A stretch of DNA of 64,000 nt from Nitrospirales bacterium (GCA_965223315.1 CBDCWD010000004.1:875759-939758), one strand, 5' to 3'. Counted from the stretch's first letter, positions 1 through 64,000 are shown. Translations and numbers: made by a program. Notes: a model not told the origin generated them from the sequence alone.

Positions 1-171
1 GCGCAGACTCTCGCGATACGTGAGCTGGGCAAAGGCCAGGCTGAGATATTGGTCGAGACAGCTGAAGTGCTTGACCTTGTGGTGGCCTCGATAGCGTTGG
101 ACACAGCGCCGAAACGTGTGCATAGGCAAATGATCCATCACCTGTGAAAAAATAAGTTTGCCGGTATACAT
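1..171 (-). CDS. IS4-family transposase, N-terminal part (DUF4372-type); runs off the window start
   Basis: Not in the ORF track. Minus-strand translation from ATG 171: MYTGKLIFSQVMDHLPMHTFRRCVQRYRGHHKVKHFSCLDQYLSLAFAQLTYRESLR, the typical N-terminus of IS4 DUF4372 transposases; open to base 1. Confidence 0.9.
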   Translation of the reverse strand, partial: MYTGKLIFSQVMDHLPMHTFRRCVQRYRGHHKVKHFSCLDQYLSLAFAQLTYRESLR

Positions 172-314
172 GAGCCAGGTCCTCCCCGAGTTCCACAGGA
201 GGATGGCGAAGAGCAGGTTTTCGTTTCAAGTCGATGACAGACATAAATGGGTTATTTGTCATGTAGAAACAAGAGGTTATGCCTTTTCAGCTATCAAACG
301 TCCGGACAGCAGTG
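1..314 (-). mobile_element. Left end of an IS4-family insertion sequence
   Basis: The minus strand begins CACTGCTGTCCGGAC at 314, resembling the CACTRNTGTCCGG termini of this IS4 group, 143 bp upstream of the transposase ATG. The other end is outside the window, so the IR pair and TSD cannot be checked. Confidence 0.75.
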
Positions 315-339
315 ATCTTATGTACTGAAGGAATGTCTG

Positions 340-1402
340 GTGACCTACTGTATGACTTTCAGGATGCTTCTTGTTTTGAGTGTTTTTTCGGGAGGAGAAA
401 TCGCATTCGCAGGGAATCATGGCAAAGACTTCTCCAGTGACTTTGATCGATTAAAGACAATTTTACAGCAACCCAATTCCCTTTCCGCTGCAACCCCTAA
501 ATGGTTGGATGTGGGAGTTGAACATCGAACTCGCTATGAAACGTTTAACCAGAGCTTTACCCGTGGAACGGCTGGAAGCAATCAACAAATTCATCAACGC
601 ACGAGAGTTCTTTTTGGTATTAAGGACATCTGGGATCCTGTGCGATTCACGCTAGAAGTTGCCGATTTTCGCACGCCTGTGGCGGATCGAGGACAAGATC
701 GTAACCCAATTTTTGTCAATCATCTGGATATTTTTCAGCTCCATATAGATTTGGTGTCTCAGAATTTTTTGGGGTTGGGGCATTCGGGAAAACTTGAGAT
801 TGGTCGTATCATCATGGATTTTGGGAAGGGGCGTTTGGTCGCAGGCCACCGGTTTGGGACGTTTACCCCAACGTTTGATGGTGTGCAATTGACCTTTGGG
901 TCTGATCCCAGCTCTTTTTGGAATGTTCGGGCCTTTGTCACGAGACCGGTTCACAGACATTCGGTTAGTCCAGATTGGACCACGCCGATTAGCTACTTTT
1001 CAGGTGCGGCGATTTCAAGCCGGCATGTTCCATGGGCCAATGGGAATCCTAGGTATTATTTTTCCTTCCAATATTCTTTCCCCTGCGGGTTTCCGTTCAA
1101 CCATCAAGCCCATCCCCACGGTCCAATGGATGATCTCTCATCGCACCTTCTGGCTGGTAGATAGCCGTGGTCCTTTTGTGGGTAGTGGGTTACAGGATTC
1201 TACAGGTCGGGCAGGCGCATTCCTGGGAAATTTGTTCGATACCTCGGTCAATTGGGCTCCGCACGCAGGCTATTTGCGCCATGTGTCATTCGAAGTGGGG
1301 TTTTCCCGTTTTTTCAAAGGCTCCTATTTTAATCGAGTCCCTCAGAGTCCAGGTACTGCGGATGTCAACTATGTGTATACGATGGCGACTCTTTCCTTCT
1401 AG
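340..1402 (+). pseudogene. Alginate-export (AlgE-like) outer-membrane porin, frameshifted with an internal deletion
   Basis: Signal peptide and family motifs (EHRTRYE, GRIIMDFGKGRLV, TFDG) in the 340..1164 frame. The C-terminal barrel strands ending TMATLSF (terminal Phe) are in the 896..1402 frame. The switch is near 1037-1044. Confidence 0.75.
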
Positions 1403-1661
1403 CTCCATCACCTGACCTTCTCTTTTCTTCAAAGACATTCAGGCATTGCGCAGTCAGTGATTCATCATTTAGCGCCATTTTTTACTTTTCCTTACCGGCT
1501 ATTTTCGCACAGTGCATACCGTACGAATTCGCACAGGACACGAGTTTCGTTGAAAAAGGAGAAGGCTCTTTCTGAGGTGCGCCGTGTGATGGTTCCGGAG
1601 TTTATTGAGAAATAAGGGGAAAAGACTCTGAATGGCCAATGATCATTTTCCTCATATTTCA

Positions 1662-1677
1662 TGGCATGTGATTTGCC
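1662..1677 (+). promoter_or_regulatory. Sigma54 (-24/-12) promoter candidate for the first SulP gene
   Basis: TGGCATGTGATTTGCC = GG-N10-GC with TGGCA and TTGC consensus positions, 74 bp before ATG 1751. Confidence 0.7.
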
Positions 1678-1750
1678 CATTAGTAAGAAGATTCAGCAGT
1701 TTTCATTCAATTCAAGACAGGCAAGGGACTTCATCAAGGACGAATCGGTG

Positions 1751-3523
1751 ATGGATCAGGTGATAAAAAATTTTCGGGAATATCTCGATACGTTTAACTT
1801 CAAAGAAAACTTTGAGGGATTAACCAGCAATGTGCGGGGAGACATGTTGGCGGGAATCACGGTCGCCATGGTGATCCTCCCGATGGCCTTGGCGTTTGGA
1901 GTGGCCTCAGGTCTTGGGGCCGTGGCGGGGATGTGGTCGGCTGTCGCAGCCGGTCTGGTCGCCGGCCCGTTAAGTGGATCGGCCTGGTCGGTAGGCGGCC
2001 CGACGGGGCCAATGACGATTCAAATCCTGACCATTGCGCAGACACATCAGATGTCTGATGGTTCTCCTGATGTAGTTTTTATTGCGACGATGATTGCTTT
2101 GACGGGTTTGATCTTAATTACTCTGGGATTTTTGAAGCTTGGACAATTTATTAAGTTCACACCCTATTCTGTTATTTCCGGATTTATGACCGGGCTGGGC
2201 GTGTTGTATATGCTGCTCCAGCTTAATCCATTTATCGGGCTACCTGGTGCGAAGAGCATTACGGCCGCGATCACAGAATTACCTTCAACAATCGCACAGG
2301 CCTCCGTCCCAGCACTTGGCATTGGGGTGCTGACGCTAGTGATTGTCGTCATATGGCCGAAAATTTCTCCGGTGACGTGGTTGCCAGGGCCACTGATTGG
2401 TTTGTTTGTTGGGACGGCTGCGGCTACGGCATTGGGGTTAGATATTCCCAAAATTGGAGAGGTGCCGACCGGTTTACCTGAACTCTATCTGCCTGATTTC
2501 ACTGTTTTTCACGAAGCCTTTGTTCCGGCCGCCGCTCTTGCCGGTTTGTGTATTTTTGACAGTCTGCTCACCTGCCTCATCGTGGATAATATGACCGGAA
2601 CTCATCATAACAGTGATCGGGAACTCGTGGCTCAAGGCTCAGCCAACTTATTTTCCGGGATGGTCGGCGGCTTAGGTGGGGCCACCAATACCATGCCCTG
2701 TGTGGTTGGGATTCAGAGCGGGGCAAAGACAAGATTGTGCTCGATCACGATGGGATTGGTTCTCCTTTCGTTTATTCTTGGTTTAGGGTCTCTGGCGGCT
2801 GCTATTCCACTTTCTGCTTTGGCGGGGATCCTTCTGAAGGCCGGATATGACATTCTGGATATGCGTGTGCTTCCAGTGGTGCGACGATTGCCAACCTCGG
2901 ATCTCATGGTGTTTGCCCTCGTGGTGGTGATGACCGTCTTTTGGAACTTATTGTCGGCGATGGCGATGGGATTGGCTGTGGCGTTTTTCCGTTTTGTGAA
3001 GGACCAATCAGATCGTTATAAGGCTGAGCTCAATGTACGGAATGAAGACGTGAAGCAGGAAGAGGAAGATCTTATTTTCGCGTTTGGTCGAGACTATGCA
3101 CAACGGATCAGTCAAAATGGGGCGAATATGGGAGAAATTAGCGGTCGCTTTGAACATCTGGTTCGAGATCGCATTATTATCGTTCGTCCCCATGGTCCCT
3201 TATTCTTCGGGGCCATTGATTGGTTGAATGAAACGGTTGAGCATCTTGAAAACAAAGACGTGCTCATCATTCGTTGCAAGTGGTTGGATGAGTTGGATTT
3301 GTCTGGGGCCTATGCCTTAGGTGATCTCATCGAGGCGGCGAATAGCCGTAATGTTGCAGTATTGACGGCTGGTATGTCGCCTAGGACGAGACAGGTTCTA
3401 GAAGATTTACATGAATTGGACAGGCTGGATCCAAATAATATCTGCACGCATTTTAATGAGACCCTTGATAAAGCCATGCAAATTGTCGAGAAGAAAGCCC
3501 TGCAAGCTACATCGAAATCTTAG
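1751..3523 (+). CDS. SulP/SLC26 anion permease with C-terminal STAS domain (BicA-like; substrate possibly bicarbonate)
   Basis: GDMLAGITVAMVILPMALAFG SulP signature, many TM segments, GPLFFGA STAS motif. Start moved from 1661 to 1751 because 1661 lies inside the sigma54 motif. Confidence 0.9.
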   Translation: MDQVIKNFREYLDTFNFKENFEGLTSNVRGDMLAGITVAMVILPMALAFGVASGLGAVAGMWSAVAAGLVAGPLSGSAWSVGGPTGPMTIQILTIAQTHQMSDGSPDVVFIATMIALTGLILITLGFLKLGQFIKFTPYSVISGFMTGLGVLYMLLQLNPFIGLPGAKSITAAITELPSTIAQASVPALGIGVLTLVIVVIWPKISPVTWLPGPLIGLFVGTAAATALGLDIPKIGEVPTGLPELYLPDFTVFHEAFVPAAALAGLCIFDSLLTCLIVDNMTGTHHNSDRELVAQGSANLFSGMVGGLGGATNTMPCVVGIQSGAKTRLCSITMGLVLLSFILGLGSLAAAIPLSALAGILLKAGYDILDMRVLPVVRRLPTSDLMVFALVVVMTVFWNLLSAMAMGLAVAFFRFVKDQSDRYKAELNVRNEDVKQEEEDLIFAFGRDYAQRISQNGANMGEISGRFEHLVRDRIIIVRPHGPLFFGAIDWLNETVEHLENKDVLIIRCKWLDELDLSGAYALGDLIEAANSRNVAVLTAGMSPRTRQVLEDLHELDRLDPNNICTHFNETLDKAMQIVEKKALQATSKS

Positions 3524-3640
3524 GAAGATCCTTCCATGTCTTCAGAATAAAATCGCTTTACTCCTTTTTTGCAAGATATTTTTCACATTGCTTCCTGACT
3601 TCCTTAACCCGCATTCTTGCATAATCTGGAAAGGCTGCCC

Positions 3641-3883
3641 ATGCCGTTAAAACGGAGTATTTCGCAGGAACTGGCGCAGAACGTTCTCAATCACACCCCT
3701 GCCTGGTGCAAGCTGGCCATCTTGGGATTTCTCCTGCTTAATATCATCCTGCTGCTTCTGGCTAGCCCCTTTGTCACGGGTTGGGTGCTCATCCTGGAGT
3801 TTGTCTTCATGCCCGCCATGGTCTACCATTCGGAGCATGGAAGTCAGTGGGTTGATATGATGTCCTATCCATTTCTTCAGTGA
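3641..3883 (+). pseudogene. nhaB: 5' remnant of a second nhaB Na+/H+ antiporter gene
   Basis: The first ~57 codons align with intact nhaB at 32898-31303 (MPLKRSISQELAQNVLNHTPAW vs [22 protein letters not shown]). An 81-bp deletion follows, then homology is lost after PAMVYH. Confidence 0.85.
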
Positions 3884-3906
3884 CATGTACATAACCGGCA
3901 CAAGCC

Positions 3907-5826
3907 ATGAGTGAATTTTTCTTCAATCTTCCTATTGCCAAAAAGCTTCTTTTTGTCTCGGCCGTTCCTATTTTGGCCGTGTTGATATTAAGTCTGGTGA
4001 CCTATAAGAGTGTGGAGACGTTTTCTCTTGATGAAGATCATCTAAATGACGTGTATCATATCCAAAGCGCCTCAGCAGAATATATGCGATTGGTTGTCGA
4101 TCTTGAGACTGGATTTCGTGGGTATGTGCTTACCGAGCAAGTTCAATTTTTGCAGCCATATCAAGCGGCCAAACAACGGGTGTTAGCTTTGGGAAATTCT
4201 CTCCGACAAATGGTCGCGTCTGATCCTGTACAACATACATTGATTAAGTCTGTTCAGGATAATATTCATCTGTTAATGACGGATAAGGACCGCCTCATTG
4301 AGCGGGTGAAAATGGGGCATAAAGAAGAGGCGGAAGAGTACATTGAAGCGGAAAAAGGGCGTTTGTTGATGTTAGCCATTCGTGAAGAGATGGCCAGATT
4401 TGATCGTAATGAGATTGAACAGTTACAACATGCACTAGACAGTAGTGCTCAGGATCGTTCAGTGCTTATGAGTGTCGTGGTAGGCGGAGGTGCGTTGGCC
4501 TTGATTTTGATGCTTCTCCCTTTGCAACTCATCGCACGATCTATTACGGGACCCTTAACAACCTTAGTGAAGACGGTCGAAAATTTTTCGGGTGGTCGGA
4601 TGCCGTCAGTTCCTATTCTGAACAGAAGCGATGAAATTGGAGAGTTGACTCGTGTGATGAATACGATGGGCACTCAACTTGATCAGCATGTCCAACAAAT
4701 CCAGCAGTCAGAACAGGAGCTACGTATTCTGAATCAGGATATTACTTCGTCCGAAGCAAAATATCGTGGGATTGTTGATCATGCGCCCATTGGGATCTTT
4801 ACGGTTGAGCAAGGGCGGGTGATTTTTAGTAACCGGCAGAATTGGAAATTGGCTGGACGAGATCCGGACCAGGTCTTGGATCCGGAACACATATGGGAAG
4901 CCGTGCATCCTGAGGATCGCGAGGAGGTTCAACGTGCCTTCCATGATGCCCGCAAAGAAGGCGAGCCGTTCGAGCGTGTATTCAGATTTCTGCATCCAGG
5001 TGGAGCTGTGCGCCGGGTTTTGAGCCGGGCTGTTCCGATTAACGATGAAACGGGCCGGACCATGGTGTATCAGGGATTTAATGTGGATATCACCGCACTG
5101 GAACAAATGCGGGCGCAGTTAAGCCGATCCGAACGGTTGGCCACTCTCGGGCAAGTCGCTGCCGGGATTGCTCATGAAATTCGTAATCCCTTGGTTGGGA
5201 TTGGTTCCACTGCTTCGTTGTTACTCGAAGATTTTGAGGAAGGGGATTCTCGATGGGAGGATCTCACCATCATTTTGAAAGAAACACGTCGCCTGGACCG
5301 TATTGTGAACCAAATTGTTGACTATGCGCGCCCGAGAGAGTTTAATCCAGTGAATTTTCAGCTTGAGGATCTCTTGAAAGAATCGCTTCACGTGTTATCC
5401 AAGCCCATTGCCGAGAAAGATATTCAAGTTTCTCAACACTATCCAAGTGATCTTTGCGCACTGCAAGCCGATAGAGATCAGTTGAAGCAGGTCGTCTTGA
5501 ATATCGTGCAGAATGCCATTGAAGCAATGCCGGACGCCGGGACGTTGCGAATATCTATTCAAGAAGAAGCATATGAACATGAACCAGGTCTTCGATTAAG
5601 GGTAGAAGATTCCGGGAAAGGGATAGATCCTCATGTGCTTGCGAGAATTTTTGAGCCCTTTTTTACGACGGGAAAATATCGGGGAACAGGGTTGGGATTG
5701 GCTATCTGCCGGAATATTATCGAAGCCCATGGAGGAGAGATTCATGCCGAAAGTCAATTGCAGGTGGGGACGACGATTTCGGTCTGGCTCCCCCGGGTGT
5801 GTCAGCCACAATTATCTACGGTGTAA
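3907..5826 (+). CDS. Membrane sensor histidine kinase (CHASE3-HAMP-PAS-HisKA-HATPase)
   Basis: Two TM helices flank DLETGFRGYVLT (CHASE3), then HAMP (RSDEIGEL), PAS/PAC, H-box AHEIRNPL and G-box GTGLGL. Confidence 0.9.
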   Translation: MSEFFFNLPIAKKLLFVSAVPILAVLILSLVTYKSVETFSLDEDHLNDVYHIQSASAEYMRLVVDLETGFRGYVLTEQVQFLQPYQAAKQRVLALGNSLRQMVASDPVQHTLIKSVQDNIHLLMTDKDRLIERVKMGHKEEAEEYIEAEKGRLLMLAIREEMARFDRNEIEQLQHALDSSAQDRSVLMSVVVGGGALALILMLLPLQLIARSITGPLTTLVKTVENFSGGRMPSVPILNRSDEIGELTRVMNTMGTQLDQHVQQIQQSEQELRILNQDITSSEAKYRGIVDHAPIGIFTVEQGRVIFSNRQNWKLAGRDPDQVLDPEHIWEAVHPEDREEVQRAFHDARKEGEPFERVFRFLHPGGAVRRVLSRAVPINDETGRTMVYQGFNVDITALEQMRAQLSRSERLATLGQVAAGIAHEIRNPLVGIGSTASLLLEDFEEGDSRWEDLTIILKETRRLDRIVNQIVDYARPREFNPVNFQLEDLLKESLHVLSKPIAEKDIQVSQHYPSDLCALQADRDQLKQVVLNIVQNAIEAMPDAGTLRISIQEEAYEHEPGLRLRVEDSGKGIDPHVLARIFEPFFTTGKYRGTGLGLAICRNIIEAHGGEIHAESQLQVGTTISVWLPRVCQPQLSTV

Positions 5827-5828
5827 CG

Positions 5829-7217
5829 ATGCGGGCAACCATTTTTGTGACAGATGATGATGAAGTGGTCCGCCAGGCGATTAGCCGGCGGTTAGCCAAG
5901 CGGCACCATGATATACGCAGTTTTGATTCTGGAGAAGCGCTGTTGGAAGCGCTTGATCATGATATGCCCGACATCATTTTTCTGGATTTGAAAATGACGG
6001 GATTAAGTGGCCTAGAAACATTAAAACAGATTCGCTCGAAAACACAGCAAGCCCTCGTGATTTTGCTCACGGCGTATGGCACGGTGGAAAATGCTGTTGA
6101 GGCCATGCGCCTTGGGGCCTATGACTTTCTCATCAAAAGCGTGGATTTGTCGGGCGTTGATCCCGTGGTAGATCGAGCGTTGGACTATTTGACCTTGCGG
6201 CGTCGTGTCGACTTTGAGACGCAAGATCGGCCGGGACGGTATGCTTTGCAAAATGTTGTATCCCACAGTCCCAGTATGAAAGCCTTGGTCGGGCAAGTTC
6301 AGGAAATGGCGCACAATCTGAAAACAACGGTCTTACTGTTTGGAGAAACAGGAACGGGTAAAGAATTTGTTGCGCGCGTGTTGCATCATAATGGCCCACG
6401 GGCCCAGGGGCCATTTGTGGGGGTCAACTGTACGGCTATTCCCCAAGAGTTGTTTGAAAGTGAACTGTTTGGATATGAGCGGGGCGCGTTTACGGGTGCC
6501 CATCAACGAAAGCCCGGACTCTGTGAACAGGCTGAAGGCGGGACATTGTTTCTTGATGAAATTGGAGATTTGGATCCTGCAATGCAGGCTAAATTACTGC
6601 GAGTGTTACAGGAGCGGTCATTTAAACGTTTAGGAGGGCGTCAAGATATCGATGTTGATTTCCGTCTGGTTGCGGCGACGAATCGTGATCTTCGAAAAGA
6701 AGTCGCACAAGGAAATTTTCGAGAAGACCTTTTTTTTCGGTTAAATGTTGTCTCCCTGGATCTTCCTCCCTTGCGTCAACGTGTTGAGGATATTATCCCT
6801 TTAGGTTTGCAGACGTTAATCCAGCATAGCAAAGAGTTAGGCAAAGATGTGACGGCTATCGACCCCGAGGCTCAGCAAGCCTTAGAGCGATATCAGTATC
6901 CGGGTAATATACGGGAATTACAGAATATCATTGAGCGGGCTGTCATTTTTTGCCGTGGACAAAGTTTGACGAGTGGAGACCTGCCACGGGAAGTTCACGA
7001 AACGGCCCAATCGGCTGTCAATGTTGTCACACAGGGAGATCATCCGGTGGTGCGTATTGAAATGAAGCTGGGTGAACAATCGTTAGGGGATATTGAACAT
7101 TCGCTTATTGAAGAAGTCATGCGTGTCTCGGATTTTAATAAAAGTTTAGCGGCGAAACATCTGGGCATTACACGATTTGCTCTGGACCGGCGCCTGAAAA
7201 AACAGACGGATGCATGA
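5829..7217 (+). CDS. Sigma54-dependent response regulator (NtrC family: REC-AAA+-HTH)
   Basis: REC domain, GETGTGKE Walker A, intact GAFTGA loop, LFLDEIG Walker B, Fis-type HTH. ATG is 2 bp after the kinase stop. Confidence 0.93.
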   Translation: MRATIFVTDDDEVVRQAISRRLAKRHHDIRSFDSGEALLEALDHDMPDIIFLDLKMTGLSGLETLKQIRSKTQQALVILLTAYGTVENAVEAMRLGAYDFLIKSVDLSGVDPVVDRALDYLTLRRRVDFETQDRPGRYALQNVVSHSPSMKALVGQVQEMAHNLKTTVLLFGETGTGKEFVARVLHHNGPRAQGPFVGVNCTAIPQELFESELFGYERGAFTGAHQRKPGLCEQAEGGTLFLDEIGDLDPAMQAKLLRVLQERSFKRLGGRQDIDVDFRLVAATNRDLRKEVAQGNFREDLFFRLNVVSLDLPPLRQRVEDIIPLGLQTLIQHSKELGKDVTAIDPEAQQALERYQYPGNIRELQNIIERAVIFCRGQSLTSGDLPREVHETAQSAVNVVTQGDHPVVRIEMKLGEQSLGDIEHSLIEEVMRVSDFNKSLAAKHLGITRFALDRRLKKQTDA

Positions 7218-7234
7218 AGCCATGCTGTAGGCCA

Positions 7235-7330
7235 CTAGCCATCTTTTTTCTTGCGGCTCTTTAATAGCACAATGATGCCAGCAACCCCGATGGCTAAAGA
7301 AAGCAAGCCCAGTAAAGCTAAGCCTTCCAT
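7235..7330 (-). CDS. Small single-pass membrane protein (31 aa)
   Basis: MEGLALLGLLSLAIGVAGIIVLLKSRKKKDG. AGGA RBS just upstream, ATG 1 bp after the preceding stop, TM helix followed by a basic tail. Confidence 0.55.
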   Translation of the reverse strand: MEGLALLGLLSLAIGVAGIIVLLKSRKKKDG

Positions 7331-7331
7331 T

Positions 7332-7829
7332 TCAATTCCTCTGACATTGTGATTCAACGTTCTCTGTGTGGGAGCGCCAAGGTTCAAGGTTCGACGCATC
7401 ATAGCGAAATCGATCTCGATATTCTGCTGGCGGGACGTCACACGCATCCAAGGTTCCTCGCAACCGATAGCGGTGCCGAGCCATGAAGTCATAAATCCCG
7501 TCTCGTAGAGTTTTAGGGATAACAATAAGAATAGAGAAGAGACGCCAGAGCCCTCCAAGGTGGTGAGCAATCGTCAAGGCTGCTGTTGACTTGGTCATGT
7601 AGCCCTGGGGAGTCACCAGGACAAATGTGGAAAAGTCTTGTTGGGGCAACTGATAGTTGGATAATACTTGTTGTCCGAGAGGAGACTGAAGCGGGGCAAA
7701 TAGAAAGCGTTTGTGTGTATCCTGTTTGATCAGAAAGCGGACCCACCCGGTACACCATCCACAGATGCCATCATAAAGGATCAACCATGGGGATTGGGGG
7801 AGAGGTTGAGAAGATGGTATGTGCTGCAT
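7332..7829 (-). CDS. DCC1-like thiol-disulfide oxidoreductase (DUF393)
   Basis: ILYDGICGWC (DxxCxxC) motif, FAPLQS and YDFMARHRY family motifs. Start uncertain (7829 or 7886). Confidence 0.85.
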   Translation of the reverse strand: MQHIPSSQPLPQSPWLILYDGICGWCTGWVRFLIKQDTHKRFLFAPLQSPLGQQVLSNYQLPQQDFSTFVLVTPQGYMTKSTAALTIAHHLGGLWRLFSILIVIPKTLRDGIYDFMARHRYRLRGTLDACDVPPAEYRDRFRYDASNLEPWRSHTENVESQCQRN

Positions 7830-7987
7830 GGAATTGGGTGTTCCCTCGATTCTGCTCTCGTCAATAAATTGTGGCAGTCGAATCAATCATCTGTCTAGTA
7901 CAACGAATCTCTCTTGAGACAAGCGGAAGATTGTCGGGTGAAGGTGCACTTGCTAGAATAAGAGTTTCATGAACATGCCATCGCCTC

Positions 7988-10309
7988 ATGCTTGCTGATG
8001 TTGTTCTGCCAAGTCGGCGCTTTCAAGTTTTTACCTACCAGGTTCCTCCGCAATTATCGACCTCTATTCACATTGGAAGTCCGGTAACAGTACCGTTAGG
8101 TTCGACGGTCGTCTCCGGCCTAGTTGCCAGTGTCTATCCCTATGAATCCGCAACCTCAGAGTCTCAGCGAGTTCGTTACACATCACTGAAGGCGATCATC
8201 GCCATAGAAACGGAACCGGATCAGGCTTCCCCGGGACGTAACCTATTCAAGCTCGTCGAGAAGATTGCAGACTATTACCTAGTTCCACTTTCCGCCTGTT
8301 TGCGGCTCATTGTTCCTCCCTATTCGGTAAAGATGGTCAAGCGTCTTCAGCTCACGGAAGAGGGACGTGCCGCATTAGAGAAGCCATCGCTTTCAGAAGC
8401 GGGTAGGACAGTCCTTCGTAAATTGGAGCATGCGCCAAATGGGTTGCTCCGGTCCTCTCTGACTCGATCAATTCCCGATGCGGTACCCGTACTGGATTTA
8501 CTGAAAAAGAAAGGGTGGGTCGTCGAGAAGACGGCAAGTTATTCTCATTCTAAAGGACGAAGAATGCCTCGTCCTGCACCTTCGAAATTGACGACTCCAA
8601 GTTTATTCGATTGCCTAGATCAAGGTCATACGTGTGCCGTGGAGACATCGACCACCTCACGGGTCTCTGCGGATGATACATCCACGCTTTGGCCAACCAT
8701 TGCGAATGCCATCAATGGTGGCGGGTTCCAGGAACTCTCTGTGGTGAATACGGAGTCGATTCGACGAACGCTTCTCATGGAAACGATCCAAGCCATTTGC
8801 AAGCAGGGTCGGCAAGCGATGGTCTTGGCGCCTGAAGTACACCAAGCAGAAACCCTGGCGGCTTCTCTGCAGACTATCTGGGCAGACCTAGTCGAAGTTT
8901 ATTATGGACAGCTTTCTTCTCCTGTGCGTTCAGAGCGATGGGAGAGAATTCGTCAAGGAAAGACGCAGATTGTTGTGGGAACACGATCCGCATTGTTTCT
9001 GCCTTTTGCTCATCTTGGGCTGGTCTGGGTTGAGGATGAACAAGATGCGTCGTACAAGGACGAACATCTTCCCTACTATCACGCGCGGGATGTTGCACGG
9101 ATGCGGGGGGAGATTGACGAGGCGCTGGTTGTGTATGGCGCCGCTTGCCCCTCGCTGGAAACCTATAGCCGGTTTTCTCTTCCCCACTCCGACCCGGCAA
9201 AGCCGTTCGATACTCAGGTTCTTCATGAAGGCAAGCCGAAGGTGGAAATGGTCGACCTAAGTTCTTTGCCATTTGGGACAACGCTAGCCCCCGAGCTACT
9301 GCAGAGCGTGAAGCGTACATTGGAAGCGGGACAACAAGTGATTCTGTTGCTAAATCGCAAGGGGTTTTCTCGTGCCTTGATTTGTCAAGACTGCGGGCAG
9401 GCACCTCAATGTTTGCATTGTGGGGTCACCCTTACCCTGTTTCATCGTCCTGTCCGTTTGGTGTGTTCCTATTGTGAAAACAGCCAGGAGGCTCCGGAGA
9501 TTTGTCCGAGCTGTCAGGGAGTAATTTTTCGCTATTCAGGAATGGGGACTCAACGATTAGAAGAGGAGCTTGCCAATCTGCTGCCTTCATATGCAATGGC
9601 ACGTTTGGATCGTGAAAACGTGAAGGCAGTGGAAGAAGTCATCGGAATTTTGCAGCGGTTCAGGCATAAAAAGATTCAAATTCTGATCGGAACGGAATTG
9701 TTGCTTCACCAAGCCATTCCGCCAACAGCTCCGCTCGTGGTTTTCCCTCAAGCGGACCTCGGGTTGCATATCCCGGATTTTCGCTCTTCTGAGCGCACCT
9801 TTCAGATGCTGTCTAAAGCCGTGGCCCTAGCCAGGAATGAACAGCAGCCCGGACACGTGATCCTGCAAACACGAATGCCAGATCATCATGTTCTTCAAGC
9901 GATTTACCACGGTGACTCCCATATTTTTTACGATCAAGAATTGGAGCTGAGGAAAGCATTGGGGTATCCGCCAGTCACCCATGTCATTCTGTTAGTCATC
10001 ACTGGCGCCCAAGAATATCGTGTAAAGGGTGTCGTTGATTTCTTATGTGCGCAGTTGACCGACTGTGGTTTGAAGGGAAGATCGGGTGCGGAAGAGAAAG
10101 GGCTGCTCTCATTACCTGCCGCTCTAGGACCCATGGCCTCCCAAAAAACGGGAAGCACAAAAAAGAACCGGACGTTGTTTCTTATTAAGACTGCAGATTT
10201 GGCAGATACGCAATGTCATCTCCGTCGCATTCGTGATGCGCTGAATGACAAATTTTCTAGGAACGGGGTTGTCTGTGAAATGAATGTGGATCCAGTTGCT
10301 ATTCAGTAA
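7988..10309 (+). CDS. priA: Primosomal protein N' (PriA)-like protein with degenerate helicase motifs
   Basis: N-terminal FTY..P 3'-DNA-binding domain, YHARDVA, LLNRKGF and eight-Cys Zn module (CQDC, CLHC, CSYC, CPSC). Walker A and motif VI are not recognisable. Confidence 0.85.
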   Translation: MLADVVLPSRRFQVFTYQVPPQLSTSIHIGSPVTVPLGSTVVSGLVASVYPYESATSESQRVRYTSLKAIIAIETEPDQASPGRNLFKLVEKIADYYLVPLSACLRLIVPPYSVKMVKRLQLTEEGRAALEKPSLSEAGRTVLRKLEHAPNGLLRSSLTRSIPDAVPVLDLLKKKGWVVEKTASYSHSKGRRMPRPAPSKLTTPSLFDCLDQGHTCAVETSTTSRVSADDTSTLWPTIANAINGGGFQELSVVNTESIRRTLLMETIQAICKQGRQAMVLAPEVHQAETLAASLQTIWADLVEVYYGQLSSPVRSERWERIRQGKTQIVVGTRSALFLPFAHLGLVWVEDEQDASYKDEHLPYYHARDVARMRGEIDEALVVYGAACPSLETYSRFSLPHSDPAKPFDTQVLHEGKPKVEMVDLSSLPFGTTLAPELLQSVKRTLEAGQQVILLLNRKGFSRALICQDCGQAPQCLHCGVTLTLFHRPVRLVCSYCENSQEAPEICPSCQGVIFRYSGMGTQRLEEELANLLPSYAMARLDRENVKAVEEVIGILQRFRHKKIQILIGTELLLHQAIPPTAPLVVFPQADLGLHIPDFRSSERTFQMLSKAVALARNEQQPGHVILQTRMPDHHVLQAIYHGDSHIFYDQELELRKALGYPPVTHVILLVITGAQEYRVKGVVDFLCAQLTDCGLKGRSGAEEKGLLSLPAALGPMASQKTGSTKKNRTLFLIKTADLADTQCHLRRIRDALNDKFSRNGVVCEMNVDPVAIQ

Positions 10310-10337
10310 GCTGCCACTGCCAATGTTCAAAAATTAA

Positions 10338-10775
10338 TTACCGTGATTTCTTTTTGGATTTTTTCTTGGGAGTGTTGCCGGATGATGGTGCAGGGAAGGG
10401 ATGGTGGCTGATGGAGCCGCTGGTGCGTTTATAAATCCCATAGGCAAATGTCATCCAAAACACTCCGGAAAAGAGGCCGAATATTACGGCGTTAAAAATG
10501 CGTTCTAGTTCTTCCATGGGAGGTTCAGGCCCTAACTTTTGTAAATCAGCCATTTGCATCAGTGGCCACGCCATACTTTCCACTCCCAATAATAAAGTGC
10601 ACACCGCCCAGATGTAGCCAATAGACGTGCATTGCCAGGCCAACAGGACTGCCAAACCGATACCAATAGCAATCCCAAGTGGTACGGGTATCGCCCCAAG
10701 TAAGAGCCACAATCCTACCGTGACCGTTAGGCTTCCTAGCACGGCATTAAGTTGAAGCCATAGATTACTGTTCAT
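10338..10775 (-). CDS. Hypothetical membrane protein (about 4 TM)
   Basis: 145-aa ORF with hydrophobic segments and a basic C-terminus. Confidence 0.7.
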   Translation of the reverse strand: MNSNLWLQLNAVLGSLTVTVGLWLLLGAIPVPLGIAIGIGLAVLLAWQCTSIGYIWAVCTLLLGVESMAWPLMQMADLQKLGPEPPMEELERIFNAVIFGLFSGVFWMTFAYGIYKRTSGSISHHPFPAPSSGNTPKKKSKKKSR

Positions 10776-10873
10776 AAGACATATTCTTTATTCTTCGGGT
10801 GTAAAATGCTCACACCATATCACAGCTCTTTTCCCTAGAGCAGCTGAGGAATGAAAATGTGGATATTGAACGA

Positions 10874-11746
10874 TTATCGACCAATGTCGGCTAGGGGTTC
10901 GGAAGAGAGAATATATTTTCCTCGAGGATTATTTGTGAAGGTATTGGCCTGGGGTAGCTTCTCAGGTTCCGGGGTGGGGTGGGAATCTGGTGTCATGACT
11001 ATTCCCCACTGAGCGTTCTGTTCAAAGGTATTGTCCAAAATTAGGGCTTGTGCCTGCGAAAAGAGCAAGACGCCACTTAGCATATTATCGCGGCAAATAT
11101 TTTTGACCACATCTGGGCGAGTATTCTCGTCTCGAGCCGCGATACCAAAGTGGTGATTTCCGAAACAATCATTCTGCCGCAAGTAAGGTTGAGCTCCGGC
11201 AAACGAAAAAATACCAGATTCCCGGTTATGACAAATCTCATTCTCTTGCAATGTTGGACGACAGTCGGGACCATATATGACCACCCCAGATAGAAGCCCC
11301 TCTGTGGCCCGGCATTGAGAAATCGTACATACCGAATCCAAGATATTAATGGCTGAATGTTGATCACTCCCCACATACCGAAAGGTGATGCCGCTGATTT
11401 GCCCGCCTGAAACGCGTTGTAAGTAGCAGGGCCCACTTCGTCGATGATAGATTGTGACTAGGTCACGCCCCTCACCAATTAAATGAATTGGCCGTTCGGT
11501 AATGGTTACCCGATCTTCGTAAATCCCTGGTCTGACGAAAACTTGATCATTTGATTCAGCTTGTTTCAATGCCTCACTAGGAAGAGCAAAACAATTTGAT
11601 TGATTGGGGTCGACGATTAAGGTTCGTCCTTCAAGCGGATTGGAAGGAGGCTCAGTTAAAGAATGTGTTTGACTGCTCAGAAGTTTTACTCCTTTGGCAA
11701 GGGTGACTTGGCTATGCATAGAAACGGTCAATCGGTGTTGTACCAC
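10874..11746 (-). CDS. Right-handed parallel beta-helix repeat protein (pectin-lyase/NosD-like fold)
   Basis: VFVRPGIYE motif and repeated N.I..N..SGI units; no signal peptide; start uncertain. Confidence 0.8.
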   Translation of the reverse strand: MVQHRLTVSMHSQVTLAKGVKLLSSQTHSLTEPPSNPLEGRTLIVDPNQSNCFALPSEALKQAESNDQVFVRPGIYEDRVTITERPIHLIGEGRDLVTIYHRRSGPCYLQRVSGGQISGITFRYVGSDQHSAINILDSVCTISQCRATEGLLSGVVIYGPDCRPTLQENEICHNRESGIFSFAGAQPYLRQNDCFGNHHFGIAARDENTRPDVVKNICRDNMLSGVLLFSQAQALILDNTFEQNAQWGIVMTPDSHPTPEPEKLPQANTFTNNPRGKYILSSEPLADIGR

Positions 11747-11866
11747 ATCTATCGTAGCTTCTCATCCACGAAATGCTGGCGACATAGCACAGAAGAACGG
11801 TGTTAAAGTTGATAGGGGTGAAGAACGTATGGATTGTACGGACGGGAAAAATAGTTCACTAGAAGT

Positions 11867-13360
11867 CTATAAACTTGGGAGCCAAGTAATGAGGCGCCTC
11901 AGAATCTTCAAGGTCGGGTGTTCACGCCAGCACCCTTGTTTCCAAATCATTCGTTGAGACGTTTTCTCCGCCCATTCACGGTCATGAGTTGAGCAATCGT
12001 TTGATACCATGCAACGAAGTTGGTACTCCTGAAATATGGTTACGGCTTTGCAGTTGTTTAGCTGACTAACTGCCCATCCGTAATGGAGTCGATACCAAGA
12101 TTTGTCCGGTTTCAATTGAACCGCGTTTTTTAAAAATGGCAAAGCTTTTTCAGGGCTATTCAAGTCTGCAAGATAAAGCCTTCCTAAACTTCCTAAGATC
12201 GCATGATCGTAAGAGCCATAGGTTAGAGCTTGGGTTAAAACCTTTTCTGCTTCAACAAAGCGGTGCTGTTCGCTGAGTCGCCAAGCGTAGCGGCGAAGGT
12301 TTCCTGGATCTAGTTCGTCGAGAGCTATCGCTTTGGCTTGCTCTTTCAACGCCTGTTCCGGACGTTGGAGGGCTTCAAATACCCGTGCTCGATAATCATG
12401 GATATCCGCTTCTTGTGGGCGATCTTTAAGGCTGGCGGTGAGTTCATTCAATGATTCTTCAAACTGATCAAGAAAAAACAAGTTTTTCCCTAAATTAAAA
12501 GAATAAATGTAATATCGTCCCTGTTTGAGTGCGTTTTGGAAAAATGGGATTGCTTGTTCACGGTTGCCGCTTCGTCTACGCATTTCTGCGCGGACGTAAT
12601 CAGGAAATCCTAATAAAGGTCGGAGATTGGAATTTTGTGTGAGATAGGGTAGGACGTCTTTTTCAAGGAAAGGGTTTATTTGCGCGAGGCTCTCCTCAAG
12701 TGTTCCACCCCCTCCCCACCAGGGAGTTTGGCTGTATAGATATTTCCATCGTATAGCGAACGAATTAGGATCGGCCTGGAGGCCTTTGAGGGTATATTGG
12801 ATCGTCCCATTTCGATCTCCTAGGGCCATAGCAATATTGGTCAGGAGCGCATATGGGATCCCAGAGTGTTTTTTAAAACTGGAGGCACGCTTAAAATCCT
12901 TCCAGGCGACTGCAAAATTTTCTTTCATGCCCAATACTCGTTCATTTGGGGTTTCTGAGAAAAACGCGTATCCACGGCTTATCCATCCTCTATTCCAGTA
13001 ATAGACACCTCGGGCTAAGGAAGCTGTTCCATTTGTCTTATCTCTGGCCACCCATTCATTGAGTTTTTCTTCGAGATCGGCTGCGGAATTTGCAAACGCG
13101 TAATAGGCGGCTTCAACATGTTCTTCTGGAATTTTCTTAGCCTGATAGAGACGTTCTTGACGCGTGAGAATTTGTTCCAACTTTTGGTAATGGCCTTGGC
13201 GAAGATGACTGATTAGTTCCAGGCGATCCAGAAATTCGGCGTGGATGACTTCAGGAGAGAAGAAGAAGACCAGCAGGCCAAACCACAGGCCTAGGGCTCG
13301 AATCGCGGGTGAAGTGTGAGGAATTGCAGGGACCAAAGAGTGAAGATTGTAAGGTGCCAT
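11867..13360 (-). CDS. DUF4034-like domain plus TPR-repeat exported protein
   Basis: N-terminal hydrophobic helix, AWxxRG and PWWGG motifs, several C-terminal TPRs. Confidence 0.7.
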   Translation of the reverse strand: MAPYNLHSLVPAIPHTSPAIRALGLWFGLLVFFFSPEVIHAEFLDRLELISHLRQGHYQKLEQILTRQERLYQAKKIPEEHVEAAYYAFANSAADLEEKLNEWVARDKTNGTASLARGVYYWNRGWISRGYAFFSETPNERVLGMKENFAVAWKDFKRASSFKKHSGIPYALLTNIAMALGDRNGTIQYTLKGLQADPNSFAIRWKYLYSQTPWWGGGGTLEESLAQINPFLEKDVLPYLTQNSNLRPLLGFPDYVRAEMRRRSGNREQAIPFFQNALKQGRYYIYSFNLGKNLFFLDQFEESLNELTASLKDRPQEADIHDYRARVFEALQRPEQALKEQAKAIALDELDPGNLRRYAWRLSEQHRFVEAEKVLTQALTYGSYDHAILGSLGRLYLADLNSPEKALPFLKNAVQLKPDKSWYRLHYGWAVSQLNNCKAVTIFQEYQLRCMVSNDCSTHDREWAEKTSQRMIWKQGCWREHPTLKILRRLITWLPSL

Positions 13361-13650
13361 GATTGGATCTAAAGAAAGGGAGAACCCTCTCTACTTCTTT
13401 TCGGCAGGAACTGCTATTTGGTGAAGGAGGAAACTTTGAAAACGTCACTTGAAGGAACTTTTTAAAAATGATGAAAATTTAGAAATTCCAGTTGCACGGA
13501 GAGAAGTCATGAAGTCTCATGTAATTCCAGGGATTCAGAGTGCTCGTGAGTATTTTGGTGGGTGGAACGATTGTCATTCAGAGAGTGGCGAATCATGAAG
13601 ATATCAAGGGCCATATTTCGTCAGAAAGCTATTCACTATCAGCAGACATC

Positions 13651-13912
13651 GGGTCTGTTCAAAAAACCTGCCCTGAGCGTGTCGAAGGATCACAATGAAC
13701 CTATCGAAGGATGGTTCGACGGGCTCACCATGATCGTTCTCACTCATCCCGAACCGTATGATTTATCATCCTGAGTCGTTCGACAAGCTCACGATGCACT
13801 CGCAGAACGGCTGAAGGATACATCCTGAGCCTGTCGAAGGGTTTTCGTGCTCCTTACTTCTCACTTTTCACTGGTCTAGAGAACGCCGCTGGCGGCTTTT
13901 TTCAACAGACCC
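13651..13912. mobile_element. MITE-like element with terminal inverted repeats and an internal REP array
   Basis: Starts GGGTCTGTTCAAAAAA and ends TTTTTTCAACAGACCC (15/16 inverted match). The interior has CCTGAGC.TGTCGAAGG / GTTCGAC..GCTCAC units. Confidence 0.75.
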
Positions 13913-14590
13913 TTAGTTATTTTCGAAGGCTTGGTGGGTCGCAAAGACTTCCCCGGGATGGATCAACAACAGGCAATTGCCATCTACGGGATCTTGGTGA
14001 AAGAGCGCAAAGGCCAGGCAGAGCTGAGGAGTTGGTTCCGGGGAAAACTCTAAAAGTAGAGGAACATCGATTAAGGGCGTGGGCTCTTTAAGACTGACCA
14101 GGCGGAGTCGTACCGCAACCAGTGTTTCGCGTACGCGGGTGTGAATGTGTTGTTCGGTAAGATCTGGAGAAGAAGAAATGTATTGCTGCCACAAAGGATT
14201 GGTCAGGCCCACGCAAAAATCCAAGCCAACCGTTTGAGCTAAGGGAGTGACATCTTTAAGAATCCCGGATTGTACCGCCTCTCTTCGTAGCCGGACTGTA
14301 AGCCGTTTCAGGTCGGGCGGGATTTCTTCAGGATTGATCGAATCTGCAGGAGGTATTTCCACCAGATCTCCTGCTTCAGAGGCATTACTCACCTCCTCCG
14401 CAGCGGGCAATGTGGGTAGATGGGTATCCTCAGTCCCTGGAATTGCAGGAGGGTTTTTATCGAGTGCCTGAATGATCCCCGCGTAGACCGATTTGGCAGA
14501 ATCGGTCCAGCTTTCATCTTGTGGTAATCCACGAAAAGCAGCTTCTGAGGCTTTCTTTTCATCATGTGTCAATTGGCGTGGTGATGTCAT
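13913..14590 (-). CDS. Hypothetical two-domain protein (short N-terminal domain, acidic/Pro linker, DUF6573-like C-terminal domain)
   Basis: 225-aa ORF. RREAVQSGILKDVTPLAQTVG resembles the RAQAIxDGxLVDV motif, recalled from memory. Confidence 0.6.
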   Translation of the reverse strand: MTSPRQLTHDEKKASEAAFRGLPQDESWTDSAKSVYAGIIQALDKNPPAIPGTEDTHLPTLPAAEEVSNASEAGDLVEIPPADSINPEEIPPDLKRLTVRLRREAVQSGILKDVTPLAQTVGLDFCVGLTNPLWQQYISSSPDLTEQHIHTRVRETLVAVRLRLVSLKEPTPLIDVPLLLEFSPEPTPQLCLAFALFHQDPVDGNCLLLIHPGEVFATHQAFENN

Positions 14591-14841
14591 AACTACAAGA
14601 TAAGTTAATTTGCTAGAAAGTCAAGTATTTGCGAGGAATGCTCGAGAAGGTGAAGCAATGCAGTAGAACTTAGAGAGCGTGACTAATTTTCATTGTGCGA
14701 AAACGCACCCTGGTGGCAGAGCGAAATCGCTCTACATAGACTGTGAATCATATTCTTAGGCTATGAAAAATCATCGTCATTACTATAATTTTATTATATA
14801 TTTCAATATTTTATGATAAATTATTGCCATGAAGGTATTAT

Positions 14842-14857
14842 TGGAATGTCATTTGCA
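14842..14857 (+). promoter_or_regulatory. Sigma54 promoter candidate
   Basis: TGGAATGTCATTTGCA = GG-N10-GC, preceded by a very AT-rich tract (about 14760-14830). Confidence 0.6.
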
Positions 14858-14903
14858 TTACTTATCTTTCAAGTTTCAATCAATATTCGTCAAGGAGAAT
14901 ACA

Positions 14904-14975
14904 ATGGATCCTATTTTTGATTTAGCCATGATTGTCGTAGTTGGAATCATGGTGGCTTTTAACATCTACGGGTAA
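14904..14975 (+). CDS. Small hydrophobic peptide (23 aa)
   Basis: MDPIFDLAMIVVVGIMVAFNIYG; AAGGAG RBS 6 nt before ATG; directly downstream of the sigma54 motif. Confidence 0.6.
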   Translation: MDPIFDLAMIVVVGIMVAFNIYG

Positions 14976-15322
14976 TACGGTTTCTTCATTTCTCTTTTGA
15001 TCAGCAGAAGAGAATTGAAAAAGTAGTAGTATTCAGCATTTCCACCCCGTATTTTCCTCCCTGTTTTTCCTTTTCTCGCTTCGTTCCTCTGTTCATTTAA
15101 AGTAGTTCTACGTAATTAAAAATTCATAAAATCAAGCTTTTTAAGGGATTTTTTCCAAAATTTCTTGAGGTGGCCTGTTCCGTCCTGGTATACCTTTTTT
15201 CACAGCTCTAATTTTCAGTTTTTTAGAAATTGCCAGTCCTTTTGAGTGTTAATGGAAGTGTTGAATACTACCAAACACCAGAAGCAAATTTGCTGATGAT
15301 CATGTTTGATGCCAAAAGCTTC

Positions 15323-15412
15323 GGGGCGGTTCAAAAAAGTTCATCCAGTCCTGTCCTGAGACATTTCGAAGGGAAGGCGAGAACGCCGCTGGTGGCTTTT
15401 TTCAACAGCCCC
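15323..15412. mobile_element. Short copy (90 bp) of the same MITE-like family
   Basis: Left end GGGGCGGTTCAAAAAAG vs reverse complement of the right end GGGGCTGTTGAAAAAAG. Shares GAGAACGCCGCTGG(C/T)GGCTTTTTTCAACAG with 13880-13908. Confidence 0.7.
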
Positions 15413-15429
15413 TTAATGTCGAAATTATC

Positions 15430-15524
15430 GAGTGCCTGACTCTTACGTTGAAACCAGGGTCGGTATCAATGAAAGCCGGTTTCTGTTTCTGGAATCTATT
15501 CCAGTAACAAGGACCGGTTTTTTT
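15430..15524 (+). promoter_or_regulatory. Structured 5' leader ending in an intrinsic-terminator-like hairpin (attenuator/riboswitch candidate)
   Basis: Arms 15471-15495 and 15498-15522 pair at 23/25 positions on the + strand (4 G-U); T7 run at 15518-15524; 110 bp before the SulP ATG. Confidence 0.55.
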
Positions 15525-15633
15525 GTCCTGATTTGTTGCAATCAACAATGTGTCTCTGTCATGACTCACGCCATCGGTAGGCCGAGATCAATATAGCGGA
15601 CAAACATTCTGACTTACTTCCTCCCGTCTCATC

Positions 15634-17271
15634 ATGCCCCCTAGCGTAAAGGACATTCCTAGAGGCCAGATTTCCGAATTCCCGAAGCATTGGCAACCCG
15701 ATATGATTTCGGGGTTTCTGGTGTTCTTGATCGCTCTTCCGCTGTGCCTAGGCATTTCCCTGGCCTGTGGCTATCCTGCCATAGCGGGCATCTTTACCGC
15801 GATTATCGGTGGAGTATTGGCCACCTTTTTTAGTAATTCAGAGCTCACCATCAAAGGGCCCGCGGCGGGACTCATTGTGATCGCCCTAGGATGTGTCACG
15901 GAATTTGGGTTTACAGGTGGGGAAGACCCTGCTGCTGACCTTCAAGCGTATCGCTTGGCCCTTGGCGTTGGTGTCGCCGCTGGATTGATCCAAATTCTTT
16001 TTGGAATCTGTCGCGCGGGAATTCTGGGAGAGTTTTTCCCGACCTCGGCAGTGCATGGCCTGCTCACGGCTATTGGAGTCATCATTATCGCCAAACAATT
16101 TCCGGTGGCCATGGGGTTGAGCCCAACAGGTACACCGTTGGAACTCTTGGCCAACATTCCACATTTTATTTTGAACATGAATCCCCTGGTTGGCCTCATT
16201 GGCGTGGTGAGTCTTGTCATCATGTTTGGGTATCCGTTTGTCAAGAATCCTCGGCTGAAGGCCATACCCGCGCCGATGCTTGTGCTGTGTATTACGGTTC
16301 CTTTAGCAATGTGGTTTGATATTGGGCAAGAGCAGACGTATGCTTTCCTAGGACAAGACTATCCATTGGGGAAGAATTTTCTGGTCGCGGTTCCAGAGAA
16401 TATGTTTTACGCCCTGACCTTCCCTGACTTTTCCGGTTTGGCGACGAGTATAGGGATAAAGTACGTGATCATGTTTGCGTTGATCGGCAGTATCGAATCC
16501 CTTCTCAGCGCAAAAGCGATTGATGAAATTGATCCATGGAAAAGAAAAACCGATCATGATCGAGATATGTTAGCGGTGGGAGTTGGCAATACACTGGCCT
16601 CATTTGTGGGCGGGCTTCCAATGATCTCGGAAATTGTTCGAAGCAAAGCCAATATTGACAATGGCGCACGCACTCGATTTGCGAATATGTTTCATGGTTT
16701 GTTTTTGCTGGGGTTTGTAGCGCTTGTGCCGGGTCTGATCAACCAAATCCCGCTTGCTGCTCTGGGAGCCATGCTGGTCTTTACGGGATTTCGACTAGCC
16801 TCCCCGCAGGAATTTCTCCATATGTGGCAGGTCGGCCGTGAGCAGTTTGTGATTTTTGTCTCAACGGTCATTGGAGTCTTGTCGACGGATTTGCTGATGG
16901 GTATCGCAATTGGCATTGGTGTGAATTTTCTCGTGCATCTCAAAAACGGAGCGCCTCCGAGGTCACTCTTGAAAACACAAGTGACGGTTGAACCGCAGGA
17001 ACGGGATGGCGTGGTTGTCCGGGTCAGGGATTCGGCGATTTTTAGTACATGGATTGGCCTGAAGAAAACCTTGGAGCCCCTCATGACCGAATCACGTGTG
17101 GTTCTGGATTTATCAGAGACGTTTCTGGTGGATCACACAGTTATGGCCAAACTCCAAGATATGGAAAAGGCTTTTCAGGAGCATGGTTCGACTTTAGTGC
17201 TGACAGGACTAGAACAGCATCAGCGACTCTCCAGTTACCCCACTGCTGCAAGGAAAAAACCTCGAACATGA
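15634..17271 (+). CDS. SulP/SLC26 anion permease with STAS domain (second, divergent copy)
   Basis: DMISGFLVFLIALPLCLGIS, TIKGPAAGL and GGLPMISEIVRS motifs, typical of SulPs linked to carbonic anhydrase or DAB genes. Confidence 0.92.
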   Translation: MPPSVKDIPRGQISEFPKHWQPDMISGFLVFLIALPLCLGISLACGYPAIAGIFTAIIGGVLATFFSNSELTIKGPAAGLIVIALGCVTEFGFTGGEDPAADLQAYRLALGVGVAAGLIQILFGICRAGILGEFFPTSAVHGLLTAIGVIIIAKQFPVAMGLSPTGTPLELLANIPHFILNMNPLVGLIGVVSLVIMFGYPFVKNPRLKAIPAPMLVLCITVPLAMWFDIGQEQTYAFLGQDYPLGKNFLVAVPENMFYALTFPDFSGLATSIGIKYVIMFALIGSIESLLSAKAIDEIDPWKRKTDHDRDMLAVGVGNTLASFVGGLPMISEIVRSKANIDNGARTRFANMFHGLFLLGFVALVPGLINQIPLAALGAMLVFTGFRLASPQEFLHMWQVGREQFVIFVSTVIGVLSTDLLMGIAIGIGVNFLVHLKNGAPPRSLLKTQVTVEPQERDGVVVRVRDSAIFSTWIGLKKTLEPLMTESRVVLDLSETFLVDHTVMAKLQDMEKAFQEHGSTLVLTGLEQHQRLSSYPTAARKKPRT

Positions 17272-17302
17272 ACTACTGAAGAGTTCAAGGGGATCTGAAT
17301 CA

Positions 17303-20300
17303 GTGAGACAAGAAGTTTCGCCTTTGACTCAAGAAGAACGAACACTTCTGCACGATGTGATCGAAGCGGCCTGTGAGCCGATTGCACCGTTTTGGCCGAT
17401 GCGAACCATGGTGGCTCAGAATCCAATTCATGGTTTGGAATATCTCCCGTTCGATGAGGCTGTCCGGCAAGGAAAAGATCTGCTTGGAGGCAATGGATAT
17501 CTGTCAAATGAAGATTATCGGCGGTTGTATCGAGAGGGACGAATAACGTCCAACAGCATTCAACAAGCCTTAACCCATGTGGGTCCTCAGTCGCATACGC
17601 AAGATTCTATTCAGATCGGGGCGCAGCCAGTATCGTCTCAAGATATTTGGCGCTGGCATTTGGTGACTGGGTTTGAGGAGTTAGAGCCTGCTCTCTTGCA
17701 ATGGGAACTGAGTGGAGGCAGGGCAACCAAACAGTTTCGTTCAGATTTTCCTGCTGACTCTAAACAACGGATTGTCCAGCGCACCATCAAAGATTGTGAG
17801 CGATGTCGGGATTTTCCTGAAGAAGCCTATCTCACCAATCTGTGGAATGCGACCTTGAGAGCGTTAGGGCTGCATGAGTCTTCCTCAGAAAAAAATCATG
17901 GTCAAGAATCTTCATCAACTGTAGAACAAGAGAGCCGTGAGATACCTATTCACTTACCTGTTCAGCGAACGATGAGTGATTGGATTGAACGCTTGAGCGG
18001 TGTTCCGCTTGTCGAACAAATTAATAACCAGATGATCAAGTGGATTGCGGCTTTTGTTGACGAAGGATTGGCCGGATGGGAGATGCCACAAAAGCACAGA
18101 GGCTTTTTCCTCACGTGGCGAGAGCTTGTGCAATGGGATCACTCGGGCCATTTTCTCGGGATCTCTGATTTTCACCAAAAGGTCAGGGACCTATCTGATG
18201 ACCCGGAGGAGGTGATCGTTTCGTGCCTGCGCTGTTCGGGTGTCCCCCAAGCTGAATGGAAAGCCTATCTGTCGCGGGAGTTATCGCAATTGCCCGGATG
18301 GACCCGGTATATTCGATGGCTGGGAGAGCATCCCCGGTATCATGCTCAACGAAAGCAACCTATTGATGTGCGGCAATATTTGGCGGTTCGGCTGGTGTAT
18401 GAAGTGGAGCTCACTCAGGTAATCTGCCAAAGGGAATGGGGAATTGAAGGAACCGTCCCTGCATTGCAGGAATTTTGGGGAGAACGTGGTGGAGAGTACG
18501 AACACCCTATTGGGTTAGGCCGTTGTTCCGTCGATCCCATCACGCAGATGACATGTCGAGATGCTTGGCGCTTGTTTCATCTTGCTCAATGCTTAGAAGT
18601 TGCCCCCGCTGACATGCATGACCTTTCAAGGACAGACGCTCAGGTCTTATTGAGATGGCTTGATGCCTTTCCATCCGATTTGCACGGCCCAGTTTGGTTA
18701 GAGGCTTTGGAAGATTCCTTTCGCAAAGATATCCTGGGGAAACTCTCGCTCCATTGTCAGGGCGTGAAAGATGTCGATACGCGCCCGCAGGCCCAATTGG
18801 TGTTTTGTATCGATGTCCGCTCTGAGTCGTTCCGCCGTCATATCGAAGCACAAGGTCCTTACGAGACATTTGGCTTTGCGGGATTTTTTGGCATTCCCAT
18901 CAGTCACCAGGCCTTTGATAGCGAACAGCGGTCTGATTTATGCCCGGTATTGTTGACACCCAATCATGCTGTGAGAGAAGTCCCTCGATCTGAGGAAAAC
19001 GACTCTTTGCAGAGGTATTCTTCCGGTACTCGATGGTATCATCTTGGGCATCATCTCTTTCACGATCTGAAACATCATCCCATTGGTTCGATGATGGTCA
19101 TTGATGTCCTGGGTTTCTTTTTTAGTCTTGGGTTAGTCGGTAAAACGTTGCTTCAAAAAATATTTCGTGGAATCACGTCTACCATCGAAGATTGGTTCAC
19201 CCATCGTGTACGGACTCAGATCGCGGTTTCTGCCTCTTCGGACCCCACGCATCCGAAAATCGGAGAAGTGCATCCAGAAGGGATTCCCAGTGATCTGGCG
19301 CAAGGGTTTTCTTTGACGGAACAGGCGACGTTTATCGAAAACGGGTTACGGGCAATGGGGCTAACAAAAAATTATGCGCGTCTCGTCTGTCTTTGTGGCC
19401 ATGGAAGCGAGACGGATAACAATCCCTATTATGGCGCACTGGATTGCGGGGCTTGTGGGGGAGCGCCGGGGGATGCGAATGCGCGAGTTTTTGCCGCGAT
19501 GGCGAATTCACCTGACGTTCGCCGCGTTCTTGGAGAAAAAGGCCTGTCTATCCCCAGCGATACCTGGTTTCTTCCAGGGAAACATAATACGACGACGGAT
19601 CGTGTACAGTTTTACGATGTAGAAGATCTGCCGGATAGTCATCTAGAAGATTTACGTGTGTTGGAGAAGGATCTCAAAGAGGCCGGTGCGAACCAAGCCC
19701 TTGAGCGTTGTCATCGTCTTCCACATGCTCCCACACAAATTTCTCCAGAACATGCTTTGGCTCATGTGGAGGAGCGTAGTTGCGATTGGGCCAATACCCG
19801 GCCGGAATGGGGGCTTGCTGGCAATGCCGCGTTTTTAATCGGGCGACGCCGTCTCACGAAAGGGCTGGATCTGGGCGGGCGGGTCTTCTTGCATTCGTAT
19901 GATCCCATTGCGGACTCTGCGGGTGGCATCCTTGAGAAGATCATGACGGCTCCATTGATTGTAGGAGAGTGGATCAATACGGGATATTATTTTTCAGGAG
20001 CCGACCCATGGAAGTATGGAAGCGGCAGTAAGGTCTTGCACAATGTGGTGGGAGGTGTGGGAATGATGCTAGGAAGTCAAAGTGACTTACAAATGGGATT
20101 TCCTTTGCAGACCGTGAACGATGGAGACCGTCATTATCATGAGCCCATGCGTCTTCTTGCCATCATTGAACACACACCGTGTGTTATTTCGTCAATTATC
20201 CAAAAACATGGAATCCTTCAGCAGTTGTTTCATAATCAGTGGCTTCATCTTGTGGCGCTAGATCCTCATGCATATGAGTTTCATCAATATCATGCTGATG

Positions 20301-20332
20301 GGCGGTGGGAAAGGGTTTCTCCAACTGAGTAG
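17303..20332 (+). CDS. dabA: DabA (DUF2309) beta-carbonic-anhydrase-like subunit of an inorganic carbon pump
   Basis: IAPFWP..TMVAQNP N-terminus, FCIDVRSE (Cys/Asp), CGHGS (His), LDCGACGG (Cys), HNTTTD, RPEWGLAGNA and RVFLHSYD. All four Zn ligands are present. Confidence 0.95.
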   Translation: MRQEVSPLTQEERTLLHDVIEAACEPIAPFWPMRTMVAQNPIHGLEYLPFDEAVRQGKDLLGGNGYLSNEDYRRLYREGRITSNSIQQALTHVGPQSHTQDSIQIGAQPVSSQDIWRWHLVTGFEELEPALLQWELSGGRATKQFRSDFPADSKQRIVQRTIKDCERCRDFPEEAYLTNLWNATLRALGLHESSSEKNHGQESSSTVEQESREIPIHLPVQRTMSDWIERLSGVPLVEQINNQMIKWIAAFVDEGLAGWEMPQKHRGFFLTWRELVQWDHSGHFLGISDFHQKVRDLSDDPEEVIVSCLRCSGVPQAEWKAYLSRELSQLPGWTRYIRWLGEHPRYHAQRKQPIDVRQYLAVRLVYEVELTQVICQREWGIEGTVPALQEFWGERGGEYEHPIGLGRCSVDPITQMTCRDAWRLFHLAQCLEVAPADMHDLSRTDAQVLLRWLDAFPSDLHGPVWLEALEDSFRKDILGKLSLHCQGVKDVDTRPQAQLVFCIDVRSESFRRHIEAQGPYETFGFAGFFGIPISHQAFDSEQRSDLCPVLLTPNHAVREVPRSEENDSLQRYSSGTRWYHLGHHLFHDLKHHPIGSMMVIDVLGFFFSLGLVGKTLLQKIFRGITSTIEDWFTHRVRTQIAVSASSDPTHPKIGEVHPEGIPSDLAQGFSLTEQATFIENGLRAMGLTKNYARLVCLCGHGSETDNNPYYGALDCGACGGAPGDANARVFAAMANSPDVRRVLGEKGLSIPSDTWFLPGKHNTTTDRVQFYDVEDLPDSHLEDLRVLEKDLKEAGANQALERCHRLPHAPTQISPEHALAHVEERSCDWANTRPEWGLAGNAAFLIGRRRLTKGLDLGGRVFLHSYDPIADSAGGILEKIMTAPLIVGEWINTGYYFSGADPWKYGSGSKVLHNVVGGVGMMLGSQSDLQMGFPLQTVNDGDRHYHEPMRLLAIIEHTPCVISSIIQKHGILQQLFHNQWLHLVALDPHAYEFHQYHADGRWERVSPTE

Positions 20333-20374
20333 ACATGCAGGGAAGTGTTGAATAAATCTGAAGGTGCGATCTAA

Positions 20375-20902
20375 ATGACCAAAAACGTTGTTGGGCATGG
20401 GGCGCGGCCACGGCCGATTTCATCACAATTTTTGATCTTAAAGGCCACGGCACTATTCGTGTTGTGGATGATGTTATCGGCCCGTTTCGATTGGATCCAT
20501 CTTGGATTGGGCTTAGTCCTGTCTTTCGCGGTTGCCTGGATTAATTCCGGCCATTCTCCCTTTGTTCCCAAGTTTCGATTATGGGGCAATATCCTGCTCT
20601 ATCTTCCCTGGCTTTTTGTGAAAATCGTACAAAGTAGTCTTCACCTCTCAAAGCTGATTCTTCATCCCGCGCTTCCCATAAATCCTCGGCTAATCAAAGT
20701 TGAGACGAAGTTGGGGCATCATGCAGCCGTGGTGCTGCTTGGCAATTCCATTACCTTAACTCCCGGAACGATTACCGCAGAAGTGGATCGTAATACTCTC
20801 ATCGTGCATGCCATGGATGAAGTTGCCGCCGAAGATGTCACAAGCGAGCGGATTGAATCGAAAATTGCTGAAATTTTTAAGAATGAAGAGCCTGATTTGT
20901 GA
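20375..20902 (+). CDS. mrpE: Mrp/Mnh Na+/H+ antiporter subunit E
   Basis: LGNSITLTPGTITAEV and LIVHAMD motifs. Confidence 0.92.
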   Translation: MTKNVVGHGARPRPISSQFLILKATALFVLWMMLSARFDWIHLGLGLVLSFAVAWINSGHSPFVPKFRLWGNILLYLPWLFVKIVQSSLHLSKLILHPALPINPRLIKVETKLGHHAAVVLLGNSITLTPGTITAEVDRNTLIVHAMDEVAAEDVTSERIESKIAEIFKNEEPDL

Positions 20903-21165
20903 AAATATTTCTTCTCGGTGTCTTATTACTCTTAGCCCTCCTCATTGGTGTCTATCTTTATCGTGTGCTTCAGGGCCCTACAATTTTTGATCGCGTCCTG
21001 GGTCTCAATGGCATTTCCACCAAGGCGATCATTTTACTGATTGTGATGGGTATGTATTTTGAGCGAGTCGACATGTTTGTCGATATCTCGACGGGATATG
21101 CTCTCTTAAATCTAGTGGGAGCTCTTGCCGTCGCCAAGTTTCTGGAACAAAGAGGACTGCCGTAA
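20899..21165 (+). CDS. mrpF: Mrp/Mnh subunit F
   Basis: YRVLQGPTIFDRVL motif; overlaps the mrpE stop. Confidence 0.9.
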   Translation: MKIFLLGVLLLLALLIGVYLYRVLQGPTIFDRVLGLNGISTKAIILLIVMGMYFERVDMFVDISTGYALLNLVGALAVAKFLEQRGLP

Positions 21166-21166
21166 C

Positions 21167-21466
21167 ATGGAAGTGCTTGCCATAGGTTGTATTCTCGCCG
21201 GGCTATTTTTTTTGATTGTTGCGGCAATCGGCGTGATTCGCCTGCCCGATGTGTTTAGTCGGTCTCATGCGGTGTCACTTACAGACTCGTTGGGGGCCTT
21301 TTTGATGCTCGTGGGTGTGGCGCTTCATGAGGGCTTGAGCGCGAGTATGCTGAAAATCATAGCGGTCCTGGCACTACTGTACATCCAAAATCCGGTCATT
21401 GCCCATGCGACTGTTCGCGCAGCGCTTCGTGCTGGCTTGAAGCCCTGGAAAAAGGAGCATTCATGA
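21167..21466 (+). CDS. mrpG: Mrp/Mnh subunit G
   Basis: IGVIRLPDVFSRSHA and NPVIAHA motifs. Start set to ATG 21167, 1 bp after the mrpF stop. Confidence 0.9.
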   Translation: MEVLAIGCILAGLFFLIVAAIGVIRLPDVFSRSHAVSLTDSLGAFLMLVGVALHEGLSASMLKIIAVLALLYIQNPVIAHATVRAALRAGLKPWKKEHS

Positions 21467-21993
21467 TATTTTCCTATGAAATTCCCCTCCTGGTTTTACT
21501 GCTCGTGACAGCAGCCGGCGCGATCTTAGTCAAGGATCTGATGAGCGCCATCTTATTGTTGGGTTGCTACAGTTTTTTCCTTGCCTTGGTGTGGGCGTGG
21601 CTGGGTGCGGTTGATGTGGCGTTTGTCGAAGCCGTCGTTGGCGCTGGTTTAGCCACCGTGCTTTTCTTACTCACCCTATTTGGAACCGCACCAAAAGACA
21701 ATCGTCTCAGGCGGCCTCCGCCTCCGATGGCGGCACTGATTGCCCTTCCGCTTCTGGGAGTTCTGTTGCTCTATGCCGCAAACGATCTTCCAGAGTTTGG
21801 AGATCCACGTTCCCCGGCCAGTGTGCATATTTCACCGACATATCTCGAACAGAGTTATCCAGATTCTCATACGCCAAATGTCGTGACATCGGTCCTGATG
21901 GATTACCGGTCCCTTGATACCATGGTGGAAACGGTGGTGATTTTTACCGCAGGCATTGCTTGCGCACTATTGTTGCGGAGGCAACCCTCATGA
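21463..21993 (+). CDS. Mrp subunit: DUF4040 (MrpA C-terminal piece) fused to the MrpB N-terminal piece (MbhD/E-like)
   Basis: LGAVDVAFVEAVVGAG and TPNVVTSVLMDYRSLDTMVE motifs. Confidence 0.85.
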   Translation: MIFSYEIPLLVLLLVTAAGAILVKDLMSAILLLGCYSFFLALVWAWLGAVDVAFVEAVVGAGLATVLFLLTLFGTAPKDNRLRRPPPPMAALIALPLLGVLLLYAANDLPEFGDPRSPASVHISPTYLEQSYPDSHTPNVVTSVLMDYRSLDTMVETVVIFTAGIACALLLRRQPS

Positions 21994-22442
21994 TTCGCCC
22001 TCACGATAGTGTTATCGTGCAGACCTTAGGACGGTTTCTGATTCCGGTGATCCAGATTTTTGGTTTGTATGTGTTGTTTTTTGGCCAATATGGCCCTGGG
22101 GGAGGATTTGTTGGAGGGGTGATATTAGGCACCGGCATGATCTTATCGGTGCTCATTTTTGGCCACGATGCTTCCCGGAGCCAGATTGCGAAAAAAGTGT
22201 TGCACGGCGATGGAGTCGGCATGTTGATTTATGCCGGCGTTGGCGGATTGTGCATGATTGGCGGCGGGGAATTTCTCAACTATGCCAATTTGGAGATTCC
22301 GGGGCTTGAGACGGCTTCACGCCGATCTTTGGGAATTGTGTTGACGCAAATTGGCGTGGCTGTGGACGTGGCTGTGACGGCGGTGTCCATTGTCTTCAGT
22401 CTTTCTGCCGAAGAAATTATTGAGGATTCAATGAATGGGTGA
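21990..22442 (+). CDS. mrpB: Mrp/Mnh subunit B (MbhF-like)
   Basis: GQYGPGGGFVGG motif; ATGA overlap with the previous gene. Confidence 0.88.
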   Translation: MIRPHDSVIVQTLGRFLIPVIQIFGLYVLFFGQYGPGGGFVGGVILGTGMILSVLIFGHDASRSQIAKKVLHGDGVGMLIYAGVGGLCMIGGGEFLNYANLEIPGLETASRRSLGIVLTQIGVAVDVAVTAVSIVFSLSAEEIIEDSMNG

Positions 22443-22812
22443 TCTGTTTTCTGCCGTCTTTCAGCGCCCCAACTTTTTGACGTTTGTCATTATCTTCCTG
22501 TGGGGCTTTTATATCATGGTGACCCGGTACAACCTCGTCAAGAAATTGGTCGGATTGTATCTTGTCCAGACCAGCGTGATTTTTTTCCTGGTCTCTATTA
22601 GTGCGAAAAAGCACTCGACAGTCCCGGTCCTGCTGTCGACAACTGAACCTGTGCGAGCCATGAACTATGCGAATCCGTTGCCACATGTGCTGACGTTGAC
22701 AGCTATTGTGGTGGGTGTCGCCACGCTGGGTGTGGCATTGGCGTTGTGTGCGGCTATTTATCGACGATACGGCAGTCTTGATGAGGAAGAGATTTTAAAA
22801 AAACTAGAATGA
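22435..22812 (+). CDS. mrpC: Mrp/Mnh subunit C (NuoK-like)
   Basis: NLVKKLVGL and NPLPHVLTLTAIVVG motifs. Confidence 0.92.
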   Translation: MGDLFSAVFQRPNFLTFVIIFLWGFYIMVTRYNLVKKLVGLYLVQTSVIFFLVSISAKKHSTVPVLLSTTEPVRAMNYANPLPHVLTLTAIVVGVATLGVALALCAAIYRRYGSLDEEEILKKLE

Positions 22813-24278
22813 GGCATCATTTCCCAGCCCTGCTCTTTCTGTTCCCTTTGTTTGCCGCGATCGCCATGCCGGTTGTCTGTTTGAGGCACCGGCAGTGGAG
22901 CCGGCCCATCGCTCTCGCGGTGCTTGGCGCCATGGTTGTGGTCTCTATTCTGAATCTGAATAGCGTCATTAATGATGGAGAAGTGCGATATGCCTTCAGT
23001 GGCTGGATTGCACCATTAGGCATTGAGTGGGTCGCGGATGGATTGGCGAGTGTCATTATGGTGACGTTGAGTACGTTGGGTTTGCTGGCGTTGGTATTTA
23101 CCGGTCCCACTTCACCAAAAGATTTGGGGGGACGGATCGTTCATTATCATATCTTGATCTTGTTGCTTATTTCCGCGCTTACCGGAATCGTGTTTGCGGG
23201 AGATCTCTTTAATCTATTTGTGTTTTTGGAAGTCGCGGCCATATCCAGTTATGCGCTGATTGGTGTGGCCGGCGGGCGAGCGCTGTTTGCGGCGTTTCGC
23301 TACCTTGTGCTGGGGACGCTTGGGGCGTCTCTCTACTTACTGGGCGTGAGTTATTTCTACGCAGCCAGTGGCACGCTCAATATGGCAGATATGGCAGAGA
23401 AGCTTCCCCAACTCTTGACTTCCAAAGCGGTTGTGGGCGGGCTTCTGTTTATGTTCATTGGGTTGGGTATCAAGATGGCGTTGGTGCCATTTCATGCATG
23501 GTTGCCGGATGCCTATACCTATGCCCCCGAATCCATCTCTCCTATCTTAGCGGCATTAGTGACCAAAGTGGCGTTGTTAGGGTGGGTCCGCATTATTTAC
23601 TGGGTCTTGGGGGCTAAGGCCATTGTGTACGACATTCCCGTGCTCGTGCTCGTGGGGGTACTTGGCACTCTGGCAGCGGTCATTGGGGCGGTTCTGGCCT
23701 TGTCGCAGCGGGATATAAAGATGATGTTTGCCTATGGAGGAATTTCCCATATTGGCATCATTCTTATTGGCGTGAGTCAAGGGAATCATACGGGATTTGT
23801 CGGGGGTATTTTTTATTTACTAAACGATGCCGTGATGCAAGCGGCCTTGTTTTTTTTAGCAGGGGTCGCGATCTGCCAGTATGGCGTTCGGACTGTCGAG
23901 GATCTTGGAAAGATTGGGAAGCGCGCGCCTTGGTTTACGGGGGGCTTGGTCGTGGTGGCGTTGGGCATGATCGGCCTTCCTCCAACTGGGGGCTTTTTTG
24001 GAAAATGGTATATCATTCTCGGAGCGCTTGAAGCCAATAATTATATTGCGGTCGCCGCGGTTTTACTTTCAACTCTTTTGACGCTTGCCTATTTCGTCAG
24101 ACTATTTGAGGCGCTCTTTCGTCCGCTGGCCTCTGACTCGGAAACCGCATTCGGGGATATTCCGTTTCCGTTTAAACTGAGTGTGGGAGTAACGTCGGCG
24201 GCCGTCATGATCTTGGGACTGTTCAGCGACCCGATTGTTCAGTTTTTGTTGAATCAGGCTCTGCCACCAGGTATCTAA
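22809..24278 (+). CDS. mrpD: Mrp subunit D-type antiporter-like subunit
   Basis: GDLFNLFVFLE, KMALVPFHAWLPDAY, LVTKVA and GLPPTGGFFGKW motifs. Confidence 0.9.
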   Translation: MRHHFPALLFLFPLFAAIAMPVVCLRHRQWSRPIALAVLGAMVVVSILNLNSVINDGEVRYAFSGWIAPLGIEWVADGLASVIMVTLSTLGLLALVFTGPTSPKDLGGRIVHYHILILLLISALTGIVFAGDLFNLFVFLEVAAISSYALIGVAGGRALFAAFRYLVLGTLGASLYLLGVSYFYAASGTLNMADMAEKLPQLLTSKAVVGGLLFMFIGLGIKMALVPFHAWLPDAYTYAPESISPILAALVTKVALLGWVRIIYWVLGAKAIVYDIPVLVLVGVLGTLAAVIGAVLALSQRDIKMMFAYGGISHIGIILIGVSQGNHTGFVGGIFYLLNDAVMQAALFFLAGVAICQYGVRTVEDLGKIGKRAPWFTGGLVVVALGMIGLPPTGGFFGKWYIILGALEANNYIAVAAVLLSTLLTLAYFVRLFEALFRPLASDSETAFGDIPFPFKLSVGVTSAAVMILGLFSDPIVQFLLNQALPPGI

Positions 24279-24286
24279 CCAAGGCC

Positions 24287-26386
24287 ATGGCGATCTTTGT
24301 TCTCATCCCTTTGCTTCCTCTCATGGCTTCGCTTGTCCTTGTGCTTGGAGGACGACGATGGGGCGAGCACAGCCACCGAATTGGCATTCCTGCCATTGGT
24401 CTGTCTTTTGGTTTGTCGGTGTTTGCCTTTCTTGAGGTTCTGCGCCACGGGCCTTTCTCGCTCTCTCTGTATCGTTTCTTTCAGTCCGGGGCGTTGACCA
24501 TTAATTTCAGCCTTTATGTGGATCAACTCACGGTTCTCCTTTTGCTCTTGGTCACAGGTGTGAGCGCTCTTGTGCATGTCTATTCGTCTCGATACATGAT
24601 CGGGGACCCACGATACAATCGGTTCTTTGCGGTCATCGCATTGTTTACCTTTTCCATGGTGCTACTTGTCATGAGTGGCAATCTCTTGATGTTGCTCGTC
24701 AGTTGGGAGGTGATGGGTATCTGCTCATATCTCTTAATCTCCCATGCCGCACAAAGACCCTCGGCCGGACGGGCAGCGACCAAAGCATTCTTGGTGAATG
24801 CGGTGGCGGATGTGGGGTTAAGTTTTGGAATTATCTTGACCTTTTTTACATTCGGCACGCTCGACATTCAGACCATTCTCGCCCAGGCTGACAGCATGCA
24901 ACATCAGACGGTCAATATCATGGGATGGATCGGGGGCAATCTTGCTGTGAATCCCGTGACGTGGATTCCTTTCTTTCTGTTCTTAGGAGCCATGGGCAAG
25001 TCAGCTCAAATGCCCTTTCATGTATGGTTGCCATTTGCCATGGAAGCCCCTACTCCAGTCTCGGCGTTAATTCACGCGGCCACGATGGTGAATGCCGGTC
25101 CGTTCCTGCTCGTGCGGCTGAGCCCCTTGCTCGTCCTTTCTCCGTTCACCATGACATTCATTGCGGTCATTGGAGCCAGCACGGCGCTGTTTGCGGGTCT
25201 TGTTTCATTGACGCAGTCGGACATCAAAAAGATCTTGGCGTATTCCACGATTAGCCAAATTGGTTTCATGATCATGACCTGCGGTTTAGGTGCGTTTGTT
25301 GTGACGATCTTTCATCTCCTTGCTCATGGCTGTTATAAAGCGTTCTTTTTTCTGTCCACTGGTAATGCGCTCCGGTCGGTGGAGCCGGGTCGTGTCCATA
25401 GAGGAAATCATGAGCATCATAGTCCGCAGGGCATGGGAATGTTGTATGGGGGCGCGCTGGCCTTAGCGTTGATTCCTCCGATTATTCTGTTTTCAGGGGC
25501 ATATGAATACTTGTGGGGGGTAACGGGATTTGCCTCTGCCACAATGGGATTTCGCGTCATTGGTCTAATCACTGTCTTTGTGGCTTCTCTGTATCTTTTC
25601 CGAAGTGTCACGTCGCTATTTGTTTATGGTCCGAAGACGTATTGGCCGGTTTCCGGCCAATTGGGATCACAGACGCATTCCATCCGGCCGCAGTTTGTGA
25701 ATGGGGCGATTTTGACTGGGCTTTTCGTCGCCACTCTTGTCATCGGGGCGATGTTGACCCTGTTTTGGACGTGGTTTGCCAACTTCTTAGCTCCAGCGTT
25801 GATCTCACCCACGGCGGTGTTCCATGAAGGAACGGATAAGGCGGGCCTCTCGATATGGATGCTCATGGCTATTGGAATGGCGATTGCCGGATGGGCCTAT
25901 GCCTACTGGCAGGTTCAATCAGGCTCGCAGGTCGCAACAGCAGGCAGTAGGAACAAAAAGTTATACGTCCTCTTCTGGAATAAATGGTATTTTGATGAAT
26001 TCTATGATGTCTATGTGGTGAATCCCACCATTCGGTTTGCCGAATGGCTTTGGCGCTTCGTTGATGTGAATGTGATCGATGCATTCATACATTCCATCGC
26101 GACCTACTCCATTCTTTTGGCCCAGTGGCTCTGGCGAATCGTGGATATCAAAGGCATTGATCGAATGGTGATGGGTATCGGACGGCAGAGTGTTGGAATG
26201 GGCAGTTGGCTGTGGCAAGTGGTGGATATTCGATGGCTGGAACAGAGAGTCAGTCAAATGGGCAGACAAGCGGATACGGCAGGGCAACTCTTACAAGAGG
26301 TTGAACCTCGTACCCTCCAACACCAACTACTTGTCATGATATTTTGGCTGGTCTTGGCAACTGGGCTATTATATCTTTTGGTGTAA
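24287..26386 (+). CDS. NuoL/MrpA/DabB-family antiporter-like subunit with an extended lateral helix
   Basis: SWEVMG, GKSAQMPFHVWLPFAMEAPTPVSALIHAAT and KKILAYSTISQIG motifs; three 27-aa repeats in the C-terminal amphipathic helix. Confidence 0.9.
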   Translation: MAIFVLIPLLPLMASLVLVLGGRRWGEHSHRIGIPAIGLSFGLSVFAFLEVLRHGPFSLSLYRFFQSGALTINFSLYVDQLTVLLLLLVTGVSALVHVYSSRYMIGDPRYNRFFAVIALFTFSMVLLVMSGNLLMLLVSWEVMGICSYLLISHAAQRPSAGRAATKAFLVNAVADVGLSFGIILTFFTFGTLDIQTILAQADSMQHQTVNIMGWIGGNLAVNPVTWIPFFLFLGAMGKSAQMPFHVWLPFAMEAPTPVSALIHAATMVNAGPFLLVRLSPLLVLSPFTMTFIAVIGASTALFAGLVSLTQSDIKKILAYSTISQIGFMIMTCGLGAFVVTIFHLLAHGCYKAFFFLSTGNALRSVEPGRVHRGNHEHHSPQGMGMLYGGALALALIPPIILFSGAYEYLWGVTGFASATMGFRVIGLITVFVASLYLFRSVTSLFVYGPKTYWPVSGQLGSQTHSIRPQFVNGAILTGLFVATLVIGAMLTLFWTWFANFLAPALISPTAVFHEGTDKAGLSIWMLMAIGMAIAGWAYAYWQVQSGSQVATAGSRNKKLYVLFWNKWYFDEFYDVYVVNPTIRFAEWLWRFVDVNVIDAFIHSIATYSILLAQWLWRIVDIKGIDRMVMGIGRQSVGMGSWLWQVVDIRWLEQRVSQMGRQADTAGQLLQEVEPRTLQHQLLVMIFWLVLATGLLYLLV

Positions 26387-26412
26387 TCAACTTCCTGGAT
26401 AGGGGCCTGCTG

Positions 26413-27918
26413 ATGAGCATATTCACTGATCATATTATTAGTTGGATGATTGCGGTTCCCTTTTTAGGAATCGTTGCCCTTGCATTTCTCCGCGATGAAG
26501 AATGGATTCGCCGAATGGCTTTCGCCACAACGATGGCGGAGTTTCTGCTCTCGCTGATCTTGTGGAGGAACTTCGATTTCACTCAACAGGGTATGCAATT
26601 CGTTGAGCGTATGGAATGGATGCCTACCTTCAATATTCAGTATGCCGTTGGTGTAGATGGGATCAGCATCCTGTTAGTCATCCTCACCGCTCTTCTGTGT
26701 CCACTTTGCGTTCTGTGTTCGTGGAGTGCCATTACCACGCGGGTGCGAGCCTATTTGTCGTTGATTTTACTGGTGGAAGGCGCGATGATCGTCGTGTTTA
26801 CAGCCTTAGATCTTTTCCTGTTTTTCATGTTGTGGGAACTCACCATGATTCCCATGTATTTCATGATCATTCTTTGGGGAGGGCCCAATCGCATCACGGC
26901 GGGAATTAAATTTGTCTTGTACAGCTTGACAGGCAGTTTATTGTTGCTCGTGGGAATTCTTGGCCTCTACTTGGAAGGCGGACATACCTACGATCTGTTG
27001 GTTCTCAGCGAACAAACCTATTCCTCGAAGACACAATTCTGGCTATTCCTGGCGCTCTTTTTGGCGTTTGCCATCAAAATGCCCATGGTGCCTTTTCACA
27101 CCTGGTTGCCAGACGCACATTCCGAGGCCCCGACTGCTGGCAGCGTGATTTTAGCGGGAGTGCTACTAAAAATGGGGGGCTATGGATTCTTGCGCTTTTG
27201 CTTGCCGATGTTTCCCGAAGCCTCAGCCAAGTTTGCTCCGTATATATTATGGCTTTCGGTTATCGCCATTGTCTATGGCGGCTACATGGCGTTAGCGCAG
27301 ATTGACCTCAAAAAACTTGTGGCATACTCGTCGGTTTCACATATGGGATTTGTCACCCTTGGGATTTTTGTCTTTAACAGTCAGGGCATCCAAGGGGCCA
27401 TCTTGCAAATGTTCAATCACGGCATTACAACCGCCGCGCTCTTTATTTCAGTTGGTCAGCTGTACGACCGCACCCATAGCCGGGTTATCAGTGACTATGG
27501 CGGCTTGCATAAACCCATGCCGAAATTTGTGGCGTTTTTTTTCTTGTTCTCAGTTGCGGCATTTGGCCTGCCAGGCACCTGTAATTTCATTGGCGAGTTT
27601 TTGGTGCTGGTCGGGACGTCCTATGTGAATTTCGCCATGGTCCTGATTTCCATGGGAGGTATTGTCTTAGCGGCGGCCTATATGCTGTGGATGCTGCAAC
27701 GGTTGGCGTTGGGTGAGCCTTCCACGAAGGTGGCGGCAGTCCTTCCTGATCTCACCACTCGCGAGTTGGCCTCGGTGATTCCTTTGGCCATTGTTGTCCT
27801 GTGGATCGGGTTATATCCTGGCCCTCTTATGGAAATGATGGATGCAAGCGTGACGCACCTCGTTCAGCAGGTCGCTGCATACACATCCCCTCTTCCTGAA
27901 AACACGGTCCTGCGTTAA
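26413..27918 (+). CDS. NuoM-type antiporter-like subunit
   Basis: VGVDGIS, WELTMIPMY, KMPMVPFHTWLPDAH, LLKMGGYG, QMFNHG and NFIGEF are canonical NuoM motifs. Start set to ATG 26413. Confidence 0.92.
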   Translation: MSIFTDHIISWMIAVPFLGIVALAFLRDEEWIRRMAFATTMAEFLLSLILWRNFDFTQQGMQFVERMEWMPTFNIQYAVGVDGISILLVILTALLCPLCVLCSWSAITTRVRAYLSLILLVEGAMIVVFTALDLFLFFMLWELTMIPMYFMIILWGGPNRITAGIKFVLYSLTGSLLLLVGILGLYLEGGHTYDLLVLSEQTYSSKTQFWLFLALFLAFAIKMPMVPFHTWLPDAHSEAPTAGSVILAGVLLKMGGYGFLRFCLPMFPEASAKFAPYILWLSVIAIVYGGYMALAQIDLKKLVAYSSVSHMGFVTLGIFVFNSQGIQGAILQMFNHGITTAALFISVGQLYDRTHSRVISDYGGLHKPMPKFVAFFFLFSVAAFGLPGTCNFIGEFLVLVGTSYVNFAMVLISMGGIVLAAAYMLWMLQRLALGEPSTKVAAVLPDLTTRELASVIPLAIVVLWIGLYPGPLMEMMDASVTHLVQQVAAYTSPLPENTVLR

Positions 27919-27967
27919 ATAAAAGTCTTAGTTGAAAATTAAAAGACTAGAACTGGTGAGAGGCTAT

Positions 27968-29389
27968 CTAGGATTGTTTGTCCTGGTTACGTAGCAGCGT
28001 CTCGTAATTGTGTTGATAGAGTCGGGCGGTGGGATGGTCAACGCCAAACGTTTCGGTAATGATTGGAATGGCGCGTTCATACAATGTGATGGCTTCTTGA
28101 GTGTGTCCTTGAAGTTCGAGGACAGACGCGAGGTTGTTGAGTGTTGAAGCCACTTTAGGATGGTGAAGCCCGAGGGATTTCTCTCTGATGTCTAAAGCTT
28201 GTTCGTACAGGTGCCTGGCTTTAGCGAGGTGCCCCTGTTGTTGTCGCAAGCCCGCATAGTTAGTCAAGATAGTTGCCACTTGCAAATGGTCCGTCCCAAG
28301 ACTTTCACGAGCACGTGATAGCGCCTCGAGATAAAGAGACTCAGCCTTTGAGAACTGGTCCTGGCTTTGATGAAGTTCTGCCATATTGTTTAAAATTGTG
28401 ACATGTTGATCAAGATGGGGGGCTGGAGATCGATGTAATAGGATTAACGCTTCTTCATAGTGGTGATGCGCCAGAGAATATTGTTGCTGTTCTTGGTACA
28501 GGCTACCCAAGTTCTGTTGAAGCGTGATCATGGAAGAAAAATCCGAAAATGGAAGATTGTCGACCATGTGTAAGGCTTGCTTATACAGCGATTCGGCAAC
28601 CGTATATTCCTGTTGTATGTGATGGAGCCGTGCTGAATTGTTTAACACTCTGATAAGTTGAGGCGCCGCTCCTGAGGCTTTTTTGAGATACCCAATGGCT
28701 TGCCCGTACTGCCGTTGGGCTTCAACGTAGCGCCCCTGTGCTTGAAGCACTTCTCCTAATGTATTAATCGTAGCGCCTAAGGTACTGTAAGGAGGGTGCT
28801 GGTGTTGCTCCAGCAACACTAAGGCCCGACGGATATAGATTTCAGACTTAGAAAATTGTTCTTGTTTCCAATAAAGTTCTCCAAGGTTCGTAATCGTTGA
28901 AGCCATGAGAAGAGAATTGGGGGGCTTTTGTTGTTCCAGGATCTCTAACGCCCGTTTCAGAAGTTGTTTAGCTTCGTCCAAATTTCCTTGTGTTCGGTAA
29001 ATAATGGCGAGATTGTTCAGGCTCGTTGCAAGTTCAGGATGGGACGCCCTGCGTGTGTGTTCCAACAATTGAATGGTTTTGCGATAGTGTGTCTCAGCCG
29101 AGTCCAAGAGTCCCAGGGCATACTGTGTTCTGGCGATGTGATAGTGGCTATTGGCTAAACGGATGTTGTCTGTCTTAAGTTCATGAGCCGCGTCTTTGGC
29201 TTTTGTAAAATGTGTAAGGGCATCGGTAAATTGTCTTCGGTCGTAGGCCTTTGTGCCCTCGTCTATGGACATCTCCCATAAATCAACATTGTGGGAACAG
29301 CCGATGAGGATGACCGAGAGAAGCACCAGGCGTAAGTTGAAAATTCCCAGAATTGAATGTCTCGATATTGAGTGTGAAAAAATAGTCAT
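27968..29389 (-). CDS. TPR-repeat putative lipoprotein (kinesin-light-chain-type 42-aa repeats)
   Basis: Lipobox-like LIGC; repeated HP..A..LNNLA units. Confidence 0.85.
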   Translation of the reverse strand: MTIFSHSISRHSILGIFNLRLVLLSVILIGCSHNVDLWEMSIDEGTKAYDRRQFTDALTHFTKAKDAAHELKTDNIRLANSHYHIARTQYALGLLDSAETHYRKTIQLLEHTRRASHPELATSLNNLAIIYRTQGNLDEAKQLLKRALEILEQQKPPNSLLMASTITNLGELYWKQEQFSKSEIYIRRALVLLEQHQHPPYSTLGATINTLGEVLQAQGRYVEAQRQYGQAIGYLKKASGAAPQLIRVLNNSARLHHIQQEYTVAESLYKQALHMVDNLPFSDFSSMITLQQNLGSLYQEQQQYSLAHHHYEEALILLHRSPAPHLDQHVTILNNMAELHQSQDQFSKAESLYLEALSRARESLGTDHLQVATILTNYAGLRQQQGHLAKARHLYEQALDIREKSLGLHHPKVASTLNNLASVLELQGHTQEAITLYERAIPIITETFGVDHPTARLYQHNYETLLRNQDKQS

Positions 29390-29537
29390 GATGCCCGTAA
29401 TGGTGGATCGAAGAGGGCTGGCGAGTCAACCCTCCATGTGATGGTCCTCGTAGAGGACGACATTAATGGACGATACTCGTGTTTATGTGACAATGCGTTC
29501 AATTATCCAGCAACCCTTGCTTTTTCGTGGTATTGTC

Positions 29538-29565
29538 TCAAGAACTCTTTTTGAACCGCCGAAAA
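29538..29565 (+). promoter_or_regulatory. Sigma28 (FliA)-type promoter candidate
   Basis: TCAAG-N15-GCCGAAAA upstream of the lipoprotein and MotB-like genes. Confidence 0.6.
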
Positions 29566-29651
29566 GAGACTCGAACAGGTCTCATCAAATTGCTGACTAC
29601 AGAGATTGATACAGCATCTTTGGCGTAAATACGTATCGTGTCGGAGGTGAA

Positions 29652-29933
29652 ATGCCCGAAAGCAATCCTATGAAGAACCGTCAACACCGGCAGAATTGTG
29701 TGTTCGTTCTTGTTATGTGTGCCATCGTCAGTTGTGGATGTAGCCAAGTTGTGACTGTCTATTGGTCAAAACCTGGAGCAGGTAATGCTGAATTACAACG
29801 GGATAAAGATGAGTGCCAGTCCTTACAACGGGCTGTTGGACTCGCTGAAAGCCGAATAGAAAAATGTCTTGTCGCAAAGGGATGGGAAAAAGTCCGGCAA
29901 GAGGAAGGACCTACGGGTTCCGATTCTGAATGA
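29652..29933 (+). CDS. Small hypothetical lipoprotein
   Basis: GGAGG RBS, hydrophobic signal ending SCGC, paired Cys (ECQ, KCL). Confidence 0.7.
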   Translation: MPESNPMKNRQHRQNCVFVLVMCAIVSCGCSQVVTVYWSKPGAGNAELQRDKDECQSLQRAVGLAESRIEKCLVAKGWEKVRQEEGPTGSDSE

Positions 29934-29994
29934 ATAAGGGATTAAGAAAAAGCATGAGAGGTCTGTGGTCAGATTCATGTAGAGGAGTCACGTT

Positions 29995-31143
29995 ATGAAC
30001 ACGACGAAATGTATAGGTGCCCTGGTCCTTATTGTATGGATGTTTGGGGGGTGTGTGAGCCAACAGGCTCATGAACGGGCTATGGAAGAATTGGAAATGG
30101 CCAGCCAAAGTTCGGCTCAAGAAGTAGAGCGGTTGCAACGTATTGTGGAAGAACAGCAGTCCCAAGTCGTTCAACTGGAGGAGAATACGCAAGAGCTGAA
30201 GCGGGAGGTAGAAACGAAAGAGCAAGCCGTGGTCCAACTCCAGGAAGAAAATGTGGATTTAGTGGATGCTGTCAAAGTTCAAGAACAAGAAAAAGAACAG
30301 CAACTGGAAGCGGTGAAAGCCGAGTTGGAGAAACTCTATTCCGAGATTGCAGGCCTGCAATCGTTGACGGGGGTTGGTTCACTTTCCCGAGAGAGTCTGG
30401 AAGGGAGTGACCTGAATGATTTGGGTGGCATGGCTAGAGCCTTTCAGCAGGTTCGGGATAGCCTGAAGTCGCAAATTGACCATTTTTCTCAATTACAAAA
30501 GGACAATCAAGCCTTAGAGCAAAACCTTGTACAGCTAGAAGAACGTCTGAAAAATGTTGAGCGGCTGAAAAAGGAATTGGAAGAAGTGCGGGCAGCTCGT
30601 GCGGCGCAAGAGTCTCAATTGGCTCAAGTCAAACAAGAAGTCAATACTGTGAGCCGAGAAATTGATCGCATTACGCAAGCCTTAGAAGAAAAATTTGGGA
30701 AGAGTTTGGTCGTGACCCAACATCAGGATCGATTGGTCCTCACGATGCTAGGCCAAATCTTGTTTGCGTCGGGGGAAGCGCAACTCACCCCTCTGGGATT
30801 AGATATTATGAAACAGGTCGGGGAAGTTTTGGCCACCTTGCCAAATAAAAATATTCAAGTCGAAGGTCATACCGATAGCAACCCTATTTATGGACGACTC
30901 CAACAAAAATTTCCGACGAATTGGGAACTATCAACGGCTCGAGCGACGACCGTGCTTCGGTATTTGATTGAGCAAACCGGAATGGATCCTAAAGATTTTG
31001 CGGCGACTGGTTATGCTGATACACGGCCAGTGGTGGCGAACGACTCTGAAGAGGGGCGGGCTCAAAATCGACGTGTCGAAATTGTGCTATATCCAGAGAA
31101 AATTGTTGAAGAAAATAAAAAAATGGCAACGGTTGCCCAATAA
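29995..31143 (+). CDS. OmpA/MotB-domain lipoprotein with a long coiled coil
   Basis: FGGC lipobox, long heptad region, then VEGHTD, NWELSTARA, GYADTRP and NRRVEI peptidoglycan-binding motifs. Confidence 0.9.
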   Translation: MNTTKCIGALVLIVWMFGGCVSQQAHERAMEELEMASQSSAQEVERLQRIVEEQQSQVVQLEENTQELKREVETKEQAVVQLQEENVDLVDAVKVQEQEKEQQLEAVKAELEKLYSEIAGLQSLTGVGSLSRESLEGSDLNDLGGMARAFQQVRDSLKSQIDHFSQLQKDNQALEQNLVQLEERLKNVERLKKELEEVRAARAAQESQLAQVKQEVNTVSREIDRITQALEEKFGKSLVVTQHQDRLVLTMLGQILFASGEAQLTPLGLDIMKQVGEVLATLPNKNIQVEGHTDSNPIYGRLQQKFPTNWELSTARATTVLRYLIEQTGMDPKDFAATGYADTRPVVANDSEEGRAQNRRVEIVLYPEKIVEENKKMATVAQ

Positions 31144-31221
31144 CAGTGGCGGTTTCTGACGAAGTTTGCCCCTTGATATTTTCACTATTCAACACTCATA
31201 TAGTGCTAAATGCGCTTTTCA

Positions 31222-31255
31222 CCCTCACCCCAACCCTCTTCCTCAAAGGAGAGGG
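31222..31255. repeat. REP-like palindrome (CCCTCACCCCAACCCTCT...GGAGAGGG type), possible bidirectional terminator
   Basis: Lies between convergent genes; CCCTCT pairs with the downstream GGAGAGGG arm. Confidence 0.55.
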
Positions 31256-31302
31256 CGTTCTGAAATGTCTTAACTGAAAGTTAAAATACTCTATCAATTT
31301 AT

Positions 31303-32898
31303 TTAATGATGGGTTGAAACTCCCGTATCGCTGCTTGGCAGTGGATGATGCTCAATGAGGTTTATCTCATACAGGGCCGTGGTCGCCGGCCCTAAAAACA
31401 CATAGGCAGCCAGCAAACCCACCAGCGTCATGGTGATCGTGTAGGGCAGCGCCATCCACACCATTTTCCCGTAGGACAACCGAATGATGGGGGCTAAGGA
31501 TGAGGTCAAGAGGAACAAAAAGGCCGCCTGCCCGTTTGGCGTGGCCACACTGGGAATATTGGTTCCTGTATTAATGGCTACGGCCAGTAAGTCAAATTGA
31601 TCCCGCGTAATCGTGCCTGCCTGCAATGCTCGAAAGACTTCATTGATATACACTGTGGCGACGAACACATTGTCGCTAATCGATGACAAAATTCCATTGG
31701 CCAGATAAAACATCCCGATCTGATGCGTGCCGTCTAGGCTTAAACCATAGCCAATAATGCCTGCAAATAAATTCTGTTCCTGAATGACCGCCACAATCGC
31801 AAAAAAGACTACTAACAATGCGGTAAAGGGGAGGGCTTCAGTAAAAGCTTCGCCCAGTTGATGCTCCTCAATGATCCCATTCAGGGCCGTAATCAGGATG
31901 ATGACCGTGAGGCCAATGATGCCTACCTCAGCCAGATGGAAGGCCAAGGCGATAATGAGCCACACGCCGGCCAGTGCCTGCACGATGAGTTTGGCCTTAT
32001 CATCGTTATCTCTGCGCGCGGCTTGTTCCCGTTCATAGTCTACTAAAATATGCCGTACTGGCTCGGGGATTTCATAGCCATAGTCAAACCACTTTAGCCT
32101 CTCGACCACCAGGCACGTCGCTAAGCCCATCAGAAAGACCGGTAACGTAATCGGGGCCATGCGAAAGACAAACTCCATGAATTGCCATCCCGCCCGGTCC
32201 GCAATTAATAGATTCTGAGGTTCTCCGACCAACGTACAGACTCCACCCAAAGCTGTGCCGACCGCCCCATGCATCATGAGATTTCTCAGAAAGCCTCGAA
32301 AATTCTCTAAGTCAGTCCGGTTGAGCTCTTGGACGTCCTGATCACTGGTGTGGTCATGTGAGCTGGTGTAGGATTTTCCGGAGGCGACCCGGTGGTAGAT
32401 GCTGTAGAACCCTGTAGCCACGGCAATGATCACGGCGGTGACCGTTAGGGCATCCAAAAAAGCGGAAAGGAAGGCTCCCATCAGTGAAAACAGCAGCGCG
32501 AGCCATTGTTTAGAGCGGACACCCAGGAGGATCTTGGTGAAAAGAAACAAGAGAAGGTCTTTCATGAAATAGATGCCCGCGACCATGAACATCAACAAAA
32601 GGATGACCTGGAAATTATTCACCGTCTCATGGTACACCATGGCGGGGGTCGTCATACCCAGCAGGACGGCTTCCATGGCCAAAAGACCGCCTGGTTGGAG
32701 CGGATAACTCTTCAGAGCCATGGCGAGGGTAAAGATAAACTCCAGGATCAGCACCCAGCCTGTCACAAAGGGGCCAGCCAAAATGAGCAGGATAGGATTG
32801 ACCAGTAAAAATCCTACCACCGTCAGCTTGTACCAGGTGGGAGTGTGATTCAGAAAGTTCTGTGTCAGTTCCTGGGCAATGCTACGACTTTTCGGCAT
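31303..32898 (-). CDS. nhaB: NhaB Na+/H+ antiporter
   Basis: [44 protein letters not shown] and [24 protein letters not shown] motifs. Confidence 0.95.
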
Positions 32899-33043
32899 GA
32901 GCGCCCTTTCTTGGATGGAGTGTGGCTGTTATTAATGAAAACGAGAATGTAAAGTTGAGAGGCTCTTGTCAGAAGCACGAACAACACATCCGGGGACTGT
33001 GTTCGATGGAAGCGTAGGTATTATATGAAGCTGTTCTTATGGA

Positions 33044-33466
33044 ATGAAAGTAAAAAAGACACAAAATTCGAAAAAATCGCTCGAGAATTCTAAAAGTACA
33101 ATGAGCTCAAAGCCTATACCAAATAGCGTCTATCAAATTGCCGGGCTAGATGAGCGGGACAGGGGATTTAATCGGCAGTGTCAGATCATTGTTGAAGACG
33201 AGGCCTGTATCGCTCGACTTCGGTATGAAACGTTGCAAATTGAAAGTAAAGCCGTTCCCTCAGAAGAAGAAGCCCTGGATTCCCTTATTCATGCGTTACA
33301 GGATCGTGGCTATCGGCAAATGCGCTCCCAACGAATTTTTCAGGGCGCAAAGTATTTAGGTAATCAAGAGTTGTGGGTAGACTATCCGGACCCTGAATTG
33401 TCTGAGTCGCAGCCAGTTTCCTGGTGTATGCGAGTACGGCATTTCTTGGGACTAGGGAACACGTGA
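33044..33466 (+). CDS. Hypothetical protein
   Basis: 140-aa ORF in a gap between genes; start may be ATG 33101. Confidence 0.65.
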   Translation: MKVKKTQNSKKSLENSKSTMSSKPIPNSVYQIAGLDERDRGFNRQCQIIVEDEACIARLRYETLQIESKAVPSEEEALDSLIHALQDRGYRQMRSQRIFQGAKYLGNQELWVDYPDPELSESQPVSWCMRVRHFLGLGNT

Positions 33467-33489
33467 AAAGGCGGGGAGTTGCAGGCCCC

Positions 33490-34827
33490 TTATGTGCTAC
33501 AGGATTCAGGAACCGGCGTCTGCGATGGGAAGTAGCTAATGATACGCCGGGGGTTCAAGCATTCTCGAATATGGGGAGCGAGGTCGCCTGGCCGGATCGC
33601 ATCCACTATCGTGAGTGAATGGTCTTCCTCTGCTAAGTTGAGCACAATGGGTTCCTTGGTGGAGGATTGTTCATCATAGACGAGGAGGATGGGCCGGAGC
33701 CGGTTGTCGAAGTTCACGCTCGTCACAATCCCAGTTTTTTGGTTGCTCAAGTTCACCAGGGACCCTGGAGGATAGACGCCTAATTGTTTGATCAAGGAGA
33801 CGATGGCCTCTTGCCAGAGTGTGTGGCGGCATTTCACATATAGATATGAGAGGGCTTCTGAAGGAATAAGAGAACGAGCGGGATCTTGGTGGTGACAGAG
33901 TTCATCATAGAGATCCACCACCATGACAATCTTGGCGAAGGGACCAATTTGCTCTTCTTTTTTCCCAAAAGGCTGGCCTGTTCCATTTAAGCGCTCATGG
34001 TGTTGTTGAATGACCTCAATGGCTTCATAAGGAAAATTGGGTATTTTCTCGGAAATTTCGACACCGTAGTTCACATGTGTGGCTAAAAAAGTGTTGTATT
34101 CACCTGGCCCCATGGTGCCTTTGCGTAACAGGGTTTCGACAGGGTATTTGAGTTCTCCCACGTCATGAAAAAATGCGCCTAAGGCCAACTTTTCACTCTC
34201 CTCCCGACTAAAGCCAAGATCAAGGCCGACCATAAGAGACAATGAAGAGACATTCGAAGCATGGAGGAAAAATTCGTCGCTGGGTTCATTGGAGCCCATC
34301 AGATTGAGTAGGGCTCTCAAATTATCAGGTCCGTCTAATAAGTTGAGAAGATTATCAACGATCTGTTTTGCTGTTCGGAGCCCGCGAGGCCGCCCGGCCA
34401 CGACGTCTTGTACGGCCTGTTTAGAATGCTGTAAAACCTCTTGAAACTGCGTTTCCACTTTCTGCAGGTGCTCTTGATAGACTTGAAACGCTTCATGCTG
34501 AGACACTTTCCGTTGCAGTGAGTCTTCAGTCAGGGTATCGGCTGCCGAGGGTGAGGAGGTGTCGATCTCGAGTTCAATATCTGCGTTGTCATTCGTGATG
34601 GTTTCCGACGATTCGAACGTTTCTGAATCCTGAGAATCTGGTGCGGGGTCTGAACGTTGGATATCAACAAACAACTTGACCTTTTTTAATCCTTTGAGTG
34701 TTTGAAGGTCTTTCGCTGTTTTGATTTTAAAGGAATTGGTCGAAAAGGGATGACTAAACCAAGATCCTTGAATCTTGATAAATAAACCGAGGCGAAGCGC
34801 AGAGGGCTCTAATGGAGTAAATGCCAT
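33490..34827 (-). CDS. DUF3391 plus HD-GYP domain protein (c-di-GMP phosphodiesterase family, variant motif)
   Basis: N-terminal L..G.FI...W.SHPF (DUF3391), FHDVG, HHERLNGTGQP and LGVYPPGSLV motifs. Confidence 0.88.
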   Translation of the reverse strand: MAFTPLEPSALRLGLFIKIQGSWFSHPFSTNSFKIKTAKDLQTLKGLKKVKLFVDIQRSDPAPDSQDSETFESSETITNDNADIELEIDTSSPSAADTLTEDSLQRKVSQHEAFQVYQEHLQKVETQFQEVLQHSKQAVQDVVAGRPRGLRTAKQIVDNLLNLLDGPDNLRALLNLMGSNEPSDEFFLHASNVSSLSLMVGLDLGFSREESEKLALGAFFHDVGELKYPVETLLRKGTMGPGEYNTFLATHVNYGVEISEKIPNFPYEAIEVIQQHHERLNGTGQPFGKKEEQIGPFAKIVMVVDLYDELCHHQDPARSLIPSEALSYLYVKCRHTLWQEAIVSLIKQLGVYPPGSLVNLSNQKTGIVTSVNFDNRLRPILLVYDEQSSTKEPIVLNLAEEDHSLTIVDAIRPGDLAPHIRECLNPRRIISYFPSQTPVPESCST

Positions 34828-34909
34828 CGTGATGCAACCAATTCAGAAAACTCTCAATAGAGGTTGACGGTAAAACCGTAGATATTTCTACACACTACAC
34901 AGTGTAGTC

Positions 34910-34937
34910 TTTTCGGAAAACAGCATTGGAAAATTAA
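34910..34937 (-). promoter_or_regulatory. Sigma28-type promoter candidate for the HD-GYP gene
   Basis: Minus strand TTAAT-N15-TCCGAAAA, 82 bp before the ATG. Confidence 0.45.
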
Positions 34938-34950
34938 GAGTAGGGGGTTG

Positions 34951-35117
34951 CCCCTTCGACAGGCTCATTGTGATCCTTCGATAGGCTCAGGATGATACAT
35001 CGAACGACTCAGGATGATAAATCATACGGTTCGGGATGAGTGATACCGATCATGGTGAGCCCGTCGAACCATCCTTCGATAGATTCATTGTGAGCAAGCC
35101 GAACAACTCAGGGCAGG
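34951..35117. repeat. REP-type repeat cluster, inverted copy of the MITE interior
   Basis: 35000-35093 is the reverse complement of 13690-13783 at 91/94 identity; several CTTCGAC(A/T)GGCTCA units. Confidence 0.85.
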
Positions 35118-35169
35118 CTTTCGTGATCCAACTGCGGTCTAGGTTGATAGGGCTTAGAGAAACTGGTGC

Positions 35170-35529
35170 CTAGGTTTCCACTGGCACCGAAGTGAGAGGT
35201 GCTTGGGTCGCCTGAGCCATAGAGCCATAGATTGGAATCAGTTTGTCCATATTGGTAAGTAAGAGAACATCCAAGGTTGTTCCCGGTGTACTGACGATGA
35301 TCATCTGAACTCCCATGGGAGTCAACTTTTTATGGGTAAGGGCCAGGAGGCCCAAGCCGGCACTATCGATGTGAGAAACCTGACTGACATCCAAAATGAT
35401 TTTTCGTGGTGTGGATTTTTCAGCTTGTGCCGTCGATCTCTGGAAATCATGGCGTGCTTGAAAGTCAAATCGTCCTGAAAGCTCCAAAAGCCATGTCTGT
35501 GAATCCATCTGTGTGGTGTTGATGATCAT
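35170..35529 (-). CDS. STAS-domain anti-sigma-factor antagonist
   Basis: LSGRFD and IILDVSQVSHIDSAGLG (phosphorylatable Ser intact). Confidence 0.9.
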   Translation of the reverse strand: MIINTTQMDSQTWLLELSGRFDFQARHDFQRSTAQAEKSTPRKIILDVSQVSHIDSAGLGLLALTHKKLTPMGVQMIIVSTPGTTLDVLLLTNMDKLIPIYGSMAQATQAPLTSVPVET

Positions 35530-35665
35530 GTGTTCATTTCCACATTCTACTCCTCAGCTGATGTTTCCCACAGCACGTTTGAACCTATAGCTGTTCCAAT
35601 GAATTTGCGAATGATGATGTCTCTCAAGGAAATGCCCATCAATGGCTTGTACAGCTTTTTTGCGC

Positions 35666-36463
35666 TCAACCGCCGTCTTTAGGATTATCGGCCGGAGGCT
35701 GGGGGTCCTTAAGCGTTTCTGTGGTTTCACGTAGGACGTCTTCCAGATGTTTGCGAAGGCCAGCTAAGTCTTTTGACCGGAACGCACTCTTGGTCTTTTG
35801 GAGGATTTGAATGGTGTGATAGACCGATTCGCGCAGCCGGAAATAATCGGTCATCGATGGAGAGGAATCCTTGGGAAGGGATGTCTGCAGGAGGTGTTGT
35901 TGGGGGCCTACGCTTTCTGAAAGATTTGTTGTGCGCATTGCTTGGGTGGGAAGAGAAGAGTCAGACAACATCGATGGGGTACATTCTGGATCCAGTGGCA
36001 GTTGCAAGGTGCTTAGCGTCTCTTCCAGACGAGCGAGCCTCTGACTCCGCTGTTCGGCATCATACCGGGCTTGGCGGAGGGAGGTGAGTGTCTTGCGATG
36101 ATGGAGTCCTCGTTTGACCGCCTCCAGCAATACCTGAAAATCGACGGGTTTGATCATATACTCCAGAACATTCAAGTGCACCGATTCGACAGCGGTAGGG
36201 ACGGATGGATAGCCGGTAATGACAATGACAGGCAGTATCCTGGCCTGTTCTCGTAATGCCTGAACTTTCTTCATGACATGGTTGCCTGGCATGTTCAGGT
36301 CGGTGATAAGCAGGTCAAACTCAGAGCGCTTCAGAGCTTGTGAGAGTTGGTGGGCATCACCCACGCCGTGACATTCATATCCCTCTTCTTCCAACAGGTC
36401 CTTTGTGGCCTCCAAGAAGGTGTCTTCATCATCGGCGATCAGAATGGTTCCTTGAGCAGTCAT
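35666..36463 (-). CDS. Response regulator (REC plus uncharacterised C-terminal region)
   Basis: ILIADDE, LLITDLNMP and YMIKP REC motifs. Confidence 0.88.
   Translation of the reverse strand: MTAQGTILIADDEDTFLEATKDLLEEEGYECHGVGDAHQLSQALKRSEFDLLITDLNMPGNHVMKKVQALREQARILPVIVITGYPSVPTAVESVHLNVLEYMIKPVDFQVLLEAVKRGLHHRKTLTSLRQARYDAEQRSQRLARLEETLSTLQLPLDPECTPSMLSDSSLPTQAMRTTNLSESVGPQQHLLQTSLPKDSSPSMTDYFRLRESVYHTIQILQKTKSAFRSKDLAGLRKHLEDVLRETTETLKDPQPPADNPKDGG
35685..35712 (-). promoter_or_regulatory. Sigma28-type promoter candidate for the STAS gene
   Basis: Minus strand TTAAG-N15-GCCGATAA (perfect -10 box), inside the 3' end of the upstream gene. Confidence 0.65.
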
Positions 36464-38553
36464 GCAGGCGATCCTCCGTTTTCACTCGTTCCGGGTAGAG
36501 TAATGGTAAACCGAGAGCCCTGCCCGAGTGTGCTCGAGAAGTCGAGTGTTCCACCCATGGCCGCGACCAGGCTATGGCTAATAGACAAGCCTAGTCCCAT
36601 ACCACCATCTGTCTGCCCTTGCTTCGTTGAAAAGAATGGTTCAAAGATATGCGACGCGATGTCTGGCGAGATGCCCTGGCCATGGTCAATGACATGGATC
36701 GTGATCGTATCGGATTCCGTATCGGTGATGACCTCAATAGTATCATGCGGCTGCGATGTGTCGATAGCGTTTTGGAGCAAGTTACAAAGTACTTGAATCA
36801 TTTCGTTTCTGGGTGCCCGGCACAATAAGGGATGCTGGATATTGGCCACGATTTCAACTCCGTGCTTTGAGGAAGGGCGTTGCATAATGTCAATGGCATT
36901 CTGAATGGGTATCCGAACATCGAGTGTCGACGGAACAGGACTGCTTGGGCGGTAAAGTTGATAGAGGCGTGCCGTAATCTGCGAAATGCGTTCGATGCAG
37001 TCCTCGACTTTGGCCATATACCGGTAGTGCGGATGTTTATGAGGAATGGCTCGCTTCAGAAGCACCAAAGATTGTGAAATGCTGGCAAGTGGATTATTAA
37101 TCTCATGTGCCACTCCGGCGGCTATTTGCGCTAATGCTGCCAATTTTTCGACCTGCATGCGCCGCTGTTCCAATTCTTGAATGCGCTGTGTGCGGTGCCG
37201 GATCGTCGCTTCCAATTCAACATTGTGCCTGCGGATGGTTTCCTGGGCTTCTTTTTCTGTGGAAATATCCTGAATGATTAAGGCGAGATAATCCGCCTCT
37301 CCAGAGGAATCTCTCACAAATTGGGCAGATAATTTTGCATAGAGAACTGTACGATCCTTTCGGATAAAGCGTGTTTCACACAAGACTCGTTCTATCGTTC
37401 CCGTGATGAGTTGTTGGAGGTGGTCGTGAATTGTCTGGCGGTCGTCTGAATGTATGAGGTCCGTCCATGATTGTTCCGCCAGTTCTTCTCGTGTATAGCC
37501 GAGCATGTCACAGAGGTAATCATTGACTTCTATCCATTGGTGTTGCGGAGAGGTGATAGCCATGCCGACCAGCCCGGCTTCAAAATAGGCGCGAAAACGT
37601 TTTTCACTGGCATAGAACGCCGCTTCTGCTTTCTTCATATCGGAAATATCAATGACGTTGGCCACACGGCAACGTACCTCGCCGCGAGGGTCTTTGATGT
37701 CGGAAATAGTGAGCAAGGCCGGGAATGTTGTCCCATCTTTACGGACATGAAGGGCTTCAAACGAATGAAGTCCATGTTCATGAATGAGACGAATATGTAG
37801 CGGGAGTTGTTTTTGAGATTCCGTGGCAAAAACTTGGGCAATCGACTTGCCTTGTAACTCTTCCACCGTGTATCCGTGCATGCGCGCGTATGCTTCATTG
37901 ACCATATCTAATGTTTGACTGTTGGCGCTTCCCACAGCCATGCCCCATTGGGTCTGGTGAAAAACGCTGGTCCATTGCTGGAGTTGAACCTGGGTTTTGT
38001 TCCAGTCGGTGATATCGTGGCCGGTACCAATGACCCCGGAAGGTTCTTGGGTTTCGTCGGGCGGGCGGTCAATGTTCCACAAGATATCGTGCCGTTGGCC
38101 CAATATGATTGTTGCCCAAATGACGCAGAGGGTCATTATTCGATTGACTATATGATCCCAGGACTCCTTCCCTTCCGGAAAAAGATAGAATCCTGCAATG
38201 GTCAATGCCGAGCAGCCTATAGCAGTCCATAGCGGGATGTGGGTTTGTCGGTGGCGAAGGCTGAGAAGGACAATAAGAACATAGGGGATCCCGCCGGCAA
38301 CTCCACGTGGAGCCATCAGGTCAATGATGAAGATAGTGCCAGCACTGACGATTAACAGCCAAGGATGTGACAGAGCCTGACTCTGGTGCAAGTCTTGGGA
38401 AGGGGGATTCACGGTGCCTGCCCATATGCTTGAGATGTGGGTAGCATTGTTTTGACGTGTTGGGAGAGAGAAGTGTAGCGAATTACATGATAACTGACAA
38501 AGGGGTCGTTGAAAAAATCCACCAGTGGCGTGCTGGCCATTTTCCCGTGTCAC
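36460..38553 (-). CDS. Membrane PAS-PAS sensor histidine kinase
   Basis: TM segments, two PAS/PAC domains, AHEINNPL and GGMGLGL. The start may be GTG 38412. Confidence 0.88.
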   Translation of the reverse strand: MTRENGQHATGGFFQRPLCQLSCNSLHFSLPTRQNNATHISSIWAGTVNPPSQDLHQSQALSHPWLLIVSAGTIFIIDLMAPRGVAGGIPYVLIVLLSLRHRQTHIPLWTAIGCSALTIAGFYLFPEGKESWDHIVNRIMTLCVIWATIILGQRHDILWNIDRPPDETQEPSGVIGTGHDITDWNKTQVQLQQWTSVFHQTQWGMAVGSANSQTLDMVNEAYARMHGYTVEELQGKSIAQVFATESQKQLPLHIRLIHEHGLHSFEALHVRKDGTTFPALLTISDIKDPRGEVRCRVANVIDISDMKKAEAAFYASEKRFRAYFEAGLVGMAITSPQHQWIEVNDYLCDMLGYTREELAEQSWTDLIHSDDRQTIHDHLQQLITGTIERVLCETRFIRKDRTVLYAKLSAQFVRDSSGEADYLALIIQDISTEKEAQETIRRHNVELEATIRHRTQRIQELEQRRMQVEKLAALAQIAAGVAHEINNPLASISQSLVLLKRAIPHKHPHYRYMAKVEDCIERISQITARLYQLYRPSSPVPSTLDVRIPIQNAIDIMQRPSSKHGVEIVANIQHPLLCRAPRNEMIQVLCNLLQNAIDTSQPHDTIEVITDTESDTITIHVIDHGQGISPDIASHIFEPFFSTKQGQTDGGMGLGLSISHSLVAAMGGTLDFSSTLGQGSRFTITLPGTSENGGSPA

Positions 38554-38582
38554 CGAATGGGAACGACAGATGTAAGGGAACG

Positions 38583-39692
38583 TTAGGCCAAGTAACTGGA
38601 TTCGACCAGATTGAATTGTGGTGAGTCAATGTCGGCGTGCGTTCGCTGAATCTCTATCATCATGGGCAGGAATTCGTCGAACATTTCAACTAATCGTGGA
38701 TCGAAATGTCTTCCCGAAAGAGATCGAATTTCTTCAAGCGTTTTTTCCAATGGCCAAGGTTCTTTGTAGCACCGTCGGGACGAGAGGGCATCAAAGACAT
38801 CGGCCACCGCGCAAATCCGTCCGACCAGTGGAATATCTTCTCCAGCCAGCCGGTTGGGATATCCTGAGCCATCCCATTTTTCATGATGAGTGAGGGCTAT
38901 CATCTCGGCCATTTTGAGGACCGGGGATTTACTGTTGGACAGGAGTTGGGCGCCGAGGACGGTATGTTGTTTCATGATTTCCCACTCGTCTGCATCAAGT
39001 TTGCCAGGTTTTAAGAGGATCCGGTCGGGAATGCCCAATTTCCCAACGTCATGCATGGGGGTGGCGTGGAATAGGGTGTCGCATTCTTCTTCTGTCATGC
39101 CGCAGGCACGTCCGAGGACCGTGGCATAGTGACTCATGCGGATGATATGGCTGCCGGTTTCATTGTCCCGATGTTCGGCTGCCCGGGCCAAGCGATGCAC
39201 GATTTCCAATTGGGTTTCCTTCAGCTCTTGCGTGCGTTCCCGAACCGTTTCTTCCAACGTTTCTTTTTGTAGAGAGATGGCTTTATTCAATAGGCTGGTT
39301 TCTAAGAGATTACGAATGCGCATGAGCACTTCGGTTTTGTCGAACGGTTTATGGAGAAAATCTTTCGCTCCGGATTCCAACGCTCGTAGCCGGGTTTCCC
39401 TGTCCTCCTCGGACGTTAAAACCAAAATCGGCAGAAAGGTATCGTGTTGGATAATCTTTAATTGTCCCATGACCTGAAAGCCATTAATCTCCGGCATGCG
39501 GATATCTAAACAAATCAGATCTGGGTGGAGTTCTTTCACGAGCGTCAGGACCTGTGTGGGGTCCTGCGTGGAATGAATATGCGTATAGCCGGCATTCTGT
39601 AGAATGCTCTCCAGAAGTAAAATGTTGGTCATCTGATCGTCCACGATAAGAATCGTGGCATTTTGACAATGTTGTTGGGAAATCATGGCCAT
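38583..39692 (-). CDS. RpfG-like response regulator (REC plus HD-GYP phosphodiesterase)
   Basis: REC domain; MHDVGK and HHEKWDGSGYP intact; AVADVFDAL. Confidence 0.93.
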   Translation of the reverse strand: MAMISQQHCQNATILIVDDQMTNILLLESILQNAGYTHIHSTQDPTQVLTLVKELHPDLICLDIRMPEINGFQVMGQLKIIQHDTFLPILVLTSEEDRETRLRALESGAKDFLHKPFDKTEVLMRIRNLLETSLLNKAISLQKETLEETVRERTQELKETQLEIVHRLARAAEHRDNETGSHIIRMSHYATVLGRACGMTEEECDTLFHATPMHDVGKLGIPDRILLKPGKLDADEWEIMKQHTVLGAQLLSNSKSPVLKMAEMIALTHHEKWDGSGYPNRLAGEDIPLVGRICAVADVFDALSSRRCYKEPWPLEKTLEEIRSLSGRHFDPRLVEMFDEFLPMMIEIQRTHADIDSPQFNLVESSYLA

Positions 39693-39819
39693 AGAAAGGT
39701 CTTACTGTTCAGTATGGTTCGTTGGGGTCTCTTGTTTACGTTTTCAATGCGTTCATGGAACGATTTCGTCGCAGAAACAGGACGTGAGGAGCGTATGAAT
39801 ATTTATGTATCCTGTTTCA

Positions 39820-39846
39820 TTTTCGGATGACCTGTTAGAAACTTGA
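39820..39846 (-). promoter_or_regulatory. Sigma28-type promoter candidate for the RpfG-like operon
   Basis: Minus strand TCAAGTTT-N11-TCCGAAAA (compare TAAAGTTT-N11-GCCGATAA). Confidence 0.65.
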
Positions 39847-39877
39847 CCCCAAAGGGAACAGGAGCCGCTCGGAACAA

Positions 39878-42800
39878 TCAGGTTTGAGAAGGGGGAACGT
39901 CTGCGAGAAACGTCTCGATGTCAGTGACGGCGGTTCGCAGCGACTCCATGGTACGTCCACTGTCCACATCCTTGCCTTGGCGGCCAATCTGTTCGAGGTC
40001 GAACGCGATCTGTCGAAGTTGGCTGGCGCCAATATTCGCGCAAATCCCTTTGAGCCCGTGGGCCGCATCGGCAAGCGAGTCAGTATTGTTCGCATCCAGA
40101 GCCTCCTCGATGGCACTGATACAGGCATGCACATCTTTCACAAATTGTTGGATCATGTGTGTAGCAAATTCAGGCCCTCCCAGCTCTTGCCATTCCTGAA
40201 GTCTGGCAAGATCCACTGGAATGAGTGCATCGTCCTCTGAAGTTTCCTGACTATGTGATGAGGCGCTAGGTGTTGGTGTGATGATATCTGGGGTCGAGCC
40301 GGGGAATGGATCTTGTTGACTTGGAGGAGGGTCAGCCATGGGACTTTCCTCTTCACAGATAGGGTACCAGCGTTCCAATGCCGACGCTAATTCTTCCTGG
40401 CGAATGGGTTTTGTCATATAGTCATCCATCCCAGCGGCCAAACATTTTTCTCTGTCGCCTGCCATGGCGTTGGCCGTTAAGGCGATGATGGGAATCCGGC
40501 CAATATCCAGCGTATGAGATAGAAGCTCGGAGGGAGACGGCGGGTTTGTCTCTGTGACTGTTGAAGCCGTGCTGTCTTGTTGTTGGTCTTCCTCCTGGCG
40601 GATGATTCTTGTGGCTTCAAAGCCATCCATTTCCGGCATTTGGCAGTCCATGAATATGAGGGCGTACGATCCTGTGCGAACGGCATGAATGGCTTCTTTG
40701 CCATTGTTGACGACTTCCGTAGGATATCCAAAACGTTCCAGCAACAGGACCATGAGTTGCTGGTTGACAGCATGGTCGTCGGCGATAAGAATTTTCTTTC
40801 GGGATTGCCGTTGGGCCTCTTTGACGGTATGCCGGGTCACAAGAGGCCTGCTCGTGATGAAATGTGTTGAAGGGGAAAATCCCATGACCGTCGCAATGGT
40901 ATTGTGAAGATCAACTTTATGAATAGGTTTGGTAAGATAGGCGTTAAAGCCAGCCTCTTCCGCGTCCAGGGCCTCCCCGCGTTGGGCCACCGATGTCAAT
41001 AACATGAGTTTCGTTTCTGCGAGATGCGGGTTTTGCCTGCAGCGCAAACCAAAATGCATTCCGTCCTGTTCAGGAAAGTTGCGGTCGATGATCGCGAGAT
41101 CAAACGCGTGGTTGTTCTTGGCCGCGTCGAGTAAAGCTGAATATCCCGTTTCGGGGTCGGTGGTCGTAAATGCCTGCATCCCCCACGCGTCAGCAAAGCT
41201 TTTAATGACGAAAAGATTAGTGGGGTTGTCATCGATACAGCATAATCGTAACCCTTGCAAATCTTTTCGTGGAATCCATTCCTGTTGAGGGTGGCTTTTT
41301 GGCTTTTGTAATCGAACGGAAAACCAAAACAAGGTCCATTCATGCTGTTGGCTTTCGACACCAACTTCACCTCCCATGAGATCAACCAGTTGTTGACAGA
41401 TGGCCAAGCCTAGCCCGGTGCCACCAAATTTACGTGTGGTGGAACTGTCAGCCTGACTGAACGCGTGAAATAACTTACTTTTGGCTTCCGGGGCAATGCC
41501 GATTCCGGTATCCCAAATATGGAAACGTAGCTCAAAGTCTGTTTCGTGTTCTTCGCCGAGCAGTACTTGGACGCTCACTTCTCCCTTGTTTGTGAACTTG
41601 ATCGCATTGCCCAGTAAATTCAAGAGGATTTGCCGCAGTCGTCCAGGGTCTCCTCGCAAAAACGTTGGGACATCCGGAAAAATAATTCCAGTCAGTTCAA
41701 GATTCTTTTTCGCTGCCCGTTCGGAAAGGAGATCTAAGCTGGCTTCAACCGTGGCCCCCAAATCAAAGTCGATAATTTCCAATTCAAGTTTTCCGGCCTC
41801 GATCTTTGAAAAGTCGAGAATGTCATTGAGCAAAGTAAGAAGAGCTTCGGCGGAACCCTGAACGGTCGTGGCTAAAGACAATTGATTAGGGGTCAAGTCT
41901 GTTCCTATGAGGAGGTCGGTCATTCCTAAAATTCCATTCATGGGCGTACGGATTTCATGGCTCATCGTGGCCAAAAATTCCGCCTTCGTGCGAGCAGCTT
42001 GAAGTGCGGCATCACGGGATTGAGCCAACTCCTCGTTTTTTGTTTTGAGGTCATTGGCCATATCTTGAACTTGCTTGGCAATGCGTTCCCGTTTGACGAT
42101 CTCATCCTGCAGGCGTACGTTGGTGTCCAGTAATTCAGCGGTCCGTTCGGCGACCATGTCGGATAAATGAGAGCGATGTTGATTGAGTTCGCTATTTTGC
42201 CCTTCGATTTCTTGCAACATGGTGTTAAATCCCTCAAAGAGCGTTCCGATTTCGTCGGGCGCATGGGCGGGCGCCCGCAAGGAATAATCTTTATTCCGTG
42301 AAATGCGGCCGGCCACTTCGGTCAGGCTAACGAGTGGTCCCAGGATAACTTTCTGGAGTCGTGAGGAAATGATGAGAGAGAACAGACTCGACACAATCAT
42401 GGCGACCACGGTCACCAGGAGTAAATCTTTCAAATGTTGTTTAACGGTGTCCAGGTTGGAATGGAGATAAATGAAGCCAATGTGTTCATTGTTGAACATG
42501 ATGGGGCGGATGATTTCTGCTGATGTCCATGTGACCTCAGTCTTGAGCTGCCGTAGAGATTGGTCTACCTTTGGAGACTCTCCCGCGCGAAATTGCGCAA
42601 GGGCCTCGCCCGAGGCGGTATACAGGACTGCTTGAAGAATGGTGGGCTGATGTTGGAAGGCTTCAAGAATTTCTCGCGCGCCTTTGGAATCCTCAAACAT
42701 CAAAGCCGCTGAGCTGTTTTCACCCACTAAACCCGCCTGATCTGTCAGATCTTTAATCAGAGAATCCCGAATTTGCAAAACATCATTGATCACCAACACC

Positions 42801-42907
42801 GAACAGGCAAAAAGAAGGCTCAGGCCCGAGGTGAGGAGTAAAATCAAGAAAAACTTTTTCTTGAGTGAGATGCGTTGAAAGATTCGAGAAATTGGAAATC
42901 GTGCCAT
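39878..42907 (-). CDS. Hybrid histidine kinase (periplasmic YfiN-like sensor-HAMP-HisKA-HATPase-REC-REC-Hpt)
   Basis: Two TMs, HAMP (DEIGTL), [18 protein letters not shown], two REC domains, Hpt AHGLKG. Confidence 0.92.
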   Translation of the reverse strand: MARFPISRIFQRISLKKKFFLILLLTSGLSLLFACSVLVINDVLQIRDSLIKDLTDQAGLVGENSSAALMFEDSKGAREILEAFQHQPTILQAVLYTASGEALAQFRAGESPKVDQSLRQLKTEVTWTSAEIIRPIMFNNEHIGFIYLHSNLDTVKQHLKDLLLVTVVAMIVSSLFSLIISSRLQKVILGPLVSLTEVAGRISRNKDYSLRAPAHAPDEIGTLFEGFNTMLQEIEGQNSELNQHRSHLSDMVAERTAELLDTNVRLQDEIVKRERIAKQVQDMANDLKTKNEELAQSRDAALQAARTKAEFLATMSHEIRTPMNGILGMTDLLIGTDLTPNQLSLATTVQGSAEALLTLLNDILDFSKIEAGKLELEIIDFDLGATVEASLDLLSERAAKKNLELTGIIFPDVPTFLRGDPGRLRQILLNLLGNAIKFTNKGEVSVQVLLGEEHETDFELRFHIWDTGIGIAPEAKSKLFHAFSQADSSTTRKFGGTGLGLAICQQLVDLMGGEVGVESQQHEWTLFWFSVRLQKPKSHPQQEWIPRKDLQGLRLCCIDDNPTNLFVIKSFADAWGMQAFTTTDPETGYSALLDAAKNNHAFDLAIIDRNFPEQDGMHFGLRCRQNPHLAETKLMLLTSVAQRGEALDAEEAGFNAYLTKPIHKVDLHNTIATVMGFSPSTHFITSRPLVTRHTVKEAQRQSRKKILIADDHAVNQQLMVLLLERFGYPTEVVNNGKEAIHAVRTGSYALIFMDCQMPEMDGFEATRIIRQEEDQQQDSTASTVTETNPPSPSELLSHTLDIGRIPIIALTANAMAGDREKCLAAGMDDYMTKPIRQEELASALERWYPICEEESPMADPPPSQQDPFPGSTPDIITPTPSASSHSQETSEDDALIPVDLARLQEWQELGGPEFATHMIQQFVKDVHACISAIEEALDANNTDSLADAAHGLKGICANIGASQLRQIAFDLEQIGRQGKDVDSGRTMESLRTAVTDIETFLADVPPSQT

Positions 42908-42912
42908 AGGTA

Positions 42913-43461
42913 TTACGGGGAGATAATTTTTGCCAGCCTGAGCAACTTCGAACTCACTTTTAAGTTGGTTTGGTTGATCACATCGGGGTTGACCGCAAAC
43001 CTCACTTTCTGATCTTGAAGAAAGAATTGAACCATGCCACCTTTCTTCATAAACTCGGAGCTCTCTCCAACAGTCAGTACCTCTCCTTTCGAAATCTCCC
43101 GGCGGAATCTGTCAAATTTTCCGGTTTCAGTCTGAGGGAGATACAGGATATGACAATGTGGGAGCTGGGATTTTGGAGGATTCTCTTGAATGTTAAACGC
43201 ACGGTCTCCGACGGTTTTCTCCGCCAATGAGGCTGATAGTATTTCCCCAAAAGTGTTTTTTCCGAGAAGACAGATACGGAGGGCACCGTCAGTCGCTTGG
43301 AATGTCGACTCGGGCCAATCCACAAAATTAGCAAAGTGATACAAGAAGGCCGCTTTGACCTGATATTCCACGGTCGTCCCAGCATGGCTATTGCCGGGAC
43401 TTCCCGTCAGGCTAGCCAGCATGAGCATGATCAGGAACCCGAGTCGTGTGAGCGGGGACAT
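42913..43461 (-). CDS. yfiR: YfiR-family periplasmic protein (DUF4154)
   Basis: EYQVKAAFLYHFANFVDWP and LKVSSKLLRLA signatures. Start set to ATG 43461 to avoid overlap with the receptor gene. Confidence 0.92.
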   Translation of the reverse strand: MSPLTRLGFLIMLMLASLTGSPGNSHAGTTVEYQVKAAFLYHFANFVDWPESTFQATDGALRICLLGKNTFGEILSASLAEKTVGDRAFNIQENPPKSQLPHCHILYLPQTETGKFDRFRREISKGEVLTVGESSEFMKKGGMVQFFLQDQKVRFAVNPDVINQTNLKVSSKLLRLAKIISP

Positions 43462-43478
43462 ATTCAAACCCTGAGTCG

Positions 43479-45482
43479 TTAGTAGTTCCAAGTAATTTTT
43501 CCGTAAAAACTACGTTGGACTTCCGTGGGCTGAGTTGCTAATAACGGGGACGAGCCGGCTTCCGGATGATGGTTATCTAAGAGATTTTGCCCAACTAGTG
43601 AAAGGTCAAGGTTTGGCCAGGGTTTCCACCCCAGCCTGAGATCGAGTTCCACATAACCAGGAATATTCTGAGCCTCGACGTTATCAATGACCCGAATCCA
43701 GGAATCAAATTCCACGTGATAGGGAAGTGTGATGAACGAGCGAAGAGAGCCTTGGTGATGGGGAGTATTGCTCCCGACTGTGCTGAGGCCCCTATTAATA
43801 GGCCCGTCCACATCCATGTTGATATACGAATAGGCCCCACGTATGCGCCACCATTCCTGTACTTGGACATCACTGGCGATTTCCAGGCCAATAGTGTCGA
43901 CTGTTAAGTTATTCGCCAGCGTGCCTGTCGGAGGAAGAAGACTGACGGTTTCAGTGCCACGGATGTTATCGTATTGGTTATAAAATCCCGTGATGTCCAA
44001 GGAGAAATGTTCGAACGTATTCAACCGATAGCCAACCTCAAAGGCTAAAAGTTCTTCAGATTCAAATTCCTGATTTCCTCGCAAGCGAATAGGAAATGGT
44101 GTTGTTGCATTCGGGGCGAATGTCAGGCGGCTGTTATCTTCCAGCCGGGATGGAACACGAACGGCACGGGAGACGGCTCCCCACAGATTGTGTCCTTCTG
44201 TCGGTATCCAGAGGAAACGTCCGCTGGGTTGATATTCAAAACCCGTAAAACCGTTATGCGAAAGCTTTGTGCCAATGGTGATAGTCAACGTCTCAGGGAT
44301 CAGCGTGATTTCGTTCTGCAGAAATCCACTGATCAAATTGAACGAACGAGACTCGGGAAACACGGCGGCCCCTGGCATATTTTGTAGGTCATCCATCCAA
44401 TAACGATATTCCAGTCCCCACAGGAGTTCTTGGTGAGCAAACAGCCCAAATCGATGTTGGAAATCTACGTCGAAAGAATCTATCGTCGCATGTATGGTGT
44501 TTTCCTTGCGTTCGACCCGGTCATAGAAAAATTGCAGGGCCATGTCAGATTCTGAACTGAAACGATGTTCCCACCGAGTGAGAAAATGCCCGCCTGATAT
44601 CTGGAGATCTTCATCTCCAGTTGTGAACCCATAGGGGAACGTGGGTCTCGTGGCTACCGTGCTACGCTGGCCCCCGTCCATGGTATAGAGCTCACCTTGT
44701 ACCATCACCTGGTCTTGCTTCCCGAGTTCCCAGTCGGTTCGAAACCCACTGCGGAACATGCGAGAGTCATCATGCGCTCCCATGGGATTAAAACTCGTGT
44801 CCCGGTTAAGGTATTTTCCAAAAATACGATAGTGGAAATCCGAACCATGACTCCCACCTTGCCGGAGTGACACAATGCCTTCTTCCGTTCCACCGACTCC
44901 ACTGACTAAGAGTCCATGAGTCTCTTGGGATTGTTTGGTGATAATATTGATGACGCCGTTCACGGCATTGACGCCCCAGAGCGCCCCACCTGGGCCACGG
45001 ATGACTTCAATGCGCTCGATATCTTCCAACAGGGTGTCTTGTGTTTCCCACGTCACTCCAGCAAACAGTGGGTTGTAAATGGTTCGGCCATCAATGAGGA
45101 CGAGGAGTTTGTTGGTAAAGCGTTCATTGAACCCTCTGGCACTAATATTCCATTCATTTTTACTGCCTCGCGAGACTTGAATGCCGGGAACCATCCGAAG
45201 CGCTTCGGGAATGCTCGTGACACCTGAGCGGCGAAGATCTTCCTGCGTAATCACAAAGATTGCGGCTGCCGATTTAGAGAGCTTTTGTTTCTTCTTTGAG
45301 ACAGATGTGACTTCGACAGACATCAGCTCTTCAAGGCTCAGTTGGGTGAGATCGACATTGGTTAAGGGTGCAGACGACTGTCCTGCAGCGGTGGCTCCCA
45401 TTCCGAAAAGCCAGAATGCCAGAGCTACCCCTAAAGTTGAAACATTCTGAAAGAACCGGAGTTTTCTCAAAACATCTACCAT
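43479..45482 (-). CDS. TonB-dependent outer-membrane receptor
   Basis: Signal peptide, plug motifs (EALRMVPGI, LVLIDGR, IERIEVIRGPG) and C-terminal ITWNY. Start set to ATG 45482. Confidence 0.92.
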   Translation of the reverse strand: MVDVLRKLRFFQNVSTLGVALAFWLFGMGATAAGQSSAPLTNVDLTQLSLEELMSVEVTSVSKKKQKLSKSAAAIFVITQEDLRRSGVTSIPEALRMVPGIQVSRGSKNEWNISARGFNERFTNKLLVLIDGRTIYNPLFAGVTWETQDTLLEDIERIEVIRGPGGALWGVNAVNGVINIITKQSQETHGLLVSGVGGTEEGIVSLRQGGSHGSDFHYRIFGKYLNRDTSFNPMGAHDDSRMFRSGFRTDWELGKQDQVMVQGELYTMDGGQRSTVATRPTFPYGFTTGDEDLQISGGHFLTRWEHRFSSESDMALQFFYDRVERKENTIHATIDSFDVDFQHRFGLFAHQELLWGLEYRYWMDDLQNMPGAAVFPESRSFNLISGFLQNEITLIPETLTITIGTKLSHNGFTGFEYQPSGRFLWIPTEGHNLWGAVSRAVRVPSRLEDNSRLTFAPNATTPFPIRLRGNQEFESEELLAFEVGYRLNTFEHFSLDITGFYNQYDNIRGTETVSLLPPTGTLANNLTVDTIGLEIASDVQVQEWWRIRGAYSYINMDVDGPINRGLSTVGSNTPHHQGSLRSFITLPYHVEFDSWIRVIDNVEAQNIPGYVELDLRLGWKPWPNLDLSLVGQNLLDNHHPEAGSSPLLATQPTEVQRSFYGKITWNY

Positions 45483-45597
45483 GGAATCTTCCCTCTTAAA
45501 GTTGCCCAATACATCGCTGAACCTTTTTTTGTTTCCCAAAGTACTCTTCAGAGAAGACTTATGAAGGAGAATATAGTCCTAGGTTTTCCTTATCTTT

Positions 45598-45625
45598 TTG
45601 TCGGTTATTGGAAGTTGAGACTTAA
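45598..45625 (-). promoter_or_regulatory. Sigma28-type promoter candidate for the receptor-yfiR-kinase operon
   Basis: Minus strand TTAAG-N15-ACCGACAA. Confidence 0.55.
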
Positions 45626-45774
45626 TGTTAGGGAAAGTCGAAATGACTATATGTTGTTGGGAGGAGCGTGAAGGGAATTGGTATTGGGGAGAGGAGATAG
45701 GTGAGGGGGTAGAGTCAGATGGATTGAGAGACGTCAACATGCGGAACGTAATTGGAATGAACTGCTTGGGAAAG

Positions 45775-48700
45775 TCATGAATTCTTGATGGAATTTGTGA
45801 GCTCTTGTCGGGTTTGCTGGAAACGATCATGAATAGTTTGTTGGAACGAACTCAGGGATGCTGTCTTCTCAGCTTTGCAGGCGTTTTCAAGATCAAGGGC
45901 GATCTGGGCCAGAGAATTGGCTCCGATGTTTCGCGCAATCCCTTTGAGTCCGTGGGCAGTTTCTCGAGCGTTCATCAGATCGTTGTTGGCCAGTGATTGT
46001 TCAATACGCGTGACACATTGATAGGCATCCTCAATAAATTTCTGAACTATGGTTTGAAGGAATTGGCGGCCGCCCAGGTCCTCTATCTCCTGCAAGGTCT
46101 GGAGATTGATGGCGGATTGCTCTGGTAGGGAAGAGCCAGCGGGAAGAGAATCATGAGGGCGAGACACGACAGACTCTTCTGGATTGGGGATATGAGAGGA
46201 CTGGTGAGGAAGCCATGTCTTGAATATGCGATCTAACTCTTCTGGTCGAATGGGCTTGCTGAGATAGTCATCCATGCCCGCTTCCAAACATTTGTTCCGG
46301 TCACCCTCCATGGCATTGGCGGTGAGAGCAATGATGGGAGTTCGGTGCCTGGGTTGATTGTTTTCCACCTGTCTCTCCTGCCTTTTCCGGATCTCACGCG
46401 TGGCTTCAAATCCGTCCATTTCTGGCATTTGGCAATCCATCAGAACAAGATCATAGGGAATGCGCGACATGGCTTCGACCGCTTCCTGGCCGTTTCCGGC
46501 GACATCGGCCTTATAACCCAACCGTTCAACCATTAAGACCCCCAGTTGTTGGTTGACCTGATGGTCGTCTACGACCAAGATTCGCATGGTTTGTTGTTGT
46601 TGAAGATCTTTGAGGAAATGAGATGTGACGAATGGTTGGGTATCCGTCGGATGAGCGTCTGAGGCTTGGAAGCCCATGACGGTTTCCAAGCAGGCTTGAA
46701 GTTGAGCCTTGCGTATGGGTTTTGTGAGGTAGCCAGCAAATCCGCATTCCTTGGCAGCCGAGGCATCTCCGCGTCTTCCCAAGGAGGTGAGAAGGATTAA
46801 GCGTGTGGCTTGAAGGCTTGGATCTGTCTTAATCAATCGTGCCAGGTCAAACCCATCCATAACGGGCATTTCCATATCCAAAATAGCCAAATCGTAGGGG
46901 GTGCCTTCTTGAGCCTGTTGCCGAAGCAGAGTCAGGCAATCATTTGGATGTTCCATGAGGGTTCCATCCATATTCCAGGATTGAAAATATTGCTCTAAGA
47001 GTTGACGGTTGATGGGATGATCATCTACGGCACAGACACGAAGATGTTCTAAAGCCACGGGGTGTCTGGTCACCTTGGCTCCCGCGTCTTGCTGCTTGTG
47101 AAACTGTGCGGTAAACCAGAACGTGGTGCCGCCGGTTTTTCGGCTTTCCACTCCGATCTCCCCATTCATGAGCCGGACAAGTTGTTTGCAAATAGCCAAG
47201 CCAAGGCCTGTACCTCCATATCGTCGAGTGGTAGAACTATCAGCCTGGGAAAAGGGCTTGAACAATTTCGGGAGAATGTCGGAAGGGATGCCTTCTCCGG
47301 TATCCTGAACGTCTACACGAATGACGACGTGGTCCTGCGTCTCTTCAATGGAGGAGATTTTTACAATAATTTCACCTTTTGAAGTAAATTTTATGGCATT
47401 TCCGGTGAGGTTCATCAAGATCTGGCGCAACCGTCCCGGATCACCAAGAAGGGCCGTGGGCACCTGCGCTGATACTAGCCCGACCAATTCCAATTTCTTT
47501 TTCCCTGCGGCCTCCGCCAGGAGTTCTAAGGATTCTTCCATCGTCGTGCGGAGATCGAAGGGAATCATCTCGAACTCAAGTTTTCCTGCTTCAATTTTCG
47601 AAAAGTCCAAAATGTCATTGATGATCTTGAGCAATGTTTCGCCCGATGAGCGAACCGTTTCTGCAAACTGACGTTGTTGTTGAGTCAAGCTCGTATCTAA
47701 GAGTAAGCCAGTCATGCCAATGACCCCGTTCATCGGGGTCCGGATTTCGTGACTCATGGTTGCCAAAAATTGGCTTTTCGCGATGGCAGCCATTTCAGCT
47801 TGTTCTTTGGCCTCTTGTAATTCCTGTTCATGCTTCTTTCGTTCACTAATGTCCCGGACAATGCCGGTAAAGACGCGGCGAGAGCCGACCTTCACTTCAC
47901 TCACTGATAACTCTATAGGAAAGACCGAGTTGTCTTTTCGTTTCCCAACCAGTTCCCGGACTTTCCCAAAAATCGCGGATTTCTGATTCTTGAGATATCG
48001 TTGGAGGTATCCATCATGTTCTTCCTGATAGGGCGAGGGCATGAGCAACGAGACGTTTTCCTCCAGAACTTCTTTGACCGAGTATCCAAACAAGTGTTCT
48101 GCCGCGCTATTAAACGATTGGATCAGGCCGGTTTCACTAATGGTAATAATGGCATCGGCGGCGGTTTCGACAATTCCGCGAATGCGGGCGTCGCTTTCTT
48201 CCCTTGCCAGTTCTCCTCGTTTGCGTTCGAGCACACGGCCTAGTTGTGTCCCAATGATTTCGATCACTTCTAAGAGCCGGGCGCCGGGCTTGTTCTCAGA
48301 ATAGGAAAAAAATTCTAAAACCCCCATCACATGAGTGCCCACCATGACTGGAAAAGCCAGGCCTCCATGGAGTCCCAGAGCGGCGGCACTCTGATTGCGT
48401 GGAAAATTTAAGTCCAGCGTGATGTCTGGTATCCAGACGGCGCGTTTCTGTTGCAACACCCGTCCCGGAAGTCCCACACTCTTTGAAAATGTCATCTGTT
48501 CTGTGAGGGTTTTGAATGCGCGAAATTCTTGAGGATGTTCCAGATGCCAAATTCCGGAAGTGGTGAGCAAGTCAGTGTGTTCATCGATGCGAAAATACAC
48601 ATGCCCGATGGGCCACTGGGCAAAGGTACAGATGCGATGGAGGCATGCCTGAAACGTTTCCATCACCGATGTGGTTTCATTGGCGGTAATGGCGACCTGT

Positions 48701-49143
48701 TGAATGAGGTTCATGAGGGCGGTTTCTTGCTGAAGAGCCTGTTCGGTCTGTTGTTGTTCGGTGAGGTCCCGTACGAATGCACAAAACGCGTGGGTTTCTC
48801 TCTGGAAAATAGGAATGATGGTCAATTCAATAGGAAACTCATGGCCGTCTCGATGTAGAGCGGTCAATGTGAGACGTTGATTCACTGTGGATCCATTTTT
48901 CTTGATAGCAAATCGTTTGAGTCCAGCGATGTGAGCTTGTCGATATTGTGGAGGAATAATTGTCTGTGTGAGCGACTGGCCGATGATTTCACCGTGTGCC
49001 CATCCGAATATCTTGGCAGCTGAAGGATTCCAGGTTGTGACCACGCCCTCTTCATTGATTCCAATGATGCCATCCAAGGCATGGTCGATGATCAGCTGCA
49101 TCTCTTCAGGGTTGCCGTGAAAGGCAAGAGGGTCAGTGGTCAT
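45775..49143 (-). CDS. Cytoplasmic hybrid histidine kinase (PAS-GAF-PAS-HisKA-HATPase-REC-REC-Hpt)
   Basis: No TM; two PAS domains (the second FixL-like), GAF (VGLPGRV), [11 protein letters not shown], two REC domains, Hpt AHGLKG. Confidence 0.93.
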
Positions 49144-49250
49144 GGTGCGTCTGGATTGCCTTGGTCTTGAGGTTTACCAATCTGTTTTGAATGAGAGCAT
49201 AAAATGATCGTTGATTGTTGGATATTCCTGCATTCAACATGGGGCCTTTT

Positions 49251-51551
49251 TCAACGGGCCCGTGTTGGAAGCCATCGTTGTAAGGCTTGGGCCAGGTCAT
49301 CCGCTCGAATGGGTTTAGGCAGATAGTCGTCCATTCCGGCCTGCAGGCATTTATCTCGATCCTCAGGCATAGCGTTGGCGGTCATGGCGATAATCGGAAG
49401 GTGGAAACAGTGAGGAGCACAAAGTAAGGAGTGAGAAGTTTGTGAAAGCTCGGTCTCTTTGGCCTCCCCATTCACTCCTAACTCCTGACTCTTGACTTCG
49501 GACTTGTCACGTTCTGTTTTCCGAATAGTCCTGGTAGCTTCATAGCCGTCCATGATGGGCATGTGACAGTCCATCAACACCAAGTCATAGGGGATCTTGA
49601 GACAGGCCTCGACGGCTTCCTGGCCATTTGCGGCCACGTCGGCTTTGTGTCCAAGACGCTCTATCATCATCACAGCCAATTGTTGGTTGACCTGGTGATC
49701 GTCGACGATCAACACTCTCTTGCGCCTTTTTTCAGACGACTCCAACGTGGCAAAACGGGTGATAACCGGAGCCTCTGGGTCTTTAAGCGTTTCTGGCAGG
49801 AGGCCCATCACAGTTTCTAGTGTGTGTTTGAGCACATTCTGGCGTATGGGTTTGGTCAGGTACCCCGAGAACCCAGCGGCCTTGGCTTCCCCAGCATCGC
49901 CTCGCTGGCCGAGAGAAGACAGGAGGACTAGACGAATGGCCGAGAGCTGCGAATCGTTTTTGATCGTTTGCGCCAGGGTCAGGCCGTCCATGCCCGGCAT
50001 AGTCCTATCCAGGACCGCGATATCGAATGGATCGTGTTGTTGAAAGGCAGTGTGAAGCAGGTGAAGGGCTTCAGCCGGGGTCGAAGCAGATGTACAGCGG
50101 ACTCCCCAATCTTTGGCATATTCCTCGAGCAGGTGCCGATTGACGGGATGATTGTCGACGCAGCACATCCGTAGGCCGTGAAGGGGCTTGGGGCTGAGTA
50201 TTATCCGGCTCTGGATGGGTTGTTTGAGAAATTCAGAAGTAAACCAAAACGTGCTCCCCTGGCCTTTCTGGCTGTCAACGCCGATTGTTCCTCCCATCAA
50301 TTCCACCAACTGCTTACATATGGCCAACCCCAGCCCTGTCCCGCCAAACTGACGGGTCGTGGAGCCGTCAGCTTGTTGAAATGGTTGAAAAAGCTTTTGT
50401 TGTACATCGGGATCAATTCCAATCCCTGAGTCTTGCACGGTCACGTTAATGAGGGCTTTCTCAGCGGTTTCTTCCTGGAGAGTGATGCGTATAATGACTT
50501 CGCCCGAAGGAGTGAATTTAACAGCATTTCCGACAAGATTGAGAAGAACCTGCCGAAACCGGCCAGGATCTCCTCGTAAGGCTGTGGGGACTCGGGCATC
50601 CACGCATCCAATCAACTCTAAATTCTTGCTCCCGGCTTTCTCCGCTAAGAGGTCGAGGGAATCCTCCATCGAGACACGAAGGTCGAAGTCAACCGTTTCG
50701 ACATCTAGTTTTCCTGCTTCGATTTTTGAGAAATCCAAAATATCATTGATAATGGTGAGTAGGGCTTCGCCGGAACTTCTGACGGTTTCAGCAAATTGGA
50801 ATTGTTCGGCTTTCAGATCCGTGTCCAATAACAGGCCGGTCATGCCGATAATGCCATTCATGGGGGTGCGAATTTCATGACTCATGGTGGCTAAAAATTC
50901 GCTTTTGGCCTTCGCGGCATGTTCGGCCGCTTCCTTTGCGTGATGCAGAGCGCGTTCGGCTTCTTTTCGTTGTGTAATATCCCGAATAAACGCGCTGAAG
51001 ATGGTGTTCCCGTCCACGGTGAAAGGATTGACGCAGATTTCAATAGGGAAGATGTCGCCATGCCTGTTCAGAGCCGACACTTCAAGGCGCTGATTGACCA
51101 TCGTACCTTTTCCTGTTCTGAGAAATTCTTTAAAGCCGTGATTGTGGGCCTCGCGAAAATCAGGAGGAATGATCTTTTCTGATAGGAGATGCCCCACGAC
51201 TTCCTCTTTTTCCCACCCAAATAGGGTTTCGGCTTGTGGATTCCAATCGATGATGATGCCAGCCGCATCCACGGAGATAATGGCATCCAAGGCATGGTCC
51301 ACGATCATCTTTGTCCGCTCTTGCTCGTTCCTGAGGCGCATTTCGCTTGTGTGTCGGAGGTCTTCGTAGAGTTGCGTCATCTCTTTCGAGGAGATTGCGA
51401 GAGATCGTTCGAGTAATTCACGCCCTTGATCAGCTTCAGTATAGGCGTTGCTAATGCGCTCGAGGAATCCAGGCCACGCTTCAGGTGTTAGCGGGACCGT
51501 GGGGTCAGAAGATCCGAAGCGTTTGAGCTGTCGTTTGAGCAAAGGATGCAT
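49251..51551 (-). CDS. Hybrid histidine kinase (PAS-HisKA-HATPase-REC-REC), FIST partner
   Basis: [12 protein letters not shown]-terminus typical of kinases downstream of FIST genes; H-box and two REC domains; no Hpt. Confidence 0.92.
49423..49508. repeat. Inverted heptamer tandem repeat inside the kinase CDS
   Basis: AGTAAGG AGTGAGA AGTTTGT ... ACTCCTA ACTCCTG ACTCTTG ACTTCGG ACTTGTC. Confidence 0.7.
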
Positions 51552-51557
51552 GTTTCG

Positions 51558-52691
51558 TTATTGCTCGGAAATAGTCGTCAGAGTCATGGTTTGATTATGA
51601 AGTTCACATCGTCCATTTGTGTAGGGTGACAATTCCCCATAGGAATAAAATCCAATTTGCTGAGTCCCTGACGGGAATACGTCCAATGTGGCTTCGACTT
51701 CTTCCTCGGCACGCTCGCCCAGAACGAGGCGTCGTCCGACGCAGGTAATGGCAATGGCGAGTGTATGCTGTGGATCCTTAGGTTGAGTCAGAAGCGCTGC
51801 CTCCGAAGCGCCGGTGATGAGCCGGTCAAAATTGCCTCGCATAAGTTGGACGAGCGAATCTTGAGGAATATTCCCGGCAAAGGTCATCGATTGTTCGTCT
51901 TCATTCACGGCTAAGATAGTGCGGACAAGATAATCATCGCCCGTTCCGTTTTGTTTTAATGCTAAGGGAAAGAGAAGCGCGGTAGCCGGAAGCCCACTGG
52001 CTCGCTCGCCGAGGTATTCTTTATACAGTTCAAGCGCAGGTTTGCCGTCTAACTCATACAGTATGTTCCCGTCGGATCGTGTCACCCGTCGTTCTGGCCC
52101 TAAATAATCCCAGCCACCCTTAGAGCCGTGGGACAAACGAATGTGGTCACCATAGAACCCCACGGCCGTGATCATGCCTCCCATGGGTGACGAATTGCTA
52201 ATGACCCAAGTTTGTTTGAAGCGATCTCCGTCTCCGGCTAATCCACCAGTCACAATGACAGATTCCGGAAGGATGGTATTGAGGCCCTGGATGAGTTCGC
52301 TGCCATTGACTTGTAGTCCATCAGAGAGCACGAGGATTCCTCGAAGATCAGGCCGCAAAAGGTCTTGGGCGATTTGTTGCCCCACTTGACAGGATTGTGA
52401 GGCATCGGAAATTTCGACGGTGGCGGTCCGGACCGTGGTCGACTCGAATTGAAGGATGCCGCCCACAACACTCTGGTCTCGAATTTCACTGCCGAATACC
52501 TCACCCGAGGTCGAGCAACCGATCACCGGAATACCTGAAAATGTATGACAAATCTCTTGGATACGATTCGGTGACTCCAAGAAGCTTGATGCACCAAACA
52601 AGATGACGAGGGACTTTTGAGGGTCTTGGAGAAAATCGGGTCGAGTCACCGGTGGGCTGGAATAATCAAGACAAAATGTTTGAACGTTCAT
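51558..52691 (-). CDS. FIST-domain signal transduction protein (FIST N plus FIST C; NosP family)
   Basis: GCSTSGE, LVLSDGL, GGLAGD, LYELDGKPAL, TCVGRR and GFYSYGE motifs. Confidence 0.92.
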   Translation of the reverse strand: MNVQTFCLDYSSPPVTRPDFLQDPQKSLVILFGASSFLESPNRIQEICHTFSGIPVIGCSTSGEVFGSEIRDQSVVGGILQFESTTVRTATVEISDASQSCQVGQQIAQDLLRPDLRGILVLSDGLQVNGSELIQGLNTILPESVIVTGGLAGDGDRFKQTWVISNSSPMGGMITAVGFYGDHIRLSHGSKGGWDYLGPERRVTRSDGNILYELDGKPALELYKEYLGERASGLPATALLFPLALKQNGTGDDYLVRTILAVNEDEQSMTFAGNIPQDSLVQLMRGNFDRLITGASEAALLTQPKDPQHTLAIAITCVGRRLVLGERAEEEVEATLDVFPSGTQQIGFYSYGELSPYTNGRCELHNQTMTLTTISEQ

Positions 52692-52778
52692 GAACCCTCC
52701 TTTATCTTGAAGACAGAGGTCAGTCTGACAGGAAATGCGCTTTTTCTCCTACGAAAGGTAGGCCTCCTCCTTCCTACT

Positions 52779-52806
52779 TATTCGGATTGTCTTGTGTGAT
52801 TCTGTA
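52779..52806 (-). promoter_or_regulatory. Sigma28-type promoter candidate for the FIST operon
   Basis: Minus strand TACAG-N15-TCCGAATA in the intergenic gap. Confidence 0.4.
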
Positions 52807-52817
52807 TGGGACTGAAC

Positions 52818-54185
52818 CTAAAACTTAGATCCGGAGGAAGAAGCGGATAGTGAAGGGGTGGAATTTTGGGAGGAGGTTGATTGTGTGAGGCGAGAGAATA
52901 ATTTTTTTCTAATGGAGAAATACTCTGGATTGCCTTCCGAAACTTGAAGAAACTTCGCATAATATTGATTGGCTAACCGGCCATTTCCTAGCTGTTCATA
53001 GGCATACCCCATATTCAGGTGAATATGAGGCAGGTCGGGTTTTAGCAATTCTGCTTGCCGTAATTCATGGATGGCTAACTGATAGTTGCCGCGTTGTTGA
53101 GCGACCAAGGCCCGTTGGATCCATAGTTGCGGCACCTTGTCATTTCTGGCTAATCCACTGAGGAAAAATTGATCGGCTTCTTCCACGTCTCCTTTGCCCA
53201 ACAGCGCGGTTCCCATCCAAAACCAAGGCTGCCAATTAACAGGCGGTTCATGAAACATCGGCCTCAGCAGTACTGAGGCTTCTTGATATTGTCCAATCTG
53301 AATCAGCTGTCGGGCATTGTGTAACCGTTGAGCTGGTGATAGGGGTTGTCGAGGAGGTACAGAGGTTTTCAGCTGTTTCTTTTCTACATGCGCTGGTAGG
53401 GGACTAGGTTCTCCGGTTTTAGTCGACTCCTTGGTTAGTAGGCTCGTCATGATCAATTCATCAGGCTGGACAATTTCTTCCTCTTCTAAGGGAACCGTCA
53501 ACGAGTCGGCTGACTCTGAGTCGTTCATGTTGTCAGATATGGCTGGGAACGCAGGAGAAATAGCTGTGGAGGTTTCAGGTGTGAGTGTCGTCGTGACGGT
53601 TGAAAGCTCCTCTGCTTCTGATTCAATCGAAGTTGAATCAGGTTCTGGCTCTGTGTCGATGGTCTGGTCTTCTATTGCAGGTGTGTTCTGATTCTCCGGC
53701 TTTGTGTCGGCCACGGCGATCTCTGGAGTTTCTGGGTTTGTTGACACTTCTGAAGCGGGCGCCTTTTGCTCGTCCTGCGGCAGGGCTGATGATACTGCCA
53801 CGTCCGTCATTTCAGCAGTCTGTGGAATTGTCACAGATTCGAGTTCTTGAGCCACCGGATTTTCTGAGGGAAGATCGACAGGCATAGGTTCCTGGGGAGG
53901 AGGGTCGGGAAGGGAAACGCCGCTATTGATGCTGGCTTGTGTGTGCGGAGCCAGGCCAAAGTCCATGTGCCAACCAATCCAAAATGCACCAATGGCCAGT
54001 CCGCCAAGGGCGAGAGTGATTCCCCCAGTAATGACCCAAAATTTAATTTGGGAAGGCTTTTGATGATGTCCTGTTCCTTCTCCTTTGGGAAAGGTTGGAC
54101 GGGTTTGCGGGATTTCTGGTGATTCAGCGGATCCCTGTTGTGATTGGGCCTGGAGGCGTTTGAGTGTGTCAGCGATGATACTCAT
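52818..54185 (-). CDS. MshN/ExeB-like protein (N-terminal anchor, Pro/acidic linker, TPRs)
   Basis: MSIIADTLKR start like ExeB/MshN, one TM, low-complexity linker, C-terminal TPRs; follows the ExeA-like gene. Confidence 0.7.
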   Translation of the reverse strand: MSIIADTLKRLQAQSQQGSAESPEIPQTRPTFPKGEGTGHHQKPSQIKFWVITGGITLALGGLAIGAFWIGWHMDFGLAPHTQASINSGVSLPDPPPQEPMPVDLPSENPVAQELESVTIPQTAEMTDVAVSSALPQDEQKAPASEVSTNPETPEIAVADTKPENQNTPAIEDQTIDTEPEPDSTSIESEAEELSTVTTTLTPETSTAISPAFPAISDNMNDSESADSLTVPLEEEEIVQPDELIMTSLLTKESTKTGEPSPLPAHVEKKQLKTSVPPRQPLSPAQRLHNARQLIQIGQYQEASVLLRPMFHEPPVNWQPWFWMGTALLGKGDVEEADQFFLSGLARNDKVPQLWIQRALVAQQRGNYQLAIHELRQAELLKPDLPHIHLNMGYAYEQLGNGRLANQYYAKFLQVSEGNPEYFSIRKKLFSRLTQSTSSQNSTPSLSASSSGSKF

Positions 54186-54196
54186 TGTACGAATGC

Positions 54197-54268
54197 AGTA
54201 AGGAGTTAGGAGTGAGTAGTGAAAACATAAGAACTAATTTCTTTTTTACTGCTGACTTCTTACTTCTT
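54197..54268. repeat. Inverted heptamer tandem repeat (intergenic)
   Basis: AGTAAGG AGTTAGG AGTGAGT AGTGAAA ... ACTGCTG ACTTCTT ACTTCTT. Confidence 0.65.
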
Positions 54269-54274
54269 CCCTTT

Positions 54275-55099
54275 TCACTTTAGAAATTCCTGGGCGGCTT
54301 TCCAAACCAGGAAATGGGTAATCACGGGTTGTCTTTTGGCATAGGCTCCGAGTAAGGCGCGATCACACAGTTGATTAATGCGCCGTGGGACACCATGGGA
54401 TAAGAAATATATGAGCCCTGGAACGCCGGTCTGGAGTCGCAGCCGGTGAGTGCGCTCAGCTTTCTGAAGGCGATGCTCGATGTAGGCTCGCGTTTCTCTG
54501 TATCCAAATGGCTTCAGACAATATTTGACGCTGATGCGTTGGCGCAGCGGCCGGAAGGCCCGGGCGGCTAACTTTTGCTCAAGTTCCGGTTGTCCAACAA
54601 GCAGCAGGCACATCAGCTTGTCTTTTTCGGTATCCAGGTTCGACAGAAGCCGCAGGCCTTCTAACACTTTCCCGCTCAACCGGTGAGCTTCATCGACCAA
54701 TACAACGACTCGTTCACCATCCTCAGCCAGCCGGAGCAGAAGTTTCGGCAATTCCCGTTGAAGGGCGCCAAGCGAGGAGTCTTCCGGAATGGTTCCCGTG
54801 AGATCTTCATAAATTGATGTGAGCAAATCCCCATAGGATTGGTCCGGATTAATCAGATAGGCAAAGCGGACGCCCTTAGGCGGATTGCGAAGGAGATGAC
54901 GGCACAAGAGCGTTTTTCCGAGCCCCACTTCGCCGGTCAACATCGTGAACCCTCCACTCGCGATGCCAAAACGCAGATGATGCAACGCTTCCATGTGATG
55001 ACTGCCTGGAAAAAAGAAGTCCGTGTCAGGAGTGAGTTGAAATGGCGGTTCCGTGAATCCCAGTTCTTCGTAACAAAGGCCCAGATCTAGAGTTGTCAT
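54275..55099 (-). CDS. ExeA/MshM-family AAA ATPase
   Basis: PFQLTPD, GEVGLGKT, VLVDEAH, LLVGQPEL and GVPRRINQLCDRALL motifs. Confidence 0.92.
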   Translation of the reverse strand: MTTLDLGLCYEELGFTEPPFQLTPDTDFFFPGSHHMEALHHLRFGIASGGFTMLTGEVGLGKTLLCRHLLRNPPKGVRFAYLINPDQSYGDLLTSIYEDLTGTIPEDSSLGALQRELPKLLLRLAEDGERVVVLVDEAHRLSGKVLEGLRLLSNLDTEKDKLMCLLLVGQPELEQKLAARAFRPLRQRISVKYCLKPFGYRETRAYIEHRLQKAERTHRLRLQTGVPGLIYFLSHGVPRRINQLCDRALLGAYAKRQPVITHFLVWKAAQEFLK

Positions 55100-55101
55100 A
55101 G

Positions 55102-56673
55102 TTACGATCCTACAATTTTGGGTGAGAGGAAAATGACCAGTTCACTTTTGGTTTTCACAGTGTACGTTCCTTTGAACAATCGGCCTAACAATGGGATATC
55201 ACCTAACAACGGCACGGATCGTTCCGTTTCGGATTCCTCTTCTTGAATAAGTCCGCCGATAATGACCATTTCCCCATCTTTGAGCCGAACGACTCCCGAG
55301 GATTGTTTAATGTCCAAAATTGGAGCATTCGATGTCTCAAGTGGCGAGAGGGCGATATCACGAAGACGGGAAATAATAGGCGTGACATCTAACATGATCC
55401 ATCCATCCTCGGAAATTTGCGGGGTGACGGATAAGACTAAACCAACCGTGACCGAATTGGCTTCTTCCGTCACGATATTGCCAGTTCCGGCTGTTCCCTG
55501 GGTAATGGTTTGTGTAAAAAATGGTTGATCGGTAGCCACCTTGATCAACGCGGGTTGATTGTTCAGCGTGACGACGCGGGGCTGAGAAATAACCTGGAGT
55601 TCCCCTTGTTCACGAAGTGCCTCTAAAATGCCGGCAAAATCTCCAGAGGAAAATGAAACCGTCGTGGTGGCGACTTTGGGAATTAGCCCTCCAAAGGGTG
55701 CGCCGATAATATTCGACAGAGAAAACGCGCCGGTATCCCCATCGAATTTGATCTCATTCCAGTTAATACCCAGACTGTAATTATCGTTTAAGTTGACTTC
55801 GTAAATTCTAGCCTCAATTTCTACCTGGCGATACAATGCTTGGTGGACTTTGTCGAGGAATTCTTCAATCTCGTGGACACGTTGGTACCAATCGGTCACG
55901 TGGATCGTCCCAGAAAGACGATTGGCCACCATGCGGCCATCTTGAGACATGAGTGTTTGAATTTGCCGTTCGAGTTCTTCCCAGAATTTGATTTCGTCTT
56001 GTTGATTGACTGTGATTTGTCCGGTTTCTTGCGATCCCCCGCCGCTGGAGGACCCTGAGCTCATTTTGGCCTGATTTTGGCCGGTGCCTCCCCGGACCAG
56101 GCGAATGTAATCCACGTTGAATAATGCCGTTTTAAATTGTTTCACTCTGATGAGGCCATCCTCTTCTTCCCAATAGTAGCCATGGGCTTCTAGTAGCGCA
56201 GACATCGCCCGTTCTAGCGGGAGGTCGTGAAAATCGACGGTGACGGTGCCGATGATTTCCGGACCTGCCACAATATTCAGCTGATTGCCTCTGGCAAACA
56301 GAGCTAGCGCGTCGATAAGCGGAAGGTCTTGCGCCCGGAATGAGTAGAGTGGGCCGAGAGTTGGAGCCGGAGCCGGAGGCATCTCTGAAACATTGCTGCT
56401 CAGCAACATGCGGTCTTCCAGAGAAAAATTAGCATGCGGTGCCTGCCGATGTACCGGAATAGGTTGCGGGTTTTTTGATACCCTGTTGAACGATTGAGAC
56501 GGTGCAGGTCTGACCTGGATGTCTGCGTCACGGTCGATAGTGGAACAACCTGCAATCGTGAAGATGTTGACGAGCACAAGAGAGAGACCTGCCCGTACGA
56601 TAGAACGCCCAAGGGTGTGCCCCAAAGCTGCCCCTGTCACGGAAAGTATGTGTGTGTGTGTTGGTTGCGGCAT
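55102..56673 (-). CDS. mshL: MshL-type secretin
   Basis: Lipobox IAGC, STN and secretin N domains, QVEIEARIYEV, SQPRVVTLNNQPA, VPLLGDIPLLGRLF. Confidence 0.88.
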   Translation of the reverse strand: MPQPTHTHILSVTGAALGHTLGRSIVRAGLSLVLVNIFTIAGCSTIDRDADIQVRPAPSQSFNRVSKNPQPIPVHRQAPHANFSLEDRMLLSSNVSEMPPAPAPTLGPLYSFRAQDLPLIDALALFARGNQLNIVAGPEIIGTVTVDFHDLPLERAMSALLEAHGYYWEEEDGLIRVKQFKTALFNVDYIRLVRGGTGQNQAKMSSGSSSGGGSQETGQITVNQQDEIKFWEELERQIQTLMSQDGRMVANRLSGTIHVTDWYQRVHEIEEFLDKVHQALYRQVEIEARIYEVNLNDNYSLGINWNEIKFDGDTGAFSLSNIIGAPFGGLIPKVATTTVSFSSGDFAGILEALREQGELQVISQPRVVTLNNQPALIKVATDQPFFTQTITQGTAGTGNIVTEEANSVTVGLVLSVTPQISEDGWIMLDVTPIISRLRDIALSPLETSNAPILDIKQSSGVVRLKDGEMVIIGGLIQEEESETERSVPLLGDIPLLGRLFKGTYTVKTKSELVIFLSPKIVGS

Positions 56674-56689
56674 AGGTGGTCGCGGTTTT

Positions 56690-57217
56690 CTACGAGGTTG
56701 CCAGTGTTTTAAATGTGAGTAAGTGTTTCTTCCCCCGCCGTTTTAGCCATACCCCTTCAAGTTCGATCGCAACGACGTGATAGCCATCAATCATCTCTCC
56801 TTCATACACGACGCTCCGGTTAATCACCGCGCTGCGTTCCTGGTTGTCCAGCGCAATAGCTTTGAGTTCAAAATGCTGAAGCGCCTGAGATTTTTTCTCT
56901 TTTGGCAGGAGAGCAACTGTTGATGATTCACCGGCTCGAGCCTTGGCCTGAGACAAAACGGGTGCCGGCGCAAACGGGTCCCGTTGAGGATTCTGTATCC
57001 ATTGGATGGCTTCAGCCTCATGCTTGTGGAGTGAGGGTGTCACAGCGGCCTGAGTTTCTCCAAGGAAGGGCGCCGCGGCATCCATCAACACAGGAGGAAT
57101 AAAATCTGTACTCGGCCCTACCATATTGTTGTAGACCGCAACGCCAGCAACGGCGCATAGTCCTAAGACCACAACTGGGTTTTTTAAAGCTCGACTGAAT
57201 GTTGAGTTTTCATCCAT
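56690..57217 (-). CDS. MshK/GspC-like pilus accessory protein
   Basis: TM anchor, RDPF motif, L.AI....SAVIN...VYEGE C-domain; operon position. Confidence 0.6.
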   Translation of the reverse strand: MDENSTFSRALKNPVVVLGLCAVAGVAVYNNMVGPSTDFIPPVLMDAAAPFLGETQAAVTPSLHKHEAEAIQWIQNPQRDPFAPAPVLSQAKARAGESSTVALLPKEKKSQALQHFELKAIALDNQERSAVINRSVVYEGEMIDGYHVVAIELEGVWLKRRGKKHLLTFKTLATS

Positions 57218-57771
57218 ACCACGAGTCCAATTCGTAATTCTGTTGCTTTTTTCCCGTCCCCCATCATTGTCATTTCTTGAAGATCAATGCGGGCTCCCGA
57301 TTGTTCCAACACTTTCAAAAATTTCAGATAGGATCCATACCCACTGGCGTCCCCTTGAGGACTCACCGTGAGTTCAATGGGAACCAGGTTGATGCCTTGT
57401 AACGATGATGCTGATTGTTTGTCTTTCAGGATCCTATAGTCTGTCCGAAGGGCAAATTGGCTCCCATGTTCTTGAAGGTTCTGGGCCCAAGTTGCTAATT
57501 GAGTAAAATTTTGAATCAGTCGTTGATCAGCCTGAGCCACATCTGTCGGCAAGGATTCCGGGTGCGTGTCCTGATACTGACGGCGGAGCCGAGAGACTTG
57601 ACGTTCCAAATCCTGGATTGTCTGCAAGGAATCCTGGCTCTGTTGAATGGCTAAGAGATGCTCTATTGAGATCCAACCAACCACAATAATGCTGCCAACC
57701 AGCAGAAGAACCATGCCAAGGGTTCTGACATCCGGCCATGTGAATGTTGTGTTTTCCCTCCAACTGGTCAT
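57184..57771 (-). CDS. MshJ/PilO-like inner-membrane protein
   Basis: One TM plus coiled coil and a ferredoxin-like tail (GSYLKFLKVLE). Start set to 57771 (ATGA overlap). Confidence 0.6.
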   Translation of the reverse strand: MTSWRENTTFTWPDVRTLGMVLLLVGSIIVVGWISIEHLLAIQQSQDSLQTIQDLERQVSRLRRQYQDTHPESLPTDVAQADQRLIQNFTQLATWAQNLQEHGSQFALRTDYRILKDKQSASSLQGINLVPIELTVSPQGDASGYGSYLKFLKVLEQSGARIDLQEMTMMGDGKKATELRIGLVVWMKTQHSVEL

Positions 57772-59258
57772 GAGAAGTTTCCTTGCAAGGTCCAACGATA
57801 CAGTGTTTGGCCATGTTCTCCTGTGGTAGGAGCATTGGATTGTGTTAGAAGCTGGTCTCGCCAATTCTCATCTATGGTGACGTGATACGGTCCTTTTTCA
57901 AGGTCCTGCGCTAGTTGCTCGACAAGCGCCAAAGTTGAGGAAAGATTGGCTGAAGTATGGCCCGCTAATTCCACATTCCAGAAACCTTCAGTTTTTTTCA
58001 CTGAGGCCTTATGCAGGACGATCTGAGGAGGAACGATCTTCCCCAAGTAACTTAGCAACGTGCCTTCCAGCATGGGCGTTGTATTGTGCGTTAAGGTTTG
58101 CACCCATTGCCGTTGAGTGCGTACAGCCACGAGTTGGCTCTGCCAATGACGGTGGTCTTGGGCAAGCGCATTGACTTGAGCGGTGCGTTGTTGATGAATA
58201 TCCTGATTCTTCATCAGATAACCTTTGATGGCCCCAGTGGTTCCAATGCCGGCCGCGAGAAAGACGACAATGACGGCAGCTGCGGCATTGACCAGCATCT
58301 TCTTCATTGGGGCGCGACGGACATGTTGCGGCGTAAAATTTGTTGGAAGATTGGTTGGAAGCGTCGCACCAATCCAGAGCCAATATTTCCAATCCGGACT
58401 GACTGGACACGGAAGTATCGGCGTCACAATGTGGGGTTGTATTTCCTCAAGGGTCAGTCGTTCATCATCGCCTAAAAACCAAACTTGAGGGATGGGCAAA
58501 TTGGTTTGTTGGTTAATAAACATGATCGTCCGGTTGACTTCCGTGGCGAGGCGTTCTCCCAGAGGCACCCAATCTTGAACTGGAGCCAAATGTCGGGTTA
58601 AGAGTGGGGTGCCGTCTTCCCCTCCGGCGGCAAACGTCACCTTTCCATCCAACATCGTGATCAGGATGGTGGCTTCACCTTGTTCTACAGACAGAGAACT
58701 GAGCTGACTTTCCGATAAAGCGGACAGAGGGGCTAATTGTTGAAGGTAGAGGCCTAAATCCTCACATATCTGAACGATTTCAGCCACAAAACTTTGTGGC
58801 CACACCTCAAGGTGGATACATTGTTTCTGTCTGGCTTGTATGCCGGGATAATGGCACCAGGCTACCGGACCGTCCCAGGTCTTGACCCGTTGGGCTTTGC
58901 GGTCGAGGATACTCAGAAGGTCGGGGTGAGACATGGGAGGGAGTTGAAGCATGAGGGTCATAAACCGCTGGTCTTCCACGAGGATCGCGATATGGGTCCC
59001 TGGAAATTCTGTTCTCTTAATTGCTTCAGCAATGGCCTGCCGGAGTATTTCGGGTTTCCGGATGACGCCCGGCCGGTCCCAGGCTTTGTGAATAGAATCA
59101 TTAATGATGGAAAGGGCTTTGAAGCGGCCATTGATAAGGGTCACACTCAACACGGTGACCTGTTTGCGAAACATACTCTTCCCTGAATTTTCAGAAAATT
59201 TCTTAGCAATTTTCTGAAAACCTTCTTTCGAAAAACCTGTGGGAAATGAAAATGCCAT
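57768..59258 (-). CDS. MshI/PilM-PilN-like assembly protein
   Basis: Cytoplasmic actin-like region, one TM, periplasmic coiled coil and PilN-like end; start uncertain. Confidence 0.6.
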   Translation of the reverse strand: MAFSFPTGFSKEGFQKIAKKFSENSGKSMFRKQVTVLSVTLINGRFKALSIINDSIHKAWDRPGVIRKPEILRQAIAEAIKRTEFPGTHIAILVEDQRFMTLMLQLPPMSHPDLLSILDRKAQRVKTWDGPVAWCHYPGIQARQKQCIHLEVWPQSFVAEIVQICEDLGLYLQQLAPLSALSESQLSSLSVEQGEATILITMLDGKVTFAAGGEDGTPLLTRHLAPVQDWVPLGERLATEVNRTIMFINQQTNLPIPQVWFLGDDERLTLEEIQPHIVTPILPCPVSPDWKYWLWIGATLPTNLPTNFTPQHVRRAPMKKMLVNAAAAVIVVFLAAGIGTTGAIKGYLMKNQDIHQQRTAQVNALAQDHRHWQSQLVAVRTQRQWVQTLTHNTTPMLEGTLLSYLGKIVPPQIVLHKASVKKTEGFWNVELAGHTSANLSSTLALVEQLAQDLEKGPYHVTIDENWRDQLLTQSNAPTTGEHGQTLYRWTLQGNFS

Positions 59259-59272
59259 GCTTCTCAAGACTC

Positions 59273-60133
59273 CTACGGGGCGTAACATCCGCTACTAATG
59301 ACCCGCCATTGCGAGCCATTGGGACAATCGGGATCAAATTGATAGCCGGCCTCGGCCGTCATGGTAAATTGTATCTCTGGTGTCCCAAATGTATTGGCTT
59401 CATCAAGGCCGATGGGTGTTCCGGTAAGGTGATAGCGAATAGCAGGAGCAAGGGTGCCGCCACCGGAGTTGGTGGGCGCTCCGTCGACGGAGTAGCTGCC
59501 TCCGGCTCCATCGGCCGATAAACTGACCAGATGAAATAAATGGCCCACATGTCCACGGAATATCTTGACGTCATGTAGCCCTGTTTCGTCCGTATTCCAC
59601 CAACCCTCGAATTCGGCATCGGTCGTAATGGAAGGATTAAGATTCTGAGACAAGCCGGAAATGAGCAGGTATCGTGCATTGGCCAATTGAGCGGGTGCTA
59701 AACCCGCCGTATTGGTAAAGCCGGCAAGGTTTGGCTGCAGAAAAAAGTATCGTGAAAAACCATTGGGATTATTTGAGAGTTGATTCGCAGACATCTGGAC
59801 ATAATCGGGACTTAAGGCCGCAAGGTTTGCAGGGAAGGACCGAGTTTGGCGGACAAACAGTTCAATCCCCTTGGCAATATTTTCCAGTTGTTTGGTCTCC
59901 GCATCTCGTCGGGTGTTTCGTAGTTGATTGATGATGCTTGGCGCCACGAAACTGGCCAAAATCGCCAAGATTGCTAGGACTCCGATTAATTCTACAAGGG
60001 TAAAGCCAGAGGAAAACGTGAGGCGTGAAGCCTGAGGTGCCGAGGATACGAAAGCTGGCTGTGTGAGTGCAGAGATTGTAAGTCTTGCACCGGTGATGCT
60101 TCTGTATGGAAGTTTATGTAACATTTCTCTCAC
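59273..60133 (-). CDS. Large type IV pilin / pseudopilin
   Basis: Class III signal SSG/FTLVELIGVLAILAILAS with Glu at +5. Confidence 0.9.
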   Translation of the reverse strand: MREMLHKLPYRSITGARLTISALTQPAFVSSAPQASRLTFSSGFTLVELIGVLAILAILASFVAPSIINQLRNTRRDAETKQLENIAKGIELFVRQTRSFPANLAALSPDYVQMSANQLSNNPNGFSRYFFLQPNLAGFTNTAGLAPAQLANARYLLISGLSQNLNPSITTDAEFEGWWNTDETGLHDVKIFRGHVGHLFHLVSLSADGAGGSYSVDGAPTNSGGGTLAPAIRYHLTGTPIGLDEANTFGTPEIQFTMTAEAGYQFDPDCPNGSQWRVISSGCYAP

Positions 60134-60210
60134 TCTTCTTTGGCCCTCTAGCTAAAATGCACATACATAGATGGTCCTGGCATATTTTGCCGGGTAGACC
60201 TCTCTTGTAT

Positions 60211-60238
60211 GTGTCGGAAAAACGATAGCCAATCTTTA
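60211..60238 (-). promoter_or_regulatory. Sigma28-type promoter candidate upstream of the pilin
   Basis: Minus strand TAAAG-N15-TCCGACAC. Confidence 0.5.
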
Positions 60239-60339
60239 TTAACCAGATGGTTTTTGGAAAAAAAGAGGAACAATTGGCAGCTCGGAGAGGAAAACTTGGG
60301 TCCGGCTTCTTCAGATGCGCTTGAAAGCTTTCGGCAGGG

Positions 60340-61620
60340 TTAGTTCCAGGTAATCTCAATATTGTCGGCGAAAAAGAAGCGCTTCACATTGCCACTTCGT
60401 ACGAAGCGAATTTGCATGTTGGGACTGAGGTAAGCTGTGAGATCAAAGGTTTGCGGAACCTGGTTGGTATCGCTGCTGTTCATATTGTAACCCTGAAGGC
60501 TTGTCCAAGATCCTCCTCCATTAGCGGACGCTTCAAGTCTGATCGAGCCTCCATTTCCCCCAGCACCACGGCGATAGCTAAAGGTCAGAGTCGCTGAAGC
60601 GGCTCCTGTCACATCCACTTCCCGGCTGATCGATGTCGACGGTCCACCACCGCCACCTCCCAATTGGAAACAGTTCCCTGATGTACATTGGGCATTTGTG
60701 ACAACTTGCATTTTCCCCGCTGCGGGTCCATCGGCTTCTCCTCCTTCTAACCAGTCGTTTGTCCAATTCTGTAGCCCATCATTTCCATTAAAGGCGATAG
60801 CCGTGAATTCATCGCTGACTTGGCCAAGTGCGCTCATGCAGGTGGGATCCAGCGGGTTCCATTGTTTGGTTGTCGAACAGAGAGGGTCATACCAGTACGC
60901 GGTATTTGTGGTGAGAGCAAATTGAACGTCCGGTCCGGTATAAAATGTATTTTCATCCAGCCCAATGAGGGTCCCGACGAGATGAAACGCATTATGGGCA
61001 GGCAGGAGACCACCGCCTGAATCAGTAGGCGGATTGGAGCTAATGAAATAGCTGGCGCCGTTACCTTCGGGCGTGATCGCGAAGGAATAGAAGAGATGCC
61101 CGATGTTGCCCCGATGAATATGGAGATCTGAGGTGAGGGTTTCATCGGTTGTCCACCAGCCGTCAAAGTCCGCGGCGGTGTTGATGGTTGGCGCAATATC
61201 TTGCGAGAGATCCGAAAGAAGAAGGAAGCGGGCATTGGCCAGTTGGGCGGTAGGGAGGCCCGTGCTGTTATTAAAGCCATTCATGGCTGGATGAATGGCA
61301 TAGTAGCGAGGAAATCCGCGCGCGTTGGCGGCAATCTGGTCTATGGAAAATGGAACATAATCTGGGACCAGGGCGGCTAGTGATGGCGGATACGCTTTTT
61401 GTTCTTTGAGGTAAAGCACGATTCCATCTGCAATGCGGCGAAGTTGTTGATCTTCAACTTCTTGATCCTGTTGATTGAAGAGATGCAAGAGATGCGGCGC
61501 GGCTACCGCTAGGCCAATAGAGATCACGGCTAGCGTGCCAACTAAAGCGATGAGCGAAAAGCCTTGCTGTGGAAGGGTGCCCTTCGGTCTAGAAACAATG
61601 AGAGGAAAGCCGTCTATCAT
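60340..61620 (-). CDS. Large minor pilin with a C-terminal beta-sandwich domain (putative tip adhesin)
   Basis: QQG/FSLIALVGTLAVISIG prepilin motif lacking Glu5; core paralogous to the neighbouring pilin; extra C-terminal domain ending DNIEITWN. Confidence 0.85.
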   Translation of the reverse strand: MIDGFPLIVSRPKGTLPQQGFSLIALVGTLAVISIGLAVAAPHLLHLFNQQDQEVEDQQLRRIADGIVLYLKEQKAYPPSLAALVPDYVPFSIDQIAANARGFPRYYAIHPAMNGFNNSTGLPTAQLANARFLLLSDLSQDIAPTINTAADFDGWWTTDETLTSDLHIHRGNIGHLFYSFAITPEGNGASYFISSNPPTDSGGGLLPAHNAFHLVGTLIGLDENTFYTGPDVQFALTTNTAYWYDPLCSTTKQWNPLDPTCMSALGQVSDEFTAIAFNGNDGLQNWTNDWLEGGEADGPAAGKMQVVTNAQCTSGNCFQLGGGGGGPSTSISREVDVTGAASATLTFSYRRGAGGNGGSIRLEASANGGGSWTSLQGYNMNSSDTNQVPQTFDLTAYLSPNMQIRFVRSGNVKRFFFADNIEITWN

Positions 61621-61631
61621 GGCCCATGTCT

Positions 61632-62837
61632 CTAGAACCCGCTCATTAAACTCATCATGGGCATAAAGAGGGCTAACGCCACGACTCCCACGATACTGAT
61701 GAGCCCTAAGGTAATCACGGGTTCGAGGATGGTGAAGATCTTTTTCACTCGCCGGGGAATTTCTTTATTGTAATAATCCGCCACGTTCATCAGTGTTTTG
61801 GGCAGGTTTCCGGTGGCTTCCCCGACGGCAATCATTTGAACCATCATGGGTGGGAAAATCGCGTGCCGGCGCAGAGAATCATGAATGGAGGAGCCTTCGG
61901 AAATGTCATGCTGCATGTCTTGAATGGCGTCAGCCACGATCTGGTTTCCCACCAGCGCCTGGCATAATTTGAGACATTGCAACACGGGTATGCCTGCTTT
62001 GTAGAGGACGGCAAAATTCTGCACGAACTTTGACAACGTCAACATCTTAAAAAGGTTGCCGAATATAGGCAGTTCGAGCATCATTCGATCTCGCCAATGT
62101 GAAAACCCCGGGACAAAGGTTCGTGCCATCCACCAGCCTAAGGGTAGACCAAGCACAAGAGGCAACCAAAGATACCAGTTGTCCACCAGAAAAAGACTGG
62201 CGTTAAACACCATGACCGTGATGAATGGGAGCGGGACATCCAGGCTTTCCAGGACAGGAATAAATTGAGGGACAACAAACGTAAACAACAGAATGAGCAA
62301 TCCAATGACGGCAGCAATCACCACGGTGGGATAAATGGTGGCCTGGCGAACGTCACTACGGATTTGATCAACCCAATCTAAGTAGCGCTCCAGTTCTTTG
62401 AAGGTGGCGGCTAACGTGTCGCTTTCTTCCCCGGCCTGGACAAGATTGGTGATCTGTGGAGGGAAAATATTGGGATGCTGGCTCATGGCCACATTCAAAG
62501 CGCTTCCCGCCTCCACCCGGTGGTGAATCGTGCGTAAGGTCGCCCGCAATTGAAGATTGGGAGATTCTTCCGACAGGTTTTTCAGCGCATCGGCAAGGGA
62601 AATCTCCGCATCCAGCAAGGTAAACATGTGTGTCGAAAATTCCAGGAGATCGCGGGGAGACACTTTTCCCCGTGTGCCGCCAAACGAGGTCTTCTTGTGT
62701 TTGGCTTCGAACACTTCGACAAGATAGAGCCCCATGCCTTCAAGATGACTTTCCAATTGTGAGCGATCAACGACCACCATCGTGCCCTCCGCAGAACGGC
62801 CGTGGTTATCAATCGCACGGTAATGAAAATTATTCAC
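61632..62837 (-). CDS. PilC/GspF/MshG inner-membrane platform protein
   Basis: Two T2SSF repeats; AGEES, TIYP, VGEATG and LEPVI motifs. Confidence 0.93.
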   Translation of the reverse strand: MNNFHYRAIDNHGRSAEGTMVVVDRSQLESHLEGMGLYLVEVFEAKHKKTSFGGTRGKVSPRDLLEFSTHMFTLLDAEISLADALKNLSEESPNLQLRATLRTIHHRVEAGSALNVAMSQHPNIFPPQITNLVQAGEESDTLAATFKELERYLDWVDQIRSDVRQATIYPTVVIAAVIGLLILLFTFVVPQFIPVLESLDVPLPFITVMVFNASLFLVDNWYLWLPLVLGLPLGWWMARTFVPGFSHWRDRMMLELPIFGNLFKMLTLSKFVQNFAVLYKAGIPVLQCLKLCQALVGNQIVADAIQDMQHDISEGSSIHDSLRRHAIFPPMMVQMIAVGEATGNLPKTLMNVADYYNKEIPRRVKKIFTILEPVITLGLISIVGVVALALFMPMMSLMSGF

Positions 62838-63999
62838 CGGCCACCCGTATCACTTCTTCCACCGTTGTAACGCCTTTGAGGGCTTTCTGTATCCCGTCTT
62901 CGAACATCGAGGGAAGACCTTGTTTATGAATAAGTGCGCGAAGACTGCCCATGTCCATTCGATTCACAATTGGCCCATGGAGTTCATCTGTGATTTCGAT
63001 AATTTCATAAATGCCCGCACGTCCTTTATAGCCGGTGTTTCCGCAAGATTTGCACCCTTTGCCGTGCCAGAGTTTCCTTGGGGCGTTCTCGGGGAGGGCG
63101 ATCTTGAGGTTGGTCAGCACGTTCTCTGAATCGGCCCGTTCTTCTTTGCAGTCGGGACAAATGCTGCGGACGAGTCGTTGCCCAGCCACAGCCGCCAGGG
63201 CTGACGCCAGGAGAAACGGCTCGATGCCCATATCGATGAGCCGTGGAATCGCCCCCAGCGCATCATTAGTATGGAGAGTCGAGAAGACTAAGTGACCCGT
63301 CAGTGCGGCCCGCATCGCCAGTTCCGCAGTTTCATGGTCGCGGATTTCACCGACTAAGATGACGTCGGGGTCTTGCCGTAAGAGCGCGCGGAGACCAGAG
63401 GCGAAGGTCATGCCAATATCAGGATTGACTTGTGTTTGCCGGATCATGGACATTTGGTACTCGATGGGATCTTCAAGCGTGAACACACTTTTTTCCTTGG
63501 TGTTAATGTTGCGCAAGGCGGTGTAGAGCGTGGTGGTTTTCCCGCTTCCCGTTGGGCCGGTGACCAGGATGATTCCATGAGGCCGTTGTATGATTGATTT
63601 GATTCGTGACTGATCTTTTGCCGTGAAGCCGAGTGCCCGAAATTCTAACTTGAGCGATCCTCTGTCGAGGATTCGCAGCACAATACTTTCTCCAAAATTC
63701 GTTGGAAGGGTGGAAACACGCAGATCGATATGACGGGAGCCTAACGCAAACGCAATGCGGCCATCTTGAGGTGTGCGCTTTTCAGTCAGATTTAAGTTAG
63801 CGATAAGTTTCATGCGGGCCGTAATCGGCGCCTGAAGAGGCTTGGGAATCAAAAGTTCTTGGGTCATGACGCCATCGATGCGATACCGAATGCGTAAATA
63901 TTGCTCTTCCGGTTCTATATGAATATCGGTGACCCGGGCTTGGATGGCGGCGGTAATCAATTGATTGCAGAGCCGGATCATCGGGGCGTCATGACTGGC
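62830..63999 (-). CDS. PilB/GspE/MshE assembly ATPase (5'-truncated by the window end)
   Basis: DIHIEP, GPTGSGKT, TLEDPIE, DPDVILVGEIRD and GHLVFSTLH motifs; the frame stays open to the window end. Confidence 0.95.
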   Translation of the reverse strand, partial: ASHDAPMIRLCNQLITAAIQARVTDIHIEPEEQYLRIRYRIDGVMTQELLIPKPLQAPITARMKLIANLNLTEKRTPQDGRIAFALGSRHIDLRVSTLPTNFGESIVLRILDRGSLKLEFRALGFTAKDQSRIKSIIQRPHGIILVTGPTGSGKTTTLYTALRNINTKEKSVFTLEDPIEYQMSMIRQTQVNPDIGMTFASGLRALLRQDPDVILVGEIRDHETAELAMRAALTGHLVFSTLHTNDALGAIPRLIDMGIEPFLLASALAAVAGQRLVRSICPDCKEERADSENVLTNLKIALPENAPRKLWHGKGCKSCGNTGYKGRAGIYEIIEITDELHGPIVNRMDMGSLRALIHKQGLPSMFEDGIQKALKGVTTVEEVIRVAGE

Positions 64000-64000
64000 A

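Follow-up and report, generated by a model that had tools for sequence, protein, structure and literature searches.

The flagellar sigma factor FliA (sigma-28) of Escherichia coli and Salmonella directs a class 3 regulon whose promoters have the consensus TAAAGTTT-N11-GCCGATAA. In FliA/FlgM systems, the activity of the sigma factor follows completion of the hook-basal body, and in E. coli the c-di-GMP phosphodiesterase gene pdeH/yhjH is under FliA control. In Pseudomonas aeruginosa, the STAS protein of the HptB-HsbR-HsbA system links FlgM/FliA and a diguanylate cyclase. The MSHA type IV pilus of Vibrio cholerae (mshI-N) is used with the flagellum in surface landing, and we know of no description of the msh genes as FliA-dependent. 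In Synechocystis sp. PCC 6803, the group 3 sigma factor SigF controls pilA1.

A 64,000-nt stretch of DNA from a marine Nitrospirales bacterium (GCA_965223315.1, CBDCWD010000004.1:875759-939758), hereafter the window, contains seven two-block sites, all co-oriented with the first gene of a unit. These very probably represent a promoter class of the sigma-28 family (FliA/SigD/WhiG-type). Sequence evidence further suggests that they are read by the flagellar FliA of this bacterium, which would bring signalling and surface genes into one regulon (probability roughly 0.6). The sites (P1 to P7, each distance running from the last base of the -10 block to the start codon) and their units are as follows.

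29538..29566, plus strand: site P1, TCAAGAAC-N12-GCCGAAAAG, 86 nt 5' of the 93-aa ORF; 16.5 bits.
29652..31143, plus strand: unit 1, a 93-aa protein with no assigned function and a 382-aa coiled-coil protein with an OmpA/MotB-like peptidoglycan-binding C-terminus.
34909..34937, minus strand: site P2, TTAATTTT-N12-TCCGAAAAG, 82 nt 5' of the DUF3391-HD-GYP gene; 21.0 bits.
33490..34827, minus strand: unit 2, a DUF3391-HD-GYP protein of 445 aa, putative c-di-GMP phosphodiesterase.
35684..35712, minus strand: site P3, TTAAGGAC-N12-GCCGATAAT, in the 3' end of the 265-aa response-regulator ORF and 155 nt 5' of the STAS gene.
35170..35529, minus strand: unit 3, a STAS-domain anti-sigma-factor antagonist of 119 aa.
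39819..39846, minus strand: site P4, TCAAGTTT-N11-TCCGAAAAT, 127 nt 5' of the receiver-HD-GYP (RR-HD-GYP) gene; 23.0 bits, the top match of the window.
35666..39692, minus strand: unit 4, a receiver-HD-GYP protein (369 aa), a PAS histidine kinase (697 aa) and a receiver protein (265 aa), by Pfam.
45597..45625, minus strand: site P5, TTAAGTCT-N12-ACCGACAAA, 58 nt 5' of the TonB-dependent-receptor gene; 22.9 bits.
39878..45539, minus strand: unit 5, a TonB-dependent receptor (TBDR, 686 aa), a YfiR/HmsC-like DUF4154 protein (192 aa) and a CHASE8-HAMP hybrid histidine kinase with Hpt (1009 aa), by Pfam.
52778..52806, minus strand: site P6, TACAGAAT-N12-TCCGAATAA, with the weakest -35 block, 87 nt 5' of the FIST gene; 12.0 bits.
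45775..52691, minus strand: unit 6, a FIST sensor (377 aa), a PAS hybrid kinase (766 aa) and a PAS-GAF-PAS hybrid kinase with Hpt (1122 aa), by Pfam and the ORF map.
60210..60238, minus strand: site P7, TAAAGATT-N12-TCCGACACA, 77 nt 5' of the prepilin gene; 19.9 bits.
52818..60133, minus strand: unit 7, a prepilin-type protein, proteins of 506, 226 and 175 aa, a secretin (MshL-like), an AAA_22 ATPase (MshM-like) and a TPR protein (MshN-like).

Similar to the FliA class 3 regulon, the set combines a two-block architecture with a CCGA core and a TAAAG-like -35 block, and both include MotB-type proteins and phosphodiesterases for c-di-GMP, the E. coli example being pdeH/yhjH. In contrast, the putative phosphodiesterases here are of the HD-GYP and not the EAL type, and hybrid kinases, FIST, TBDR-YfiR, STAS and a type IV pilus operon are included. 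No flagellar gene was seen under the motif in the window or in about ten related loci.

An earlier, sequence-only reading had placed the seven sites at these positions. All seven exist there, oriented toward the first gene of a unit; they stand ahead of two HD-GYP genes, a STAS gene, the TBDR-YfiR-kinase unit, the FIST-kinase unit, a prepilin gene with MSHA-type assembly genes and the OmpA/MotB-like gene. The pattern that it gave, T[ATC]AAG-N14-15-NCCGA[TAC]A[AC], holds exactly in five of the seven. When both strands of the window are searched with it, exactly five matches are returned, all among the seven sites: 29538-29565(+), 35712-35685(-), 39846-39820(-), 45625-45598(-) and 60238-60211(-). 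The chance expectation is about 0.3 by our own estimate, for a pattern that was fitted post hoc. The remaining two sites, 34910 (TTAATTTT-N12-TCCGAAAA) and 52779 (TACAGAAT-N12-TCCGAATA), deviate from it in the -35 block alone. Six of the units are consecutive on the minus strand (33.5-60.2 kb) and one is on the plus strand (29.5 kb). P3 (35685) is not intergenic, as it falls entirely within the final 47 nt of the response-regulator ORF that lies upstream. Matches to a sigma-70-like consensus are absent from six of the seven upstream regions; the single match (9/12, at 35020-34992) lies within a repeat element before the DUF3391-HD-GYP gene.

The case for promoters rests on conservation and not on the match quality of single sites. 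In up to ten related marine Nitrospirales genomes, the orthologous upstream regions cannot be aligned outside the two blocks. Both blocks and the length of the spacer are retained in loci L001-L007, L081-L083 and L164, where the sequence of the spacer and of the flanks has been scrambled. Pairwise identity averages 0.82 in the -35 block and 0.85 in the -10 block, compared to 0.35 in the flank upstream and 0.40 in that downstream. The seven sites and 29 orthologous sites all fit the two-block motif, with T1, A4 and CCGA invariant and a spacer of N11-13, and the consensus across the relatives is T(C/T/A)AAG(T/A)TT-N11-12-(A/T/G)CCGA(A/C/T)AA. The distance from site to start codon is 44-294 nt in the relatives, compared to 58-155 nt in the window. 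The base after CCGA tracks the gene family and is always T for STAS, C for the pilin and A for FIST.

P4 is kept in L001-L007, L083 and L164. P2 is kept in L001, L003, L004 and L005 and is absent from L164, where the DUF3391-HD-GYP gene follows STAS after 35 nt. P5 is kept in L001, L004 and L082, and P7 in L003, L082 and L083. The orthologues of P1 are TCAAGTG(C/T)-N12-GCCGAGAAT in L003 and L004 and TCAAGAAT-N12-GCCGACAAG in L164, and those of P6 are TxCAG/TTTAG-N15-ACCGAAAA in L081, L082 and L083. P3 is kept with exact spacing in L001, L005, L006 and L164 despite a differing C-terminal tail of the encoded protein; the codons for K and D are invariably AAG and GAT, and CC invariably closes the codon before.

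A matrix was built from the sites of the relatives only, with the window excluded, and 128 kb (both strands) was scanned. The top five matches in the window are five of the seven sites, and the other two are within the top 13. Matches of at least 18 bits number 4 in the window versus 0.13 in shuffled sequences, and those of at least 20 bits number 3 versus 0. Among strong matches in Nitrospirales loci, 42 of 46 are on the same strand as the genes. In the genus Nitrospira, loci outside the training set have TCAAGTTT-N12-ACCGAAAAA (25.4 bits) 5' of a sensor kinase gene that sits upstream of FIST, and similar sites before a TBDR gene and pilus assembly genes. With a crude a-priori matrix of the E. 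coli consensus, single sites are borderline, at about the 95th percentile. Applied to E. coli loci, the Nitrospirales-derived matrix has its top match at the promoter of tar in one locus and of fliD in another, and it also finds motA (TAAACTTT-N11-GCCGATATT, fourth in its locus) and fliL (TCAAGACG-N11-GCCGATAAG, third in its locus); all four are established FliA promoters. Conservation, together with this high ranking of E. coli promoters, argues for sigma-28-family identity. The proposal of a sigma-28-like class, with a TxAAG -35 block, a CCGA -10 block and fixed spacing, has therefore held up in the relatives and in the E. coli control.

Support for FliA is indirect. In N. marina, a cultured relative, a complete set of flagellar genes is present, with fliA, flgM, fleN, flhF and motAB among the genes listed (PMC8115632, supplement file 2). 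Further indirect support comes from RR-HD-GYP homologues of other phyla, which adjoin fliI (L008) and flhB-flhA-fliA (L057) or share loci with che genes (L056, L041, L054 and L040). Flagellar and chemotaxis genes were found neither in the window nor in any of about ten related Nitrospirales loci, so the motif was never observed beside flagellar genes. The sequencing runs that contain the window are DNA metagenomes of flat depth, and in RNA runs of one relative, which gave only fragmentary contigs, no contig ends near the promoters.

The reader could instead be a second, non-flagellar paralogue of the sigma-28 family (WhiG-like), by which a c-di-GMP and surface programme would be uncoupled from flagellar assembly. 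This is the less probable reading, with roughly one chance in five, and it arises from the form of the sites. Unlike the class 3 consensus, the -35 block here is mostly T(C/T)AAG (second base C or T in 31 of 36 aligned sites), the spacer is mostly N12 (27/36, the canonical length being N11), and A or C usually replaces the T of GATAA (canonical T after CCGA in only 7/36). The N12 spacer and the scarce T could mean that the promoters are weak, or that they are read by a paralogous sigma factor whose preference differs slightly. The lack of a link between any of these loci and a flagellar gene, and the STAS antagonist inside the regulon, point the same way. On the other hand, we have come across no such paralogue in this lineage, and P4 before the RR-HD-GYP gene, which of the seven best matches the canonical sigma-28 form, combines a TCAAGTTT -35 block with a spacer of exactly the canonical length. 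In addition, genuine FliA promoters of E. coli are recovered by the matrix, and a c-di-GMP riboswitch was not found in the window. A more specific and more doubtful version is that a dedicated paralogue with N12/CCGA(A/C)A as its signature runs the island. Since the regulon has two HD-GYP phosphodiesterases and a STAS switch, such a paralogue would close a c-di-GMP feedback loop: low c-di-GMP would turn the sigma factor on, more phosphodiesterase would be made, and c-di-GMP would stay low. The cell would then choose between a piliated, surface-exploring state and a sessile one independently of flagellar assembly.

It is very unlikely that the two-block element is a transcription-factor site, or a promoter of another sigma factor that merely resembles the sigma-28 form. 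Conservation alone does not name the binding protein, but the fixed 11-12 nt spacing with a free spacer sequence, the strict gene-ward orientation and the distances to the start codon are typical of promoters. Other classes have different elements, namely GGGTAT-like for SigB/SigF, GGAAC/CGT for ECF and GG-N10-GC for sigma-54, and to our knowledge CCGA at -10 with a TAAAG-like -35 block is specific to the sigma-28 family; the recovery of known E. coli FliA promoters also opposes this reading. That the sites match a degenerate pattern by chance, the pattern having been drawn from these very sites, gains a little from the borderline a-priori scores. This reading is effectively refuted by the conservation of all seven at orthologous positions in diverged genomes and by their rank with the window-free matrix.

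The extension of a known regulatory design to an understudied phylum is well supported. An active sigma factor, which in the case of FliA would mean a cell with a finished hook-basal body, would lead to expression of these genes, and the timing and physiology that we infer are as follows. The two HD-GYP phosphodiesterases would keep c-di-GMP low and favour swimming, while the sensor kinases, the FIST sensor and the TBDR-YfiR module may feed environmental input into c-di-GMP signalling. The STAS switch protein could exert feedback on an anti-sigma factor or on the phosphodiesterase, and the MSHA-type pilus would serve surface contact by the swimming cell.

The unit 2 protein matches Pfam HD_5 (1.7e-20) and DUF3391 (6.1e-18). 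The STAS protein matches Pfam STAS (3.5e-18) and TIGR00377 (60.3 bits, above the cut-off of 53.45). Similar to HptB-HsbR-HsbA, a small STAS antagonist stands among c-di-GMP and two-component genes, with a kinase gene and a receiver gene upstream of it, and in L164 the next gene after it encodes a c-di-GMP enzyme. In contrast, the partner is an HD-GYP protein and not a GGDEF cyclase. The window, including the genes neighbouring STAS, yielded neither a PP2C phosphatase nor an RsbW-type kinase domain, so that STAS was not assigned to a partner-switching module of the RsbV/RsbW/RsbU or HsbA/HsbR type. Binding of the STAS protein to FlgM would be pure conjecture. In the closest relative, STAS would share a transcript with one HD-GYP gene.

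For the 265-aa receiver protein, a family match to the C-terminal domain is lacking even at E=1, and the motif is absent from the 107-nt gap before the last gene of unit 6. A FIST protein, a candidate orthologue of the one here, was detected in N. marina proteomes and flagellar and pilus proteins were not, which counts against the FliA reading. The 382-aa protein of unit 1 matches Pfam OmpA (1.4e-19), and the NCBIfam MotD/MotS/MotB models match it under their cut-offs. The gene for its counterpart in Ca. N. alkalitolerans is named 'motB' (PMC7784846).

The pilus operon is the unusual member of the promoter set. The prepilin has a G|FTLVE motif in its translation and matches NCBIfam TIGR02532 (N-terminal methylation domain) above cut-off, and Pfam matches Secretin, AAA_22 and TPR domains in the operon. 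Similar to V. cholerae MSHA, an MshL-like secretin, an MshM-like AAA_22 ATPase, an MshN-like TPR protein, a small MshK-like protein and a prepilin are present, and these, with small assembly proteins, make it an MSHA-type type IV pilus locus; the equivalent cluster in N. marina is annotated MSHA-type. The 506-, 226- and 175-aa proteins had no significant family match in Pfam and NCBIfam searches, so their tentative assignment as MshI/J/K follows from position and the N. marina annotation. In contrast to V. cholerae, the gene order differs, the pilin gene heads the assembly operon, and the operon has a conserved sigma-28-type promoter. The arrangement would resemble that of Synechocystis, where an alternative sigma factor related to the sigma-28 group drives a type IV pilin gene; SigF, however, has a different promoter motif and acts in an organism without a flagellum. 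In L084 and L094, a P7-like site is located immediately 5' of the first assembly gene.

All seven sigma-28-type promoter sites that the sequence-only reading had proposed between 29538 and 60238 were found at their places, and every one is directed at the first gene of its unit, with 58-155 nt from site end to start codon. The units, their sites and the loci of related Nitrospirales genomes (L numbers) in which each promoter is conserved are as follows.

Transcription units with sigma-28-type sites in the window, and related loci that conserve the promoter
29652-31143, + strand: 93-aa ORF and coiled-coil OmpA/MotB-like protein; site 29538; conserved in L003, L004, L164
60133-52818, - strand: prepilin and MSHA-type pilus assembly genes; site 60211; conserved in L003, L082, L083
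52691-45775, - strand: FIST protein and two hybrid kinases; site 52779; conserved in L081-L083
45539-39878, - strand: TonB-dependent receptor, YfiR-like protein and CHASE8 hybrid kinase; site 45598; conserved in L001, L004, L082
39692-35666, - strand: receiver-HD-GYP protein, PAS kinase and 265-aa receiver protein; site 39820; conserved in L001-L007, L083, L164
35529-35170, - strand: STAS anti-sigma antagonist; site 35685; conserved in L001, L005, L006, L164
34827-33490, - strand: DUF3391-HD-GYP protein; site 34910; conserved in L001, L003, L004, L005

The six minus-strand units are consecutive along the direction of transcription, the prepilin unit being first and the DUF3391-HD-GYP gene last. 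The pattern offered in that reading, T[ATC]AAG-N14-15-NCCGA[TAC]A[AC], has five matches on both strands of the window, all at its own sites, and misses those at 34910 (TTAAT) and 52779 (TACAG), which deviate in the -35 block only. Its statement that each site lies just before a unit holds for orientation and upstream position; the site at 35685 is not intergenic and falls within the 265-aa receiver gene, in its final 47 nt. A sigma-70-like consensus match was absent from six of the seven upstream regions, and the remaining one, upstream of the DUF3391-HD-GYP gene, has a single 9-of-12 match at 35020-34992.

Scored with a rough E. coli consensus matrix set up a priori, most single sites fall at about the 95th percentile of random 320-nt segments, and because these scores are borderline the sequence match alone is unconvincing. 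In our judgement, the comparative evidence from aligned sequences is decisive for the sites being more than chance. For all seven genes, the orthologous upstream regions keep the two blocks and the same spacing, and the rest has diverged. Mean pairwise identity over the seven families is 0.82 in the -35 block and 0.85 in the -10 block, against 0.35 in the 40 nt upstream, 0.40 downstream and about 0.44 over the final eight positions of the spacer. The anchor bases match by construction; the contrast with the flanks does not arise in that way. With a matrix built from the relatives only, the window being left out, the top five matches in the window are sites from the list and the other two rank within the top 13; at 18 bits or more, there are 4 matches in the window and 0.13 in shuffles. 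The STAS promoter, situated in a coding tail, is constrained in its nucleotides where the amino acids are otherwise variable: lysine is encoded by AAG and aspartate by GAT in every case, and the preceding codon invariably has CC at its end. Chance matches were rejected, and so was an origin of the sites from a repeat element, as their spacers differ and the sole nearby repeat family is a different 21-22-nt unit. Support for the presence of a conserved sigma-28-type regulon is good, with a probability of about 0.85.

The consensus of 36 sites is T(C/T/A)AAG(T/A)TT-N11-12-(A/T/G)CCGA(A/C/T)AA, and that of the sigma-28 (FliA/SigD/WhiG) family is TAAAGTTT-N11-GCCGATAA; judged by sequence, the motif is the signature of this family. 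As a positive control, the Nitrospirales-derived matrix was run on three flagellar regions of E. coli K-12. The best matches were the promoters of tar (TAAAGTTT-N11-GCCGATAAC) and fliD, and those of motA and fliL ranked 4th and 3rd within their own loci; all four are established FliA promoters. Moreover, loci of the genus Nitrospira outside the training set have a site of 25.4 bits before the sensor kinase upstream of FIST, and further sites before a TonB-dependent receptor gene and pilus assembly genes. The idea that receiver-HD-GYP genes are a universally sigma-28-driven family was rejected, the motif being confined to Nitrospirales and perhaps two Chromatiales MAGs.

In a separate search that itself imposed the motif, with about 70 chance matches expected across the collection, TCAAG-N14-16-CCGA was observed 150-180 nt upstream of the flagellin motif RIN.A.DDAAG (L170-L249), in many Actinomycetota, including Solirubrobacter, Conexibacter, Dactylosporangium and Nocardioides, and also in Bdellovibrionota, Fibrobacterota and Comamonadaceae. 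By this search, flagellin genes of several phyla have a -35 block of the TCAAG form before them; Nitrospirales were absent among the matches listed for this combined pattern.

Putative control by flagellar FliA, with flagellar-stage timing of the units, is likely, and is held less firmly than the regulon itself. In E. coli, a c-di-GMP phosphodiesterase under FliA control is a classic case. The receiver-HD-GYP protein has homologues that adjoin fliI in a Nitrospinota MAG, adjoin flhB-flhA-fliA in a Porticoccus MAG, and share loci with che genes in four gammaproteobacterial MAGs. The N. marina supplement contains fliA ('sigma 28 factor'), flgM ('anti-sigma-28'), fleN, flhF, motAB and the complete flagellar set, together with a gspF-pilin-MshK-MshL-MshM cluster as in the window; in the proteomes of this species, the flagellar genes, fliA/flgM and the gspF-pilin-Msh cluster were all undetected (PMC8115632). 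Most Nitrospira genomes carry flagellar genes (PMC5767232). The main rival, in which a FliA paralogue reads the promoters, is a less likely but serious alternative. Two features of the 36 sites may speak against FliA, namely a spacer of N12 rather than N11 in 27 of them and a canonical T after CCGA in only 7, the latter in a gene-family-specific pattern. Flagellar or chemotaxis genes do not occur within the 64-kb window. In a tblastn search of the fetched loci with E. coli queries (FliA, FliC, FliD, FliS, FlhA/B, CheA/B/R/W/Y, Tar, MotA/B and FliF/G/I/M/N/P/Q/R), flagellar and che genes appeared in non-Nitrospirales loci only, and the STAS protein as query, chosen to reach paralogues near fliA, yielded one further syntenic Nitrospirales locus, L164, among the matches listed.

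The sigma-28-type regulon would couple two HD-GYP phosphodiesterases, four sensor kinases, the FIST sensor and the TonB-dependent receptor-YfiR module, and would add the STAS switch protein, the MotB-like peptidoglycan-binding protein and a type IV pilus. The pilus operon is its least expected member. MSHA-type pili serve in surface landing in Vibrio cholerae, and by that analogy co-expression of such a pilus with motility genes would be sensible; membership of the operon agrees with the view that pili are needed by swimming cells for landing on surfaces. This operon and the promoter type common to six consecutive units are the notable points, and the regulation is of a known kind, here in a little-studied phylum. 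Nitrospira-type nitrite oxidisers are key nitrifiers, and to our knowledge almost nothing is known of their gene regulation; the literature search on Nitrospira and fliA brought up no work on sigma-28 promoters for the group. A conserved and easily recognisable promoter class that unites HD-GYP c-di-GMP phosphodiesterases, numerous sensor kinases, a STAS switch and an MSHA-type pilus in a single regulon would provide a first regulatory map of the motile/attached switch in these biofilm-formers, with promoters testable in the cultured relative N. marina.

In L164 (OZ245016.1), the DUF3391-HD-GYP gene comes 35 nt after the STAS gene and has no promoter of its own there. In the window, a dispersed-repeat insertion parts the two genes, and the DUF3391-HD-GYP gene has a separate conserved promoter. 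From this comparison, the STAS protein and the DUF3391-HD-GYP phosphodiesterase probably act as functional partners. Their arrangement resembles that of HsbA in Pseudomonas aeruginosa but does not belong to that system, since neither a PP2C nor an RsbW-type domain was found. L164 is collinear with the window, with a 91% identical receiver-HD-GYP protein, and is the closest relative among the matches listed; it surfaced through the STAS query and was absent among the matches listed for the receiver-HD-GYP query. The insertion is absent from L164. It contains several copies of a 21-22-nt unit (~ATCATCCTGAGCCTATCGAAGG) at 34953-35093, and the unit occurs again at 13765-13839 (~13.8 kb). In the source metagenomes, contig depth over the repeat stretch is about 10-15 times that of the neighbouring sequence, and the repeat family is therefore one of many copies. 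The last codons of the 265-aa response regulator (35666-36463) double as the STAS promoter, and its C-terminal half (~150 aa) is without a family match even at E=1.

The best protein matches in a species-representative genome collection are marine-type Nitrospirales MAGs, with amino-acid identities of 79-91% for the receiver-HD-GYP protein and 75-83% for FIST, and largely collinear gene order. The window has a G+C content of about 49%, and the four runs that contain its sequence, at 99% of the words sampled, are metagenomic DNA runs of flat depth. An exact-protein search aimed at lengthening the contig had no matches. The first 28 kb of the window are free of sigma-28-type sites; upstream of priA, a CHASE3-PAS histidine kinase is paired with an NtrC-type sigma-54 activator (3907-7217). 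The stretch 15634-31143 contains SulP/BicA-like transporter genes, a run of Mrp/Nuo-type antiporter subunit genes and the OmpA/MotB-like gene, and its counterpart in Ca. Nitrospira alkalitolerans has a Na+/H+ antiporter, bicA and 'motB' (PMC7784846). The 'motB' product of the window reaches none of the NCBIfam MotB cut-offs and contains a long coiled coil, and is therefore not a typical stator protein.

Directly 3' of the pilin promoter, the leader (60165-60205, - strand) has the conserved stretch GAGAGGT.TA.CCCGGCA.AAT, which is kept in four genomes (window, L003, L082, L083) with unalignable upstream flanks. This stretch may act as an operator or as an RNA element; the Rfam scan gave no match for it and no riboswitches in the long leaders. 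In two estuary metatranscriptomes (X13, X14), contigs of a 95-97% relative of L003 cover the receiver-HD-GYP and DUF3391-HD-GYP genes, with little coverage of the pilus genes. These are fragmentary Logan contigs whose ends do not define transcript starts; one begins within the receiver-HD-GYP gene and none ends at the promoters. RNA contig depth in the locus is by far the greatest at L003 13341-17342 (100-380, compared with 5-30 at the signalling genes), whose genes, absent from the window, lie between a hypothetical 140-aa gene and nhaB.
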